Positions 1-50,627 of a stretch of DNA of 50,627 bases are shown one piece after another (the first letter of the stretch is position 1; each line of letters begins with the position of its first letter). Source of the DNA: a virus (lineage: Duplodnaviria > Caudoviricetes); the IMG/VR virus record IMGVR_UViG_3300003369_000002, positions 1-50,627 of that record. One strand, given 5' to 3'. The notes beneath the pieces are model-generated. The model worked only from the letters and a program-made list of their open reading frames with translations, did no database searches and was not told the DNA's origin. Position numbers and translations under genes: made by a program.

Positions 1-2
1 CT

Positions 3-1514
3 ACGGCTATATTTCAAATGGAGTCTGACATGGCACATAAATATTTGGGTGATATAACAAGAAAGGAAGTCATAGAAAAGATTAAGATCCGCAATCCCAA
101 TATAACAATGTTTGAGTTATTCATGTTTATATGTGGAGCCATTAGGCCAGCCGGTGAAAATTTTAGAAATGATGCTTGCAACGGCATATTGAAGGATAAT
201 GGTATCGAAGAATTGAATGGGTTATTACACGAAACTCTTAACTATCTACTGCTACAAGAACAAATTATGCTCTTTCTTGTTAAGTTCTGTGGGTATTCTG
301 ATGCTGAAAGTGATCTTGTACGTAGAGCAATAGCTAAAAAGGGTGATACCACACCGATGTTAGCCGAGATAAGAGAGAGATTTTTAGAGTATACTCCCAG
401 GGTTCATAATATAAGTTTGGACAAAGCTAAAGAAATAATAGAGCCGTTTCTGTTAGATATACAGTCAGCAAGTGGATACGGATTCTCAAAAAATCATAAT
501 GTTCCTTATTCAATAACGGGTTATTGCCAGGGATGGTTGAGATATTACTATCCATTAGAATTTTTATCAAGTTGTCTTAATGCTTGGTCAGATGATGAGG
601 CAAAAACAAAAAGAATAATGGAGTATACCATAGGTAGGGGTATAAATTTGTTGCCTCCAAGATTTGGATATTCAAAGGGTGGCTATTTCTACAACAAAGA
701 AACCAATTCAATATACAAAGGAATAGGAAGTATTAAATTTTTAAACTCCACCGTAGCTGATGATTTATATGGTCTAAAGGATAATAAGTATGATGAATTT
801 TATGATTTATTGAAGGACATTAAAGATAAAACGTCATGCAATTCAAAACAGCTAGACTTACTGGTTAGGTGTGATTATTTTAATGTGTTTGGAGGAATAA
901 ATAAAATATTGAACTTCATAAAATGTTTCGATATTTTATTTCTTAAAAAAGCACCTAAGATAAAAACTATAGCTGAGAAAATAACTTTTCCTAATGTTTC
1001 AAGGATCATAGAAAATAACAGTTCACCTACCGCAGCCACTTACACTAAATTTGATTATGATAAATCATTACACGAAATATGGGATAATCTCAGGGAAGAA
1101 AATCTATCAGTGCAAGATAAAATATCCTTCCAAAAGGAAATACTCGGATATATAGACTATAAAAACGACAGATTAGACAAAAGATATGTACTAGTATCCG
1201 GTATAGATACTAAATATTCTCCAGTAATGGAAACCTACTGCCTTAATAATGGTAAAACGTGCCAATGTAAAATAAGTAAAAAAACATGGAATAATGAACC
1301 GTTACAAGAAAATCAATTCATCTACATACATGGAATGGAGCGTAAGTTTAAGATGAAAAAAGTCGGAGAGACCACGGATAAAAAAGGAAAAATTAAACCC
1401 TTATTTGAAAACACAGATGAGCTTGCGTGGTGGATTACAAGTTATTCTACGATAGATGACCTGGACGAAGCTATAGAAGATGCCTATGTAGACAAAGAAA
1501 CAACGTCAAACTAA
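3..1514 (+). CDS. dnaE: DNA polymerase III alpha subunit, C-terminal part (5' end outside window)
   Basis: Frame open from window edge (TAIFQMES). DnaE motifs IRP, LLQEQIM, SDLVRRAIAKK, YGFSKNH..Y, WLRYYYPLEF, GIGSIKF. Confidence 0.9.
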   Translation, partial: TAIFQMESDMAHKYLGDITRKEVIEKIKIRNPNITMFELFMFICGAIRPAGENFRNDACNGILKDNGIEELNGLLHETLNYLLLQEQIMLFLVKFCGYSDAESDLVRRAIAKKGDTTPMLAEIRERFLEYTPRVHNISLDKAKEIIEPFLLDIQSASGYGFSKNHNVPYSITGYCQGWLRYYYPLEFLSSCLNAWSDDEAKTKRIMEYTIGRGINLLPPRFGYSKGGYFYNKETNSIYKGIGSIKFLNSTVADDLYGLKDNKYDEFYDLLKDIKDKTSCNSKQLDLLVRCDYFNVFGGINKILNFIKCFDILFLKKAPKIKTIAEKITFPNVSRIIENNSSPTAATYTKFDYDKSLHEIWDNLREENLSVQDKISFQKEILGYIDYKNDRLDKRYVLVSGIDTKYSPVMETYCLNNGKTCQCKISKKTWNNEPLQENQFIYIHGMERKFKMKKVGETTDKKGKIKPLFENTDELAWWITSYSTIDDLDEAIEDAYVDKETTSN

Positions 1515-1552
1515 ATAGTATTGTAACAAAACAAATGAAAGGACGTGAAAGT

Positions 1553-2134
1553 ATGCCAAAGAAGTTCATATTGATTGTCACTATAGCTTTGGCTGAAGTT
1601 ATGTTCTTGACTTATCCAATTCAAACAGTCAAAGAGCGACAATTAATTTATAAACCAACAAAGACATTATCAATTTTAATGGCTAAACCAGTCATAAAGG
1701 AAGAGGAAGTTATAATACCTGTTCCTGCAACCTCTGTGCCTGTTGTAAAATTAGCTAATACAATCACACCTATATCTCTAAACTCTTCTGAGGTGGCTCT
1801 ACTGGCAAGACTTATACAAGCTGAGAGCCTATCAGAATCCTATGAAGGAAAGTTATGGGTAGGTTCAGTAGTAATAAATAGAATGAGAGTTTATAACAAA
1901 TCTATGAAAACTATCATATTTGAAAAGTATCAATTTGCTGGAACTCAAGGAAGGTTATTCAATATTGAACCTAGCAAGGAATGTATTCAAGCTGCTACTG
2001 ATGTACTGAGCGGTAATCTACGATCAAAGGAAGTATTATATTTTGTAGATTTACATTTATGCAACCCATCATGGATAAAGGACGTTGTGAGAATAACAAA
2101 AATAGGTACTCATACATTTTATAAAGAGAAATAA
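1553..2134 (+). CDS. SleB/Hydrolase_2-family cell wall hydrolase with N-terminal membrane anchor or signal
   Basis: LLARLIQAE..E.YEGK..VGSVVINR, YQF, terminal IG.H.FY; hydrophobic N-terminus; RBS GAAAGGA before ATG 1553. Confidence 0.85.
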   Translation: MPKKFILIVTIALAEVMFLTYPIQTVKERQLIYKPTKTLSILMAKPVIKEEEVIIPVPATSVPVVKLANTITPISLNSSEVALLARLIQAESLSESYEGKLWVGSVVINRMRVYNKSMKTIIFEKYQFAGTQGRLFNIEPSKECIQAATDVLSGNLRSKEVLYFVDLHLCNPSWIKDVVRITKIGTHTFYKEK

Positions 2135-2164
2135 AAAAAAGACAGGGAGTAAAATCCTTGTCTT
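2133..2164 (-). terminator. Intrinsic terminator between convergent hydrolase and parMR genes
   Basis: Stem AAGACAGGGA / TCCTTGTCTT followed by an 8-T run on the - strand. Confidence 0.75.
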
Positions 2165-2438
2165 AAACCTTCATATTTAATATTTTGAGAGCTGAGGTTT
2201 TTAACTTATCCTCATCAATGATTTCCACAGGCTTATCGGTCACGATAATATTTCTAATCTGTAGATACTCCTCAATGATTTTAAATACTTCTTCTTTATC
2301 AATTTTACCAGTTTCATTTTTCATATCAGCACGAATTAAATCTACGATATATTTTGTCATATTAGGGTTAGAATCAAGCTTTTCAAACACATCCATATAT
2401 TGTTTAAAATCAAATGTTTTTCTAGTGGATTTATCCAT
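2163..2438 (-). CDS. Putative ParR-like centromere-binding adaptor
   Basis: 91 aa, overlaps the end of the actin-like gene; MTKYIVDLIRADM resembles a ribbon-helix-helix segment; position typical of type II partition operons. Confidence 0.6.
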   Translation of the reverse strand: MDKSTRKTFDFKQYMDVFEKLDSNPNMTKYIVDLIRADMKNETGKIDKEEVFKIIEEYLQIRNIIVTDKPVEIIDEDKLKTSALKILNMKV

Positions 2439-3399
2439 TTATATCATCCTTAAATATTAAATTACCAACAGTGAGTAATCCCTTAGATCCATCATTAATA
2501 CAATCATCTGAAATAATAACTTGAGGTAATGCAATCTTTAATTGATCTTTATAAGTCAAACTAGTTCCTCCGGTTGCAAATAAATCAAGCGACTCTATAT
2601 TCCAATTATTTGACTTCATGGACTTTATAATCTTTCCAAGGTGCTCACTTATAGTTGATTTAATTATATCACAGGAAGTAGTCATTAGGACACCATTAAC
2701 TTTTAAGCCATTCTTAATGATATTTGAAATTTCATAATCCTTGAGATTTAAACTATATTTGGTATCTAGTTTCTTCTTGATTTCATTCTCTAGGATTATG
2801 CTTCCTAGGTTTTCAGTAAAGGATGTACCTGGAACAATATTCATATCGTCAAGGACACAACCGTTAATTGTAAGACCACCCCAATCTAGTATTCCTCTTA
2901 TATTATCCTGAAATAAATCTAAATGATTATATGCGTGTGCTACAGCCTGTGGGAAAGTCACTGATTTTACTATGTTAAATTTCTTGGGTATATCATCCAG
3001 TGTAGTTTCAAATATTCCTACTCCTTTTAGATATGCAGCAAAGTGATCTTTATTCTGATTATAAATTGAAAGAGGATAAGATGACACAAGGTAGAAATCA
3101 GTACCAGTAAAATCTGATAGCATTGATAGACCGGCTACAGTAATTATCTTATATAACTCATTAGCTGTCTTGTCATAATCTATCGAACTAATTTCAGCTC
3201 CTTGGCCTACGATGTAATCAATACCATTAAAGTTCAACCGATAAGTGTCATCCTTATTCAAAATGTCATTTGACTTTTCGTATTTGCTACGTATGTAAAT
3301 TGTTTTATCTTTTGTAGATATTTTAGTACCATAGTAACCATTATCGTCACCAGCTATTACTTTTGGCCTAGTAGTTTTTAATAAATCTTGAATTTGCAT
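2431..3399 (-). CDS. parM: ParM/StbA-family actin-like partition ATPase
   Basis: Phosphate-1 GDDNGYYGTK, PQ..A, phosphate-2 ILDWGGLT, adenosine motif TGGTS; RBS AAGGAGG. Confidence 0.85.
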   Translation of the reverse strand: MQIQDLLKTTRPKVIAGDDNGYYGTKISTKDKTIYIRSKYEKSNDILNKDDTYRLNFNGIDYIVGQGAEISSIDYDKTANELYKIITVAGLSMLSDFTGTDFYLVSSYPLSIYNQNKDHFAAYLKGVGIFETTLDDIPKKFNIVKSVTFPQAVAHAYNHLDLFQDNIRGILDWGGLTINGCVLDDMNIVPGTSFTENLGSIILENEIKKKLDTKYSLNLKDYEISNIIKNGLKVNGVLMTTSCDIIKSTISEHLGKIIKSMKSNNWNIESLDLFATGGTSLTYKDQLKIALPQVIISDDCINDGSKGLLTVGNLIFKDDING

Positions 3400-3421
3400 T
3401 AATATGACCTCCTTATATTTG

Positions 3422-3557
3422 TTTCATACTATTGTGAAAATTTTCATATCGTGATATACTCTATAATATGAAAGGATATGAAAAATACTGAACTATAAAT
3501 TGATTTTAGCATACATATTTAGGAAAGTAAACAAAATTCATATGAAATAGTATGAAA
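3422..3557. repeat. parC-like iterons (TATGAAA/TTTCATA) upstream of parM
   Basis: TTTCATA 3422, 3442; TATGAAA 3467, 3477, 3541, 3551; near-copies 3433, 3520, 3536; about 10-bp spacing within clusters. Confidence 0.6.
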
Positions 3558-3587
3558 ATTTATGTATTGAAAGGAAGTGAGAACTAT

Positions 3588-3746
3588 ATGGCAAGTGATT
3601 ATGAAAAAGAGGTAAGAATGACATATGTAGAAGCCAAGGAATATTTAAAATCCGTAGGAGAATGGGAATATGCTAAAGATAAAGATGGATATTCAATTGT
3701 AAATTATGCCTTGGATTTAAAAGAACAAAGGAAGTCTCTCATATAA
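3588..3746 (+). CDS. Hypothetical protein
   Basis: RBS GAAAGGA favours ATG 3588 over 3552; stop TAA is part of the palindromic site at 3744. Confidence 0.6.
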   Translation: MASDYEKEVRMTYVEAKEYLKSVGEWEYAKDKDGYSIVNYALDLKEQRKSLI

Positions 3747-3781
3747 AAGAGAAATTTTAATAGAAGAAATGAGGTGAAAAC

Positions 3782-3949
3782 ATGGGTAAATATAATTTTG
3801 ATCCATTTTGTGAATTTATAAATAATTGGAGTAGCAAAGATTTTGTATTGGGGATCAGATTGAAAATTGAGAATAATAGTTGCTGCGGAACATATGCTAT
3901 AGTAATTAATATTGGATTCTGGGAAATAGATTTAGGTTTCTGTAAATAA
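3782..3949 (+). CDS. Small hypothetical protein (55 aa; not in ORF track)
   Basis: RBS GAGGTG, ATG 3782, MGKYNFDPFCEF...LGFCK*. Confidence 0.6.
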   Translation: MGKYNFDPFCEFINNWSSKDFVLGIRLKIENNSCCGTYAIVINIGFWEIDLGFCK

Positions 3950-3963
3950 ATTGTATTTAGCTA

Positions 3964-3992
3964 TTGCATAATAAATAGTATTGTAGTATAGT
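3964..3992 (+). promoter_or_regulatory. SigA-type promoter with the 13-mer in its spacer
   Basis: TTGCAT-17 bp-TATAGT; spacer AATAAATAGTATTGTAG. Confidence 0.7.
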
Positions 3993-4027
3993 ATAAATAT
4001 CGAAGGAAAACAGAAAGGAGTTAGTAA

Positions 4028-4195
4028 ATGAAAAGAAGCGAAGTGGTTAAAGAATTGTTCTCAGCTTATTGTCAGCGAGAAGGTAGGAGAGTCTTAACAG
4101 AAAAGACCGAAAGAGAAATATACCAAGAGACAAGAAAAATCATAAAGTTCTTTGAAGCAGAAGAAAGTAAAATCGAACAAGTTAATATTAAATAA
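4028..4195 (+). CDS. Small hypothetical protein (55 aa; not in ORF track)
   Basis: RBS GAAAGGAG, MKRSEVVKELF...VNIK*. Confidence 0.6.
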   Translation: MKRSEVVKELFSAYCQREGRRVLTEKTEREIYQETRKIIKFFEAEESKIEQVNIK

Positions 4196-4225
4196 TATTA
4201 TAATAAATTTGAAGGAGAGATAAAC

Positions 4226-6064
4226 ATGGAAGAAAAGGTAGAATTAAAAGTAAACATAATTAATCAATTAAGGTTATTAAGGCAATCAACTTTCAAGGAT
4301 GTCCTTTGCTTTTTAGATGAGGATATACAGAATGCACAAAGAGCTAAGGCAACAAACGTTTATATTACAGTAAATAGGAATAGCGTGACTATAGAAAATG
4401 ATGGAGCAATATTAGATAACCCACAAGCACTATTTTCTATAGCAGAAAGTGGATGGGATAATGAAACAAAAGAAACTGAAAATCCCTTTGGAATGGGTTT
4501 CTTCAGTAATATTACAATTAGTAGTTTAATTGAAGTCTTCAGTGGGAATAAACACTTAGTCTTTGATGTAGATAATATGATAGATACCAATAATACTGAA
4601 ATAAAAATTGAAGAGTTAGAAGAATCTTATCCAGGATTTAAACTAGTTTTGAATAAATTCAATTTTGATACAGCTTCTAGTTATGACATTGGAGAAAGGG
4701 TTGAACAATTAGGACGATACGTACAGGACTTAAATGTTTATTATAATGGCGCTTTACAAGAAAAGAAAGATTTAACTGAAGGAGACAATAGTTATTTCCA
4801 ATTAAAAATTGAAGAAGATGATATTCAAGGTTGGATAGCATTGGGAAGTAACTATTGGTATAGCGATAATTTAAACATATTTTATAAAGGTAGATTAGTT
4901 AAGAAATTAGAAAATAGTCCTTATCTTAAAGGAGATATACATGTTGGAGATAAGACATTATCCTTAACCTCACCAGACAGAAAAGATATTATCAAGGATG
5001 GTAAATATTCTAGCTTTTATAAGAAAATACAGAATTACGCTAAAAAATTATGTGAAGAGGCGTTGCTAGAAGGCGATGAACAGGAAGTAGAAGAGTTTGC
5101 TAATGCAGTAGGATATTACGTAGATAAACAGAACGTTAAAAACAAAATAAGATTTTTGACACTAAAAGGGCAAGATGAAAAAGATTTTAAATACTTTGAA
5201 AAAATTGCCTTAGCTAAAAGTAAAGATAAGAACATTAGTAACTATAAAGATTTCCGGTTATATTTAGAAAAAGAAAGTGAAGTTCAATCTGAAAGTCATT
5301 TTGAAGAAATTGAGATAAAAGAGGATGTTGTCACCACCTTCCCTGATGCAAAAGGAATTATTACTCATAGCGGATCTAGCTCATATTCTGAAGGATATAC
5401 CGAAAGACCTGAAATTAAAGAGAAGGAAACAGAGGAAAAAATAGGAGAGATAATTATAAATAACGAGGAACCTGTCTTCTGGATGTCTTTTGGAGAAATT
5501 GAAACATATGAATTTAAATTTAATATGCTGAAATATTACGGACTAAAATTAATAATATCAAGGAACAAGGTTGAAGATCAAATACTAAAGGCTATGAAAG
5601 AATCAGACAAGGTAATTCATATTTCTGAATTATTAGAGGATGTTGAGATCACTGGGTATTTAACTATGACGGAATTAAGTATAAAAGAGCAAAGAGCTTT
5701 GATGCTGCTAGAATTAATAAGTAGGATATTAGGATTTAATCATAACATATTTGCTATAGGTGATTTAATGGTTACAAAAACAGTAAAGATAGAATCCTTA
5801 AATGTATCCAATGAAATTATTGAAGAAAGTATAACTGTATTAAGAAATCTCGGAGATAAGAAGACTTATATCGACAGAAGTATCATTGACTTAACGGATA
5901 TAGAAGAAAGTCTTAATTCCGAAATTACTATTAAGGACTATAAATTTATTCTAACTAATTTAGATAATCTAGTAGAACAATCTTATCTGTTATGTGAGGG
6001 ACATAAAAATAAAGATAAAGTTATGCAGGATATTTTACTAGGATTAGGTCAAGGAGTCTTATAA
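4226..6064 (+). CDS. GHKL/HATPase_c (Hsp90-like) ATPase domain protein
   Basis: EDIQNAQRAKA (N-box), IENDGA (G1), FGMGFFS (G2); long acidic C-terminal region not recognised. Confidence 0.7.
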   Translation: MEEKVELKVNIINQLRLLRQSTFKDVLCFLDEDIQNAQRAKATNVYITVNRNSVTIENDGAILDNPQALFSIAESGWDNETKETENPFGMGFFSNITISSLIEVFSGNKHLVFDVDNMIDTNNTEIKIEELEESYPGFKLVLNKFNFDTASSYDIGERVEQLGRYVQDLNVYYNGALQEKKDLTEGDNSYFQLKIEEDDIQGWIALGSNYWYSDNLNIFYKGRLVKKLENSPYLKGDIHVGDKTLSLTSPDRKDIIKDGKYSSFYKKIQNYAKKLCEEALLEGDEQEVEEFANAVGYYVDKQNVKNKIRFLTLKGQDEKDFKYFEKIALAKSKDKNISNYKDFRLYLEKESEVQSESHFEEIEIKEDVVTTFPDAKGIITHSGSSSYSEGYTERPEIKEKETEEKIGEIIINNEEPVFWMSFGEIETYEFKFNMLKYYGLKLIISRNKVEDQILKAMKESDKVIHISELLEDVEITGYLTMTELSIKEQRALMLLELISRILGFNHNIFAIGDLMVTKTVKIESLNVSNEIIEESITVLRNLGDKKTYIDRSIIDLTDIEESLNSEITIKDYKFILTNLDNLVEQSYLLCEGHKNKDKVMQDILLGLGQGVL

Positions 6065-6114
6065 AACAAGGGTTTTAAAATGTAAATAATAAAAATAGAG
6101 GAGAGATTTATATT

Positions 6115-6624
6115 ATGAAAGGAAAATTAATCAGTTCAAACGGATATAGCTACGGAGATATAGGAATTAAAGCTTTTAGATATGAAGGAATGGATTACTT
6201 TGTAGGAGACGTAGTTAGGCCAATGCAGGAAAACGGAATACAAAAGGAAGACACTATAGTTATATTCCACGAATTTAAGTATTTTCCAATGTGGTATGCA
6301 AGCATGGAATATTTCGCAAAAGAAAGATATCACTTAACTAAAATTAGAAACTGGGATGATTTGAAAGATAAAGAAATATTCTGTCATAAATCAGTTTATG
6401 TTCAGCTAGAAAAGGAAATTGATAAAACAATTAAATTAAATTTATCTGAAGGTGAAGCAAATAATTTGTTAGATTCATTGGTTACAGTTTGTGCAGCAAT
6501 GCAAGTAAATGATCATTTGCAATTTGAGCTAGATACAATAAATATGAAGGTAAAGGCAAAAATTATTCAATTAGAACCCAAAGAATTTGTATTTGATTTT
6601 ATAAATAAAACCGATATTAAATAG
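6115..6624 (+). CDS. Hypothetical protein
   Basis: ORF with RBS GAGGAG; no recognised motif. Confidence 0.65.
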   Translation: MKGKLISSNGYSYGDIGIKAFRYEGMDYFVGDVVRPMQENGIQKEDTIVIFHEFKYFPMWYASMEYFAKERYHLTKIRNWDDLKDKEIFCHKSVYVQLEKEIDKTIKLNLSEGEANNLLDSLVTVCAAMQVNDHLQFELDTINMKVKAKIIQLEPKEFVFDFINKTDIK

Positions 6625-6647
6625 TATTATATAAGGAGGAAAAGTAA

Positions 6648-6959
6648 ATGAAAGTTAATGATAACGTAACAGTAAAAGGTACAAAGGGAATTGTAAAACA
6701 GATAGACAAGGATTCAGCATTAATTACTTTAAATATTATGAGTGATGGAGTTTCTAAAACTATAGATCAATGGTATGCAAATGAAATTGTTGAAGAGGTA
6801 GTTGATTTACATACTGAAGCTGAGGAAGTATTTAGGGAACTGGAAGCTAAAGGATTATCAGATAAAGAGATTTCTGATTTAGTTTCTCAGGGTGGAGATG
6901 TATTTAAGAAAAAGGTTTTAGAGTTTGGAATATTACCAGAGGAGGATTTAAATGTGTAA
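6648..6959 (+). CDS. Hypothetical protein (KOW/SH3-like N-terminus)
   Basis: RBS AAGGAGG; MKVNDNVTVKGTKGIVKQID. Confidence 0.65.
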   Translation: MKVNDNVTVKGTKGIVKQIDKDSALITLNIMSDGVSKTIDQWYANEIVEEVVDLHTEAEEVFRELEAKGLSDKEISDLVSQGGDVFKKKVLEFGILPEEDLNV

Positions 6960-7125
6960 GGAAGATGAACATAAACTAGTCTATATGGATGCAAAGAGAA
7001 ATGAAATATATAAAGGGTGTTGGACTCAATACACCAAAACCTATAGATTCTTTTGTGAGAAATGTGGTGAAGTTATTACCAAAACAAATGAGGACTATTG
7101 TAGAGAAACTCCTGATTGGTATTAA
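6952..7125 (+). CDS. Small hypothetical protein with CxxC (57 aa; not in ORF track)
   Basis: RBS GAGGAGG; MCKEDEHK...FFCEKCGE...PDWY*. Confidence 0.6.
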   Translation: MCKEDEHKLVYMDAKRNEIYKGCWTQYTKTYRFFCEKCGEVITKTNEDYCRETPDWY

Positions 7126-7161
7126 CTTAAAATTAGGATTTTATATGAGAGGAGAAAAGTA

Positions 7162-7659
7162 ATGTATCAAGATTTTGTAGACTCAATGATGTCAGCATTC
7201 AACAAAAGTATCTCAGATCATGTCTATAACCATTTCGTTAATGGTGGAAATGAGGCCATGCTAAATGAACAAGCCGATAAAGCTTTTAAATTAGCAACTG
7301 AAAAGATAGATGCCAGAATAAGGGATGAGTTAGAAACTGCATTATATGGTGGTAATCATAAAACATATACATCAGCTGTTTCGGTATTTACCATGAAAGA
7401 GTTTGAAAGGACTATGAAGATTCTAAATGATATGCCTCCAATAGCTATAAGAATGGAAGTATTTAAGGAAGGATTTATGGTTATGTCACAAACAATTATT
7501 AGAAGTAATGTAGATGACGGGATGGACATAAATCCTTTGAAGGGTATAAAAGTTATAGTTGTAGAGGATGATCCTGAACTAAGAGTCAATCAAGGTAGAA
7601 TTATTTATAACAATGGAACCAGTAAAATAATTGATATTTATACTATAGTCCATAGATAG
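7162..7659 (+). CDS. Hypothetical protein
   Basis: RBS GAGGAG; lies between palindromic sites 7128 and 7695. Confidence 0.65.
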   Translation: MYQDFVDSMMSAFNKSISDHVYNHFVNGGNEAMLNEQADKAFKLATEKIDARIRDELETALYGGNHKTYTSAVSVFTMKEFERTMKILNDMPPIAIRMEVFKEGFMVMSQTIIRSNVDDGMDINPLKGIKVIVVEDDPELRVNQGRIIYNNGTSKIIDIYTIVHR

Positions 7660-7728
7660 AAAGGAGTATTTAGATACTAAATAATATCGTATATTAAAAA
7701 AGATATTTTATATGAAAGGAGAAGAAAT

Positions 7729-7914
7729 ATGAAGGAGGAAGTTAAGCAAGAATTTATAAAAGCTTATGATGAATTAATAAAAGCATGGGATAAATTAAGC
7801 AATATTACGTGTGGCGATGGAGATTGTAAAGAATGTCCAATAGACAAAGAAAAAAATGTACCTTGTCAACTTGGATATAACTTTTTCAATAATGAATGGA
7901 GTAATAAAATATGA
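7729..7914 (+). CDS. Small Cys-containing hypothetical protein
   Basis: RBS GAAAGGAG; C.DGDCKECP...C. Confidence 0.6.
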   Translation: MKEEVKQEFIKAYDELIKAWDKLSNITCGDGDCKECPIDKEKNVPCQLGYNFFNNEWSNKI

Positions 7915-8117
7915 AAGTGAAGTATAAAGATTGTGATATTGAGGCAGTACGTGAAAAATCTATATCGGGTAATAAGTTAATTTTCTTCAGTATTTTTGAT
8001 AATGGATTTGAAATTAATTCTGGATTTAGTGAAGGAGAAGACACTTTAAAAGATTTTATATATGGTTTAGAAAATGAAGTTGATGATTATAGAAATTTAA
8101 AAGAAAGTGGGGATTAG
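7911..8117 (+). CDS. Hypothetical protein
   Basis: ATGA overlap with previous gene. Confidence 0.6.
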   Translation: MKVKYKDCDIEAVREKSISGNKLIFFSIFDNGFEINSGFSEGEDTLKDFIYGLENEVDDYRNLKESGD

Positions 8118-8120
8118 TTT

Positions 8121-8339
8121 ATGGATGCTAATAAAGTACAAAGATTAAAAAATGATATAGATGGATATATAGGAAATGTATTATATAAAGAAAATAAATT
8201 AAGCAAAGAAGAACTAAAAGATGAATTAAGGTGTGTCTGTGAGTATATGATGGCTTTATGTGATTTATTATGTGATAAAAAAATAGAGAGTAAATTTTTA
8301 GGGATAGCTCCTTATATTAACGAAAATAAATTAATTTAA
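8121..8339 (+). CDS. Hypothetical protein
   Basis: Tightly packed ORF; stop inside site 8337. Confidence 0.6.
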   Translation: MDANKVQRLKNDIDGYIGNVLYKENKLSKEELKDELRCVCEYMMALCDLLCDKKIESKFLGIAPYINENKLI

Positions 8340-8379
8340 AAAGATGAATTTATTAGAATTATGAAAGGAGAGGTTGTAA

Positions 8380-8685
8380 ATGTTTTTCAATAGATGTGAT
8401 AAATGCCCAACAGTTGAAATACAGAGAACAACAATTAAATCGTTAGAAGAAAAACTATCAAAAATGAAAGAGCATTATAGAGAAGACATAAAAGTTTTAA
8501 ATCGCCAAATATGTCTTGAAAGAGATGAATATGAAAAAAGTAATTTTACAATTAAGGATGTTGATAGTAGAAGGAATATGATTGATCCTTATGAATTTGA
8601 AACTTTTACAAGATATGAATGTCCAACCCAAAAAGAAAGAGTAAGCAGAAGACCTACTTTCTATCAGAATTATTTTAAGATTTAA
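8380..8685 (+). CDS. Hypothetical protein
   Basis: RBS GAAAGGAGAGG; bracketed by sites 8337 and 8683. Confidence 0.65.
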   Translation: MFFNRCDKCPTVEIQRTTIKSLEEKLSKMKEHYREDIKVLNRQICLERDEYEKSNFTIKDVDSRRNMIDPYEFETFTRYECPTQKERVSRRPTFYQNYFKI

Positions 8686-8719
8686 AACAGCTATTCTATT
8701 ACGAAGGGAGAGGGTAAAG

Positions 8720-8971
8720 ATGTTTGAATCATATCATAAAAGACAACAGATCCGTCAATGTGAAGATATTCTTGAAATACTTACACACGAACTAAAAGTA
8801 GCAAACGATCACATGGAAATATATAAAAAATGTAAAGACAATCTTTTAAAGAATGATACTTGTTTAGAAAATATGGAAGCTGTGTTTCTAAAAGAAGTTG
8901 ATAAATTACAGACGCAGTTTTACAAACAAAATGAATATCTCAAACGAGATAAAGGAAAGGAGAAATTATGA
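8720..8971 (+). CDS. Hypothetical coiled-coil protein
   Basis: RBS GAAGGGAG. Confidence 0.6.
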   Translation: MFESYHKRQQIRQCEDILEILTHELKVANDHMEIYKKCKDNLLKNDTCLENMEAVFLKEVDKLQTQFYKQNEYLKRDKGKEKL

Positions 8972-9171
8972 TATTAAAAGGCAAAGACACAATTAATGAC
9001 ACCGTTGATTTAGAAGTATTATTTACGGTTGGTAAGGAGTATTGCTTTAATCCTGTGGATAATAAATACACTAGATATAACGGATTTGTAGGATGGATAA
9101 TAGATGATGAAACTTTTAAAAGGTGGTTATCGAAGGAATTTAAAGAAAAATATTTCGAGGAGGTAGAGTAA
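8968..9171 (+). CDS. Hypothetical protein
   Basis: ATGA overlap; RBS AAGGAG. Confidence 0.6.
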   Translation: MILKGKDTINDTVDLEVLFTVGKEYCFNPVDNKYTRYNGFVGWIIDDETFKRWLSKEFKEKYFEEVE

Positions 9172-9351
9172 ATGGCAATTAATATGATGTGTACAAATAG
9201 CTCATGCGAAAATTATTGGGAAGATAATTGTACTAAAAATATTAATGAAGAAAGAATTGAAATTAACGCTAGTGGACAATGTGAGACTTTCAAGCAAGGC
9301 GTAAGTAAATGGTACGAAGAAGCTGAAAAAGTGAATGGAGAAATATTATGA
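9172..9351 (+). CDS. Small Cys-rich protein (59 aa; not in ORF track)
   Basis: RBS GGAGG; C....C.NY....C......I.I...GQCETF. Confidence 0.6.
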   Translation: MAINMMCTNSSCENYWEDNCTKNINEERIEINASGQCETFKQGVSKWYEEAEKVNGEIL

Positions 9352-9500
9352 CAAAATTAAGTAAAAAGAAATGTTCTATGTGTGGTAAGAAACTAAATCC
9401 TAATAATCAAGTCAGTAGTGGCGAGAACAATTTCTGTGATATCTTCTGCCTAGATTGGTTTAAATCAACTTATGAAAATAAAAAGGAAGAGAGGGAATAG
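9348..9500 (+). CDS. Small zinc-finger-like protein (50 aa; not in ORF track)
   Basis: ATGA overlap; CSMCGKKL...FCDIFC. Confidence 0.55.
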   Translation: MTKLSKKKCSMCGKKLNPNNQVSSGENNFCDIFCLDWFKSTYENKKEERE

Positions 9501-9503
9501 ATA

Positions 9504-10250
9504 ATGGGTAAATTTATAGACTTAACTGGGAAAAGATTTGGGAAATTAGTTGTAATAGGTAGAGCAGAAAACTATGTTGCCCCACTTGGACATATAACTC
9601 CTCAATGGTATTGCAATTGTGATTGTGGGACGAAGAATATTATAATCATAAGGAATAGCTTAAAATCAGGTAATACAACAAGTTGTGGATGTGCCAGAAG
9701 AGAAATATGTTCAGCTATAGGTAAAATGTCATCTAAACAAAATAAATATGATTTAGATGGAACCTATGGAATTGGATATACTCTCAAGAATCAACCTTTT
9801 TATTTTGATTTGGAGGATTATGATAAAATAAAAGGTTATTGTTGGGGCTATGATAAAAATATGTATGTAAAGGCTAGGAATGGCAATAAGACAATAAAGA
9901 TGCACAGATTAGTAATGAATGCAAAACAAGAATGTGATGTAGACCATATATATCATATTACTTACGATAATAGAAAAGATAAACTTAGAATTGTAACAGA
10001 TAGTCAAAACGAAATGAACTCAATAACTCCTAAAAATAATTCAAGTGGAACAAAAGGAGTTAGTTGGGATAAGAAAAGTCAAGAGTGGCATTCTAGTATA
10101 ATGACAAGAGGGGACAGGCTACATAAATTCTTTAAAAATAAAGAAGATGCAATTGAATGGAGAAAAAAGAAGGAAATCGAATTACATGGAGATTATGCCA
10201 TTAAAGATATACCTATATTAAATAATATCATAAAGATGGTGAACATATGA
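9504..10250 (+). CDS. Free-standing HNH homing endonuclease with AP2-like C-terminus
   Basis: DLTGKRFGKLVV, W.C.CDCG, TTSCGC, MHRLVM, VDHI....DNRK..LR, N.SG.KGV.W. Confidence 0.85.
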   Translation: MGKFIDLTGKRFGKLVVIGRAENYVAPLGHITPQWYCNCDCGTKNIIIIRNSLKSGNTTSCGCARREICSAIGKMSSKQNKYDLDGTYGIGYTLKNQPFYFDLEDYDKIKGYCWGYDKNMYVKARNGNKTIKMHRLVMNAKQECDVDHIYHITYDNRKDKLRIVTDSQNEMNSITPKNNSSGTKGVSWDKKSQEWHSSIMTRGDRLHKFFKNKEDAIEWRKKKEIELHGDYAIKDIPILNNIIKMVNI

Positions 10251-11878
10251 AAAAGGATTGGCAGATAATAAATCCTAGTCCGAAGGGAAATCTTATTCAA
10301 CTACTTTTAGAGGGAAGGAACATAAAAGATCCAGTCCATTTCCTTCAACCTTTAGAATCTGATATGTTACCCTATGAGGATTTGTCTGATATTAAAGAAG
10401 CTGCTGACTTAGTTCTCAAGGCAATCGAAGAGGGATGGTATATTCATATTCTTGCAGATGTAGATTTAGACGGTGTAGCTTCAAACAGTATGCTTTATAG
10501 ATACCTAACTGGTTTTACCAATAGAGTTACATGGTCAATTAACGTAGGTAAAAAACATGGATTAAATATGAAAGACTTACCTTCTTATATTGGAAAATAC
10601 CAATTAGTAATTGCTGTAGATTCATCTAGTGATAGTTGTGCTGAACAGAAATACTTAATTGACAATGGTATTCAAGTTATAGTATTAGATCATCATCCTA
10701 TAAAAAAGAAAGGAACTGCAATAATTGTAAACTCACAGTTAAACGGATATAAAAATCCTGCACTTGCTGGTTCCGGTGTAACCTTTAAATTTATTAAGTA
10801 TTTAGATTTCTTACAAGGTACTACGGGAGCTGAAGAGTTTTATGACTTAGCTGCATCAGGAATTATAGGAGATATGCAAGATGTATCAGAAGACAGTCCA
10901 GAAAACAGATATATTTGTTCAATGGGATTTAGTCATCTAATTAATCCAGGACTTAAAGAGCTGGTAGGTAAATACACATTCAATGGGACTTGTATTTCAT
11001 TTTCTATAGCACCAATGATTAATGCCGGTGTCCGTACTAAACATGGAGAATTATCAGCACAGTTGTTATTAGAGGATGATAAGAAAAAAGTAAAAAAAAT
11101 AATAGTAGAACTTACAGAATTGAAAGAAATTCAAAATATCCAAAAGGAAAGATTAGTAGAGGAATTAGAAATCGAAATTAAAGAAAAAAATATGATAAAT
11201 GATAAAGTTATGGGATTTTTAATATCTAATAGAGATGGTGCAATGGAAGCAGATATTACAGGCCTTGTAGGAAATGTTTTATCAGCAAAGTATGATTGCT
11301 TGGTTATAATAGTTCATCCTACTGAGAAGGAAGGAGTCCTCAAAGGAAGTATTCGTGGAAATGGAATTCCTGACTTTAAAGAGTTTGTATCTGATACTAA
11401 ACTTGTTATTTTCTGTGAAGGCCATCCTGGAGCAGCAGGTATATCGCTATATGAATCTAAATGGAGTGAATTAATAACTACTTTAAATAAACAACTAGAG
11501 GGTACAGAGCTGACAATAACAAGTAATGCTGATATGATCTTAAAACCAAAAGAGCTAACAATGCCATTGATTAAAAAGATTGAGTTCATAAATATGATCT
11601 CAGGCAAAGGCTTTTCACCAATAAATATTGTAATAGAAGGATTAGAAGCTACCGGAATTACCACAATGAAAAAAGTACATTCAAAATTCGTAGCAGATTC
11701 GATTGAGTTTATCCAATGGAACAGTGATCTCAGTGAGAGATTGAAGTGTGGTACTGGAATTTACAAAACTATTAATGTAGTAGGTACTCCAGGAATATCT
11801 AACTTTATGGGAAAGACAGCAAGACAAATTATTATTAAGGATACTATTATAGAAAATCATTTAGAGTTCTTTCGTTAA
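10247..11878 (+). CDS. recJ: RecJ-like ssDNA exonuclease (DHH family)
   Basis: DVDLDG, AVD, LDHH, LAGSGV, IIGD, PMINA..R, KGSIR, GHPGAAG. Confidence 0.9.
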   Translation: MKKDWQIINPSPKGNLIQLLLEGRNIKDPVHFLQPLESDMLPYEDLSDIKEAADLVLKAIEEGWYIHILADVDLDGVASNSMLYRYLTGFTNRVTWSINVGKKHGLNMKDLPSYIGKYQLVIAVDSSSDSCAEQKYLIDNGIQVIVLDHHPIKKKGTAIIVNSQLNGYKNPALAGSGVTFKFIKYLDFLQGTTGAEEFYDLAASGIIGDMQDVSEDSPENRYICSMGFSHLINPGLKELVGKYTFNGTCISFSIAPMINAGVRTKHGELSAQLLLEDDKKKVKKIIVELTELKEIQNIQKERLVEELEIEIKEKNMINDKVMGFLISNRDGAMEADITGLVGNVLSAKYDCLVIIVHPTEKEGVLKGSIRGNGIPDFKEFVSDTKLVIFCEGHPGAAGISLYESKWSELITTLNKQLEGTELTITSNADMILKPKELTMPLIKKIEFINMISGKGFSPINIVIEGLEATGITTMKKVHSKFVADSIEFIQWNSDLSERLKCGTGIYKTINVVGTPGISNFMGKTARQIIIKDTIIENHLEFFR

Positions 11879-11904
11879 ATTAAATAATATTATAGGAGGT
11901 TAAT

Positions 11905-12123
11905 ATGGAATTAGAAAAGGGTATGATGTTTGATGAAATAGTTAGTTGGGCTGTAAAACGTATGAACGATAGGATTACTGATAGTGTAATGAACTCTCTT
12001 ATAAATAGTTTCGCTGAAATCAAAATTCCTATTGATAGTTATTCTCAAAATAAGTTAATGAGTACTGTTTTAGAAGATGTTGTAAAAGGTAAGAGAATCA
12101 ATACAAAGTTAAATATAATCTAA
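11905..12123 (+). CDS. Hypothetical protein
   Basis: RBS AGGAGG. Confidence 0.6.
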   Translation: MELEKGMMFDEIVSWAVKRMNDRITDSVMNSLINSFAEIKIPIDSYSQNKLMSTVLEDVVKGKRINTKLNII

Positions 12124-12158
12124 TCAAAAGTATCTTTTATACGAAAGGACTGGTCGTT

Positions 12159-12890
12159 ATCGAAGACATAGAATTAATAAATGGAGAATGTTTAGAAGAA
12201 ATGGAGAAACTTATCCAACAAGGCATAAAAGCTAAGTTAATTTTAACTGATATTCCTTATGGTACAACAAAATGTAAATGGGATGCTGTAATACCTTTAG
12301 ATATAATGTGGGACAGAATAAATGCTATGAGTTATGATAATACACCTGCAGTATTATTTGCACAGACACCATTTGATAAAGTACTAGGTTGTAGTAATTT
12401 ACAGAATTTAAAGTATGAATGGATATGGGAAAAGACTGCAGCAACTGGTTTTCAAAATGCAAAGAAAATGCCAATGAAAGCACATGAGAATATTTTGGTA
12501 TTCTATAAGAAGCTTCCCACTTATAATTTTCAAAAGACTGCAGGGCACGAAAGAAAAATTAGTAAGGCAGAATCTAAAGTTAATTGTAAAGATAGTGATT
12601 GCTATAATGCAAATACTCAGCTAACTACTTATGATAGTACCGAAAGATATCCTAGAGATGTACAATTATTTAAGAGTGATAAACAAACTTGTAATTTACA
12701 TCCGACACAGAAGCCATTAGCTTTAATGGAATATTTAATTAAGACTTATACAAATGAAAGAGATTTAGTCTTAGATTTTACTATGGGCTCAGGGACAACT
12801 GGATTAGCATGTAAAAATCTAAATAGAAAATTCATAGGCATTGAATTAGATAAGAAATATTTTGATATTGCAACTGAAAGAATTTCTTAA
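12159..12890 (+). CDS. N6-adenine/N4-cytosine DNA methyltransferase (beta class), probable ATC start
   Basis: LILTDIPYG, HENILVFY, HPTQKP, VLDFTMGSGTTG, FIGIELD. The family N-terminus (DIELINGECLEEM) lies in frame upstream of the track's ATG 12201. Confidence 0.85.
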   Translation: MEDIELINGECLEEMEKLIQQGIKAKLILTDIPYGTTKCKWDAVIPLDIMWDRINAMSYDNTPAVLFAQTPFDKVLGCSNLQNLKYEWIWEKTAATGFQNAKKMPMKAHENILVFYKKLPTYNFQKTAGHERKISKAESKVNCKDSDCYNANTQLTTYDSTERYPRDVQLFKSDKQTCNLHPTQKPLALMEYLIKTYTNERDLVLDFTMGSGTTGLACKNLNRKFIGIELDKKYFDIATERIS

Positions 12891-12896
12891 AATTAC

Positions 12897-12925
12897 TTGC
12901 ATAATAAATAGTATTGTAGTATTAT
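12897..12925 (+). promoter_or_regulatory. SigA-type promoter with the 13-mer in its spacer
   Basis: TTGCAT-17 bp-TATTAT; -35 and spacer identical to the promoter at 3964. Confidence 0.7.
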
Positions 12926-12956
12926 AAGAGGGTAGACAAAATCTTAACCGAAAGGA

Positions 12957-13235
12957 GTGATGTATCAAATGTCAAAACATAGTTATGAAGATACCCTTAT
13001 AGTAATAGCTGTTCTTGAAAAAGATGGTAAGACACCAAAGGATTCACATCAGTATAGAGTTGGTAAAATTGGAAAGATTCAAAATCTAAATGTTAGTACA
13101 CCTATGTTCTTTGAATATTCAGATGGACATGGAACTCTTATGACTAGCAACGTTGAAAACTTTGAAGAAACGAACAATGGTGTAACGGTAACTACTAGAA
13201 ATGCAATTTATCAGCTAAAAGACTTCAACGAGTAG
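12957..13235 (+). CDS. Hypothetical protein
   Basis: RBS GAAAGGAG; start may be 12969. Confidence 0.65.
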   Translation: MMYQMSKHSYEDTLIVIAVLEKDGKTPKDSHQYRVGKIGKIQNLNVSTPMFFEYSDGHGTLMTSNVENFEETNNGVTVTTRNAIYQLKDFNE

Positions 13236-13295
13236 ACATCTTATAAAATTTTAGTTTTATATTAAATAATATTATATTGAAAGGAGAAAAGGTTT

Positions 13296-14117
13296 ATGAA
13301 AGGTAAAAAATTATCAATGGAGGAAGTTCTACAATTAGAGGATGGTACAAAGGTAGTCTTAGATACTGATGATAAATCTAACATCTTAGGTGTGAAAACT
13401 GGTTCGGATTTAATCACAGAAGAGGGTAGTTACTATAACGTAAATAAAACTACATGGGAAATATTTAATAGACAGGCATATGATTATGAGGAGGAGATTA
13501 TATTGAAACATAAAGTTGGAGATCAAGTAAGAATCAAAGAGGATTTGATACAAGGTTATGTAGACGGAACTGATTATGATATTTTTATTAATGGAGAAAT
13601 GATAAGCCTTGGCGGTAAAGTAGCTAAAATTACAAGACTACTTACAACTAAATATGATTATGCACTAGATATAGATGAAGGAAGATACTCTTGGAGCGAA
13701 GAGATGATAGAAGATTATGAGGAGGTCGTTACAATGAAAGAATTAAAGGGTTGGGAAGTTCTTAAAATGATTGACAGAAAAGAGTTGAAGGAAGGAGATA
13801 AATTACTCGGAGATAATGGAATGACTTATCTCGTAAAGGATCATATGGCTGGAAATTTAGCATTAGGATATATGAATGAAGAAGGTTATCCTGTATCTCC
13901 AGCGTTACAAATTAGAACCTTTACTGTATTGAAATTTGAACCTATACCAGTTCCTTTCATGGAAGCAGCTCAAGCCAAGCAAGATGGTAAAGATATTTAT
14001 TGTATAATCGGTAGTAGCAGATATGATTTTAAAGTTAACGGAGCTGGAGTTCTTATTGATGAAGATGGTTCAGTAAACATGAAACAAATTTTAGAAGGCA
14101 AATGGTATATTAAATAG
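13296..14117 (+). CDS. Modular hypothetical protein with two internal RBS/start sites
   Basis: RBS GAAAGGAG; internal GAGGAGG plus TTG 13503 and GAGGAGG plus ATG 13734, both in frame. Confidence 0.65.
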   Translation: MKGKKLSMEEVLQLEDGTKVVLDTDDKSNILGVKTGSDLITEEGSYYNVNKTTWEIFNRQAYDYEEEIILKHKVGDQVRIKEDLIQGYVDGTDYDIFINGEMISLGGKVAKITRLLTTKYDYALDIDEGRYSWSEEMIEDYEEVVTMKELKGWEVLKMIDRKELKEGDKLLGDNGMTYLVKDHMAGNLALGYMNEEGYPVSPALQIRTFTVLKFEPIPVPFMEAAQAKQDGKDIYCIIGSSRYDFKVNGAGVLIDEDGSVNMKQILEGKWYIK

Positions 14118-14139
14118 TATTGTATAAGGAGGACTTATT

Positions 14140-14331
14140 GTGAATAAAAGAGTATGTAAAGTATTAAAAAATAATGACTGGATAGAGATTGAATTTAAAG
14201 ATCTAAAAGAAAATGACATCTTCAAGCTACAGGATTATGGAGAAGTAATATATCAAGATGGAACAAAGAAAGATGTAGCTTTATGTGATGCTTATATAAA
14301 TGAAAATGGTATATGGTCTGTAGAAGTTTAA
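14140..14331 (+). CDS. Hypothetical protein
   Basis: RBS AAGGAGG, GTG start. Confidence 0.6.
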   Translation: MNKRVCKVLKNNDWIEIEFKDLKENDIFKLQDYGEVIYQDGTKKDVALCDAYINENGIWSVEV

Positions 14332-14371
14332 TTTAAAATGAAAATTTTAATAGAAAGGAGATTGTCAGTAA

Positions 14372-14722
14372 ATGACTAAGAAATGTGAACACAAATTTAA
14401 ACCATACGCAACTATAAATTATACTGTTTATATAAGTGAATATGATGATGGTAGTTATGGATGGATATTTCAAGATAAGATTTATGAATGTGAGGATTGT
14501 TACGCAAAAAGAATAGTGACAAGAGCATGTGAGACATCTAATAGAGAACCTTTGTGGGTTGGTATGGCAGAAGGTAAAGTTATTGTTAATATAGTTAACT
14601 CAGAGATTTGGACGCTATTAAAAGAGAGAAAATTAGATAATCCAGAATATCCAGAAATTAATTTAGATGATTTAACAAGAGATGGTAAAACTGTAATCTA
14701 TGACAAAATATTAAAATATTAA
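14372..14722 (+). CDS. Hypothetical protein (possible zinc ribbon)
   Basis: CEH...CEDC; bracketed by sites 14334 and 14735. Confidence 0.65.
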   Translation: MTKKCEHKFKPYATINYTVYISEYDDGSYGWIFQDKIYECEDCYAKRIVTRACETSNREPLWVGMAEGKVIVNIVNSEIWTLLKERKLDNPEYPEINLDDLTRDGKTVIYDKILKY

Positions 14723-14770
14723 AATTATCTAACTTAAAATCTCAATTTTAAAAGAAGGGAGAAATAAGTA

Positions 14771-14974
14771 ATGTTTAAAACATATTCAGATTATTTTGTT
14801 TTATACTCAACGATAGGAAGAGGTAAATACGGTACTTATAGAGGAGAAGAGACTGATGATATTGCTTTTGCTAAACCATTTAAAAGTAAGGAAGAAGCAA
14901 AACAATTTAGAGAAAGATGTTTTAGTCTACATTCTTTTGATGTTGTATCTATTTCTGCACAGTATGATTTTTAA
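14771..14974 (+). CDS. Hypothetical protein
   Basis: RBS GAAGGGAG; AKPFKSKEEA. Confidence 0.6.
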   Translation: MFKTYSDYFVLYSTIGRGKYGTYRGEETDDIAFAKPFKSKEEAKQFRERCFSLHSFDVVSISAQYDF

Positions 14975-15003
14975 AATTTATAATTCAGGAAAGGAAACAT
15001 ATC

Positions 15004-15159
15004 ATGTTCAAGAAATTTTTTAAGAAGTTAGAAAATGATTATTGGAAAGATAAGAAATGTACTACTAGATGTACAGATAATATTGATGGATTATGTTGCA
15101 ATGTTCATCTGTGCATGGCTAGAAACTGTAACAATAAAAATATCAGAATAGGTAGGTAA
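15004..15159 (+). CDS. Small Cys-rich protein (51 aa; not in ORF track)
   Basis: RBS GAAAGGA; MFKKFFKK...six Cys. Confidence 0.5.
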   Translation: MFKKFFKKLENDYWKDKKCTTRCTDNIDGLCCNVHLCMARNCNNKNIRIGR

Positions 15160-15211
15160 TTTAACATTTAATATAAAACTTAATTTTTATTAGACATAAT
15201 GGGAGGTATTT

Positions 15212-17359
15212 ATGAAAGTAATTAAAAAGAATGGTTTACAAGAGGATTTCGATTTCTCTAAAATACTTAAAGCCGTACAGAAATCTGCTGACAGAGTGGG
15301 CAAAGTAATAGGCAAAGATTTTACGTCTGCGAGGTTATATTTAGAGATTAAATCAATAATGGAAGACAAACAAGTAAAAATAGCAACCGTAGCTGAAATA
15401 CATGAGATAGTACAAGTTGCTTTATATCGTATAGACAACGATGTATTTAAAGAATATCAAAGTTATAGGGATTATAAAAAGAGATTTACAAACGTATTTA
15501 ATGATCTTGTAGAAGATAGTAACCGGATAGTGTATTCAGGAGATAAAGAAAATGCTAATAAAAATAGTCTCTTGGTAAGCACTAAAAAAGGATTATTAGT
15601 TAATGAATTATCAAAGCAAATAATGCTTGAATATGAACTTCCTAAAGTCTTGGCTCAAGCACATAAAGATGGAGATATATATTATCATGATTTAGGAGAT
15701 AGATTATTTAATGGAATTAATTGTAATCTATTTGATATGGCTAATCTCTTGAAGGATGGATTTGAGTTAAATGGTATTCAGTATACAGAACCTACAAGTG
15801 CTGAATCATTTATGAGAGTATTCTCAGATATTATCCTGGAAGCAAGCTCACAGCAATATGGTGGATTTACTATTGCTCAGATAGATGATGTTGGGGAACC
15901 TTATGTTAAGAAGGCTTTAATAAAATCTAAGAAATACTATACAGAGCAGCTTAATGGTCTTATATCGGAAGAAAAGATTATTGACTTAGCTGAAAAGTAT
16001 GTAGAGAGGGCATTAGAACAAGGATTTCAGGCCGTAGAAACAAGATTAAACACAATTAGTAACAGTAACACTCAAACTCCTTTCGTTGATATGACCTTTG
16101 GGTTAAATACTACAAAAGAAGGGCGAATGATTTCTAAAGCAATTTTAGACAATAGAATAACCGGATTAGGTAGACAACACCTTACTCCAGTTTTCCCAAA
16201 ACTTGTATTTCTACATAGAGATGGAATCAACGGACAAGAAGGAGATCCTAACTATGATTTATATGAGTTATCAGTTAATTGCATGATGACAAGAATGTAT
16301 CCTGACCAACTTTCATTAGATGCTGGATATCTAGGAAAAATGTTTGACAAGTATGGATTAGCAGTATCACCTATGGGATGTAGAGCTTTCCTTAGTCCTT
16401 GGTATGTAAAGGGTGGTATAAATCCATTAGATGAAACTGATGTACCTATATTCATTGGTAGAGCTAACTGTGGAGCTGTCACATTAAATACAGTTAGATA
16501 TGCCATAGAAGCTAAAGGTGACGAGAAGATTTATTTTGAATTATTAGAAAAGAATTTTAACTTAGCAACTCAAGTACATCTATGGACTTATGAAAAATTA
16601 AAAGATGTTAAAGCTTCATCAAATCCACTATTCTTTTGTGAAGGTGGCTGTCATATCAAATTAGATTCTAATGATACAATCGAAGCTGCTATAAAAACAT
16701 TCACTTGGAGCTATGGTTATATAGGATTAGACGAAGCGAGTTATTCTATGACCGGAAAACATATACATGAGGACAACAGTTTTGCTATTAAAGTCCTTAC
16801 AAGGATAGAAGAATTAAAAAATAAAGCAATTAAGGAATATGATTTATTATTTGCTATTTATGGTACTCCGGCTGAAGGTCTTTGTTACAAAATGCTAGAT
16901 AAAGACAAAGAAAAATATGGAGAAATTCCAGGTGTAACAGATAAGAAATATTATATGAATAGTTTTCATGTAGATGTAAAAGCTCATATAAATCCGATCC
17001 AGAAACAAGATATAGAACTTCCAATGTTTAATTTATCTATCGGTGGTAGAATCCATTATTCAGAGTTTCCAACTACAAAGAATAAAAAAGCTATAAAGCA
17101 AATTATAGATGAAGGAATGAAGAAGGGATTATATGAAGGTATAAATCTTGAGTTAGATAATTGTGATGACTGCTACGCTGAAGGTGAATTTAAAGATGGA
17201 GTTTGTCCTAAATGCGGAAGTACAAATATAACTGAAATTGATAGAGTTTGTGGCTATCTAGGATATAAGAAACTCAAAGGAGATACAAGGTTCAATGTTG
17301 GTAAAGTAGCTGAAACAGATGATAGAGTAGATCATTTTGATTTTGAGGTAGAAATATGA
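15212..17359 (+). CDS. nrdD: Anaerobic (class III) ribonucleoside-triphosphate reductase
   Basis: N-terminal ATP cone, ENANKNS, GDIYYHDL, FPKLVF, MGCR, YGTPAE, CxxC...CPKCG, glycyl radical motif RVCGYLG. Confidence 0.95.
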   Translation: MKVIKKNGLQEDFDFSKILKAVQKSADRVGKVIGKDFTSARLYLEIKSIMEDKQVKIATVAEIHEIVQVALYRIDNDVFKEYQSYRDYKKRFTNVFNDLVEDSNRIVYSGDKENANKNSLLVSTKKGLLVNELSKQIMLEYELPKVLAQAHKDGDIYYHDLGDRLFNGINCNLFDMANLLKDGFELNGIQYTEPTSAESFMRVFSDIILEASSQQYGGFTIAQIDDVGEPYVKKALIKSKKYYTEQLNGLISEEKIIDLAEKYVERALEQGFQAVETRLNTISNSNTQTPFVDMTFGLNTTKEGRMISKAILDNRITGLGRQHLTPVFPKLVFLHRDGINGQEGDPNYDLYELSVNCMMTRMYPDQLSLDAGYLGKMFDKYGLAVSPMGCRAFLSPWYVKGGINPLDETDVPIFIGRANCGAVTLNTVRYAIEAKGDEKIYFELLEKNFNLATQVHLWTYEKLKDVKASSNPLFFCEGGCHIKLDSNDTIEAAIKTFTWSYGYIGLDEASYSMTGKHIHEDNSFAIKVLTRIEELKNKAIKEYDLLFAIYGTPAEGLCYKMLDKDKEKYGEIPGVTDKKYYMNSFHVDVKAHINPIQKQDIELPMFNLSIGGRIHYSEFPTTKNKKAIKQIIDEGMKKGLYEGINLELDNCDDCYAEGEFKDGVCPKCGSTNITEIDRVCGYLGYKKLKGDTRFNVGKVAETDDRVDHFDFEVEI

Positions 17360-17847
17360 AAATAACATCTATTAAGGATTTTGATATAAATAATGGAGAA
17401 GGAGTTAGAGTTAGTCTTTGGGTAAGTGGATGTCATTTTCATTGTGATGGCTGTCATGGTGAAGCATACTGGGAAACTAGTTCAGGTAAAGACTTTTCAG
17501 AAGATCATATAGATAAGATTATCAAGTTGCTGGAAAAAGATATCAGTAAAGATTTATCAATATTAGGTGGGGAGCCACTGGAGCCTTACAATATTCTTGG
17601 AGTTACTGAACTTTGTAAAATAATCAAAGAGGAATATCCCAGTAAAACAATTTGGGTATGGACGGGGAATATATTTGAGAATATTAAAGGTTTCGATGTT
17701 CTTAATTATGTTGATGTTTTGATTGATGGTCAATTTGTAAAATCTCTATATGACGAGAAATTAATGTGGAGAGGGAGTTCTAATCAGAGAGTCATAGACT
17801 GTAAAGAAAGTTTAAAACAAAATAAAGTTATTCTTTATACTAAATAG
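17356..17847 (+). CDS. nrdG: Anaerobic RNR activase (radical SAM)
   Basis: NGEGVRVSLWVSGCHFHCDGC (CxxxCxxC), LGGEP, DVLIDG, WRGSSNQR. Confidence 0.95.
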   Translation: MKITSIKDFDINNGEGVRVSLWVSGCHFHCDGCHGEAYWETSSGKDFSEDHIDKIIKLLEKDISKDLSILGGEPLEPYNILGVTELCKIIKEEYPSKTIWVWTGNIFENIKGFDVLNYVDVLIDGQFVKSLYDEKLMWRGSSNQRVIDCKESLKQNKVILYTK

Positions 17848-17897
17848 TATTGTAATATGGGCTGACAAATCCTACTGTCGTGAGGAGAAAAGGAAAT

Positions 17898-18467
17898 ATG
17901 AATATATTAAATGGAGAAAATGGAGAAATTACAGGAGAAGGATTTATAGGAAATTATAAAGGTACCCCAGTTATTAGAATTTATTTTGCAAAATTAAAGA
18001 GAGAAGCGATTATGCCTTCTAAAGAGGATGAAAACATGGCTTATGATATTTATGCGTGTTTTGATGAAGACGAAATATATATACAACCAGGAGAAATCAA
18101 ACTTATTCCAACAGGTATTATGTCAGCGTGTTCTGAGGATTATGGATTCATACTTAAAGAGAGAGGTTCGACTGGAACAAAAGGAATGTCTCAACGTTGC
18201 GGGGTCATAGATAGTGGCTATAGAGGGGAATGGTTCATTCCTATTAATAACACTACAAATAAGTCCATCATCATAACTAAAGATATTATAACGACACAAA
18301 GTCATTATGCTGAAGGAATTGTAACAATATATCCTGATACAAAAGCGATATGTCAGGCGTTATTAATACCAGTTCCTAAAACAGAGGTAGTAGAGATGAC
18401 GGTAACTGAAATGAAAAGAATTCCATCTAAAAGAGGTATGAGACATCTTGGAAGTTCAGGTAAATAA
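17898..18467 (+). CDS. dut: Trimeric dUTPase
   Basis: AYDI, IPTG, ERGS, GVIDSGYRGE, ICQ, RG..HLGSSG. Confidence 0.9.
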   Translation: MNILNGENGEITGEGFIGNYKGTPVIRIYFAKLKREAIMPSKEDENMAYDIYACFDEDEIYIQPGEIKLIPTGIMSACSEDYGFILKERGSTGTKGMSQRCGVIDSGYRGEWFIPINNTTNKSIIITKDIITTQSHYAEGIVTIYPDTKAICQALLIPVPKTEVVEMTVTEMKRIPSKRGMRHLGSSGK

Positions 18468-18521
18468 CTATCTTAAAATCGGGTTTTTATAATAACAAAA
18501 ATTTAGAGGAGGTCGTTATAA

Positions 18522-18920
18522 ATGTCGGTAAATGATACACCATGCGATTGTTGTGGAGAAGCAGTATATGAGGAATATGTAGCTAGTTGTTCTAAATGTG
18601 GGCATAGTCTATGCACTAGTTGCCTGATAAATGATGATTTAGATTCAAGGTACGCTTATGAATACAAAGTTAAATTTGATGGTACGAAAGAACAGAAGGA
18701 ATATTATGGGATACATGCCAAAGGAGAAGGAACTGGATATGGTTATGAAATAGGAGATATCATTGATGATGTAGGCATTGATTCAAAGTACTGTCCTTTC
18801 TGTAGTGGCACGGAAGTTCACAATGATGACTTACTAGATTTTGCACTAGATAAATATTTAAACATGTCAAAGGAAGAATTAACAGAAGCTTATCAAAAAT
18901 CTAAAGGAGGTCAAGTTTAA
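18522..18920 (+). CDS. Cys-rich zinc-binding hypothetical protein
   Basis: Four CxxC motifs; RBS GAGGAGG. Confidence 0.65.
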   Translation: MSVNDTPCDCCGEAVYEEYVASCSKCGHSLCTSCLINDDLDSRYAYEYKVKFDGTKEQKEYYGIHAKGEGTGYGYEIGDIIDDVGIDSKYCPFCSGTEVHNDDLLDFALDKYLNMSKEELTEAYQKSKGGQV

Positions 18921-19252
18921 TGAGTGTAGACTTTTTCGATTGTGAAGTGTGTGGAGAATCAGTTTGTGAATGTGGTGATTTTGAAAGGTGCGAATGTGGC
19001 AGAAAATGGTGTTCTTTAGAATGTGCTCAAACAGATGGATACGAAGAAGAACATTGTAAATTAGGGTATGAGGATAATGAAGCTTGTGAACAAGAATGTT
19101 GGGAATGTGAGAGTAACCAAGAACGATCTTGCAAATATTGTAGAGAAGATGACTTCGAAGATGATACATTATTAAAATTTGCATTGGAACGATTAGGTAT
19201 AAGTAGAGAGAAATTAATAGAAAATTACAAATTATCTAAAGGAGGATTATAA
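18920..19252 (+). CDS. Cys-rich zinc-binding hypothetical protein, paralog of previous gene
   Basis: MSVDFFDCEVCGE; C-terminus similar to the 18522 product. Confidence 0.65.
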   Translation: MSVDFFDCEVCGESVCECGDFERCECGRKWCSLECAQTDGYEEEHCKLGYEDNEACEQECWECESNQERSCKYCREDDFEDDTLLKFALERLGISREKLIENYKLSKGGL

Positions 19253-19255
19253 ATT

Positions 19256-19819
19256 ATGGAAGAAAATACACAATTATCAGAATTATTTGCTCAGTTATTC
19301 CCAGACGAAGAGGATCAAAGAGAGGCTAGTCAATACTCATTTCAAACCGAGGGTGAAATTGATAATGCAATAGAATTAGTTAAGGATCTCGAAGTAGAAA
19401 AAGAAAGACTTAATTCTTTATATAAAGAAAAAGTTGAAATGCTTAAATTCATGAGGGATTCAAAAGTTCTAGGGATAGAAAATAAGATACAATGGCAGTT
19501 ATTCAATATCAAAAATACTGTCAAGGCTGCTGGAGATGCTAATGAAACTAAAACACAGTTTAAAAAGACGTATCTTGCAGGCGATGTAATTATTAAAAAA
19601 TCCGCTATTAAATTAATCAAACCTGAACTTACGTCAGAACAGATTCTAGCCAACTTCCCAACTTATGCAAAAACAGAAACGGTAATTACGCTGGACTGGT
19701 TGAATCTGAAGAAAATAGTTAAAATAATTGACGGAGAACCAATTAACTCTGTGAATGGAATGAATCTATCCACAATAATTTCAACAGAATCAACTTCTGA
19801 AATAGTCAGCGTTAAATAA
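19256..19819 (+). CDS. Gam-like host-nuclease inhibitor family protein
   Basis: Coiled-coil N-half, ETKTQFKKTYLAGDV, LDW.NLKK; resemblance by eye. Confidence 0.55.
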   Translation: MEENTQLSELFAQLFPDEEDQREASQYSFQTEGEIDNAIELVKDLEVEKERLNSLYKEKVEMLKFMRDSKVLGIENKIQWQLFNIKNTVKAAGDANETKTQFKKTYLAGDVIIKKSAIKLIKPELTSEQILANFPTYAKTETVITLDWLNLKKIVKIIDGEPINSVNGMNLSTIISTESTSEIVSVK

Positions 19820-19836
19820 AAAGGAGAATTAGAATC

Positions 19837-20559
19837 ATGGGAAGACCGATTATTGATTTAAAAGATATGATATTTGGGAGATTAACTGTTATTAAAAGAG
19901 TGTCAGTTAATAAATTTGGGACTGCAATGTGGCAATGTGATTGTAGTTGTGGAAATAAAAATATCATAGTTGCTGGGAATTCATTAAAATCTGGAAATTC
20001 TAAATCTTGTGGTTGCCTTCGAAAAAAGTTATTATTCAAAAGAAATAAAAAATACAACACGTATGATTTATCTGGAGAATATGGAATTGGTTACACTTTA
20101 AAAGAACAACCTTTCTATTTTGATTTAGAAGATTATGACAAGATTAAAAGTTATTGTTGGGGTTATGACGAGCATCAATATATCAGAACAACCATAACTT
20201 CACAAATTTCTAAAACTCGAACCACTTTATCAATGCATAGGTTGATAACAAATGCAAAAGAAGATGAAGCTGTAGACCATATTTATCATAAAACAATTGA
20301 CAATAGGAAATCGGAATTAAGATTAGTCACTTCAAGTCAAAATGGTATGAATCAAATAATATCATCAAGAAATAAAAGTGGTGTAAAAGGTGTTTTATAT
20401 GATAAAAAAGGAGATGGTTGGTATGCATCAATAAGAATAAACAGGAAAAGTATAACAAAATGGTTTAAAAATAAACAAGACGCAATTGATTGTAGAAAAA
20501 CTTTAGAAGAAACATATCATGGGAAATATGCTCTAAAAGAAAAGGTTGATAATAAATAG
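19837..20559 (+). CDS. Free-standing HNH/AP2 homing endonuclease (paralog of 9504..10250)
   Basis: FGRLTV, W.CDCSCG, SKSCGC, MHRLI, VDHI....DNRK..LR, N.SGVKGV. Confidence 0.85.
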   Translation: MGRPIIDLKDMIFGRLTVIKRVSVNKFGTAMWQCDCSCGNKNIIVAGNSLKSGNSKSCGCLRKKLLFKRNKKYNTYDLSGEYGIGYTLKEQPFYFDLEDYDKIKSYCWGYDEHQYIRTTITSQISKTRTTLSMHRLITNAKEDEAVDHIYHKTIDNRKSELRLVTSSQNGMNQIISSRNKSGVKGVLYDKKGDGWYASIRINRKSITKWFKNKQDAIDCRKTLEETYHGKYALKEKVDNK

Positions 20560-20635
20560 TATTGTAATATAAAATTTGAATTTTAAATGAGAGATGAAAT
20601 ATTCTCTCTAAAATTATATGAAGGAGTGAAGGTAT

Positions 20636-21160
20636 ATGGTAGTAATAATAGGACATTCTGCAAGTGGTAAGGATACTTTAATGAATAAGGTAGTAGAGCT
20701 AACCAGTCTGAAACCAGTTGTCAGCTATACTACAAGACCTATGAGAGTAGGGGAAACTAATGGAGTTGAATATCAGTTTATAACGGAAGAGGAATTTAGT
20801 GAAAAAGATATGCATAATTGCTTTATAGAAACTAGTAACTATAGAGGATGGCATTATGGAATGGCAAAAGAAGATTGTGGAAATGACAGAATAGTCGTTG
20901 TTGATCCTTGTGGGTTTAGGAGTCTAAAAAGAGATGGAGTTAAAGTGATTTCTTTCTTTATAGAGGTTCCTGAACGTAAAAGATTATTAAGATTGATTGA
21001 TAGAGGAGATGAAATTACAGAGCTATGCAGAAGGATTATATCAGATAGAGATACTTTTAGAGGCGTAGAATTTGAAGTTGATTTTACTATTAGAAATATA
21101 AGCAAGGATATTGCTGCAAATGAAATTATTCAAAATATGAAAACTAGGATGGTGGTATAA
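20636..21160 (+). CDS. gmk: Guanylate kinase-like nucleotide kinase
   Basis: GHSASGKDT P-loop, SYTTRPMRVGETNGVEYQF, YRGWHYG. Confidence 0.88.
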   Translation: MVVIIGHSASGKDTLMNKVVELTSLKPVVSYTTRPMRVGETNGVEYQFITEEEFSEKDMHNCFIETSNYRGWHYGMAKEDCGNDRIVVVDPCGFRSLKRDGVKVISFFIEVPERKRLLRLIDRGDEITELCRRIISDRDTFRGVEFEVDFTIRNISKDIAANEIIQNMKTRMVV

Positions 21161-21700
21161 ATGCCTAAATTGACCGTTGGAATAGACCTGGATCAAGTCC
21201 TTAATAATCTCAATAAGAAATGGTTTAAAGCTTATAATGAAAAATATAATGATGATATGAGAATGGAAGATGTGACGGCTTGGGGAATAACCGAATTTGT
21301 AAAACCTGAATGTGGTAATGATATCTATAGCTTTCTGGCTATCCCTGGGTTCTTTAGGGATTTAGAAATACAACCCAACGCACAAAAGGTAGTTGAATGG
21401 CTATGTGAATATTATGATGTCTATATTGTAAGTTCAGCTCATTACGGGGTTTGTGGGGATAAAGGAGCATGGCTGGCCGAATTCTTTCCGTGTATCCCAT
21501 ATCAAAATATAATCTTCTGTAACAATAAAAGCTTGGTTCATACTGACTTTTTAATCGATGACGGAATTCATAACTTAGAGACATTTCATGGTAGAGGATT
21601 ATTATTTGATGCCATGCACAATCAAGATGAAACTAGATTTTTTAGATTGACAGGATGGTTAAAGGTCAAGGAATACTTTGAAAAGGAGTTATCTCAATAA
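21161..21700 (+). CDS. 5'(3')-deoxyribonucleotidase (HAD family, NT5C/YorS-like)
   Basis: IDLDQVL, FFRDL, K..WL...FP, LIDD..HNL. Confidence 0.85.
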   Translation: MPKLTVGIDLDQVLNNLNKKWFKAYNEKYNDDMRMEDVTAWGITEFVKPECGNDIYSFLAIPGFFRDLEIQPNAQKVVEWLCEYYDVYIVSSAHYGVCGDKGAWLAEFFPCIPYQNIIFCNNKSLVHTDFLIDDGIHNLETFHGRGLLFDAMHNQDETRFFRLTGWLKVKEYFEKELSQ

Positions 21701-21769
21701 ATCTGTATCACTTTTTATAAACAATCTGTACTAATAATCAATAATATTGTAGAAAGGAGGGTTTGAATT

Positions 21770-21958
21770 ATGAAAATAGATATGAGTAAAGGATATTTTA
21801 GTTTCCAACTTGAGGAGTCAGAACTAACATTTGCCTGTGTTACCAATGGAATAACTCAAGCAAAAGAACTCTATTTGCAGCATATATCAGAACAAATAGA
21901 CAATGAGATTGATAGCAAAGTTAATAAACTAGCTAAAATAGAAAAAGATTTAATATAG
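21770..21958 (+). CDS. Hypothetical protein
   Basis: RBS GAAAGGAGG; stop TAG inside site 21956. Confidence 0.6.
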   Translation: MKIDMSKGYFSFQLEESELTFACVTNGITQAKELYLQHISEQIDNEIDSKVNKLAKIEKDLI

Positions 21959-21991
21959 AAATATAATTTTAAATGAAAGGAGTAAATATAA

Positions 21992-22561
21992 ATGAGAGAG
22001 AAAACCATCAAAGAAATAGTAGAAGAGCTCAGTAAAGGAATGAGACCTAAACCCGTATCTGCTTTTGCCCCAGTTATCAAAAAGGAGGTTGAAACTGATA
22101 AGTATTCAGTAGACTTAACATTTGAAGAGGTAACTAGTTTAGCAGCTAAACGTATGGAGGCTAAACTATCTAAAAGGATATGGGGTGATATATTTAAAGA
22201 GTTCAATATTATAGCTACACTGGTACCCAAGAAATCAGAAGGTGTGAAACCAGATTATATATTTTTCTATCAAAATAACGATGCTGTGGAAAGACTACTT
22301 GAACTTTCACCTTTTAGATATGAAAAACCTATAGAAATAAGGAAAGGTAAGGATTCAGGATTTATAGAATATGAGCACTTCAGAGTTAGATGTATTCAAC
22401 GTAATGTTATCTCTGAGAACCTGAGAGGGTACAGAACTTGGCAGATACTAATAGAAGGCTGCCTATATAATCAGCTCACACAGGAGCAAAAAGACTGTAT
22501 ATTGATGCCTATGATGTGTCCTTATCATGTTCTCGGTGGAAGAATAGTATCTGTATTGTAA
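21992..22561 (+). CDS. Hypothetical protein
   Basis: RBS GAAAGGAG. Confidence 0.65.
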   Translation: MREKTIKEIVEELSKGMRPKPVSAFAPVIKKEVETDKYSVDLTFEEVTSLAAKRMEAKLSKRIWGDIFKEFNIIATLVPKKSEGVKPDYIFFYQNNDAVERLLELSPFRYEKPIEIRKGKDSGFIEYEHFRVRCIQRNVISENLRGYRTWQILIEGCLYNQLTQEQKDCILMPMMCPYHVLGGRIVSVL

Positions 22562-22577
22562 ATATTTTAAAAAACTA

Positions 22578-22606
22578 TTGTATAATAAATAGTATTGTGT
22601 TATATT
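22578..22606 (+). promoter_or_regulatory. SigA-type promoter with the 13-mer in its spacer
   Basis: TTGTAT-17 bp-TATATT with extended -10 TG. Confidence 0.65.
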
Positions 22607-22656
22607 AGATGGGAGGTGAGAAATCACTTCCTTACAATTCTATCAAGGAGGTAGTA

Positions 22657-22851
22657 ATGTTTAAAGAAATTCAGAAACAGACATTTGATAAATCACAAAT
22701 CAATGCTTGGACTTGTATGCTTCGCGAAATATGGAAAGATGATATCGAAACCATAACGAGAAAGCTAACAATACAAGCTAGAGATAAGTTTATTTGGACA
22801 GAAGGAATTGCAGAGTACATAGAATTAGAAGTTAGTAAAATATTAAATTAA
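22657..22851 (+). CDS. Hypothetical protein
   Basis: RBS AAGGAGG favours ATG 22657. Confidence 0.6.
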   Translation: MFKEIQKQTFDKSQINAWTCMLREIWKDDIETITRKLTIQARDKFIWTEGIAEYIELEVSKILN

Positions 22852-22863
22852 GGAGGTGTTATT

Positions 22864-23007
22864 ATGAGTGATATTAGAATCGGGTACATTGGTAAGGTCG
22901 ATGGAAACAAAGTTTTCTTTGATGGCATATGCTTCACAACTGAGATTAATGGCAAGACTTTAGCAATTGATTATGACGTAATACATTATTCAAGAAAATC
23001 AAAGTAA
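22864..23007 (+). CDS. Small hypothetical protein (47 aa; not in ORF track)
   Basis: RBS AAGGAGG; MSDIRIGYIG...SRKSK*. Confidence 0.55.
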   Translation: MSDIRIGYIGKVDGNKVFFDGICFTTEINGKTLAIDYDVIHYSRKSK

Positions 23008-23042
23008 GTCATAATAAATAATATTAGAGAGGAGAAATCAAA

Positions 23043-23189
23043 ATGATAATGGCATTTATATTTGGAATGTTTTGTGGTTCAATTTGCGGTTTTACAATTT
23101 GTGCATTAGTCAGTGCCAATGATAAACCTTGTTGTTCAAAGGTTATGGGAAACGATAATGTAGTTATTCAAAATAGTAAGGAGGATTAG
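23043..23189 (+). CDS. Small membrane peptide (48 aa; not in ORF track)
   Basis: RBS GAGGAG; FIFGMFCGSICGFTICALVSA. Confidence 0.55.
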   Translation: MIMAFIFGMFCGSICGFTICALVSANDKPCCSKVMGNDNVVIQNSKED

Positions 23190-23190
23190 T

Positions 23191-23487
23191 ATGAAAATAA
23201 TACAAGCAGCTAGAGGTGAGGGTAAAACTACAGAATTGGTAAAACGCTCAAGTAAGGAACGAAAATATATAGTTTGCAAGGATCAGCAGAGAGTTCGTGT
23301 TATCGAAGAAACTGCAAAGAGATTAAGATTATTTATACCATTCCCTATAACCGTAGCTGAATTACCATTGAGAGGGGTTTATATTAATAGTGTTCTAGTA
23401 GATGATATAGAGGATGTTCTTGAATATGTCATAGGAAAGAAAATAGACTTTGCTACTACATCTTGTGAAGTTGGGAAGTTATCTTAA
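23191..23487 (+). CDS. Minimal P-loop NTPase-like protein
   Basis: ARGEGKTT (Walker A) and VLVDD (Walker B) in only 98 aa. Confidence 0.6.
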   Translation: MKIIQAARGEGKTTELVKRSSKERKYIVCKDQQRVRVIEETAKRLRLFIPFPITVAELPLRGVYINSVLVDDIEDVLEYVIGKKIDFATTSCEVGKLS

Positions 23488-23528
23488 AACTAAGATTTTA
23501 AAAGAATAAATTGAATGGAGTGGATTAA

Positions 23529-23819
23529 ATGTTCTTTCTAAATTATAAACAGAAAGCAGAAAAGAATAAAAATAAAATCATTAAAAGAGATGTTAAAGCT
23601 ATGAAAACTCAATGTATTAGAGAGTTTCGTAAAAGTATTAAAAAAGGATTTGAACTTACCTATGTAGATTTTTGCTTTATTGTGACTCGTGATTTTGAAA
23701 GTGAGATTTCTGATATTGTATTAAAGGAATTGCAGCAAGAACATAAAGACATTGAATTTTCATTTAGCTGGAGACATTGCAATAATAGCTACAAAGGTAT
23801 AAAGATGATTGCACTTTAA
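23529..23819 (+). CDS. Hypothetical protein
   Basis: Bracketed by sites 23485 and 23817. Confidence 0.6.
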   Translation: MFFLNYKQKAEKNKNKIIKRDVKAMKTQCIREFRKSIKKGFELTYVDFCFIVTRDFESEISDIVLKELQQEHKDIEFSFSWRHCNNSYKGIKMIAL

Positions 23820-23849
23820 AACATCATTTCTAATAGAAGGGAGAAAGTT

Positions 23850-24179
23850 ATGAACAAAGTAGTAAAAGAAAAGAAGAAGTTGAGATTAGTTGGACATAAA
23901 TCACTTACTAAACAAGATTATTTATTTTGTAAAAAATACCCGAGATTATTTTGCTATTGTACTTCAGAAGGGATATCAAGAAGAATTGTAGATAAAGCCT
24001 ATAAGAAAATAGCAAGACTTGGATATGACAAAGATACGTTTGAAAATATGTTCAAAATAGTAGGAGCCTTAGAAAATAAAAAATATAATTCCGCTAGGGG
24101 AAGTTATGGTGAGTTCTATAGGAGGTTATTTAGAAAACTTAATATCTGTGCAGGGGGAAGTAAACATGAAACTATTTAG
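23850..24179 (+). CDS. Hypothetical basic protein
   Basis: RBS GAAGGGAG. Confidence 0.6.
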   Translation: MNKVVKEKKKLRLVGHKSLTKQDYLFCKKYPRLFCYCTSEGISRRIVDKAYKKIARLGYDKDTFENMFKIVGALENKKYNSARGSYGEFYRRLFRKLNICAGGSKHETI

Positions 24180-24360
24180 AAAACTATTTGGATATTGTTG
24201 GCATTGCGGAAGATGGTTTGTTTATCCTAAAAGAAGAAGAATGAGCTCAGATTATTCAGATGAAGAAAGCAATTATTGCACAGAGTGTTCTGATTGCAAT
24301 GAGCAAACTGAGAGGTATTGGGAGAATATGTGGGATGACTACAATTCAGGAAGAGGGTAG
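24166..24360 (+). CDS. Small zinc-finger-like protein
   Basis: Likely start ATG 24166; CWHCG...CTECSDC. Confidence 0.6.
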   Translation: MKLFRKLFGYCWHCGRWFVYPKRRRMSSDYSDEESNYCTECSDCNEQTERYWENMWDDYNSGRG

Positions 24361-24363
24361 CGT

Positions 24364-24546
24364 ATGGAAGACACATACAAATACATCCATAATCAAGTAA
24401 TAAGTGGTACAAGAGAAGTATTAAAGAACAATAAGATAAAGTTAAACCCTGTAGAAACTGAGGAACTAATAGAAATATTAACCGAGGGATTTGTTAAACA
24501 GAATTTAGCTATATATGACTTATTTGCAGCTCCAAGAATGATTTAA
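24364..24546 (+). CDS. Hypothetical protein
   Basis: Tightly packed ORF. Confidence 0.55.
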   Translation: MEDTYKYIHNQVISGTREVLKNNKIKLNPVETEELIEILTEGFVKQNLAIYDLFAAPRMI

Positions 24547-24561
24547 GGAGGTTTAGTATAA

Positions 24562-24699
24562 ATGAAATGGCCTGTATTGATTCTATTATTCGCTTGGATA
24601 GTTTTACTAGCATGTGTTTACTCAGATGAAGATGCGAGAAGGTTATTTATCAGAAAAATTATCATACTAAATAGTATTATTATAAGGAGGAAGAGTTAA
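24562..24699 (+). CDS. Small membrane peptide (45 aa; not in ORF track)
   Basis: RBS AAGGAGG; MKWPVLILLFAWIVLLAC. Confidence 0.5.
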   Translation: MKWPVLILLFAWIVLLACVYSDEDARRLFIRKIIILNSIIIRRKS

Positions 24700-24965
24700 T
24701 GCAATTAATTGGAACATATTTAAAATATACTTATGAAATTGAAAGTGAATATAAGCTAGGAGATAAGGTGGAATTCACAGACATTGTCCCTAAATTAAAA
24801 GGACAATCAGGAATAATAATGGGAATAGTTAGCTTAAAAGATTTTACTCAATATATCGTTCAGTTTAATTTTAAGATTCTAGGTGGGATAGCAAAATGTT
24901 GTCTAGCTGAAATGCCTATTGAAACAAGAATATTTTCTAGTGACGAAATAAAAGAAAGAGAGTAG
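24699..24965 (+). CDS. Hypothetical protein (SH3-like; frame stays open 31 codons past TAG)
   Basis: RBS AAGGAGG; YKLGDKVEF. Confidence 0.6.
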   Translation: MQLIGTYLKYTYEIESEYKLGDKVEFTDIVPKLKGQSGIIMGIVSLKDFTQYIVQFNFKILGGIAKCCLAEMPIETRIFSSDEIKERE

Positions 24966-25075
24966 CAAATATACAAGCAAGATATCTACTACTCTCAAAA
25001 AGCAACTACGGAATATTATATTAATAGTATGGCCAAAATAAATCAAAAATATACAACATGAAGGAGAAATGTAAA

Positions 25076-25771
25076 ATGAACAAAATCAAAGCATCTTATG
25101 TAATCGAAAGTGAAATTAATGGTATAGAATTGTTAAAACAAATAGAAAAAGTAGGTAGAACTTGTTATAAATCTGAAGGTAATATAACTGAGGATTCTGC
25201 TATCAAATTCGTTGCAGGATTAGTTACCAGAGGGCATTTAGCAATGATAGAACATAATAGCATTACCGTAAGATTTATCTGCGACAGAGGCGTATCACAT
25301 GAGATAGTAAGACATAGATTAGCAAGCTTCGGACAAGAAAGTACTAGATATTGTAATTATTCTAATGATAAATTCAGCAATGAAATCAATGTTATAGATA
25401 TTGAAAAAGGTATTAAGTTAGACACCAAAATGAATAAGCTTGATTTTATGACATTATCGAAGGTCTTGGATGAATGGACTACTGCTATGACCGATGCTGA
25501 AAGACATTACCTTAAACTAATTGAACTAGGAGCTACCCCACAAATAGCTAGAGATGTATTACCTAATAGTTTAAAAACAGAAATTGTTGTCACTATGAAT
25601 CTTCGGGAATGGATGCATTTCTTTTTATTAAGAGCAGACAAGCCAGCTCATCCCCAAATGAGAGAATTGGCTGTGCCTTTATTAAAAGAATTTCATGAGC
25701 TTATACCTGTAATATTCGATGATCTATATAACAAGCTTATACTAAATAATATTGTGAAAGAGGAGATATAA
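25076..25771 (+). CDS. thyX: Flavin-dependent thymidylate synthase
   Basis: GRTCYKS, GH.AMIEH, signature RHRLASFGQESTRY, ARDVLP, MNLREWMHF..LR, AHPQMR. Confidence 0.95.
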   Translation: MNKIKASYVIESEINGIELLKQIEKVGRTCYKSEGNITEDSAIKFVAGLVTRGHLAMIEHNSITVRFICDRGVSHEIVRHRLASFGQESTRYCNYSNDKFSNEINVIDIEKGIKLDTKMNKLDFMTLSKVLDEWTTAMTDAERHYLKLIELGATPQIARDVLPNSLKTEIVVTMNLREWMHFFLLRADKPAHPQMRELAVPLLKEFHELIPVIFDDLYNKLILNNIVKEEI

Positions 25772-25774
25772 ATT

Positions 25775-26038
25775 ATGAATAGTGATTTAACAAAGGAACA
25801 ACTAGAGGAATTAACAGAAACAATTAAAAATAGTCAGCCGGTTCCTGTGTCAGCACGGATGACACAAACGGGTTTTGACTTTATCGTTAAGCAAAGCATG
25901 ATTGCTAATAAAGAAAGATATCGTGCAGAGCATGGTATTCAAATAGTTGGAAGGAAATCTGTGTTAAGTAAATATGAATGCCGATTAATCATGAGTGATA
26001 ACACAAGCAAGATTATAAATTTGAGAGAGAAGGCATAA
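25775..26038 (+). CDS. Hypothetical protein
   Basis: RBS GAGGAG; resembles C-terminal half of the 7162..7659 product. Confidence 0.6.
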   Translation: MNSDLTKEQLEELTETIKNSQPVPVSARMTQTGFDFIVKQSMIANKERYRAEHGIQIVGRKSVLSKYECRLIMSDNTSKIINLREKA

Positions 26039-26040
26039 GC

Positions 26041-26202
26041 ATGGGTAATTTAATTTTTAACTTAGGATTTGACATATTATTTTTAATATTTTCAATTAGT
26101 GACTATAAGGAGAAGAAAAGTAAAGCAAGTATATTTTTTATAGTAGCTTGGATTGTGTTTATTATAATCACAGCGTGTAAGATTTTATCAACTATATTTT
26201 AA
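26041..26202 (+). CDS. Small two-TM membrane protein (53 aa; not in ORF track)
   Basis: MGNLIFNLGFDILFLIFSI...IFFIVAWIVFIII; stop inside site 26200. Confidence 0.55.
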   Translation: MGNLIFNLGFDILFLIFSISDYKEKKSKASIFFIVAWIVFIIITACKILSTIF

Positions 26203-26238
26203 AAGATAGATTTTAAGATAATTTAAGGAGGCGTAAAG

Positions 26239-26454
26239 GTGGATAATGAGAAACAAGAATTTCAATTAGGCGATGTTGCTTATATGATAGATGAGGACTA
26301 TAGGTTTTTTGAAAGTGAAGTATATCGAATTGAATTAAAAGATGGTAAATACTACTATGATACACATGATATAGATTACGAACTTAAAGATATTGGAGAC
26401 TGGGTATTTACATCAGAATTATATAAAGAATTGCGTTTTGGTGCAATGATGTAG
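26239..26454 (+). CDS. Hypothetical protein
   Basis: RBS AAGGAGG, GTG start; between sites 26200 and 26475. Confidence 0.65.
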   Translation: MDNEKQEFQLGDVAYMIDEDYRFFESEVYRIELKDGKYYYDTHDIDYELKDIGDWVFTSELYKELRFGAMM

Positions 26455-26515
26455 TTAATGAGAATGTTATGACATAGAATGCAGTTTTTATATGAATTTA
26501 AGGAGGTGATTATGG

Positions 26516-26713
26516 ATGATGGAATCTAGGATTAAAGTAAGTATCAGTGAAACAAAACAAGATATTAAAAGGCCACATTGTCATTCAATGATATTTGGAA
26601 AGAGTTTAATATTATCACAAGAAGCTATAAATAAAATGGAAACATACATGAAAGAAGTTATATCAGAAGATTTAGGCAACACAGTTGAAAATTTAAATAT
26701 ATTTCTATATTAA
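26516..26713 (+). CDS. Hypothetical protein
   Basis: RBS AAGGAGGTG; between sites 26475 and 26711. Confidence 0.6.
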   Translation: MMESRIKVSISETKQDIKRPHCHSMIFGKSLILSQEAINKMETYMKEVISEDLGNTVENLNIFLY

Positions 26714-26770
26714 AAACAGAATTTTAAAACAAAGACATAATAAATAGTATTGTGAAAGGAGAATATATAA

Positions 26771-27289
26771 ATGGTCAATTTTGGTAAACAGTTTGAAAAT
26801 GCGTTCAAGGAATCTGTGCCATCTAATATGTATTATTTAAGACTTAAGGATAGTCCTTCAAGTTTTGGGACAAATGTAGCCACTAGATTTACTTTAAATC
26901 AACCCTTTGATTGTCTAGTATATGCTAGTCCAAACTTATTTCCTTTTGAATTGAAGAGTACAAAATCTACGTCATTTAGTTTTAAAGGTACTACTCCAAT
27001 GATTAAATCCAATCAAATCAAAGGCCTTTCAGAAGCTTCTAAAACAGATGGAGTTATAGCTGGATTTATCTTCAATTTTAGAGAACCAACAAATAGAGCA
27101 TATTTTTTACATATTGAGAATTTTAATAAATTTGTAGAAGGTACAACAAAATCTAGTATTAATGAAAAGGATATTCTTGCTGCTGGAGCTGTGGAAATTA
27201 TGTCCAAGCTTAAGAAGGTAAAATATTCTTATATGATAAAAGATTTCATTGAAAAATTAAAACTAACTAAGGAGGAAAATAATGATTGA
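26771..27289 (+). CDS. recU: RecU-like Holliday junction resolvase
   Basis: N.GK.FE, PFD, FELKST, IK.NQI..L, GFIFNF. Confidence 0.8.
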   Translation: MVNFGKQFENAFKESVPSNMYYLRLKDSPSSFGTNVATRFTLNQPFDCLVYASPNLFPFELKSTKSTSFSFKGTTPMIKSNQIKGLSEASKTDGVIAGFIFNFREPTNRAYFLHIENFNKFVEGTTKSSINEKDILAAGAVEIMSKLKKVKYSYMIKDFIEKLKLTKEENND

Positions 27290-27926
27290 ATATATTGGAG
27301 TAGGCAAAATCCCTATTAGAAACTATTTAATAAATTTGGACAGGCGTTGTTATAGTCCAGATTTAGTAATTGAATATACAAAAGATATTTACGGAGTAGA
27401 TATATCTGAAGAAATAAAGGACGAGGCTTTATATTGGAGCTATAAAGATATAAATGTCTATGATTTATTTAATGAAAAATTCCCAGTTAAAATTGTGGAT
27501 GACGGAACTAGAGAATATTTCAATAAAACTGGAAGGAATAGATATTATAAATTCTACAGCAAATATAAAGAGAATGATGGCTACTGGGATTTGCCTATGG
27601 ATTGGTCGGCTAAGGCGGATGTAACTCACCATATATTTCCCATAGTTTTTGGTGGAAATAGTAACCCTATGAATTTGCTTCCAGTCACCGACCTAAATCA
27701 CAAATTGCTTCATGAAAACTCAGTTGAAGAAAAGAGAGAATGTTGTTTTATGGCTGTAGATTATTTATCTTATTTACATAGTCTTGATAGTATCAAGGAT
27801 CTAAATGAAAAATATAATATAATTCAATATAAAGATATGGATTCATCTTTTAGATATGATTTTATGAGCTCAATATTTGAGAAAGAAATGAAGGATTTTT
27901 ATAAGAAATTAAAAGAGGGTAATTAA
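27282..27926 (+). CDS. HNH-motif protein
   Basis: THHIFPIVFGGNSNPMNLLPV....H..LH. Confidence 0.7.
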   Translation: MIEYIGVGKIPIRNYLINLDRRCYSPDLVIEYTKDIYGVDISEEIKDEALYWSYKDINVYDLFNEKFPVKIVDDGTREYFNKTGRNRYYKFYSKYKENDGYWDLPMDWSAKADVTHHIFPIVFGGNSNPMNLLPVTDLNHKLLHENSVEEKRECCFMAVDYLSYLHSLDSIKDLNEKYNIIQYKDMDSSFRYDFMSSIFEKEMKDFYKKLKEGN

Positions 27927-27940
27927 AGACTCTCTTTCTT
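27912..27940 (+). terminator. Probable intrinsic terminator ending the early operon
   Basis: Stem AAAGAGGGT / ACTCTCTTT followed by a T-rich tail. Confidence 0.5.
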
Positions 27941-27975
27941 CATAATTATAAATAAGCAATATAGAGGAGGATATT

Positions 27976-28116
27976 ATGCAAACAATTACACATAAATATG
28001 GATTTGAGGTTATAACTAATTGTCCAGATTATAAACCTGAAGATGAAAAAAAAATAAATGAAAGAATACTTCAAAAATTATATGAAATCATATTCAATGA
28101 CAACGAAAATAGTTGA
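27976..28116 (+). CDS. Small protein upstream of integrase (46 aa; not in ORF track)
   Basis: RBS GAGGAGG; MQTITHKYGFEV...NDNENS*. Confidence 0.6.
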   Translation: MQTITHKYGFEVITNCPDYKPEDEKKINERILQKLYEIIFNDNENS

Positions 28117-28140
28117 CATAAAAGTAAAACGATATATAAT
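28113..28140 (+). promoter_or_regulatory. Consensus SigA promoter of the serine integrase
   Basis: TTGACA-16 bp-TATAAT. Confidence 0.7.
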
Positions 28141-28181
28141 AATACTTAAGATAAAAAATAAATGAACGAAGGGTGATAAAT

Positions 28182-29693
28182 ATGTCCATAGCTATTTACG
28201 CAAGACAATCTGTTGATAAGAAAGATAGTATATCTATTGAGAGTCAAATTGATTCTTGTAAGAGAGAAGTTATAGATGGTGAAATCAAGATATACATAGA
28301 TAAAGGTTTCTCTGGAAAGAATACAGACCGTCCTAAATTTAAAGAAATGGAAAAAGACATAAAAGAAGGACTTATAACCAAAGTTATAGTATATAAACTT
28401 GACAGAATAAGTAGAAATCTTTTGGACTTTTCTAATATCATAGAATACTATAAAAAGTACGAAGTTGGTTTTCTCAGTTGTAATGAAAAATTTGATACTT
28501 CCACTCCTATGGGAAATGCCATGCTGTCTATTTGCATGGTTTTTGCTCAGTTAGAGCGTGAGACGATACAAAAAAGAGTAAGGGATAATTACTATGCCAG
28601 GGGAGCTAAAGGGTTATATATGGGAGGAAGGGCGCCCTATGGTTATATAAAAATAGAAACAAAAGTCAATGGTAAAAAAACTTATACCTTTGAAAATGAC
28701 AACACTAAACTCATATCATTATTAGAAATGTATGAACTTTATTCTAGTACTGATATGAGTTTGGGGAAGGTTAGTGATCATTTAAATACTGAAGGTATTT
28801 TAGCAGCAGAAGGAGGAGCATGGGATTCTTGTAAAATAAGCAGAATCCTAAGAAGTCCTGCTTATGTAATGGGAGATGCCGATGTATATTCCTATTATAA
28901 AAACAAAGGTTGCAATATAGTCAATGATGTAACTGAATTCGTAGGAATCAATGGACTATATTTATATGGCAAGCGAGAATCTAATGAAAGGAAATATACT
29001 AAGGTAACTGATCATACATTGTCTATAGCTTTGCATGAGGGTGTTGTAGATTCTTCCACTTGGTTGGCTTGTCAATATAAACTAGATGCTAATAAGCAAA
29101 TCAAAAATGCAGGAAAAGGAAAACACAGTTGGCTAAGTGGACTTATTAAATGTGGAACTTGTGGATACACAGTGACTGTAGTTGTATCGAGAGATAAACG
29201 ATATCTTAGCTGTAGGGGTAAAAGTAATTTAAAAATATGTGACGGATTTAAAACAACTATGTATGCCGAAAATATAGAAAAAATTGTAAAGGAAGATATA
29301 TTTGAGATAGTTGAAAAAATAAGAAATGATGATTTTCCTAAGCAAGAAATAGAGGATTCTCAAACAAACAAATCTAAAATACAAATTATCGAAATTGATA
29401 GACAAATTGAAAACTTAATATCTCAACTAGCAGAAGCGAGTAAGATCACAACTAAGTATGTGAATGAGAAAATAGAAAAATTAGATACTGAAAAAAATAC
29501 TCTTATATCTGAAATAAGTAAAGTTGTAGTTAATAAACATAGAACACATTCAAAGGAAGATTTACTAAAAAGTGTTGATGCATGGGAGACACTATCTATG
29601 GAAGAAAAAAAGAAAATAGCATATTTCTTTATTGAAAAGGTGCGTGTGACTGATACTAGAGTTATAATTGATTGGAACGAAATATCGTTCTAA
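28182..29693 (+). CDS. Large serine recombinase (integrase)
   Basis: AIYARQS catalytic Ser, D.GFSG...DRP, VYKLDRISR, FAQLERE, GG.APYGY, zinc ribbon LSGLIKCGTCG, coiled coil. Confidence 0.95.
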   Translation: MSIAIYARQSVDKKDSISIESQIDSCKREVIDGEIKIYIDKGFSGKNTDRPKFKEMEKDIKEGLITKVIVYKLDRISRNLLDFSNIIEYYKKYEVGFLSCNEKFDTSTPMGNAMLSICMVFAQLERETIQKRVRDNYYARGAKGLYMGGRAPYGYIKIETKVNGKKTYTFENDNTKLISLLEMYELYSSTDMSLGKVSDHLNTEGILAAEGGAWDSCKISRILRSPAYVMGDADVYSYYKNKGCNIVNDVTEFVGINGLYLYGKRESNERKYTKVTDHTLSIALHEGVVDSSTWLACQYKLDANKQIKNAGKGKHSWLSGLIKCGTCGYTVTVVVSRDKRYLSCRGKSNLKICDGFKTTMYAENIEKIVKEDIFEIVEKIRNDDFPKQEIEDSQTNKSKIQIIEIDRQIENLISQLAEASKITTKYVNEKIEKLDTEKNTLISEISKVVVNKHRTHSKEDLLKSVDAWETLSMEEKKKIAYFFIEKVRVTDTRVIIDWNEISF

Positions 29694-29708
29694 TTTTTTT
29701 AAATTACT

Positions 29709-29756
29709 GTTGTATGTTTATATGTACACGAGATAGTTCACATATAAACATACAAC
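29709..29756. other. Putative attP: perfect 17-bp inverted repeat around a 14-bp centre
   Basis: GTTGTATGTTTATATGT - ACACGAGATAGTTC - ACATATAAACATACAAC, 15 bp downstream of the integrase stop. Confidence 0.65.
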
Positions 29757-29802
29757 TAGGCACGGAGCTAGTTGTATGATATAATAAGGTAGGTGGTGAG
29801 GT

Positions 29803-30123
29803 ATGAATTTATTTAAGGGACTCATTAAATGTAAAAACTGTAATTCAAATTTCATAGGAAAATTAGAAGGAAAAACTTATAATTATATATGCTCAGGATA
29901 CAAGAACAAAGGAGGGTCTAGCTACTGTCCCAGGAATGTAATTCACGAATCTGATATAGTAGCACTTGTGAATCTACATTGTCAAGATAGCTCTATAAGC
30001 TCGCATAAAAACGCAATTTTAATAGAATTAATTGATAAGATTGAAATTGACGGAGAAATGGTTACTATATATTATTCTGACGGAACTACCACAATATGGA
30101 ATAGCCATAAACTGGAAGTTTAG
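29803..30123 (+). CDS. Stand-alone recombinase zinc-ribbon domain protein
   Basis: LFKGLIKCKNC...YICSGY....C.RN; LIDKIEI...VTIYY mirrors a serine recombinase C-terminus. Confidence 0.75.
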   Translation: MNLFKGLIKCKNCNSNFIGKLEGKTYNYICSGYKNKGGSSYCPRNVIHESDIVALVNLHCQDSSISSHKNAILIELIDKIEIDGEMVTIYYSDGTTTIWNSHKLEV

Positions 30124-30142
30124 GTCGAAAGGTTTTGCAAGA

Positions 30143-30166
30143 GGGGAGGATTATCCTCCTTTTATT
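30143..30166. terminator. Terminator between convergent genes
   Basis: GGAGGA-TTA-TCCTCC followed by a T-run on the + strand. Confidence 0.6.
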
Positions 30167-30377
30167 TTACAAATTTAGTATTAACAAATTCTATCAAATC
30201 ACTTACATTGCACTTGAAAAATTTGCATAAAATATCTAAATGCTCTTTTGGTATCATTTTAAAACTATCATTATAGTATGCAGATAATGTTGCCTGTCTA
30301 ATTCCAGTTTCTTTGCTTAAGTCACGTTGTGATATCTTAATTTCAGCCATTTTCATATGTAGATTCATTTTAATCAT
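30162..30377 (-). CDS. Cro/C1-type (Xre) HTH transcriptional regulator
   Basis: ISQRDLSKETGIRQATLSAYYN...LDILCKFFKC.VSDLIEF; RBS GAGGTG before ATG 30377. Confidence 0.85.
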   Translation of the reverse strand: MIKMNLHMKMAEIKISQRDLSKETGIRQATLSAYYNDSFKMIPKEHLDILCKFFKCNVSDLIEFVNTKFVK

Positions 30378-30649
30378 TATGTTCACCTCAATGATTATAT
30401 TATATACTATTATGATCATATATAAAAATGAAAAAATAAGGAGAATCTATCTCAAATTAATGAGTTTAGATTCTCCTATAAATTAAAGGTATATTAAAAA
30501 TTATGTAGTATATACTATTATTACACGAGAGCGACCTTGATATGTATTTTCGCTCTATTGTAGTATTAAATAATGTTAAAGAATAGTTATTTCAGCTATT
30601 AATAAAGGGAACCTAGGAACTTCCTTTTATCTGACAATTTGAAAGCAGC

Positions 30650-30701
30650 AAAAAAAATAAGTCAACCGGAATAGAATTAATCTACTCTGATTGACTTATT
30701 T
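30650..30701 (-). terminator. Intrinsic terminator ending the late operon
   Basis: AAATAAGTCAA...TTGACTTATTT stem with a T-run on the - strand. Confidence 0.65.
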
Positions 30702-30757
30702 AAATGAAATAGGTTTAGAATTCTTATTTTATAATGGTCTATACCTCCCTAATATTA

Positions 30758-31756
30758 TTATGGTTTTAATCCTATTGCAATCCAATCCAGACCTTCTCCA
30801 GTAGCCCCACCACCTTGAAATTTCTTGTTTAATGAAACTGATTGAACTGTTTTACCTGTTTGCATCACGTTGTATGTATTGGCAGTGCTACCATTATTAA
30901 ACATAGCATTAAAAGAAAATGTTGTGTCTTTAAATGGGGCTGGGAAAGTAATAGTAGGGGATGATGAACCACCACCGCCTTGACCAAATTGCGTACGAAC
31001 ACTTCCAACATCATACCACCCACTGGAAGCATTGTCAGCAGTATAGGAATTTACCCAACTTCCACCTTGCTTTTTCCATGTAACTTGTGTATTTGTTGTG
31101 GTTCCAGCAACCAATACTGGTATAGCAGAAGAGTATTTCTGATATAAAGACCAATTTATACCATCAAAAAAAGTTATATCGTTTAATCCTATTCCAGATG
31201 GGAGTCCGTTTGTAGGAACAACGGAAAATATATAATAACCTGCTATTATTGGTTTTGTAGTTGCAACAATCATAATAGAAGTTATAATTGGATTTGTCAC
31301 TGTTCTAACTTGGCATGTTACACCATAGATAGTTCCTTGTGCATTAATTTTATAAGTAGCAGAACTACCATCAACTATGGGGTTAGTTACTGCACCACTA
31401 GAAGATACATAAGTTACTCCACTATTAACTCCTCCATTAGTATTAGATACAATAGCATATTTATTTACATATGTTGAACCTACTACGCTTATGGTAGCTA
31501 CTAAATTAGCCCATGAATCAAAATAGAATACATCTGCTGAGTTTGCCCATGTCGCACAGCCACTTGTTGCATCTGTACAAGTATATGTAATACCTCCATA
31601 AATCCATGTGCTTCCAGCAGAATACCCACTTCCAGAATCATTTGTTATATTTGGAATAGATGTGGCAATAAGATTATTTTTTATTGGAGCAGAAAGACTA
31701 TCTAATTTAGTTTTATCTGCTGCTGATGTTCCACCGAAATTATTGAAAAACCCCAT
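30758..31756 (-). CDS. Tail fibre/receptor-binding-like protein
   Basis: PNITNDSGSGYSAGSTW; C-terminal QFG....ITFPAPF...DWIAIG typical of phage fibre-tip domains. Confidence 0.55.
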   Translation of the reverse strand: MGFFNNFGGTSAADKTKLDSLSAPIKNNLIATSIPNITNDSGSGYSAGSTWIYGGITYTCTDATSGCATWANSADVFYFDSWANLVATISVVGSTYVNKYAIVSNTNGGVNSGVTYVSSSGAVTNPIVDGSSATYKINAQGTIYGVTCQVRTVTNPIITSIMIVATTKPIIAGYYIFSVVPTNGLPSGIGLNDITFFDGINWSLYQKYSSAIPVLVAGTTTNTQVTWKKQGGSWVNSYTADNASSGWYDVGSVRTQFGQGGGGSSSPTITFPAPFKDTTFSFNAMFNNGSTANTYNVMQTGKTVQSVSLNKKFQGGGATGEGLDWIAIGLKP

Positions 31757-31770
31757 TTATATCATCTCCT

Positions 31771-32052
31771 TTAATATGCACCTAAATAGTAATAACTTAT
31801 AGACGCTTCTACAATTACAAATGTATATATTTCTTTATCAACATCATCTGAATTGAATCCTTTATTTGCTGGTAAATATATCTGATTTGTTGAACCATTT
31901 ATAAGAACATGACAGTCTTGTGAATTCATAAAACTAAATTTATATGATGAAAATGATGTTAAATTTACAGGTTTATTTTGCTGAATTATTTCTTGATTTG
32001 CAGTTGAAGTTAATAAATTATTTGAACCGAAATATCCCGATCCTACTCTCAT
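31771..32052 (-). CDS. Hypothetical protein (beta-rich)
   Basis: RBS GAAAGGA; directly upstream of the fibre-like gene. Confidence 0.6.
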   Translation of the reverse strand: MRVGSGYFGSNNLLTSTANQEIIQQNKPVNLTSFSSYKFSFMNSQDCHVLINGSTNQIYLPANKGFNSDDVDKEIYTFVIVEASISYYYLGAY

Positions 32053-32103
32053 AAATTAATCATTCCTTTCTATTTGTTGAATAAAATAGTGTTTTTATAT
32101 TTA

Positions 32104-32634
32104 TTATTTTGCTAAAACTTCTTCTATTTTCTCAATAGTTTCAGATTTAGTTTCTTCGGGAAGTATGCCTAGAATTACAGTTGATTCTTGGATTATTTCA
32201 GCTACGTTAGCTTCCTTAGTAGCAACTACATTAGATTCTATTTCAGCACTCGCTACGGCCTCCACAGCCTCTTGTACCTTATCAGATGCAACAACTTGTT
32301 CAACTATTTGATCTAGTACAGATTCATTTAATTTACCATCGTCTAATAAATCTTTTGTGATGTGATAAGCTTTATAAACTATTTTCCTAAGCAATTCTTT
32401 ATTTACAAATAATTTTATTCTAGCTGGCATAACATCGTAAACTTTATCAACAACCCAATCTTCTTGAGCTTGACCTCCATTTAATACACCGTCTTTAGCT
32501 TTAGATTTAGCAACTGCAATAGCCTGAATAACAAGTATTTTAAAGTTCTTCCAGTCAGCTACAGCATAAACAGCCACTCCTAATATAGTAACAAGTATGA
32601 ATCTCCAGTCCCAAAGTAATAATTTAATATCCAT
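32104..32634 (-). CDS. Putative holin
   Basis: Single N-terminal TM segment, G.A....VVDKVY, acidic tail; immediately downstream of endolysin. Confidence 0.55.
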   Translation of the reverse strand: MDIKLLLWDWRFILVTILGVAVYAVADWKNFKILVIQAIAVAKSKAKDGVLNGGQAQEDWVVDKVYDVMPARIKLFVNKELLRKIVYKAYHITKDLLDDGKLNESVLDQIVEQVVASDKVQEAVEAVASAEIESNVVATKEANVAEIIQESTVILGILPEETKSETIEKIEEVLAK

Positions 32635-32682
32635 TAATAACGACCTCCTAATTTTTATTTATTTATTTTTAATGTTGATTGA

Positions 32683-33927
32683 TTAACCGATTGCTTTATT
32701 CCAACTTAAAGTACCGAATTTTGCGTCGTCTTCTAACCCATGATTCTTCTGCCATGTTGCAACTTTTATATTTGTTCCAGAGCCCCAAATTCCATCTACA
32801 CTCGTACCCACTATGTTTTGAATAATTCTAATTGCAGGTTTATTACCTTGACTCTTTATATCACAATAAGGTTTTGCAAGAACTGAATTTATAGCACTCC
32901 AAGTATTATTTCCTGCTATTCCATCGGCACCAACATCTAAAATTTGTTGTAATTTAATAGTTCCTTCTTTTGTTTTTGTTCCTGTAATTCCATCTTCGAC
33001 AAGTCCTAATTTTATTAATCTATTAATGACTTGTTGTAGCTTTAGGACTTGAGCATCTATTACAACTTTAGGCTTATTTATTTCCATAATAATTTCTTGT
33101 AGTTTTGTGAATGTCTGATTTCCAGCTAATCCATCAGCAAAATTTATACCTAAATATTTAGTTTGAAACGCAATAAGTGAGTCTAAAGTACCTTGACCAA
33201 AACTTCCATCGGCTCCATATCCACCACAATTAAATTCACAAGCAATTAAATCTGTCTGTAATTCTTTAGCTTTTAAACCTATAAATAGTTTAGCTTTTTC
33301 TAACTGAGAACGAGGTTGTAATTTAGTAGCGATTAGGTTCACAGCGGTGTATACAGGGGCTGTAGTTGTTGAGCCACCTAATAGTATTCCATCCTCAAAC
33401 ACATTCACGTCACATCCATTTGAGACTCCTTGGACTATGCCTGTAGAACTGTATTGCCAACCTACAGATGGTAAATCTGGATGTACTGAATAATTTGCAA
33501 CCCATAGAAAAATATTCTTTACTGAGCTATCTAAATTATGAGTATAGAAAAAGGAACCCGTATAAATACATGGCTCTTTATTCTGACTTATTAAATAGTC
33601 TGCAAAGTGTCTTACGTTGGAACTTATTTGACTGGTAGATTGCCCCAGAATTTCTTCGACGTCTATTGCGTATTTGCAATCAAAACGTAATCCATCTATT
33701 ACAGATAGAAAGTGTTTTGCTTCCGAAATAGGATCGTTGGCTCTAAGATAATGATATACTCCCACTTTAAGACCAACATTAATTGCTGATTGATATTGTT
33801 GTCTAAAGGCAGGGCTTGTATAAGTTACTCCTTCAGTCGCTTTGATATATACAATTTCTACTCCACTAGCTTTTACTTGTGCAAAGTCTACATTATTTTG
33901 GTAATTTGAAATATCTATTCCTTTCAT
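32683..33927 (-). CDS. Endolysin: GH25 muramidase plus peptidoglycan-binding repeats
   Basis: KGIDISNYQ, YIKATEG, GVYHY, DVE, WQYS, D.N; three DG.FG..T-type PG_binding_1 repeats. Confidence 0.92.
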   Translation of the reverse strand: MKGIDISNYQNNVDFAQVKASGVEIVYIKATEGVTYTSPAFRQQYQSAINVGLKVGVYHYLRANDPISEAKHFLSVIDGLRFDCKYAIDVEEILGQSTSQISSNVRHFADYLISQNKEPCIYTGSFFYTHNLDSSVKNIFLWVANYSVHPDLPSVGWQYSSTGIVQGVSNGCDVNVFEDGILLGGSTTTAPVYTAVNLIATKLQPRSQLEKAKLFIGLKAKELQTDLIACEFNCGGYGADGSFGQGTLDSLIAFQTKYLGINFADGLAGNQTFTKLQEIIMEINKPKVVIDAQVLKLQQVINRLIKLGLVEDGITGTKTKEGTIKLQQILDVGADGIAGNNTWSAINSVLAKPYCDIKSQGNKPAIRIIQNIVGTSVDGIWGSGTNIKVATWQKNHGLEDDAKFGTLSWNKAIG

Positions 33928-33954
33928 TTATAAATCGTCCCCTTAATTAAAAAA

Positions 33955-34452
33955 TTATTTTATTCTTGTTTCGAACTTCTTTATATGTTTTAAAAATGGT
34001 ACAAAAAATGTAAATCCAGATGCAATAAAGTTCTCGAAAATACTTGAGACCTCAACTAATAACAATAGGGTGTAAAAAATATTAGCAATTATATTACCAC
34101 CTATCATTTGAGGAATAATTGTGAATTGATGAGCCATGTATAATACAGGTGAATATAAAATTGTCTTTACACAAATACCATTTTTTAGGGCTCTTGAAGT
34201 TAATATTGCAGGCTTATCTGTCCAACCTTTAAAGTAATTACGAATACTAAATTCTCCATATTTTACTATTATCAGTGAAACTTGCTTGGTAATTAAATCT
34301 ATTACGATGAGGACTAATATAAAAATTAATACCTGTTTCGGATAGCCAATAGCTCCAAGAAAGATTGAGATTATAACAGATAAAAATAGTAGTGTTTTAT
34401 TTAGCATGGATTGTAGGATTATTAAGGCCTGGTGAATTATTTCATTAAACAT
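33955..34452 (-). CDS. Phage holin family protein
   Basis: Several TM segments, ID.IT, TSR.LKNG..K, E..SIFEN; directly upstream of endolysin. Confidence 0.75.
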   Translation of the reverse strand: MFNEIIHQALIILQSMLNKTLLFLSVIISIFLGAIGYPKQVLIFILVLIVIDLITKQVSLIIVKYGEFSIRNYFKGWTDKPAILTSRALKNGICVKTILYSPVLYMAHQFTIIPQMIGGNIIANIFYTLLLLVEVSSIFENFIASGFTFFVPFLKHIKKFETRIK

Positions 34453-34504
34453 GATTGATTTCCCCTTTCAAGTTTGGAATTAATACCTTCTTTCCTTTTA
34501 TAAA

Positions 34505-35560
34505 TTAAAGGTCTCTCTTATCATCTTCTTTAGCTATAAATTTTTCTTGTAACGCCATAGCATCTTTTAATTTTCCGATATCTTTCCATTTCTTGTCTTT
34601 GTCTTCTATATCGCAATAGATGTTGTACATGGCTGCTGATTTCCATTTCATTACAGCTACAATAAAGTCAGAACTACAACCTTTACGCGTTAAATCACTA
34701 ACAATAAAGTGTCTGAATGCATGGGCGTATAAGTCTACGTTTAATATTAATTCCCATTTACCAATCCATGTTCTTACAATAGATTCTGTAACGGGTTCTC
34801 CATTAGATCTTATAAACATCTTTACATGTTCTTTGCCGTTCTCTTTCATTGTTTTTTCTCTCATAGGGAGCCACTGGGTATATATGGGTAAAAATACATC
34901 TTTAATAATAAAACGTGTCATCATAGTCCCAGTCTTACCGTGCCCCTTTGTCTTAAGATCAGACGTAGTCTCTAAAAATAAACCTTCATATGCAGTAAAA
35001 TTTTCATCTACCATATCCACATCTATTCTTAGAGATTCACTAATTCTGGCTCCTGAACTTGCCAGTAGCATAAGGTAAACAGCTTCTTGAAATTTATTGT
35101 CAGCTATCAAAGTATCTCTCAATTTATATACTTGTTCTGGGAGTATTACAGTTTTCTTTCTAACTGGGATTTTCTCAACCTTGACCACAGATTTATTAAC
35201 TATATTTTTAAAGTTAGGGTACTCCTCATCTAAAAAATCAACTATAAAATCACTGAAACTGTTCATTAAACTTCTAATTCTTTGATATCTGTTTCCACTC
35301 CACTTTAAATCTATCAACCCATAATCAAAGAAGTTTGACAATTCTAACTTCCTGGTATTTGTAAATAATTTATTCTCATTTTCAACTATGTTGTAGCAAA
35401 AATAAATATTAAGATCTGAGTGGTAAGAAGTAATGGTTGTATCAGAACATTTTGCATTTTTATATTTTAAGAATTTCTTTATCAACATTTTATTTTCGGG
35501 ATTAATTTGTTCAATTGCTTCAAGTGAAGTGATAATTTTTCGGTACGTTTTTCTAGGTAT
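34505..35560 (-). CDS. Tyrosine recombinase (integrase/Xer family), probable ATA start
   Basis: SGARISE (R), KTKG (K), HAFRH (H-x-x-R), MKW (W), YNIY (Y). Frame extends 24 codons upstream of ATG 35488 to ATA 35560, preceded by RBS AGAGGAG. Confidence 0.88.
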   Translation of the reverse strand: MPRKTYRKIITSLEAIEQINPENKMLIKKFLKYKNAKCSDTTITSYHSDLNIYFCYNIVENENKLFTNTRKLELSNFFDYGLIDLKWSGNRYQRIRSLMNSFSDFIVDFLDEEYPNFKNIVNKSVVKVEKIPVRKKTVILPEQVYKLRDTLIADNKFQEAVYLMLLASSGARISESLRIDVDMVDENFTAYEGLFLETTSDLKTKGHGKTGTMMTRFIIKDVFLPIYTQWLPMREKTMKENGKEHVKMFIRSNGEPVTESIVRTWIGKWELILNVDLYAHAFRHFIVSDLTRKGCSSDFIVAVMKWKSAAMYNIYCDIEDKDKKWKDIGKLKDAMALQEKFIAKEDDKRDL

Positions 35561-35707
35561 AATAATCGTCTCCTCTGCAAGTTATTATTTGACTTTATTA
35601 AATTTATAAAGTATTCTTTACTTGTGAAGTCCTAACACTTCACAGACCAGTATTGTATTTATACGGAGTGAATCATTTTTTGTTTTTCATTTCGTATAAA
35701 TACAGTT

Positions 35708-35854
35708 TTATAAAAATGTATAGCTAAATTTCTTTCCTGTGATTTGAAAAAATTCCTCAGATGTAATCCAGGATTTTAATACACATCTACAAACAAAGTT
35801 AAAGTCTACTGCTTTATATTTGTGATTATACATATATTTCAAATCTTCAAACAT
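35708..35854 (-). CDS. XkdX-like small phage protein (48 aa; not in ORF track)
   Basis: RBS GGGAGG; V.KSWITSEEFFQITGK; follows tail fibre gene; stop inside site 35695. Confidence 0.65.
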   Translation of the reverse strand: MFEDLKYMYNHKYKAVDFNFVCRCVLKSWITSEEFFQITGKKFSYTFL

Positions 35855-35878
35855 TTCCTTCCTCCCTTTTAATTTTTA

Positions 35879-35908
35879 CATAATAAAAGACACCCTTTCA
35901 GGTGCCTT
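35879..35908 (-). terminator. Terminator with TTTTATTATG tail
   Basis: Plus-strand arms AAGACACC / GGTGCCTT; - strand tail TTTTATTATG. Confidence 0.6.
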
Positions 35909-35964
35909 CATCTTTTATATTCTGTTTTTATGATAGAGTTACATTATAATTTCACATTGTTTAA

Positions 35965-38907
35965 CTACTTTAATTTAATGTAATTAGTTAATGTAACAAT
36001 TCCAATATAATCTCCTGTAGTTACTTTTACTAAAACTCCATTGACAATTCCTATTTTATTTCCTAAAACTAGACCTGTTAAATTGGTATCGGCTGTTCTT
36101 AAATAACCACCAGTCCTTATCATTCCACTTCCACCAATTGCAATATTTTCAATGGCTATACCAAAATAAAATATGAGATCAGTACCCGTAGAAAATGCAC
36201 CAATAGCTGAACCCTCTGATAAAAACTGTACTGGGGTACCTTTTGTAATAATAGTTGAATCACCATTATACATTTTCTTGGTTTCTCCAGCAAAATCATA
36301 AGCATATTGTTTTCCATCCGTAGTAATAATTTCTACTGGTACAACATCATTCCCATAGCCACTTAATGTAAAGTCACATCCTGCGCCACTTCCTGCAACC
36401 TCTTCGAACATTTTAATTTGCCCTTTTAGTCTACAACCAATCATAGATATTGTGTCTTTATTACCACTTCCCATAGAACCAAATCTAATAGCTGTTAAAC
36501 CATTTATGTTTTCATATCTACAATTTATAAATTTATGTTTAGAAGCTCTTGCTAATGCTGGTTTATTGTGAAAACTATATGGCATATCGTTAAATTCTGT
36601 AAAGAAATAGCTATCTTCAAAAGTATGGTCTGTTCCGCTTACATTACCTTCTCCCCAAGCTTGAGCGTATCCACTACCAAGATATTTAATAAAGTTGCAA
36701 TTCTTAACTTTTCGTACTAAATCAGAATTTAAATAATCGTCATGGACTGCATAACGCGTATTTTTACCAGTTACTATTAAATTTTCTAAGTTTCCGTTAT
36801 TAGTAAGGTTTAAAGTTGAAACTCTATACTTCGTATCAGTTGAAAATGAATCTGCTAATTCTCCCTTTAATATTAGTTTATTCTTATCCCCGATTCCTTT
36901 TAAATGCACCCAATCAGGAACCTTTAAACCAACAAAATTAACATCATTTATCTCTGTTGTTGTGTAATAAGCTAGGATGTCATAGGTACCTTCACTTATT
37001 TGTACTTCATACGATTTATTTACTGTTGAATCTAAAATTGATTCTAATGCACTTCTAAGGCTTGTAAAGTCTCCTGTGCCATTTAGTTTAACCGTCTTTA
37101 TAATATTTGTTAATCCAATATTGTTTCTTATATAATTCATATTACTTTGAGACAAAATAGAATTAACTACTTTATATCCAAAACTTTCATAGTATGTTGC
37201 GATACTATTTTGCTCTAGTTGTGCAGTTGCAAGCTCTGCGTTTTTAACCGAAAGTCTTATATAATAAGCACCAACCGGTGAGGTAAATACTGCATTATTA
37301 CTAGTAGCTAATCCGCTCGCATAAACTTTGCTACTATTATAAAATGCAAATTGTTCCGTTGTTCCGGTTAAAATATATTGTGTACTCGGTAAAATAGGGA
37401 TAAAGTCACTTGCGTTATAATTAGCCAAAGTAGTCAAATTTCCATTTGTGAAAGTTATATATTTGCCACTTGTTATCGTAGCTAAATTAAATAAGTTTTT
37501 AGATGGTGTACCTCTTAAAAGCAAAGGATCTAACTTTAAATAACTTATAAAATATTTTATTATACTTTCATCAAACTTAGGATAAAAACTTTCATAAAGC
37601 TGAGAGATAGTATTTTTTTCTAATTGAACTGTGGGTATCTCTGTAATTTTCATGCTCAGCCTTACAAATGTAGCTGTACTTGGAGTTGTGAAAGTTGTAA
37701 AATTAGGGGTTGCAATACCACTTGCAAATACTTTGCCACTATTGTAAAAAGCCAGTTGCTCTCCTGTCCCTTGAAGTATATAAGCTGTACTAGGCAGAAC
37801 TGGAATATAGTCAGAATAGGCATAAGTAGGAGCTGAGCCAGATATTACTCCAGTGCTTGCAAGAACGAAAAACCCATTTATTGCTGTATCTTTATTGAAA
37901 AGATTAATACTAGCATTGCCTGCTAAAACTGGGAATCCCATGTTTTTTAGAGTGAGACCATAGTCTGGTATTCCAGTACTTTGGTATGTCCCTCCCGCTA
38001 TCCACCCTGCATTATAGTAATACCATTTACCATCTGCTACAACTAAGTAAATTCCTGTAGCTCCTGTTGGATATGCGGACTGTAAAGTAGCTAATGTTGC
38101 AAATGCGTCTTTAGGACTACCACTTACAGCACTTGCATTTAACGTATCAACATATGTTTTATCTGATTTTAAAGCTATTGCCGCACTATTATTTGCTATA
38201 GCTATAGCATTATTTATTATGTTAGTATTAGAAATATTTAATTCAGATTGTGGCGCCTTAGCTGCCAATTGTGCACGATCATTTTTTACCGCCAGTGCTA
38301 AACTAGCCTCTGTTATTCCGTTGTCAGTTAAAATTCCGATTTTATTAGAGAGTAAGATGTCTTGTGAATCGACATAAGTTTTGTCCGCTTTTAATGCTGT
38401 TAAAGTATCCATTTTCCCGATTTTAGTTCCTAATGTCGTCTCACCTTTTCTGCTCTCTATCATTTCTAATGTAGCATTGGCTGCACTCAAAGCAACAGCA
38501 TTACCGTAATTGGTTGCTTCTTGATGCACTATAGATATTGCTTGATCTAAAGTTTCTACAATAGTTGAACCATCATTCTCAGTTACAATTCTGGACTTAT
38601 CTATATAAATTTGACCTCTTCCAAAATAATTTGTAACTGTGATGTTTTTACTTTCTTCTGTAGAATAAAAATTTACATTTCCTGTGACATAATTCACACT
38701 GAATTGATTTGCAGACGTAATAGTCTGAGTTTTTGATATTTCAAAATAATTATCTATGATTACATGATTAAATTCATTGGGAATCTGTGATAATAATATC
38801 GTACCATTTACCACTTGATGCTGTTCATTTGTAATTTGAATATTAATTTTATTACCATTAGAGTCCTGATTCCATTGAGTATATAAAAGATTTGAAACGT
38901 CATCCAT
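35965..38907 (-). CDS. Tail spike/fibre with tandem carbohydrate-binding-like repeats and a pectin-lyase-like beta-helix
   Basis: KADKTYVD, GSPK.AFATL..LQSAYPTG; two about 110-aa repeats (NLFN...SD.IP.LPST.Y...QLE.N); VK..GTGDFTSL..AL, ISEGTY. Confidence 0.7.
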   Translation of the reverse strand: MDDVSNLLYTQWNQDSNGNKINIQITNEQHQVVNGTILLSQIPNEFNHVIIDNYFEISKTQTITSANQFSVNYVTGNVNFYSTEESKNITVTNYFGRGQIYIDKSRIVTENDGSTIVETLDQAISIVHQEATNYGNAVALSAANATLEMIESRKGETTLGTKIGKMDTLTALKADKTYVDSQDILLSNKIGILTDNGITEASLALAVKNDRAQLAAKAPQSELNISNTNIINNAIAIANNSAAIALKSDKTYVDTLNASAVSGSPKDAFATLATLQSAYPTGATGIYLVVADGKWYYYNAGWIAGGTYQSTGIPDYGLTLKNMGFPVLAGNASINLFNKDTAINGFFVLASTGVISGSAPTYAYSDYIPVLPSTAYILQGTGEQLAFYNSGKVFASGIATPNFTTFTTPSTATFVRLSMKITEIPTVQLEKNTISQLYESFYPKFDESIIKYFISYLKLDPLLLRGTPSKNLFNLATITSGKYITFTNGNLTTLANYNASDFIPILPSTQYILTGTTEQFAFYNSSKVYASGLATSNNAVFTSPVGAYYIRLSVKNAELATAQLEQNSIATYYESFGYKVVNSILSQSNMNYIRNNIGLTNIIKTVKLNGTGDFTSLRSALESILDSTVNKSYEVQISEGTYDILAYYTTTEINDVNFVGLKVPDWVHLKGIGDKNKLILKGELADSFSTDTKYRVSTLNLTNNGNLENLIVTGKNTRYAVHDDYLNSDLVRKVKNCNFIKYLGSGYAQAWGEGNVSGTDHTFEDSYFFTEFNDMPYSFHNKPALARASKHKFINCRYENINGLTAIRFGSMGSGNKDTISMIGCRLKGQIKMFEEVAGSGAGCDFTLSGYGNDVVPVEIITTDGKQYAYDFAGETKKMYNGDSTIITKGTPVQFLSEGSAIGAFSTGTDLIFYFGIAIENIAIGGSGMIRTGGYLRTADTNLTGLVLGNKIGIVNGVLVKVTTGDYIGIVTLTNYIKLK

Positions 38908-38966
38908 ATTTATTGCCTCGCTTTCTATTTTTTGATTTTGATTTTCGTCATTTGTTTAATTTTGGG

Positions 38967-39001
38967 CATAATAAAAAGCCATAGAAATTAATCTTATGGC
39001 T
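38967..39001 (-). terminator. Terminator with TTTTTATTATG tail
   Basis: AGCCATA / TATGGCT stem. Confidence 0.65.
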
Positions 39002-39029
39002 AATCAAATGGTTATTTTATATTGATTTA

Positions 39030-39512
39030 TTATAAAACGGATTTGTATTTATTGAGTAAAAATTCTATTCTTGTTTTCATATCTGGTGTTTCCTCAGCAT
39101 TTAATTTATCTGGAATCCACTTAAGATAATTACATATAGTAACATTAAGCTCTGTAACATCCGTATATACTTGTTGTTCATAGTCACTTAAGTTTAACAA
39201 CTTACTATATTTTTTAGAAAACGCAATATAATCACCTTTTGTATAACTGACTGTATATACTTTATTCTCCCATCCTTTAGAGCATTGAGAATAAATATTT
39301 GAAACATCTTTTTTAAAAGTTTCATTGGTAAATTTATTTATATTGACGTCCTTAACCGCCGTTTTAGTTTCAGACTCTTTGATGGTATTAGTAATTTTAC
39401 TAGCGGAAGGGCTATTTTTAACAATGTCTTTCGTATTAGAGCATCCACTTAAAAGTAATATAAATAATAATATAAATAAAATAAATATGTTGTTTCTTTT
39501 ATTTAATTTCAT
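39030..39512 (-). CDS. Lipoprotein (moron-like)
   Basis: RBS AAGGAG, MKLNKRNNIFILFILLFILLLSG-C lipobox. Confidence 0.75.
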   Translation of the reverse strand: MKLNKRNNIFILFILLFILLLSGCSNTKDIVKNSPSASKITNTIKESETKTAVKDVNINKFTNETFKKDVSNIYSQCSKGWENKVYTVSYTKGDYIAFSKKYSKLLNLSDYEQQVYTDVTELNVTICNYLKWIPDKLNAEETPDMKTRIEFLLNKYKSVL

Positions 39513-39548
39513 AATAAAGCTCCTTTTAATTTTGTATATTTTATTTCT

Positions 39549-39577
39549 ATTATATTCCAAATAATAAAAGAATTCAA
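39549..39577 (-). promoter_or_regulatory. SigA promoter of the lipoprotein gene
   Basis: TTGAAT-17 bp-TATAAT on the - strand. Confidence 0.7.
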
Positions 39578-39593
39578 CATATTTTACTTATTT

Positions 39594-39896
39594 TTAATCA
39601 ATAAATTCAGCCTTCTCAAACTCTTCACAGTTATTTTTGATAAACTCATATATACTTTTATCTTCGTTCATACCCTCTTTGTTGATTTTCTCTAATCCAA
39701 ATACCTCATCAAAATCTTTAGGATATATATTAATAAATCTAGGTTCGAGATTGGCGTAATCTTTTGTTTCTTTCGATTCATATCCATTAAGAACTATATA
39801 TGCATTTTTACTAATTTTAGATTTCTCTACTTTAGCTATTTTCCAGTAGTTCGCTGTAATTCCAAATTGAGTTTTTATACCTATTCCGAATGCCAT
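39594..39896 (-). CDS. Hypothetical tail-associated protein
   Basis: RBS AAGGAGG; TQFGITANYWKI; position after tail spike gene. Confidence 0.6.
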   Translation of the reverse strand: MAFGIGIKTQFGITANYWKIAKVEKSKISKNAYIVLNGYESKETKDYANLEPRFINIYPKDFDEVFGLEKINKEGMNEDKSIYEFIKNNCEEFEKAEFID

Positions 39897-39920
39897 ATTG
39901 TACCTCCTTAATCTTTTATA

Positions 39921-42767
39921 TTATGCACCTATATAAGTTTTAATAGATAGGGAACAAGAAAATCTATTTAAATTAGGACTAGTAATAGAGATCGTATGCC
40001 ACCCCTTTACATCAACCCATTGTTGCAAACTCATGATGGATTGTATGTTTATACAGTCCATAGCCCAAACTCCATCTACATATATTTTCATAATACCCAA
40101 TGTTAAGGGAGTCGTGAAGATTCCATAAATCAAGCTATGGGTATGTCCAAGTATTTCTATTGAGTGAGTGTGCACGTTTTGATGAGTATGTGCATTTTGA
40201 TGAGTATGTGCATTTTGATGAGTATGTGCATTTTGATGAGTATGTGCAATATTATGAGTATGATCCGCTAAGGTGATACCAAATAAATGATAATGAGATA
40301 ATCCACTTTTGAGAACGGTGTGCCCATGTGTCTTACCATCTGAACCAAAATCTGCTGGATAAGCTGTGCTAGTATTTGTTACTCCTCCCTCCCAAACAGG
40401 TTCAACCGTATTATTAGTCAAAGCACTTCCATCTTGATATCCGCCACCTCCTGTAACTTCTGAAGAACTAGATCCGCTAGTTGAATTGCTACTGGCTCCT
40501 GATGTTGAATTAGAGCTTGCCCCACTAGTCTCATTGCTACTTGCTCCACTAGTTTCATTACTGCTCGCACCTGAAGTAGCAGATGTTGCACTGACTGTAC
40601 TAGCTCCTTTTTCATATGCTCTATAATCTTCTACGCTTAATTTTAATAATACTTCACTTATTACATTTACGTTATCATCAATATAAAAACTTATATTCAT
40701 TGGATGAGAATCATCTACATTATCAACGAAACCAAAGTTATCTCTATTTACAACACCTTTAGCTGATAGAACTACAGTATTATTTTCATCCTTGATAGTA
40801 ATAGAAGTTCCATTAATTACTACAGAACCATTTTCATTTGTAATTACAAGTTTATCTCCTGCTAATAATTTACCAATAATCAGATTGGCAGTTATACCAT
40901 CGCTATTTATTGCTGTATCAACAGTCAAAAATCCCGTATGAGTTATGTACAAACTACCAGCTAATATCGCGATTCCATTATCCTCATTGCCCTTCTCAAC
41001 GATGAAAATTCCGTTTTCTGTAATAGTTATTTTATTTCTTCCAGCTAGAGCTACAATATCTTGTGCAGAGCAATTTAAAGCGTTTGAAAGATATGTGTCC
41101 ACTGCATTTTTAGTACCTTCAATATTATCCCAAGATAATCTCTTAGTGTTTAAATATTTAGCTGAGTTCAAAGCTTTTGTAATACTTGTACCTATGGACT
41201 TAGCATTATCTAATTTCTTATCTTTATTACTAAAAACAATTGTCAAAGCATTAGTATCGATATTATAACTATAACTTACAATTCTCACATCAACATTAAT
41301 TTTCAGTTTCTCAGAATACGATCTAACAAAATCTCCTAATTTTATTTTGCCCCAGTAATTTTGAGCATTTTTATCAGCAAAGAAATCAATTAGTCCCATA
41401 CTTTGTTGAACCACAGGCTGATTATATATAGCTAATACTTTCTCTGCAGCAACTTTTAATAATTCTGGTGTTACATAAACATCACTTGACCAGGGTTGTA
41501 CGATAGTCCAAGAATCTAATTCCTGAAGTAAATCAGCATTAAATATTAATGTACTTGTACCGATAATCTTCGCAGTAGGTTTAAATATATCTGTTCCTAT
41601 TTGAGATATTGGTATATTAATTGCAACTACTTGAGCATTTAACGAAGCAATTTCTGCATTCTTAGCTGTAGTAGCCACTCGATTAGCATTGCAAAGAGGT
41701 GTTTGAATTGTTAGATTTACATTATCTGGTGGAGTAGTTGACATATAACTAGCCTGTATTCCATCTAAACTCTTCTGCAACGCTGTGAGAGCATCTAATT
41801 CGGAACTTTTAATAACAAGACTAGCATTTATAGCGTCTAATTGAGTTTTCAATATATTAAATTCAGTATTTTTAACAGCCAGTAAGGCATTATAATTTGT
41901 TAAAGCTGATACTAATTCAGGGCTTAACTGACCACTTGCAATATAATAATCATAATTTGTTATACGATTAGTACCATCTAATGTCAAGGTGGCAATTTGC
42001 ATCTGATCTTTTCCACTGACTTCTAAACAAGTACAAACAGCAATGCCCTCTGTAGTCTTAGTTAAATCTTTTACATAATTTTCTTCAGTTAAAATTATCC
42101 CAGTGTGAGTACCATAATTATCCAAATCATAAACGTTTATCAATTTATTAAACGTATCATAAAGTATTATAATATTATAAGCTGGACAAATATCATCATG
42201 AAGGAATTTAAGTATAGATTTAGAGAGGGCGTCTATCCAACGAACTCGGGGTGCTGTACCTCCATTTATTATATCAATTAAACAAGCAGGATCTACATAT
42301 CCAATTTTCCAAGAAGTTTGAGCTTCTACAAGGTTAAGTATTCCATTATTATCTATATTATTAACTAGCTCTCTTTCAATTCCATCAATAGTAATAATAC
42401 TTCCATCCAAATTTGACTCTAAACTTTTACAATCAACTGTCATTTTTAACCCATCACTACTTTCACTAAGGGTTTTAATGACATAATATTCTTGGAATAC
42501 AGGATTCATAGGATCTCCGGCTTTTAATAAAACTAGATTTTCCGTTTGAATGGATTGATATTGTGGATTCTGTATTTTTATATGAGTGATAGAGTCTTCT
42601 ATATAAAAGGGTAAAGTAAATTTAAGAGAGTGTACTGTGTCAATATTTGGATCAATAGTTCTATCAAATGCTGTACTTAGTATATTTATTGGGGATCTGC
42701 TTTTATATGTTTGTACCAATGTAAAATCATATTTCTCATTTAAAATATTATCAAATAATGTGCTCAT
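39921..42767 (-). CDS. Tail central spike / baseplate hub (Tal-like) protein
   Basis: Follows Dit; coiled coil, IKLGD.V, TAI..DGI.A..I.G.L; C-terminal HxH repeats. Confidence 0.7.
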   Translation of the reverse strand: MSTLFDNILNEKYDFTLVQTYKSRSPINILSTAFDRTIDPNIDTVHSLKFTLPFYIEDSITHIKIQNPQYQSIQTENLVLLKAGDPMNPVFQEYYVIKTLSESSDGLKMTVDCKSLESNLDGSIITIDGIERELVNNIDNNGILNLVEAQTSWKIGYVDPACLIDIINGGTAPRVRWIDALSKSILKFLHDDICPAYNIIILYDTFNKLINVYDLDNYGTHTGIILTEENYVKDLTKTTEGIAVCTCLEVSGKDQMQIATLTLDGTNRITNYDYYIASGQLSPELVSALTNYNALLAVKNTEFNILKTQLDAINASLVIKSSELDALTALQKSLDGIQASYMSTTPPDNVNLTIQTPLCNANRVATTAKNAEIASLNAQVVAINIPISQIGTDIFKPTAKIIGTSTLIFNADLLQELDSWTIVQPWSSDVYVTPELLKVAAEKVLAIYNQPVVQQSMGLIDFFADKNAQNYWGKIKLGDFVRSYSEKLKINVDVRIVSYSYNIDTNALTIVFSNKDKKLDNAKSIGTSITKALNSAKYLNTKRLSWDNIEGTKNAVDTYLSNALNCSAQDIVALAGRNKITITENGIFIVEKGNEDNGIAILAGSLYITHTGFLTVDTAINSDGITANLIIGKLLAGDKLVITNENGSVVINGTSITIKDENNTVVLSAKGVVNRDNFGFVDNVDDSHPMNISFYIDDNVNVISEVLLKLSVEDYRAYEKGASTVSATSATSGASSNETSGASSNETSGASSNSTSGASSNSTSGSSSSEVTGGGGYQDGSALTNNTVEPVWEGGVTNTSTAYPADFGSDGKTHGHTVLKSGLSHYHLFGITLADHTHNIAHTHQNAHTHQNAHTHQNAHTHQNVHTHSIEILGHTHSLIYGIFTTPLTLGIMKIYVDGVWAMDCINIQSIMSLQQWVDVKGWHTISITSPNLNRFSCSLSIKTYIGA
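40177..40248. repeat. Four exact 18-bp tandem repeats encoding AHTHQN
   Basis: TTTTGATGAGTATGTGCA x4. Confidence 0.95.
40458..40577. repeat. Five degenerate 24-bp repeats encoding TSGASSN(E/S)
   Basis: Protein repeats TSGASSNE, TSGASSNE, TSGASSNS, TSGASSNS, TSGSSSSE. Confidence 0.85.
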
Positions 42768-42783
42768 ACCTTACTTCCTTTCA

Positions 42784-43572
42784 TTATATTTGTATTGGGT
42801 ATTGTAATTGGAATTGAATTATACAAGCTCCTGTGATTTCTAATCTGTTAAGACCATATGCCATACTTAAAGCACTGTATCCAAAGTTAAATTTAGATAT
42901 AGCTTCTATACCACTTTCTGTAACAATTTCCTGTCTACTATTTATAGCTACAGTCTCAAGTAAAGGTAAATTATTAAAACTCAGAGTATTTCCTGAATTG
43001 GTCAAATTCTTTATTGAAATTCCTGTGGCATTTCCGACTAAGGTAAACTGAAAAACATTAGGAGTAAAGTATGAATCAGTATTACAATTATTTGGCAACT
43101 CTATAATAGTTGTCCCAGTATTATCTGATAAATCATATTCTATGGTCTCTAACTGAGAGAACGGAAAACTATGGTTACTTTCAGCCTCCAGCTCATAGTA
43201 GCCTTGTCCAGTTGGGTTTGTAACAAACTGGATTTTTGTGAACTGGATAATAAATTCTAAACCCGGAAAATCCTCCTCGACTGTAAATATATGAAACTCA
43301 TTATCAGGTGCTATAAGACGAAGTAACTCCATTCTATCTTCTGGGGTAAATGGTTCTTCCTCATCTATTTTCATAATTTTCATTGATAAAGTATAAAAAC
43401 TAGTATCGGCTCCTTGGTAAAAATTACCTTTAAATTTCACATGGTCCCGAGATAAAACTTTAGCTGAGGAGAGCGACTGAGTAGTGGTATCTTCACCGAC
43501 ACGAATAAGATGTACTCCCATTTCTTCTGAACTTGTATTATTAAATGTAAAGTCCGTAGACAAAAAGCTCAA
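42784..43572 (-). CDS. Distal tail protein (Dit)
   Basis: Directly after tape measure; FTFNN.SSEEMGV, SNHSFPFS, YGLNRL.I.G; TTG start with RBS AAGGAGG. Confidence 0.75.
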   Translation of the reverse strand: MSFLSTDFTFNNTSSEEMGVHLIRVGEDTTTQSLSSAKVLSRDHVKFKGNFYQGADTSFYTLSMKIMKIDEEEPFTPEDRMELLRLIAPDNEFHIFTVEEDFPGLEFIIQFTKIQFVTNPTGQGYYELEAESNHSFPFSQLETIEYDLSDNTGTTIIELPNNCNTDSYFTPNVFQFTLVGNATGISIKNLTNSGNTLSFNNLPLLETVAINSRQEIVTESGIEAISKFNFGYSALSMAYGLNRLEITGACIIQFQLQYPIQI

Positions 43573-43623
43573 TATAACTACCTCCTTAAATTTTGATATC
43601 TATATGAATTTCTTAATTATTTC

Positions 43624-43658
43624 CATAATAAAAAGAGGAGGGTGTTTATTCCTCCTCT
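43624..43658 (-). terminator. Terminator with TTTTTATTATG tail after tape measure gene
   Basis: AGAGGAGG / CCTCCTCT stem. Confidence 0.7.
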
Positions 43659-43676
43659 TAAAAGACGTGTTTTATA

Positions 43677-46600
43677 TTATTGATTTGAATATCCTATACC
43701 ATCCATGATAGATTTTGTAATTTCACCTTTCCATTTAGTACCCAGTTTTTCTAAGTCTCGTACTGTATTCTGATCAGCATTACCTTGTACTAATACAAGA
43801 GGTTGATCAAAATGTATAACAGGTGATGAACTACCATTAGAGCTATTTGCATTTGGCATATTCATCGAAGGGAAACTAAGATTTGGTAGTTGATAATTAG
43901 GCAAAGACATCTGTGTAGTTGCCATGCTATTAAGTAAATTTACAGCTTGCTTACCATTAAAAGCTACTTCAGGATTTTCCTTAGAACCATGCAAATATCC
44001 TAAGCCTGTATAGTCGATTATACCGCCCTTAGCATGAGATCCCTGAACTGGTACATTTGCACTTAGATTAATAGTACCGTTAGCTTGCATAGCTGTTATC
44101 AACGCTTGTGCTTCTGTAAGAGATGCTATAAGATTATCCTTTACAGATTGTCCCATAGCACTCATACCAGAACCAAAACGATTTTCAAAGTCTGTGTAAG
44201 CTGCTGAAAGAGTTATCACATTACCTTCTACATCACGAATTAAGCCACTCAAAACAGCGTCTTTGGCCATCTTAGTAATTTCTTCATCAGAATAGGTTGC
44301 GTCATTGGCAGCTAATTCAGCCGCTTGTTTCGCAGCCAAATCTGTTTTAGCCTTATCAAAGGCCGCATTATTAATATCCCTTCCTCTGGCTAAAGTCATC
44401 TCATCAATTTTATCTTGCTCTGCTTTCTTGTCTAACATCAATTGAGCTAATCTAGCTTGACCACTAGCAGATGATTTATCTCTTTGAGCAGAAGTAATTG
44501 AAGCATCTATGGCGTTCATAGCTGCCTGTTCTTTCCCTAGATTCTTATTATAATCATCTGTTGTATTGTCAGCAGAATATTTAGCTTGTAATTCGTCAAG
44601 TTTCTTATTCTCAAGATCATAACGATCGGTAATAAGTTTTTTACGTTCCTCATTGGTTTTCCTCAATATTTCCATAACTTTTGATTCCGCTGAAGTAACA
44701 ACTGCAATTTGTGCATCTGCTTGTTGTTTGATTTCTAAGGTAATAGAAGATTCAGTTTCTTTCACATCAAGAAGCTTAGTATTCATATCAGCCACTTGTG
44801 CAGCTGTATAAGTTCTACTGGCAATTTCTTGATTGATATAAGCTTCTTTTTCTTTGGCAATCGCAACTTCTTCTTTAAGACTAGCTGTTATTTGCATAGA
44901 GATATTAGCCTGGTCAACACCACTAGTGGAAAGTTCCATATCATTTTTTAGAATAGATAATTTATTTGTGATTATAGCAACTCTATTATCATATCCGGTT
45001 AAATGATCTTCAAATTTCAAGTAAGGAATTTCCAACAGTTGTTGTTGAAGGTCTGCTATTTTAGCTGTAGCTTCTTCTACCTTAGACATTAATCCATCAG
45101 CACCAGAAGTATCTACACTTCCAGTAGAACCACCTAAACTAGAACCTCCACCCATAGCGGCAGTAGTTTGGACTCCTACAATTCCATCAGCTGTAAGTCC
45201 ATGAGCCTTCTGCCAAGCTTTAATTGCAGCCTTAGTTTGAGCCCCCATAATTCCATCGACATTTGCTCCAACTATTTTCTGAATTTCTGAGATAGATAAT
45301 CCACCAGATGATGAACCGGAACTTGAGCCGCCCGAATATCCAAAGCTAGAAGCGTTTGAAAGAACCTTATTTAAATAATCTTGGGTTCCTTCTCCATATC
45401 CCATAATTCCACCGTTTGTAGAACCAGCTTGATTTATTCTTGTCTTTAAATATGAAGCTAAAGCATATATTGAACTTTGAGGATCTGTTCTATCTTTAAG
45501 TCCAATTTCTTTTGCAGTACTAGCAAGGAATTGTCCAAGGCCTGTAGCACCAGATTTAGAGTTTACCGAATTTGGATTAAAGCTTGATTCTGTCTGTATT
45601 ATTCCGGCAATTAATGCTGGAGAAAGACCATTCTGAGAAGCTGCATCATTTATCCACGATGAATACTTTCCACTATAACTTCCACTTGATCCACTACTGG
45701 AACCTCCTCCCGAAGTACTTCCAGAGGCCTTAGCTGCCGCATCAGCTAATAATGCTAAACTCTTTGCGTTTGCAGTATTTACAATAATTGACTGTTTATT
45801 TAAAGCAATTTCTTGAGTAATAAGTGCTGCCTTTTTAGTCAATCCGTCAATATACTCCTGAGTTCCATGCGCTGCATTTGTTAGGGTATTTTCATTAGCT
45901 TTCATAGTATCATCTAGTGATTTTAAAGCATCTTCATAAACTTTTGATTCTGCTGTAGCTTTCTTTGTAGCTGCTGTTAATGCATCTGTAGCTGAAGTAT
46001 CAGCTTTCGTACTTGCACCAGCCTTGTCTATTCCAGGAGCTGTTATATTAGCGGAAATATTATCAAAATTTGTTGTGACAGCATTTAAAGCATCAATTTT
46101 CTTTTGTATTTCTGACGTAGCTGAGTCATTCTTAACGGCATCTTGTTGTTGATACTCCGGTACATTATATAAAGCTTCGGTTTCAGCGGTGTAGTAACTA
46201 CTCCATAATGCCGCCAAAGTTTCTACCATAGATTTCTCGATTTTTAATTTAGCTTCTGCAAGATTCTTACTATTTTCTAAATCGGTTTTTTGATCATCAG
46301 ATAAGGTATTATAATATTCTCCTAGAGCTTTTTTAACTTTGTCAGTTCCTTTAATATTATTAGAATAATACGCATCGTTAGAAGCCATCATTTGTCCATA
46401 AGTAGAATTCGCTGTATTTTTTTCTGTTTCTAAAGCTTCTGACATTTTCATATAAAGCATAGGTTCATCTTGTAGATATCCAGCAAGGTCTTGATGTTTA
46501 TCAATTATTTCTTGAACGGATTCTGCTGAGAACTTACCATTTGTTTTATAATCCTCCATGAGTTTGTTATACGAGGAGATAGATGATACAGAGGTGTCGA

Positions 46601-48369
46601 AGGCTGTAGTAAGTGTAGCCAATGCATCTTTTGAAAGACCTATTTCAGTGGTAACTTCCTTGGATGCCTTAGAGGTAAGATTTAGTCCTGTAACCCAGTC
46701 TTGAAAAGCTTGTTTTAATTCTGGACTTTGGGAAAGCGTATTATTCATTGCAGTAGATAACTTTGTAATATCAGCCTCTGATGTTTGTATGTCTTTAGTA
46801 TTGCCCGTTGCAGTTGCTTTCTCATAATTAGTAGCTGCTTTAGTAATTTCTCCAAGCTTGTCCGAATATTCACTAACAAGTTGCGCTGAAAACATTTGAT
46901 CAGTTGTGCTTTTAGCTCCCGTTAATTCATCATTGAGTTTGTGATAATTACCAGAGATGAGTCCTATAACAGTTTTTTGATCTTCTGATTTATTTTTAAT
47001 TTTGTCAGATTCATCTAGTATGGATTTTAAAATGTTTACCCTTGTTTGAAGGTCTCCGTTTACACCGTAAACTTGTCCTGCAACTTGTTCTACTCCCTTA
47101 GTAGCTCTGATTATTTTTTCTAATTCAGTGACATCAGTGGGATTTGATTTGCTTTCTGCGGATGTAGTTATGGCGGTAGCATCTGTATTTTTGAGTACAT
47201 TATTGGCATTGTTAAATTCTTTTTGATAGCTTCTAACATAATCAGCGGCTTTTTCTTTAGAAGCGTCTTGTAATATTTTAATTTGTTCCTTATATTTACC
47301 ATTAACTAAATCTAGCCCATCGGCCTCACCACCATAACTAGATATCAATTTTGTCTGTATGTCCAACAGTTGTTTTTTAGTTTCGCTATCTGTAGCTCCC
47401 GAAGCTGATAACTCTTGATACGAAGTGACCAAGTCAGAAATAGACTTTGACTCTTCTTGATATTTCTTAGCTAAATCTGCTCCATTTGATAATAATTTCT
47501 GTTGTCTTTCATCGGCTTGAGTCATCCATTGTATCAACGGAATTCCTATCATAAGTATTGCAGTTATTCCAAGGGTTAAACCTACCATAGCAAGCTGCAA
47601 CCCTTTGGCACTGGCTGCGGTTACAACTTGCATTTCGTTTAACGCGGCGTCTGCTGAAGCTTTTTCATTTGCTGCTAATGTTGCGCCAGCCGTACTCAAG
47701 GTTAATTCATCCATTCTAGCGTTCATAACTTCTTGGGTTATAACTCCAGCATCCACTTTAGCTTTTAATGCACTTTGAGCTGCTGCTAATGTATTTGTAT
47801 TCATTGAAGATAACCCCATCTTACTAGATACCGCACTCAGTATAGCGACAGACTGTTCTTCTGTTATATTTTTAGCCATAATATCCTTCTGTAGAGACCT
47901 TACAGCAGCATCGTAGACCGTAGCTGATGTAGTGCCCGCATTAAAGGAAACTCCTTTCATACCACCCAAATCTGCTGCCATTTGAAGTCCTGATAGGTTC
48001 AATTTATCAAGTGATTGAGTTAAGCTTTGTGCTTTTATGATCTTCATAGTTGCAGATATACCAGCAAGAGCCAAAGAAACTTCTCCAAGAGTTAATAAGA
48101 ATGGTGCAGCCCATGCTCCAACTTTCGCAAGGACTGTTCCTATTTCTACAAAACCTTTTAATTGTTGAGAGAGTCCAGAATCTCCGGTCGAAATATACAT
48201 TTCCTTTATCGTATTATTAAATCCTATAATCTTTTTATCCAAAGTCTCCATAGTTTTGCTTGACTTTTCAGCCGAGTAACCAATGGAATCTACAGATGCA
48301 GTAGCTGCGGTTGTATCAACCTTATCATAATTCTTAGCTAACAAATTTACCCAGTTCTTACGCATTGTA
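43677..48369 (-). CDS. Tape measure protein, 3' exon (with lytic transglycosylase and PG-binding domains)
   Basis: Long Ala-rich coiled coil; SLT motif LIAGIIQTESSFNP...GATGLGQF; DGI.G..T repeats; HAKGG...LHG....PE near the end. Confidence 0.88.
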
Positions 48370-48835
48370 CCAATATCTTTTCTTATGAACGCTACTTCAT
48401 AAAAGCAATTTCGATTTCTCTAATTGCCACATATTTTCATATGTAGTGGAGACTATTTGCTCATCCTCATTTCTAAGGAGTCAGATTTTTCCTCCGCCAA
48501 TCGCTTGCGGTTTTACTCTCCCGTTAGGAGATAGTCGTTGAACGTTCCTCTATTCGAGGATTCGCTGCATGAACATCCGTTTGTTATTTATTATAACTAG
48601 TCCTTAGCACCTAATTTATTAGGCTTTTATTTCAGCATAGACCATCCTTACGTTTTTTCTACTTTCGTACCGTTGCCATATATAGCTATTAGCTATTCTG
48701 TTTTGGTGTAAGGCTTTGGGAATTACCTGCATTTAACCTGAAACATCCACATATTACTATATAGACGGGGCTAAATAATTTATTTAAAAAATTATATTGA
48801 TAACTATATAGTCTTTTAAATAAATTATTATGTTA
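48370..48835 (-). ncRNA. Group I self-splicing intron (IA2-like, no endonuclease ORF) in tape measure gene
   Basis: On - strand: P AAAUGCAGGUAA (48734-48723), Q GUUCAUGCAGC (48574-48564), R UCAACGACUA (48541-48532), S CAAAUAGUCU (48459-48450); P3 UCAGGUU/AAUCUGA; P7.1 and P7.2 hairpins; GNRA-capped P2, P8, P9; long P1. Exact ends uncertain by a few nt. Confidence 0.9.
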
Positions 48836-50627
48836 CCCCCAAGCGTATCAAGAATTTCTGTACTTTGAATTGTATTATCTCCAAATTTATCTAATTGTGT
48901 AGAAACATCTGTAATAATTGCACCGAAATCTTTAAAATGAGTAGCATCTTTCATCACATTAATTCCGTATTTTTCTAATACAGCTAATGTTTCAGGTCTA
49001 AGTAAACGTGACTCTACAGATTTTAATGCGTCACCGATTTGTGTACCACTTGCACCTGTGGAGTCCGCAAGCGTTGCTACCATAGCATTCAAGTGTGAAA
49101 TGTCTACACCCATACTAAGGCTTGTTAGTCCAGCTTTTGATGTGGCCTGCGCAAAGTCTTCGGTGGTGGCTACTGATTTATCAGCTAAATAATTCCATTG
49201 ATCCAATACTTTTTCAGATTCAGAAAAAGGAATATTCATTTGCTTCATGGACGTAGTAAGCAAATCTGAGGCAGTAGCTGCATCTTTTATAGTACTCGTA
49301 TTTAAAGCCATAGTAACTGTTCGAGCCATAGAATTTAACTCGGCTGTATTTTGAACTCCGGCAGCAGCTAAACTAGAATAGGCGCTTTGTACCTGAGCAA
49401 GTGGTTCACCCATATCCTTAGCTATTTGTATTTGATTTTTACCAAAATCAGCTAGTTGTTGTCCAGTAACATTGAGTATTCTTGAGAGCTCATTTAGGCC
49501 AACTTCAAAATCAATATTTGTCTGAATCATGTCCTTGACAGCCGATCTCAACGCGTAGATTCCAGCAGCCGCAGCAGCGTAAACTCCGGACACCTTAAAT
49601 CTATCTGTCATAGAAGATCCGGCATTACTACTTGACATTGCTAGATTAGCTTCCCCACTTATTTGCGCTAATTGTTTTGACATTTGATTATATTGAGACG
49701 TTTGACTTTTTTCCTGTGTATATAACTTCAATTCAGCTAAGGACTGTTTTTCAGTAGACGCTGCCAATTTAACTCTAGCTGCATATTCAGATTCAAGATT
49801 TTTATTATTTATAGCTGCATCGGTCTTACCTTGTGCCAATCTTTCAGTTTCTCTTGCACGAGTCGTTTTAGCAATAGCATCTCCAATTAAAGCTTCTTCC
49901 TTAGCTTCTTGTTGAAGAGTTGCTGTTTGTTGTCCACTTAAAGCTTTTGCTCTATCTTGAATATTTATATTAGACTGAGTATGAACTCTTCCCATAGCTT
50001 CAGCCAGGCTTAAATTGTCTTTATATTGAGTTTCTAAATCTTTATTATTTATGGCTGCACTGGCATTTCCCTGTTTGGTAACTTCTGCTTGTACCTTTTT
50101 ATTTGAAGATGCGAAAGCTTTATCAGTAGCTTCAGTTTGTTTTATTTGAGCCGCTGTAATTTTATCTGCTTCTGTTCTGTATTTCGTTCCTTGAGTTGTG
50201 GCAGAATCTAAGGCCTTCCCCTGTAATCCATATTTTTCAATAACCTTATTTACTTCTGTCTCCATTCCGTTCATAACATTAACATTTGCCTTTTGGTCTG
50301 CTGATAGGTTTTTATAAGCTGTTGATATTTTAGTTAATTTAGCCGAAGCGTCATCTGTAGTTACTTTGCTAGTGGGGTTGTATCCCTCTAATTTCCCTTG
50401 AGCGTCAAAGATAGCTTTTAAATTTTCAACTACTTTCTTACCAGATTTATCATAGGAAGTAGACATCTTATTAGATGCTATTTCTTGATTTTTAGCACTT
50501 TCAAGAGCTTTTGTTCCTATATCGTTAAAAGTCTGAGTTATAACTGGTGTCATTTCTTTTGCTTTAATTTGAATAGAATTAAATGATTTCAACATTGAGT
50601 CTATTGAAGATTTTAATTTAGAAGAAT
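48836..50627 (-). CDS. Tape measure protein, 5' exon (start outside window)
   Basis: TP901-type tape measure core (IDFEVGLNELSR, VLDQWN.LAD, TGASG.QIGDALKS..SR, DF..I..D); frame open to window edge. Confidence 0.88.

What the first reader, a model, noticed from the sequence alone, without database searches (positions are those of the whole stretch)
3744..43674. Array of about 24 palindromic TARAA-N6-TTYTA sites punctuating gene boundaries: candidate phage gene-cassette (integron/pdif-like) system
Seen: 15 exact TAAAA-N6-TTTTA (3744, 6062, 7128, 7695, 13244, 14334, 14735, 15174, 18474, 20570, 23485, 26200, 26711, 32082, 43659) and 9 one-mismatch copies (8337, 8683, 12124, 21956, 23817, 26475, 30716, 35695, 39004). 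Five of the nine carry the same symmetric change (TAGAA or TTCTA). The spacer is always 6 bp and all 24 cores differ. Symmetry often extends outward to TC-NNN-TAAAA-N6-TTTTA-NNN-GA (complete at 3739-3764 and, with one arm mismatch, 12119-12144). In 10 cases the arm itself supplies the upstream gene's stop codon, and the site is usually followed within about 10-30 nt by RBS and start. Orientation relative to genes holds on both strands. A rough base-composition estimate gives about 2 exact matches by chance per 50 kb, with no boundary bias; I did not scan coding regions exhaustively. Established: inverted arms around a 6-8 bp core are the architecture of tyrosine-recombinase sites (dif/pdif, loxP); Tn916 Int and integron IntI recombine with little or no core homology. 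Inference: these are sites through which small promoterless genes are gained, lost and shuffled. Alternative: a dimeric regulator or nucleoid-protein site.
Basis: partly seen in the sequence, partly recalled or inferred. Interest (0 to 1): 0.88.

Follow-up and report, generated by a model that had tools for sequence, protein, structure and literature searches.

The report
Barcoded gene-swap joints in SPβ-like phages
A 16-base palindrome sits between many genes of this large SPβ-like phage and of the model phage SPβ; related Bacillus phages keep each copy's six-base centre in the same order while the DNA beside it switches to unrelated genes, so the copies likely act as matched crossover points where a phage recombinase would swap genes between relatives.

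Summary
The motif is real: 17 exact TAAAA-N6-TTTTA sites against about 1 by chance, 15 of them between genes. The window is part of a 122-kb SPβ-like phage with 34 sites; SPβ also has 34.

No close relative of this phage was found, so I tested mechanism in 15 Bacillus SPβ-like genomes. One flank switches to unrelated DNA in 47% of matched site pairs, against 3% at the known repressor operator. Both partners usually keep the same 6-bp core. Cores almost never repeat within a genome and keep a fixed order. Unrelated left and right flanks re-assort at 13 of 47 cores.

This fits spacer-matched, dif/lox-like module replacement between related phages, not integron shuffling. The tail-module recombinase (34505-35560) has all six catalytic residues and is the best candidate, but nothing ties it to the sites. 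SPβ's copy has a catalytic R→K change, phage SEP9 has the gene without site enrichment, and lab hybrids crossed over in long homology.

The scan noted this motif before on other genomes (8 notes). My paper searches found no description.

The parts
3744..26726 (.). Early/replication arm with 13 exact intergenic TAAAA-N6-TTTTA sites (3744, 6062, 7128, 7695, 13244, 14334, 14735, 15174, 18474, 20570, 23485, 26200, 26711) and 6 intergenic one-mismatch sites (8337, 8683, 12124, 21956, 23817, 26475), mostly between a stop codon and a ribosome-binding site
2150..2165 (.). Additional intergenic one-mismatch site; its arm supplies the stop codon of a minus-strand gene (uncertain member)
30006..30021 (.).
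30716..43674 (.). Late-arm intergenic sites: exact 32082 and 43659; one-mismatch 30716, 35695, 39004
38329..38344 (.).
   Evidence: PHROG hits of unknown function
34505..35560 (-). Tail-module tyrosine recombinase of the YomM clade (351 aa from an ATA codon, 327 aa from ATG 35488) with R172-K205-H280-R283-W306-Y315; candidate enzyme
28173..29693 (+). Large serine integrase (prophage integration); in 9 Bacillus relatives the equivalent gene fills one site-bounded slot
1512..26753 (+). A separate, asymmetric intergenic repeat TAAATARTATTRT (13 exact copies, all on +); likely the operator of the phage's MrpR-like repressor, not part of the palindrome system

Best explanation
The TAAAA-N6-TTTTA copies mark points where related SPβ-like phages switch to unrelated genes while keeping the same six-base core, and they are likely tyrosine-recombinase crossover sites (about 11-6-11 bp) at which two co-resident phage genomes would exchange the modules between matching cores. 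A recombinase, most plausibly the tail-module YomM-type enzyme, would join two genomes at one matching core and resolve them at another, replacing everything in between. This is like dif-module replacement through a cointegrate, or cassette exchange with heterospecific lox sites. Because cores almost never repeat within a genome, a genome would be protected from deleting or inverting itself, and the cores act as a fixed address map. Rare crossovers between unlike neighbouring cores would add or remove modules. Shown: the motif, its position, the breakpoints, core sharing, order and uniqueness (breakpoints in Bacillus relatives only). Inferred: catalysis, the identity of the enzyme, and that this window's phage behaves like its Bacillus relatives.
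For: (1) Alignment ends pile up at exact sites: 99 of 905 right ends and 116 of 826 left ends, against 0.6% of random positions. (2) 41 of 104 ends of 100%-identical tracts of 500 bp or more that switch to unrelated DNA lie at a site. (3) The core is identical in 279 of 306 left-shared and 235 of 284 right-shared pairs, and identity drops right after TTTTA or right before TAAAA. (4) All four combinations of unrelated left and right flanks occur at 13 of 47 cores. (5) Control: one-side switching in 780 of 1,645 pairs at sites, 12 of 396 at a 13-bp SPBRE pattern, 22 of 192 at a 20-bp version, 11-14% at ribosome-binding sites; breakpoints per site 0.42 against 0.048 for SPBRE. (6) No core repeats in either orientation within six lineages, 4.0 expected, P about 0.02. 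(7) Three clean filled/empty pairs keep one whole core. (8) P0001's six catalytic residues are invariant in 120-121 of 121 aligned sequences, and its clade is the only recombinase clade shared by this phage and SPβ. (9) Acinetobacter pdif sites recombine through identical or near-identical 6-bp spacers (PMC13141974, passages).
Against: No close relative of this phage was found, so breakpoints were not tested in its own lineage. The 15 Bacillus genomes are related, so pairs are not independent. About 87% of alignment ends lie away from exact sites. In four laboratory SPβ×phi3T hybrids the block crossovers fall in identical tracts of 1.4-18 kb and none is pinned to a site; the short switches seen lie at no site. 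The source preprint places 15 of 16 junctions in homologous regions. SPβ YomM and its eight closest relatives carry HxxK where the second catalytic Arg is expected. SEP9 has a YomM-clade gene but no site enrichment (10 against control 9). YomM is a core gene, so co-occurrence is confounded by ancestry. Among pairs sharing both flanks the core (0.965) is no more conserved than the right flank (0.964).
Confidence: 0.6

Rival explanations
1. The palindrome is a binding site for a dimeric regulator or DNA-organising protein. Gene swaps concentrate there only because the 16-26 shared bases give microhomology to the phage's Sak4-like annealing protein, and joins at gene boundaries survive selection.
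For: A Sak4-like AAA_24 protein is encoded by the full genome and by SPβ (yorG). SPβ-family phages have turned recombinase folds into repressors (PMC10516654, passages). Identical cores on both partners are also expected from microhomology.
Against: The proven operator SPBRE offers similar repeated homology yet is rarely a breakpoint (3-11% against 47%). This phage has a separate candidate operator repeat. A regulator does not explain why cores avoid repeating.
Confidence: 0.22
2. A phage nuclease recognises the split palindrome and cuts in the six free bases, leaving locus-specific sticky ends that the phage ligase rejoins with matching ends from another genome.
For: It predicts the same core matching and uniqueness. 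The full genome encodes an ATP-dependent ligase and a 767-aa protein with no Pfam family.
Against: No candidate nuclease was identified. Cutting a genome at 34 places would be costly (inference). The 11-6-11 geometry with a lineage-variable outer element is typical of tyrosine recombinases (own knowledge).
Confidence: 0.08
3. A host XerC/D-type or XerS-type recombinase, rather than a phage enzyme, acts on the sites.
For: pdif modules use host XerCD. The same arms occur in phages of different hosts.
Against: The arms are symmetric rather than C/D-type. The outer arm bases differ between phage lineages. One of two host MAGs shows no excess (112 against control 120); in the other the listed excess sits on two contigs, one carrying the recombinase homolog.
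Confidence: 0.06
4. An integron-like array in which promoterless cassettes are excised and re-ordered with little core homology.
For: Small genes with their own ribosome-binding site follow the sites. Three filled/empty pairs between unlike cores exist.
Against: Cores match in about 87% of switched pairs. Order is fixed and modules keep their place; one long-distance case among 2,083 homologous module pairs.
Confidence: 0.04

Closest known systems
dif modules flanked by pdif (XerC/XerD) sites on Acinetobacter plasmids (PMC13141974, passages read)
   Same: Modules between sites with a 6-bp spacer; exchange needs identical or near-identical spacers; single modules are replaced through a cointegrate.
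   Different: Here the arms are symmetric, the element is a phage genome, cores almost never repeat so order stays fixed, and no enzyme is shown. pdif sites use host XerCD and allow inversions and deletions.
Cre/lox and Flp/FRT cassette exchange with heterospecific sites (recalled, no call)
   Same: Symmetric arms, with the core as compatibility code; double crossover replaces the intervening DNA.
   Different: That is an engineered use of one site; here 24-60 natural cores per genome, and the arms have only 5 invariant bases.
PeSL cassettes of T4-type phages (PMC2839356, abstract read)
   Same: Intergenic repeats at which related phages have shuffled non-essential genes.
   Different: PeSLs are promoter-terminator cassettes that recombine with each other and make mini-circles; these sites are 16-28 bp with a locus-specific core.
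SPBRE/MrpR (SroF) operator of SPβ (PMC10516654; 10.1101/2025.11.27.690993; passages read)
   Same: Repeated intergenic element of the same phage family, read by a recombinase-fold protein.
   Different: Different, asymmetric sequence, and rarely a breakpoint.
Integrons (IntI/attC) and Tn916 Int (recalled, no call)
   Same: Gene-sized modules beside recombinase-like sites.
   Different: Those tolerate unlike cores and re-order or relocate DNA; here cores match and order is fixed.
Tyrovirus gp50 putative attP, 11-6-11 inverted repeat (PMC9703825, passages read)
   Same: Same tail-module recombinase clade and same geometry; function stated as unknown.
   Different: A single site next to the gene; in Tsamsa the repeats found there have different arms.

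Membership tests
Tyrosine-recombinase simple core site (dif/lox type) | Inverted arms around a fixed 6-8 bp spacer | tested here: met
   Strict N6; weaker symmetry out to about 11 bp
Tyrosine-recombinase simple core site (dif/lox type) | Crossover between sites with matching spacers | tested here: met
   Comparative only, in Bacillus relatives: 279 of 306 and 235 of 284
Tyrosine-recombinase simple core site (dif/lox type) | A cognate recombinase binds and cleaves the site | not testable with these tools
   Candidate P0001 has six intact catalytic residues; binding untested
pdif/dif modules | Asymmetric XerC and XerD arms in alternating orientation | tested here: not met
   Both arms share one consensus
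pdif/dif modules | Module replacement between elements at matched spacers | tested here: met
   (Bacillus relatives)
Integron | Cassettes re-ordered or relocated within the array | tested here: not met
   21 order violations in 35,839, all one core; modules stay in place
Integron | IntI-family integrase beside attI; folded attC sites | tested here: inconclusive
   Only Phage_integrase found; flanking pairing near background; no IntI profile was run
Tn916-type homology-independent recombination | Product core comes from either parent regardless of match | tested here: not met
   Cores identical in about 87% of switched pairs; about 50% expected
SPBRE/MrpR operator | Matches the MrpR-bound motif | tested here: not met
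   Motif re-derived from the named ChAP-seq promoters differs
SPβ-like phage | Large serine integrase, YomG-like tail, PolIII/RecJ, MrpR-like and YomM-like genes, about 120-135 kb | tested here: met
   a distant relative, not shown to be genus Spbetavirus

The most novel reading that the evidence does not exclude
A large family of Firmicutes phages, including SPβ, carries a dedicated gene-exchange system: a conserved tail-module tyrosine recombinase acts on 30-60 barcoded sites that divide the genome into fixed slots, so co-resident relatives swap anti-defence, methylase and integration modules with only 16 shared bases. Phage mosaicism here would be programmed rather than accidental.
Probability: 0.4. 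Interest if true: 0.93.

Novelty: new variant of a known kind. Interest (0 to 1): 0.77.

Why it matters
Why phage mosaic joints fall at gene boundaries is an old question, usually answered by random joins plus selection. Here a specific site marks the joints in a model phage with ready genetics, so the question becomes directly testable with SPβ and phi3T. The slots hold genes that matter. A 279-aa ORF matching the length of the anti-defence protein Nip is the main gene of the GATAGT-TATTTA slot of phi3T, where SPβ has 359 bp. Integrases only 25% identical occupy one shared slot. If an enzyme is confirmed, it would also be a natural multi-address cassette-exchange tool.

Tried and rejected
Close relatives of this phage: only its own complete copy G001 and the distant G002 were found; G001 and G002 share just 2 cores.

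Reads: no RNA holder listed. Contigs of three runs laid on 3400-23300 showed no site-to-site joint; contigs drop rare forms, so this is no evidence either way.

Laboratory hybrids were uninformative. The one 'nonhomologous' junction after yosA in the preprint may be the TATTCC site, which lies 90 bp past the yosA stop and has unrelated flanks in SPβ and phi3T. I could not see the supplement that gives the junction, so this is only a lead.

The promoter scan was at background (109 against 112). An RNA hairpin was rejected: variants give both G·U and A·C pairs, and flanking pairing is mostly at background. No PDB sequence relative of P0001.

The recombinase tree is the quick tree; the careful search did not finish, and about eight listed recombinases were not fetched. 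The N5 control overlaps true sites and was ignored. Two of five filled/empty hits were dropped as a tandem repeat and a repeated flank. The 32 viral records were chosen by a motif-plus-RBS scan and are biased.

Paper searches found no description of the motif. The library lacks most subscription papers, including the 1999 SPβ genome paper (not seen).
Full report
Observation. The window has 17 exact TAAAA-N6-TTTTA sites against a shuffle mean of 1.02, and 0-3 at every other spacer from 0 to 12. Fifteen of 17 exact cores are intergenic in a window that is 93% coding, and intergenic-only shuffles give a mean of 0.17. One-mismatch copies are mostly background (14 of 24 in coding DNA).

What the window is. 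Pfam and PHROG scans show a large serine integrase, ParM, PolIII, RecJ, NrdDG, a YomG-like tail protein and a tyrosine recombinase in the late operon. The whole window aligns at 99.997-100% to a complete 121,966-bp record, G001, which has 34 sites. G001 also encodes an MrpR-like protein, two further tyrosine recombinases, a Sak4-like ATPase and a ligase. This is SPβ-like architecture.

Distribution. SPβ has 34 exact sites, with 0-3 at other spacers. All 15 Bacillus SPβ-like records examined have 29-44, control 0-3. Tsamsa has 23 (control 3), FADO 33 (1), E3 30 (7), Perkons 17 (2). A staphylococcal SPβ-like phage is doubtful (17 against 8) and SEP9 is negative (10 against 9). The inner five bases are constant; the outer arm is T-T-C/A-NNN in this phage and T-C/T-T-NNN in SPβ, giving roughly 11-6-11 bp.

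Breakpoints. No close relative of this phage was found, so I compared the 15 Bacillus genomes. Of de-duplicated alignment ends, 99 of 905 right ends and 116 of 826 left ends lie at an exact site, against 0.6% of random positions; the other 87% lie elsewhere. Of 104 ends of fully identical tracts of 500 bp or more that switch to unrelated DNA, 41 are at a site. Where two sites share only the left flank, the core is identical in 279 of 306 pairs; where they share only the right flank, in 235 of 284. At 13 of 47 cores all four combinations of unrelated left and right flanks occur, which most simply needs crossover within the site. These pairs are not independent, because the genomes are related.

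Control. I re-derived the MrpR operator SPBRE from the promoters named in PMC10516654 (passages). It shows one-side switching in 12 of 396 pairs (22 of 192 for a longer pattern), ribosome-binding sites in 11-14%, and the palindrome in 780 of 1,645. A conserved intergenic repeat is therefore not enough to make a breakpoint.

Address map. The 15 genomes use 75 cores. Within a genome the only repeat is a 15-bp tandem duplication in two phages. Core order is violated in 21 of 35,839 comparisons, all by one core. Homologous modules lie in overlapping slots in 2,039 of 2,083 pairs; the listed exceptions are neighbours or core variants except one. Across six lineages, including this phage, no core repeats in either orientation, 4.0 expected, P about 0.02. 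Three clean filled/empty pairs join the left flank of one site to the right flank of a later one and keep one whole core. Slots hold a 279-aa ORF matching Nip in length (identification by length only) and either of two integrase types 25% identical (9 genomes). At the Nip slot, homology resumes exactly at the right site but extends about 28 bp past the left one.

Enzyme. P0001 keeps R-K-H-R-W-Y in 120-121 of 121 aligned sequences and is 80% identical to its G002 counterpart while most shared proteins are 25-60%. In a quick tree of 62 recombinases its clade includes SPβ YomM and is the only clade shared by this phage and SPβ; the YopP clade is absent from G001 and G002. Against this: the YomM subclade has HxxK, SEP9 has the gene without enrichment, and any core gene would co-occur. 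The Tyrovirus paper leaves this gene's role open (PMC9703825, passages; supplement header only).

Results against. Four laboratory hybrids have block crossovers in identical tracts of 1.4-18 kb, none pinned to a site. The preprint 10.1101/2020.05.06.055103 (passages and section 15; supplement not seen) puts 15 of 16 junctions in homology. Ordinary homologous recombination clearly operates. The core is not more conserved than nearby flank among pairs sharing both flanks.

Mechanism. The best reading (0.6) is spacer-matched site-specific exchange between co-resident relatives, as described for pdif modules through cointegrates (PMC13141974, passages). The main rival (0.22) is a protein-binding site used as microhomology. 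It works like pdif modules or heterospecific lox sites but is not a member of the pdif family (symmetric arms) or of integrons (fixed order, matched cores).

Novelty. Nine paper searches and passages of PMC8270828, 10.1101/2021.11.22.469490, 10.1101/2025.11.27.690993, 10.1101/2023.05.01.538930 and PMC11984713 (also section 37 and the supplement list) gave no description of the motif; PMC2839356 was read as abstract only. The library is incomplete, and supplements I could not see may bear on the hybrid junctions. The scan's own notes report the same motif and a similar reading on other genomes; I reached mine first and do not count them as support. They led me to the PeSL paper, and one named stoperators as closest, the regulatory reading that the operator control addresses.

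Noticed in passing
window 1512-26753, + strand: Second repeat TAAATARTATTRT, 13 exact copies, all on +; some sit between -35 and -10-like hexamers (3965, 12898, 22579), others just before ribosome-binding sites. Likely operator of the MrpR-like protein of G001.
   Followed up: partly
window 38329-38344: A full site inside the 980-aa putative tail-associated gene near codon 190, between regions shared with the G002 homolog; a possible in-frame swap point. No relative found to test.
   Followed up: partly
window 29803-30123: Remnant of a second serine integrase (zinc-ribbon part) just after the intact one, containing a full site at 30006.
   Followed up: no
window 18-1514 and L073:11147-14494: G001 encodes a 1115-aa PolIII alpha followed by a second reading frame with similar finger and HhH domains; a LAGLIDADG gene lies just upstream.
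   Followed up: no
window 43677-50595: Tape-measure-like sequence is split into ORFs of 603 and 1562 aa with a 418-bp gap, where G002 has one long ORF.
   Followed up: no
SPβ NC_001884 116415 and phi3T 107932: The TATTCC site has unrelated flanks in the two phages and lies 90 bp past the yosA stop; it may be the single 'nonhomologous' junction of the evolution experiment.
   Followed up: partly
SPβ 82017, 103854, 111029, 69795: Sites inside yopR, yorI, yorM and yopA reading frames; the first three are kept in relatives.
   Followed up: no
G038:C89 3520-11138: At least 12 exact sites within 8 kb of a contig in a Clostridia MAG, some 200 bp apart: a very dense array.
   Followed up: no
L075:1907-2494: MazF-like gene next to the MrpR-like and XerC-like genes in G001's lysogeny module.
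   Followed up: no
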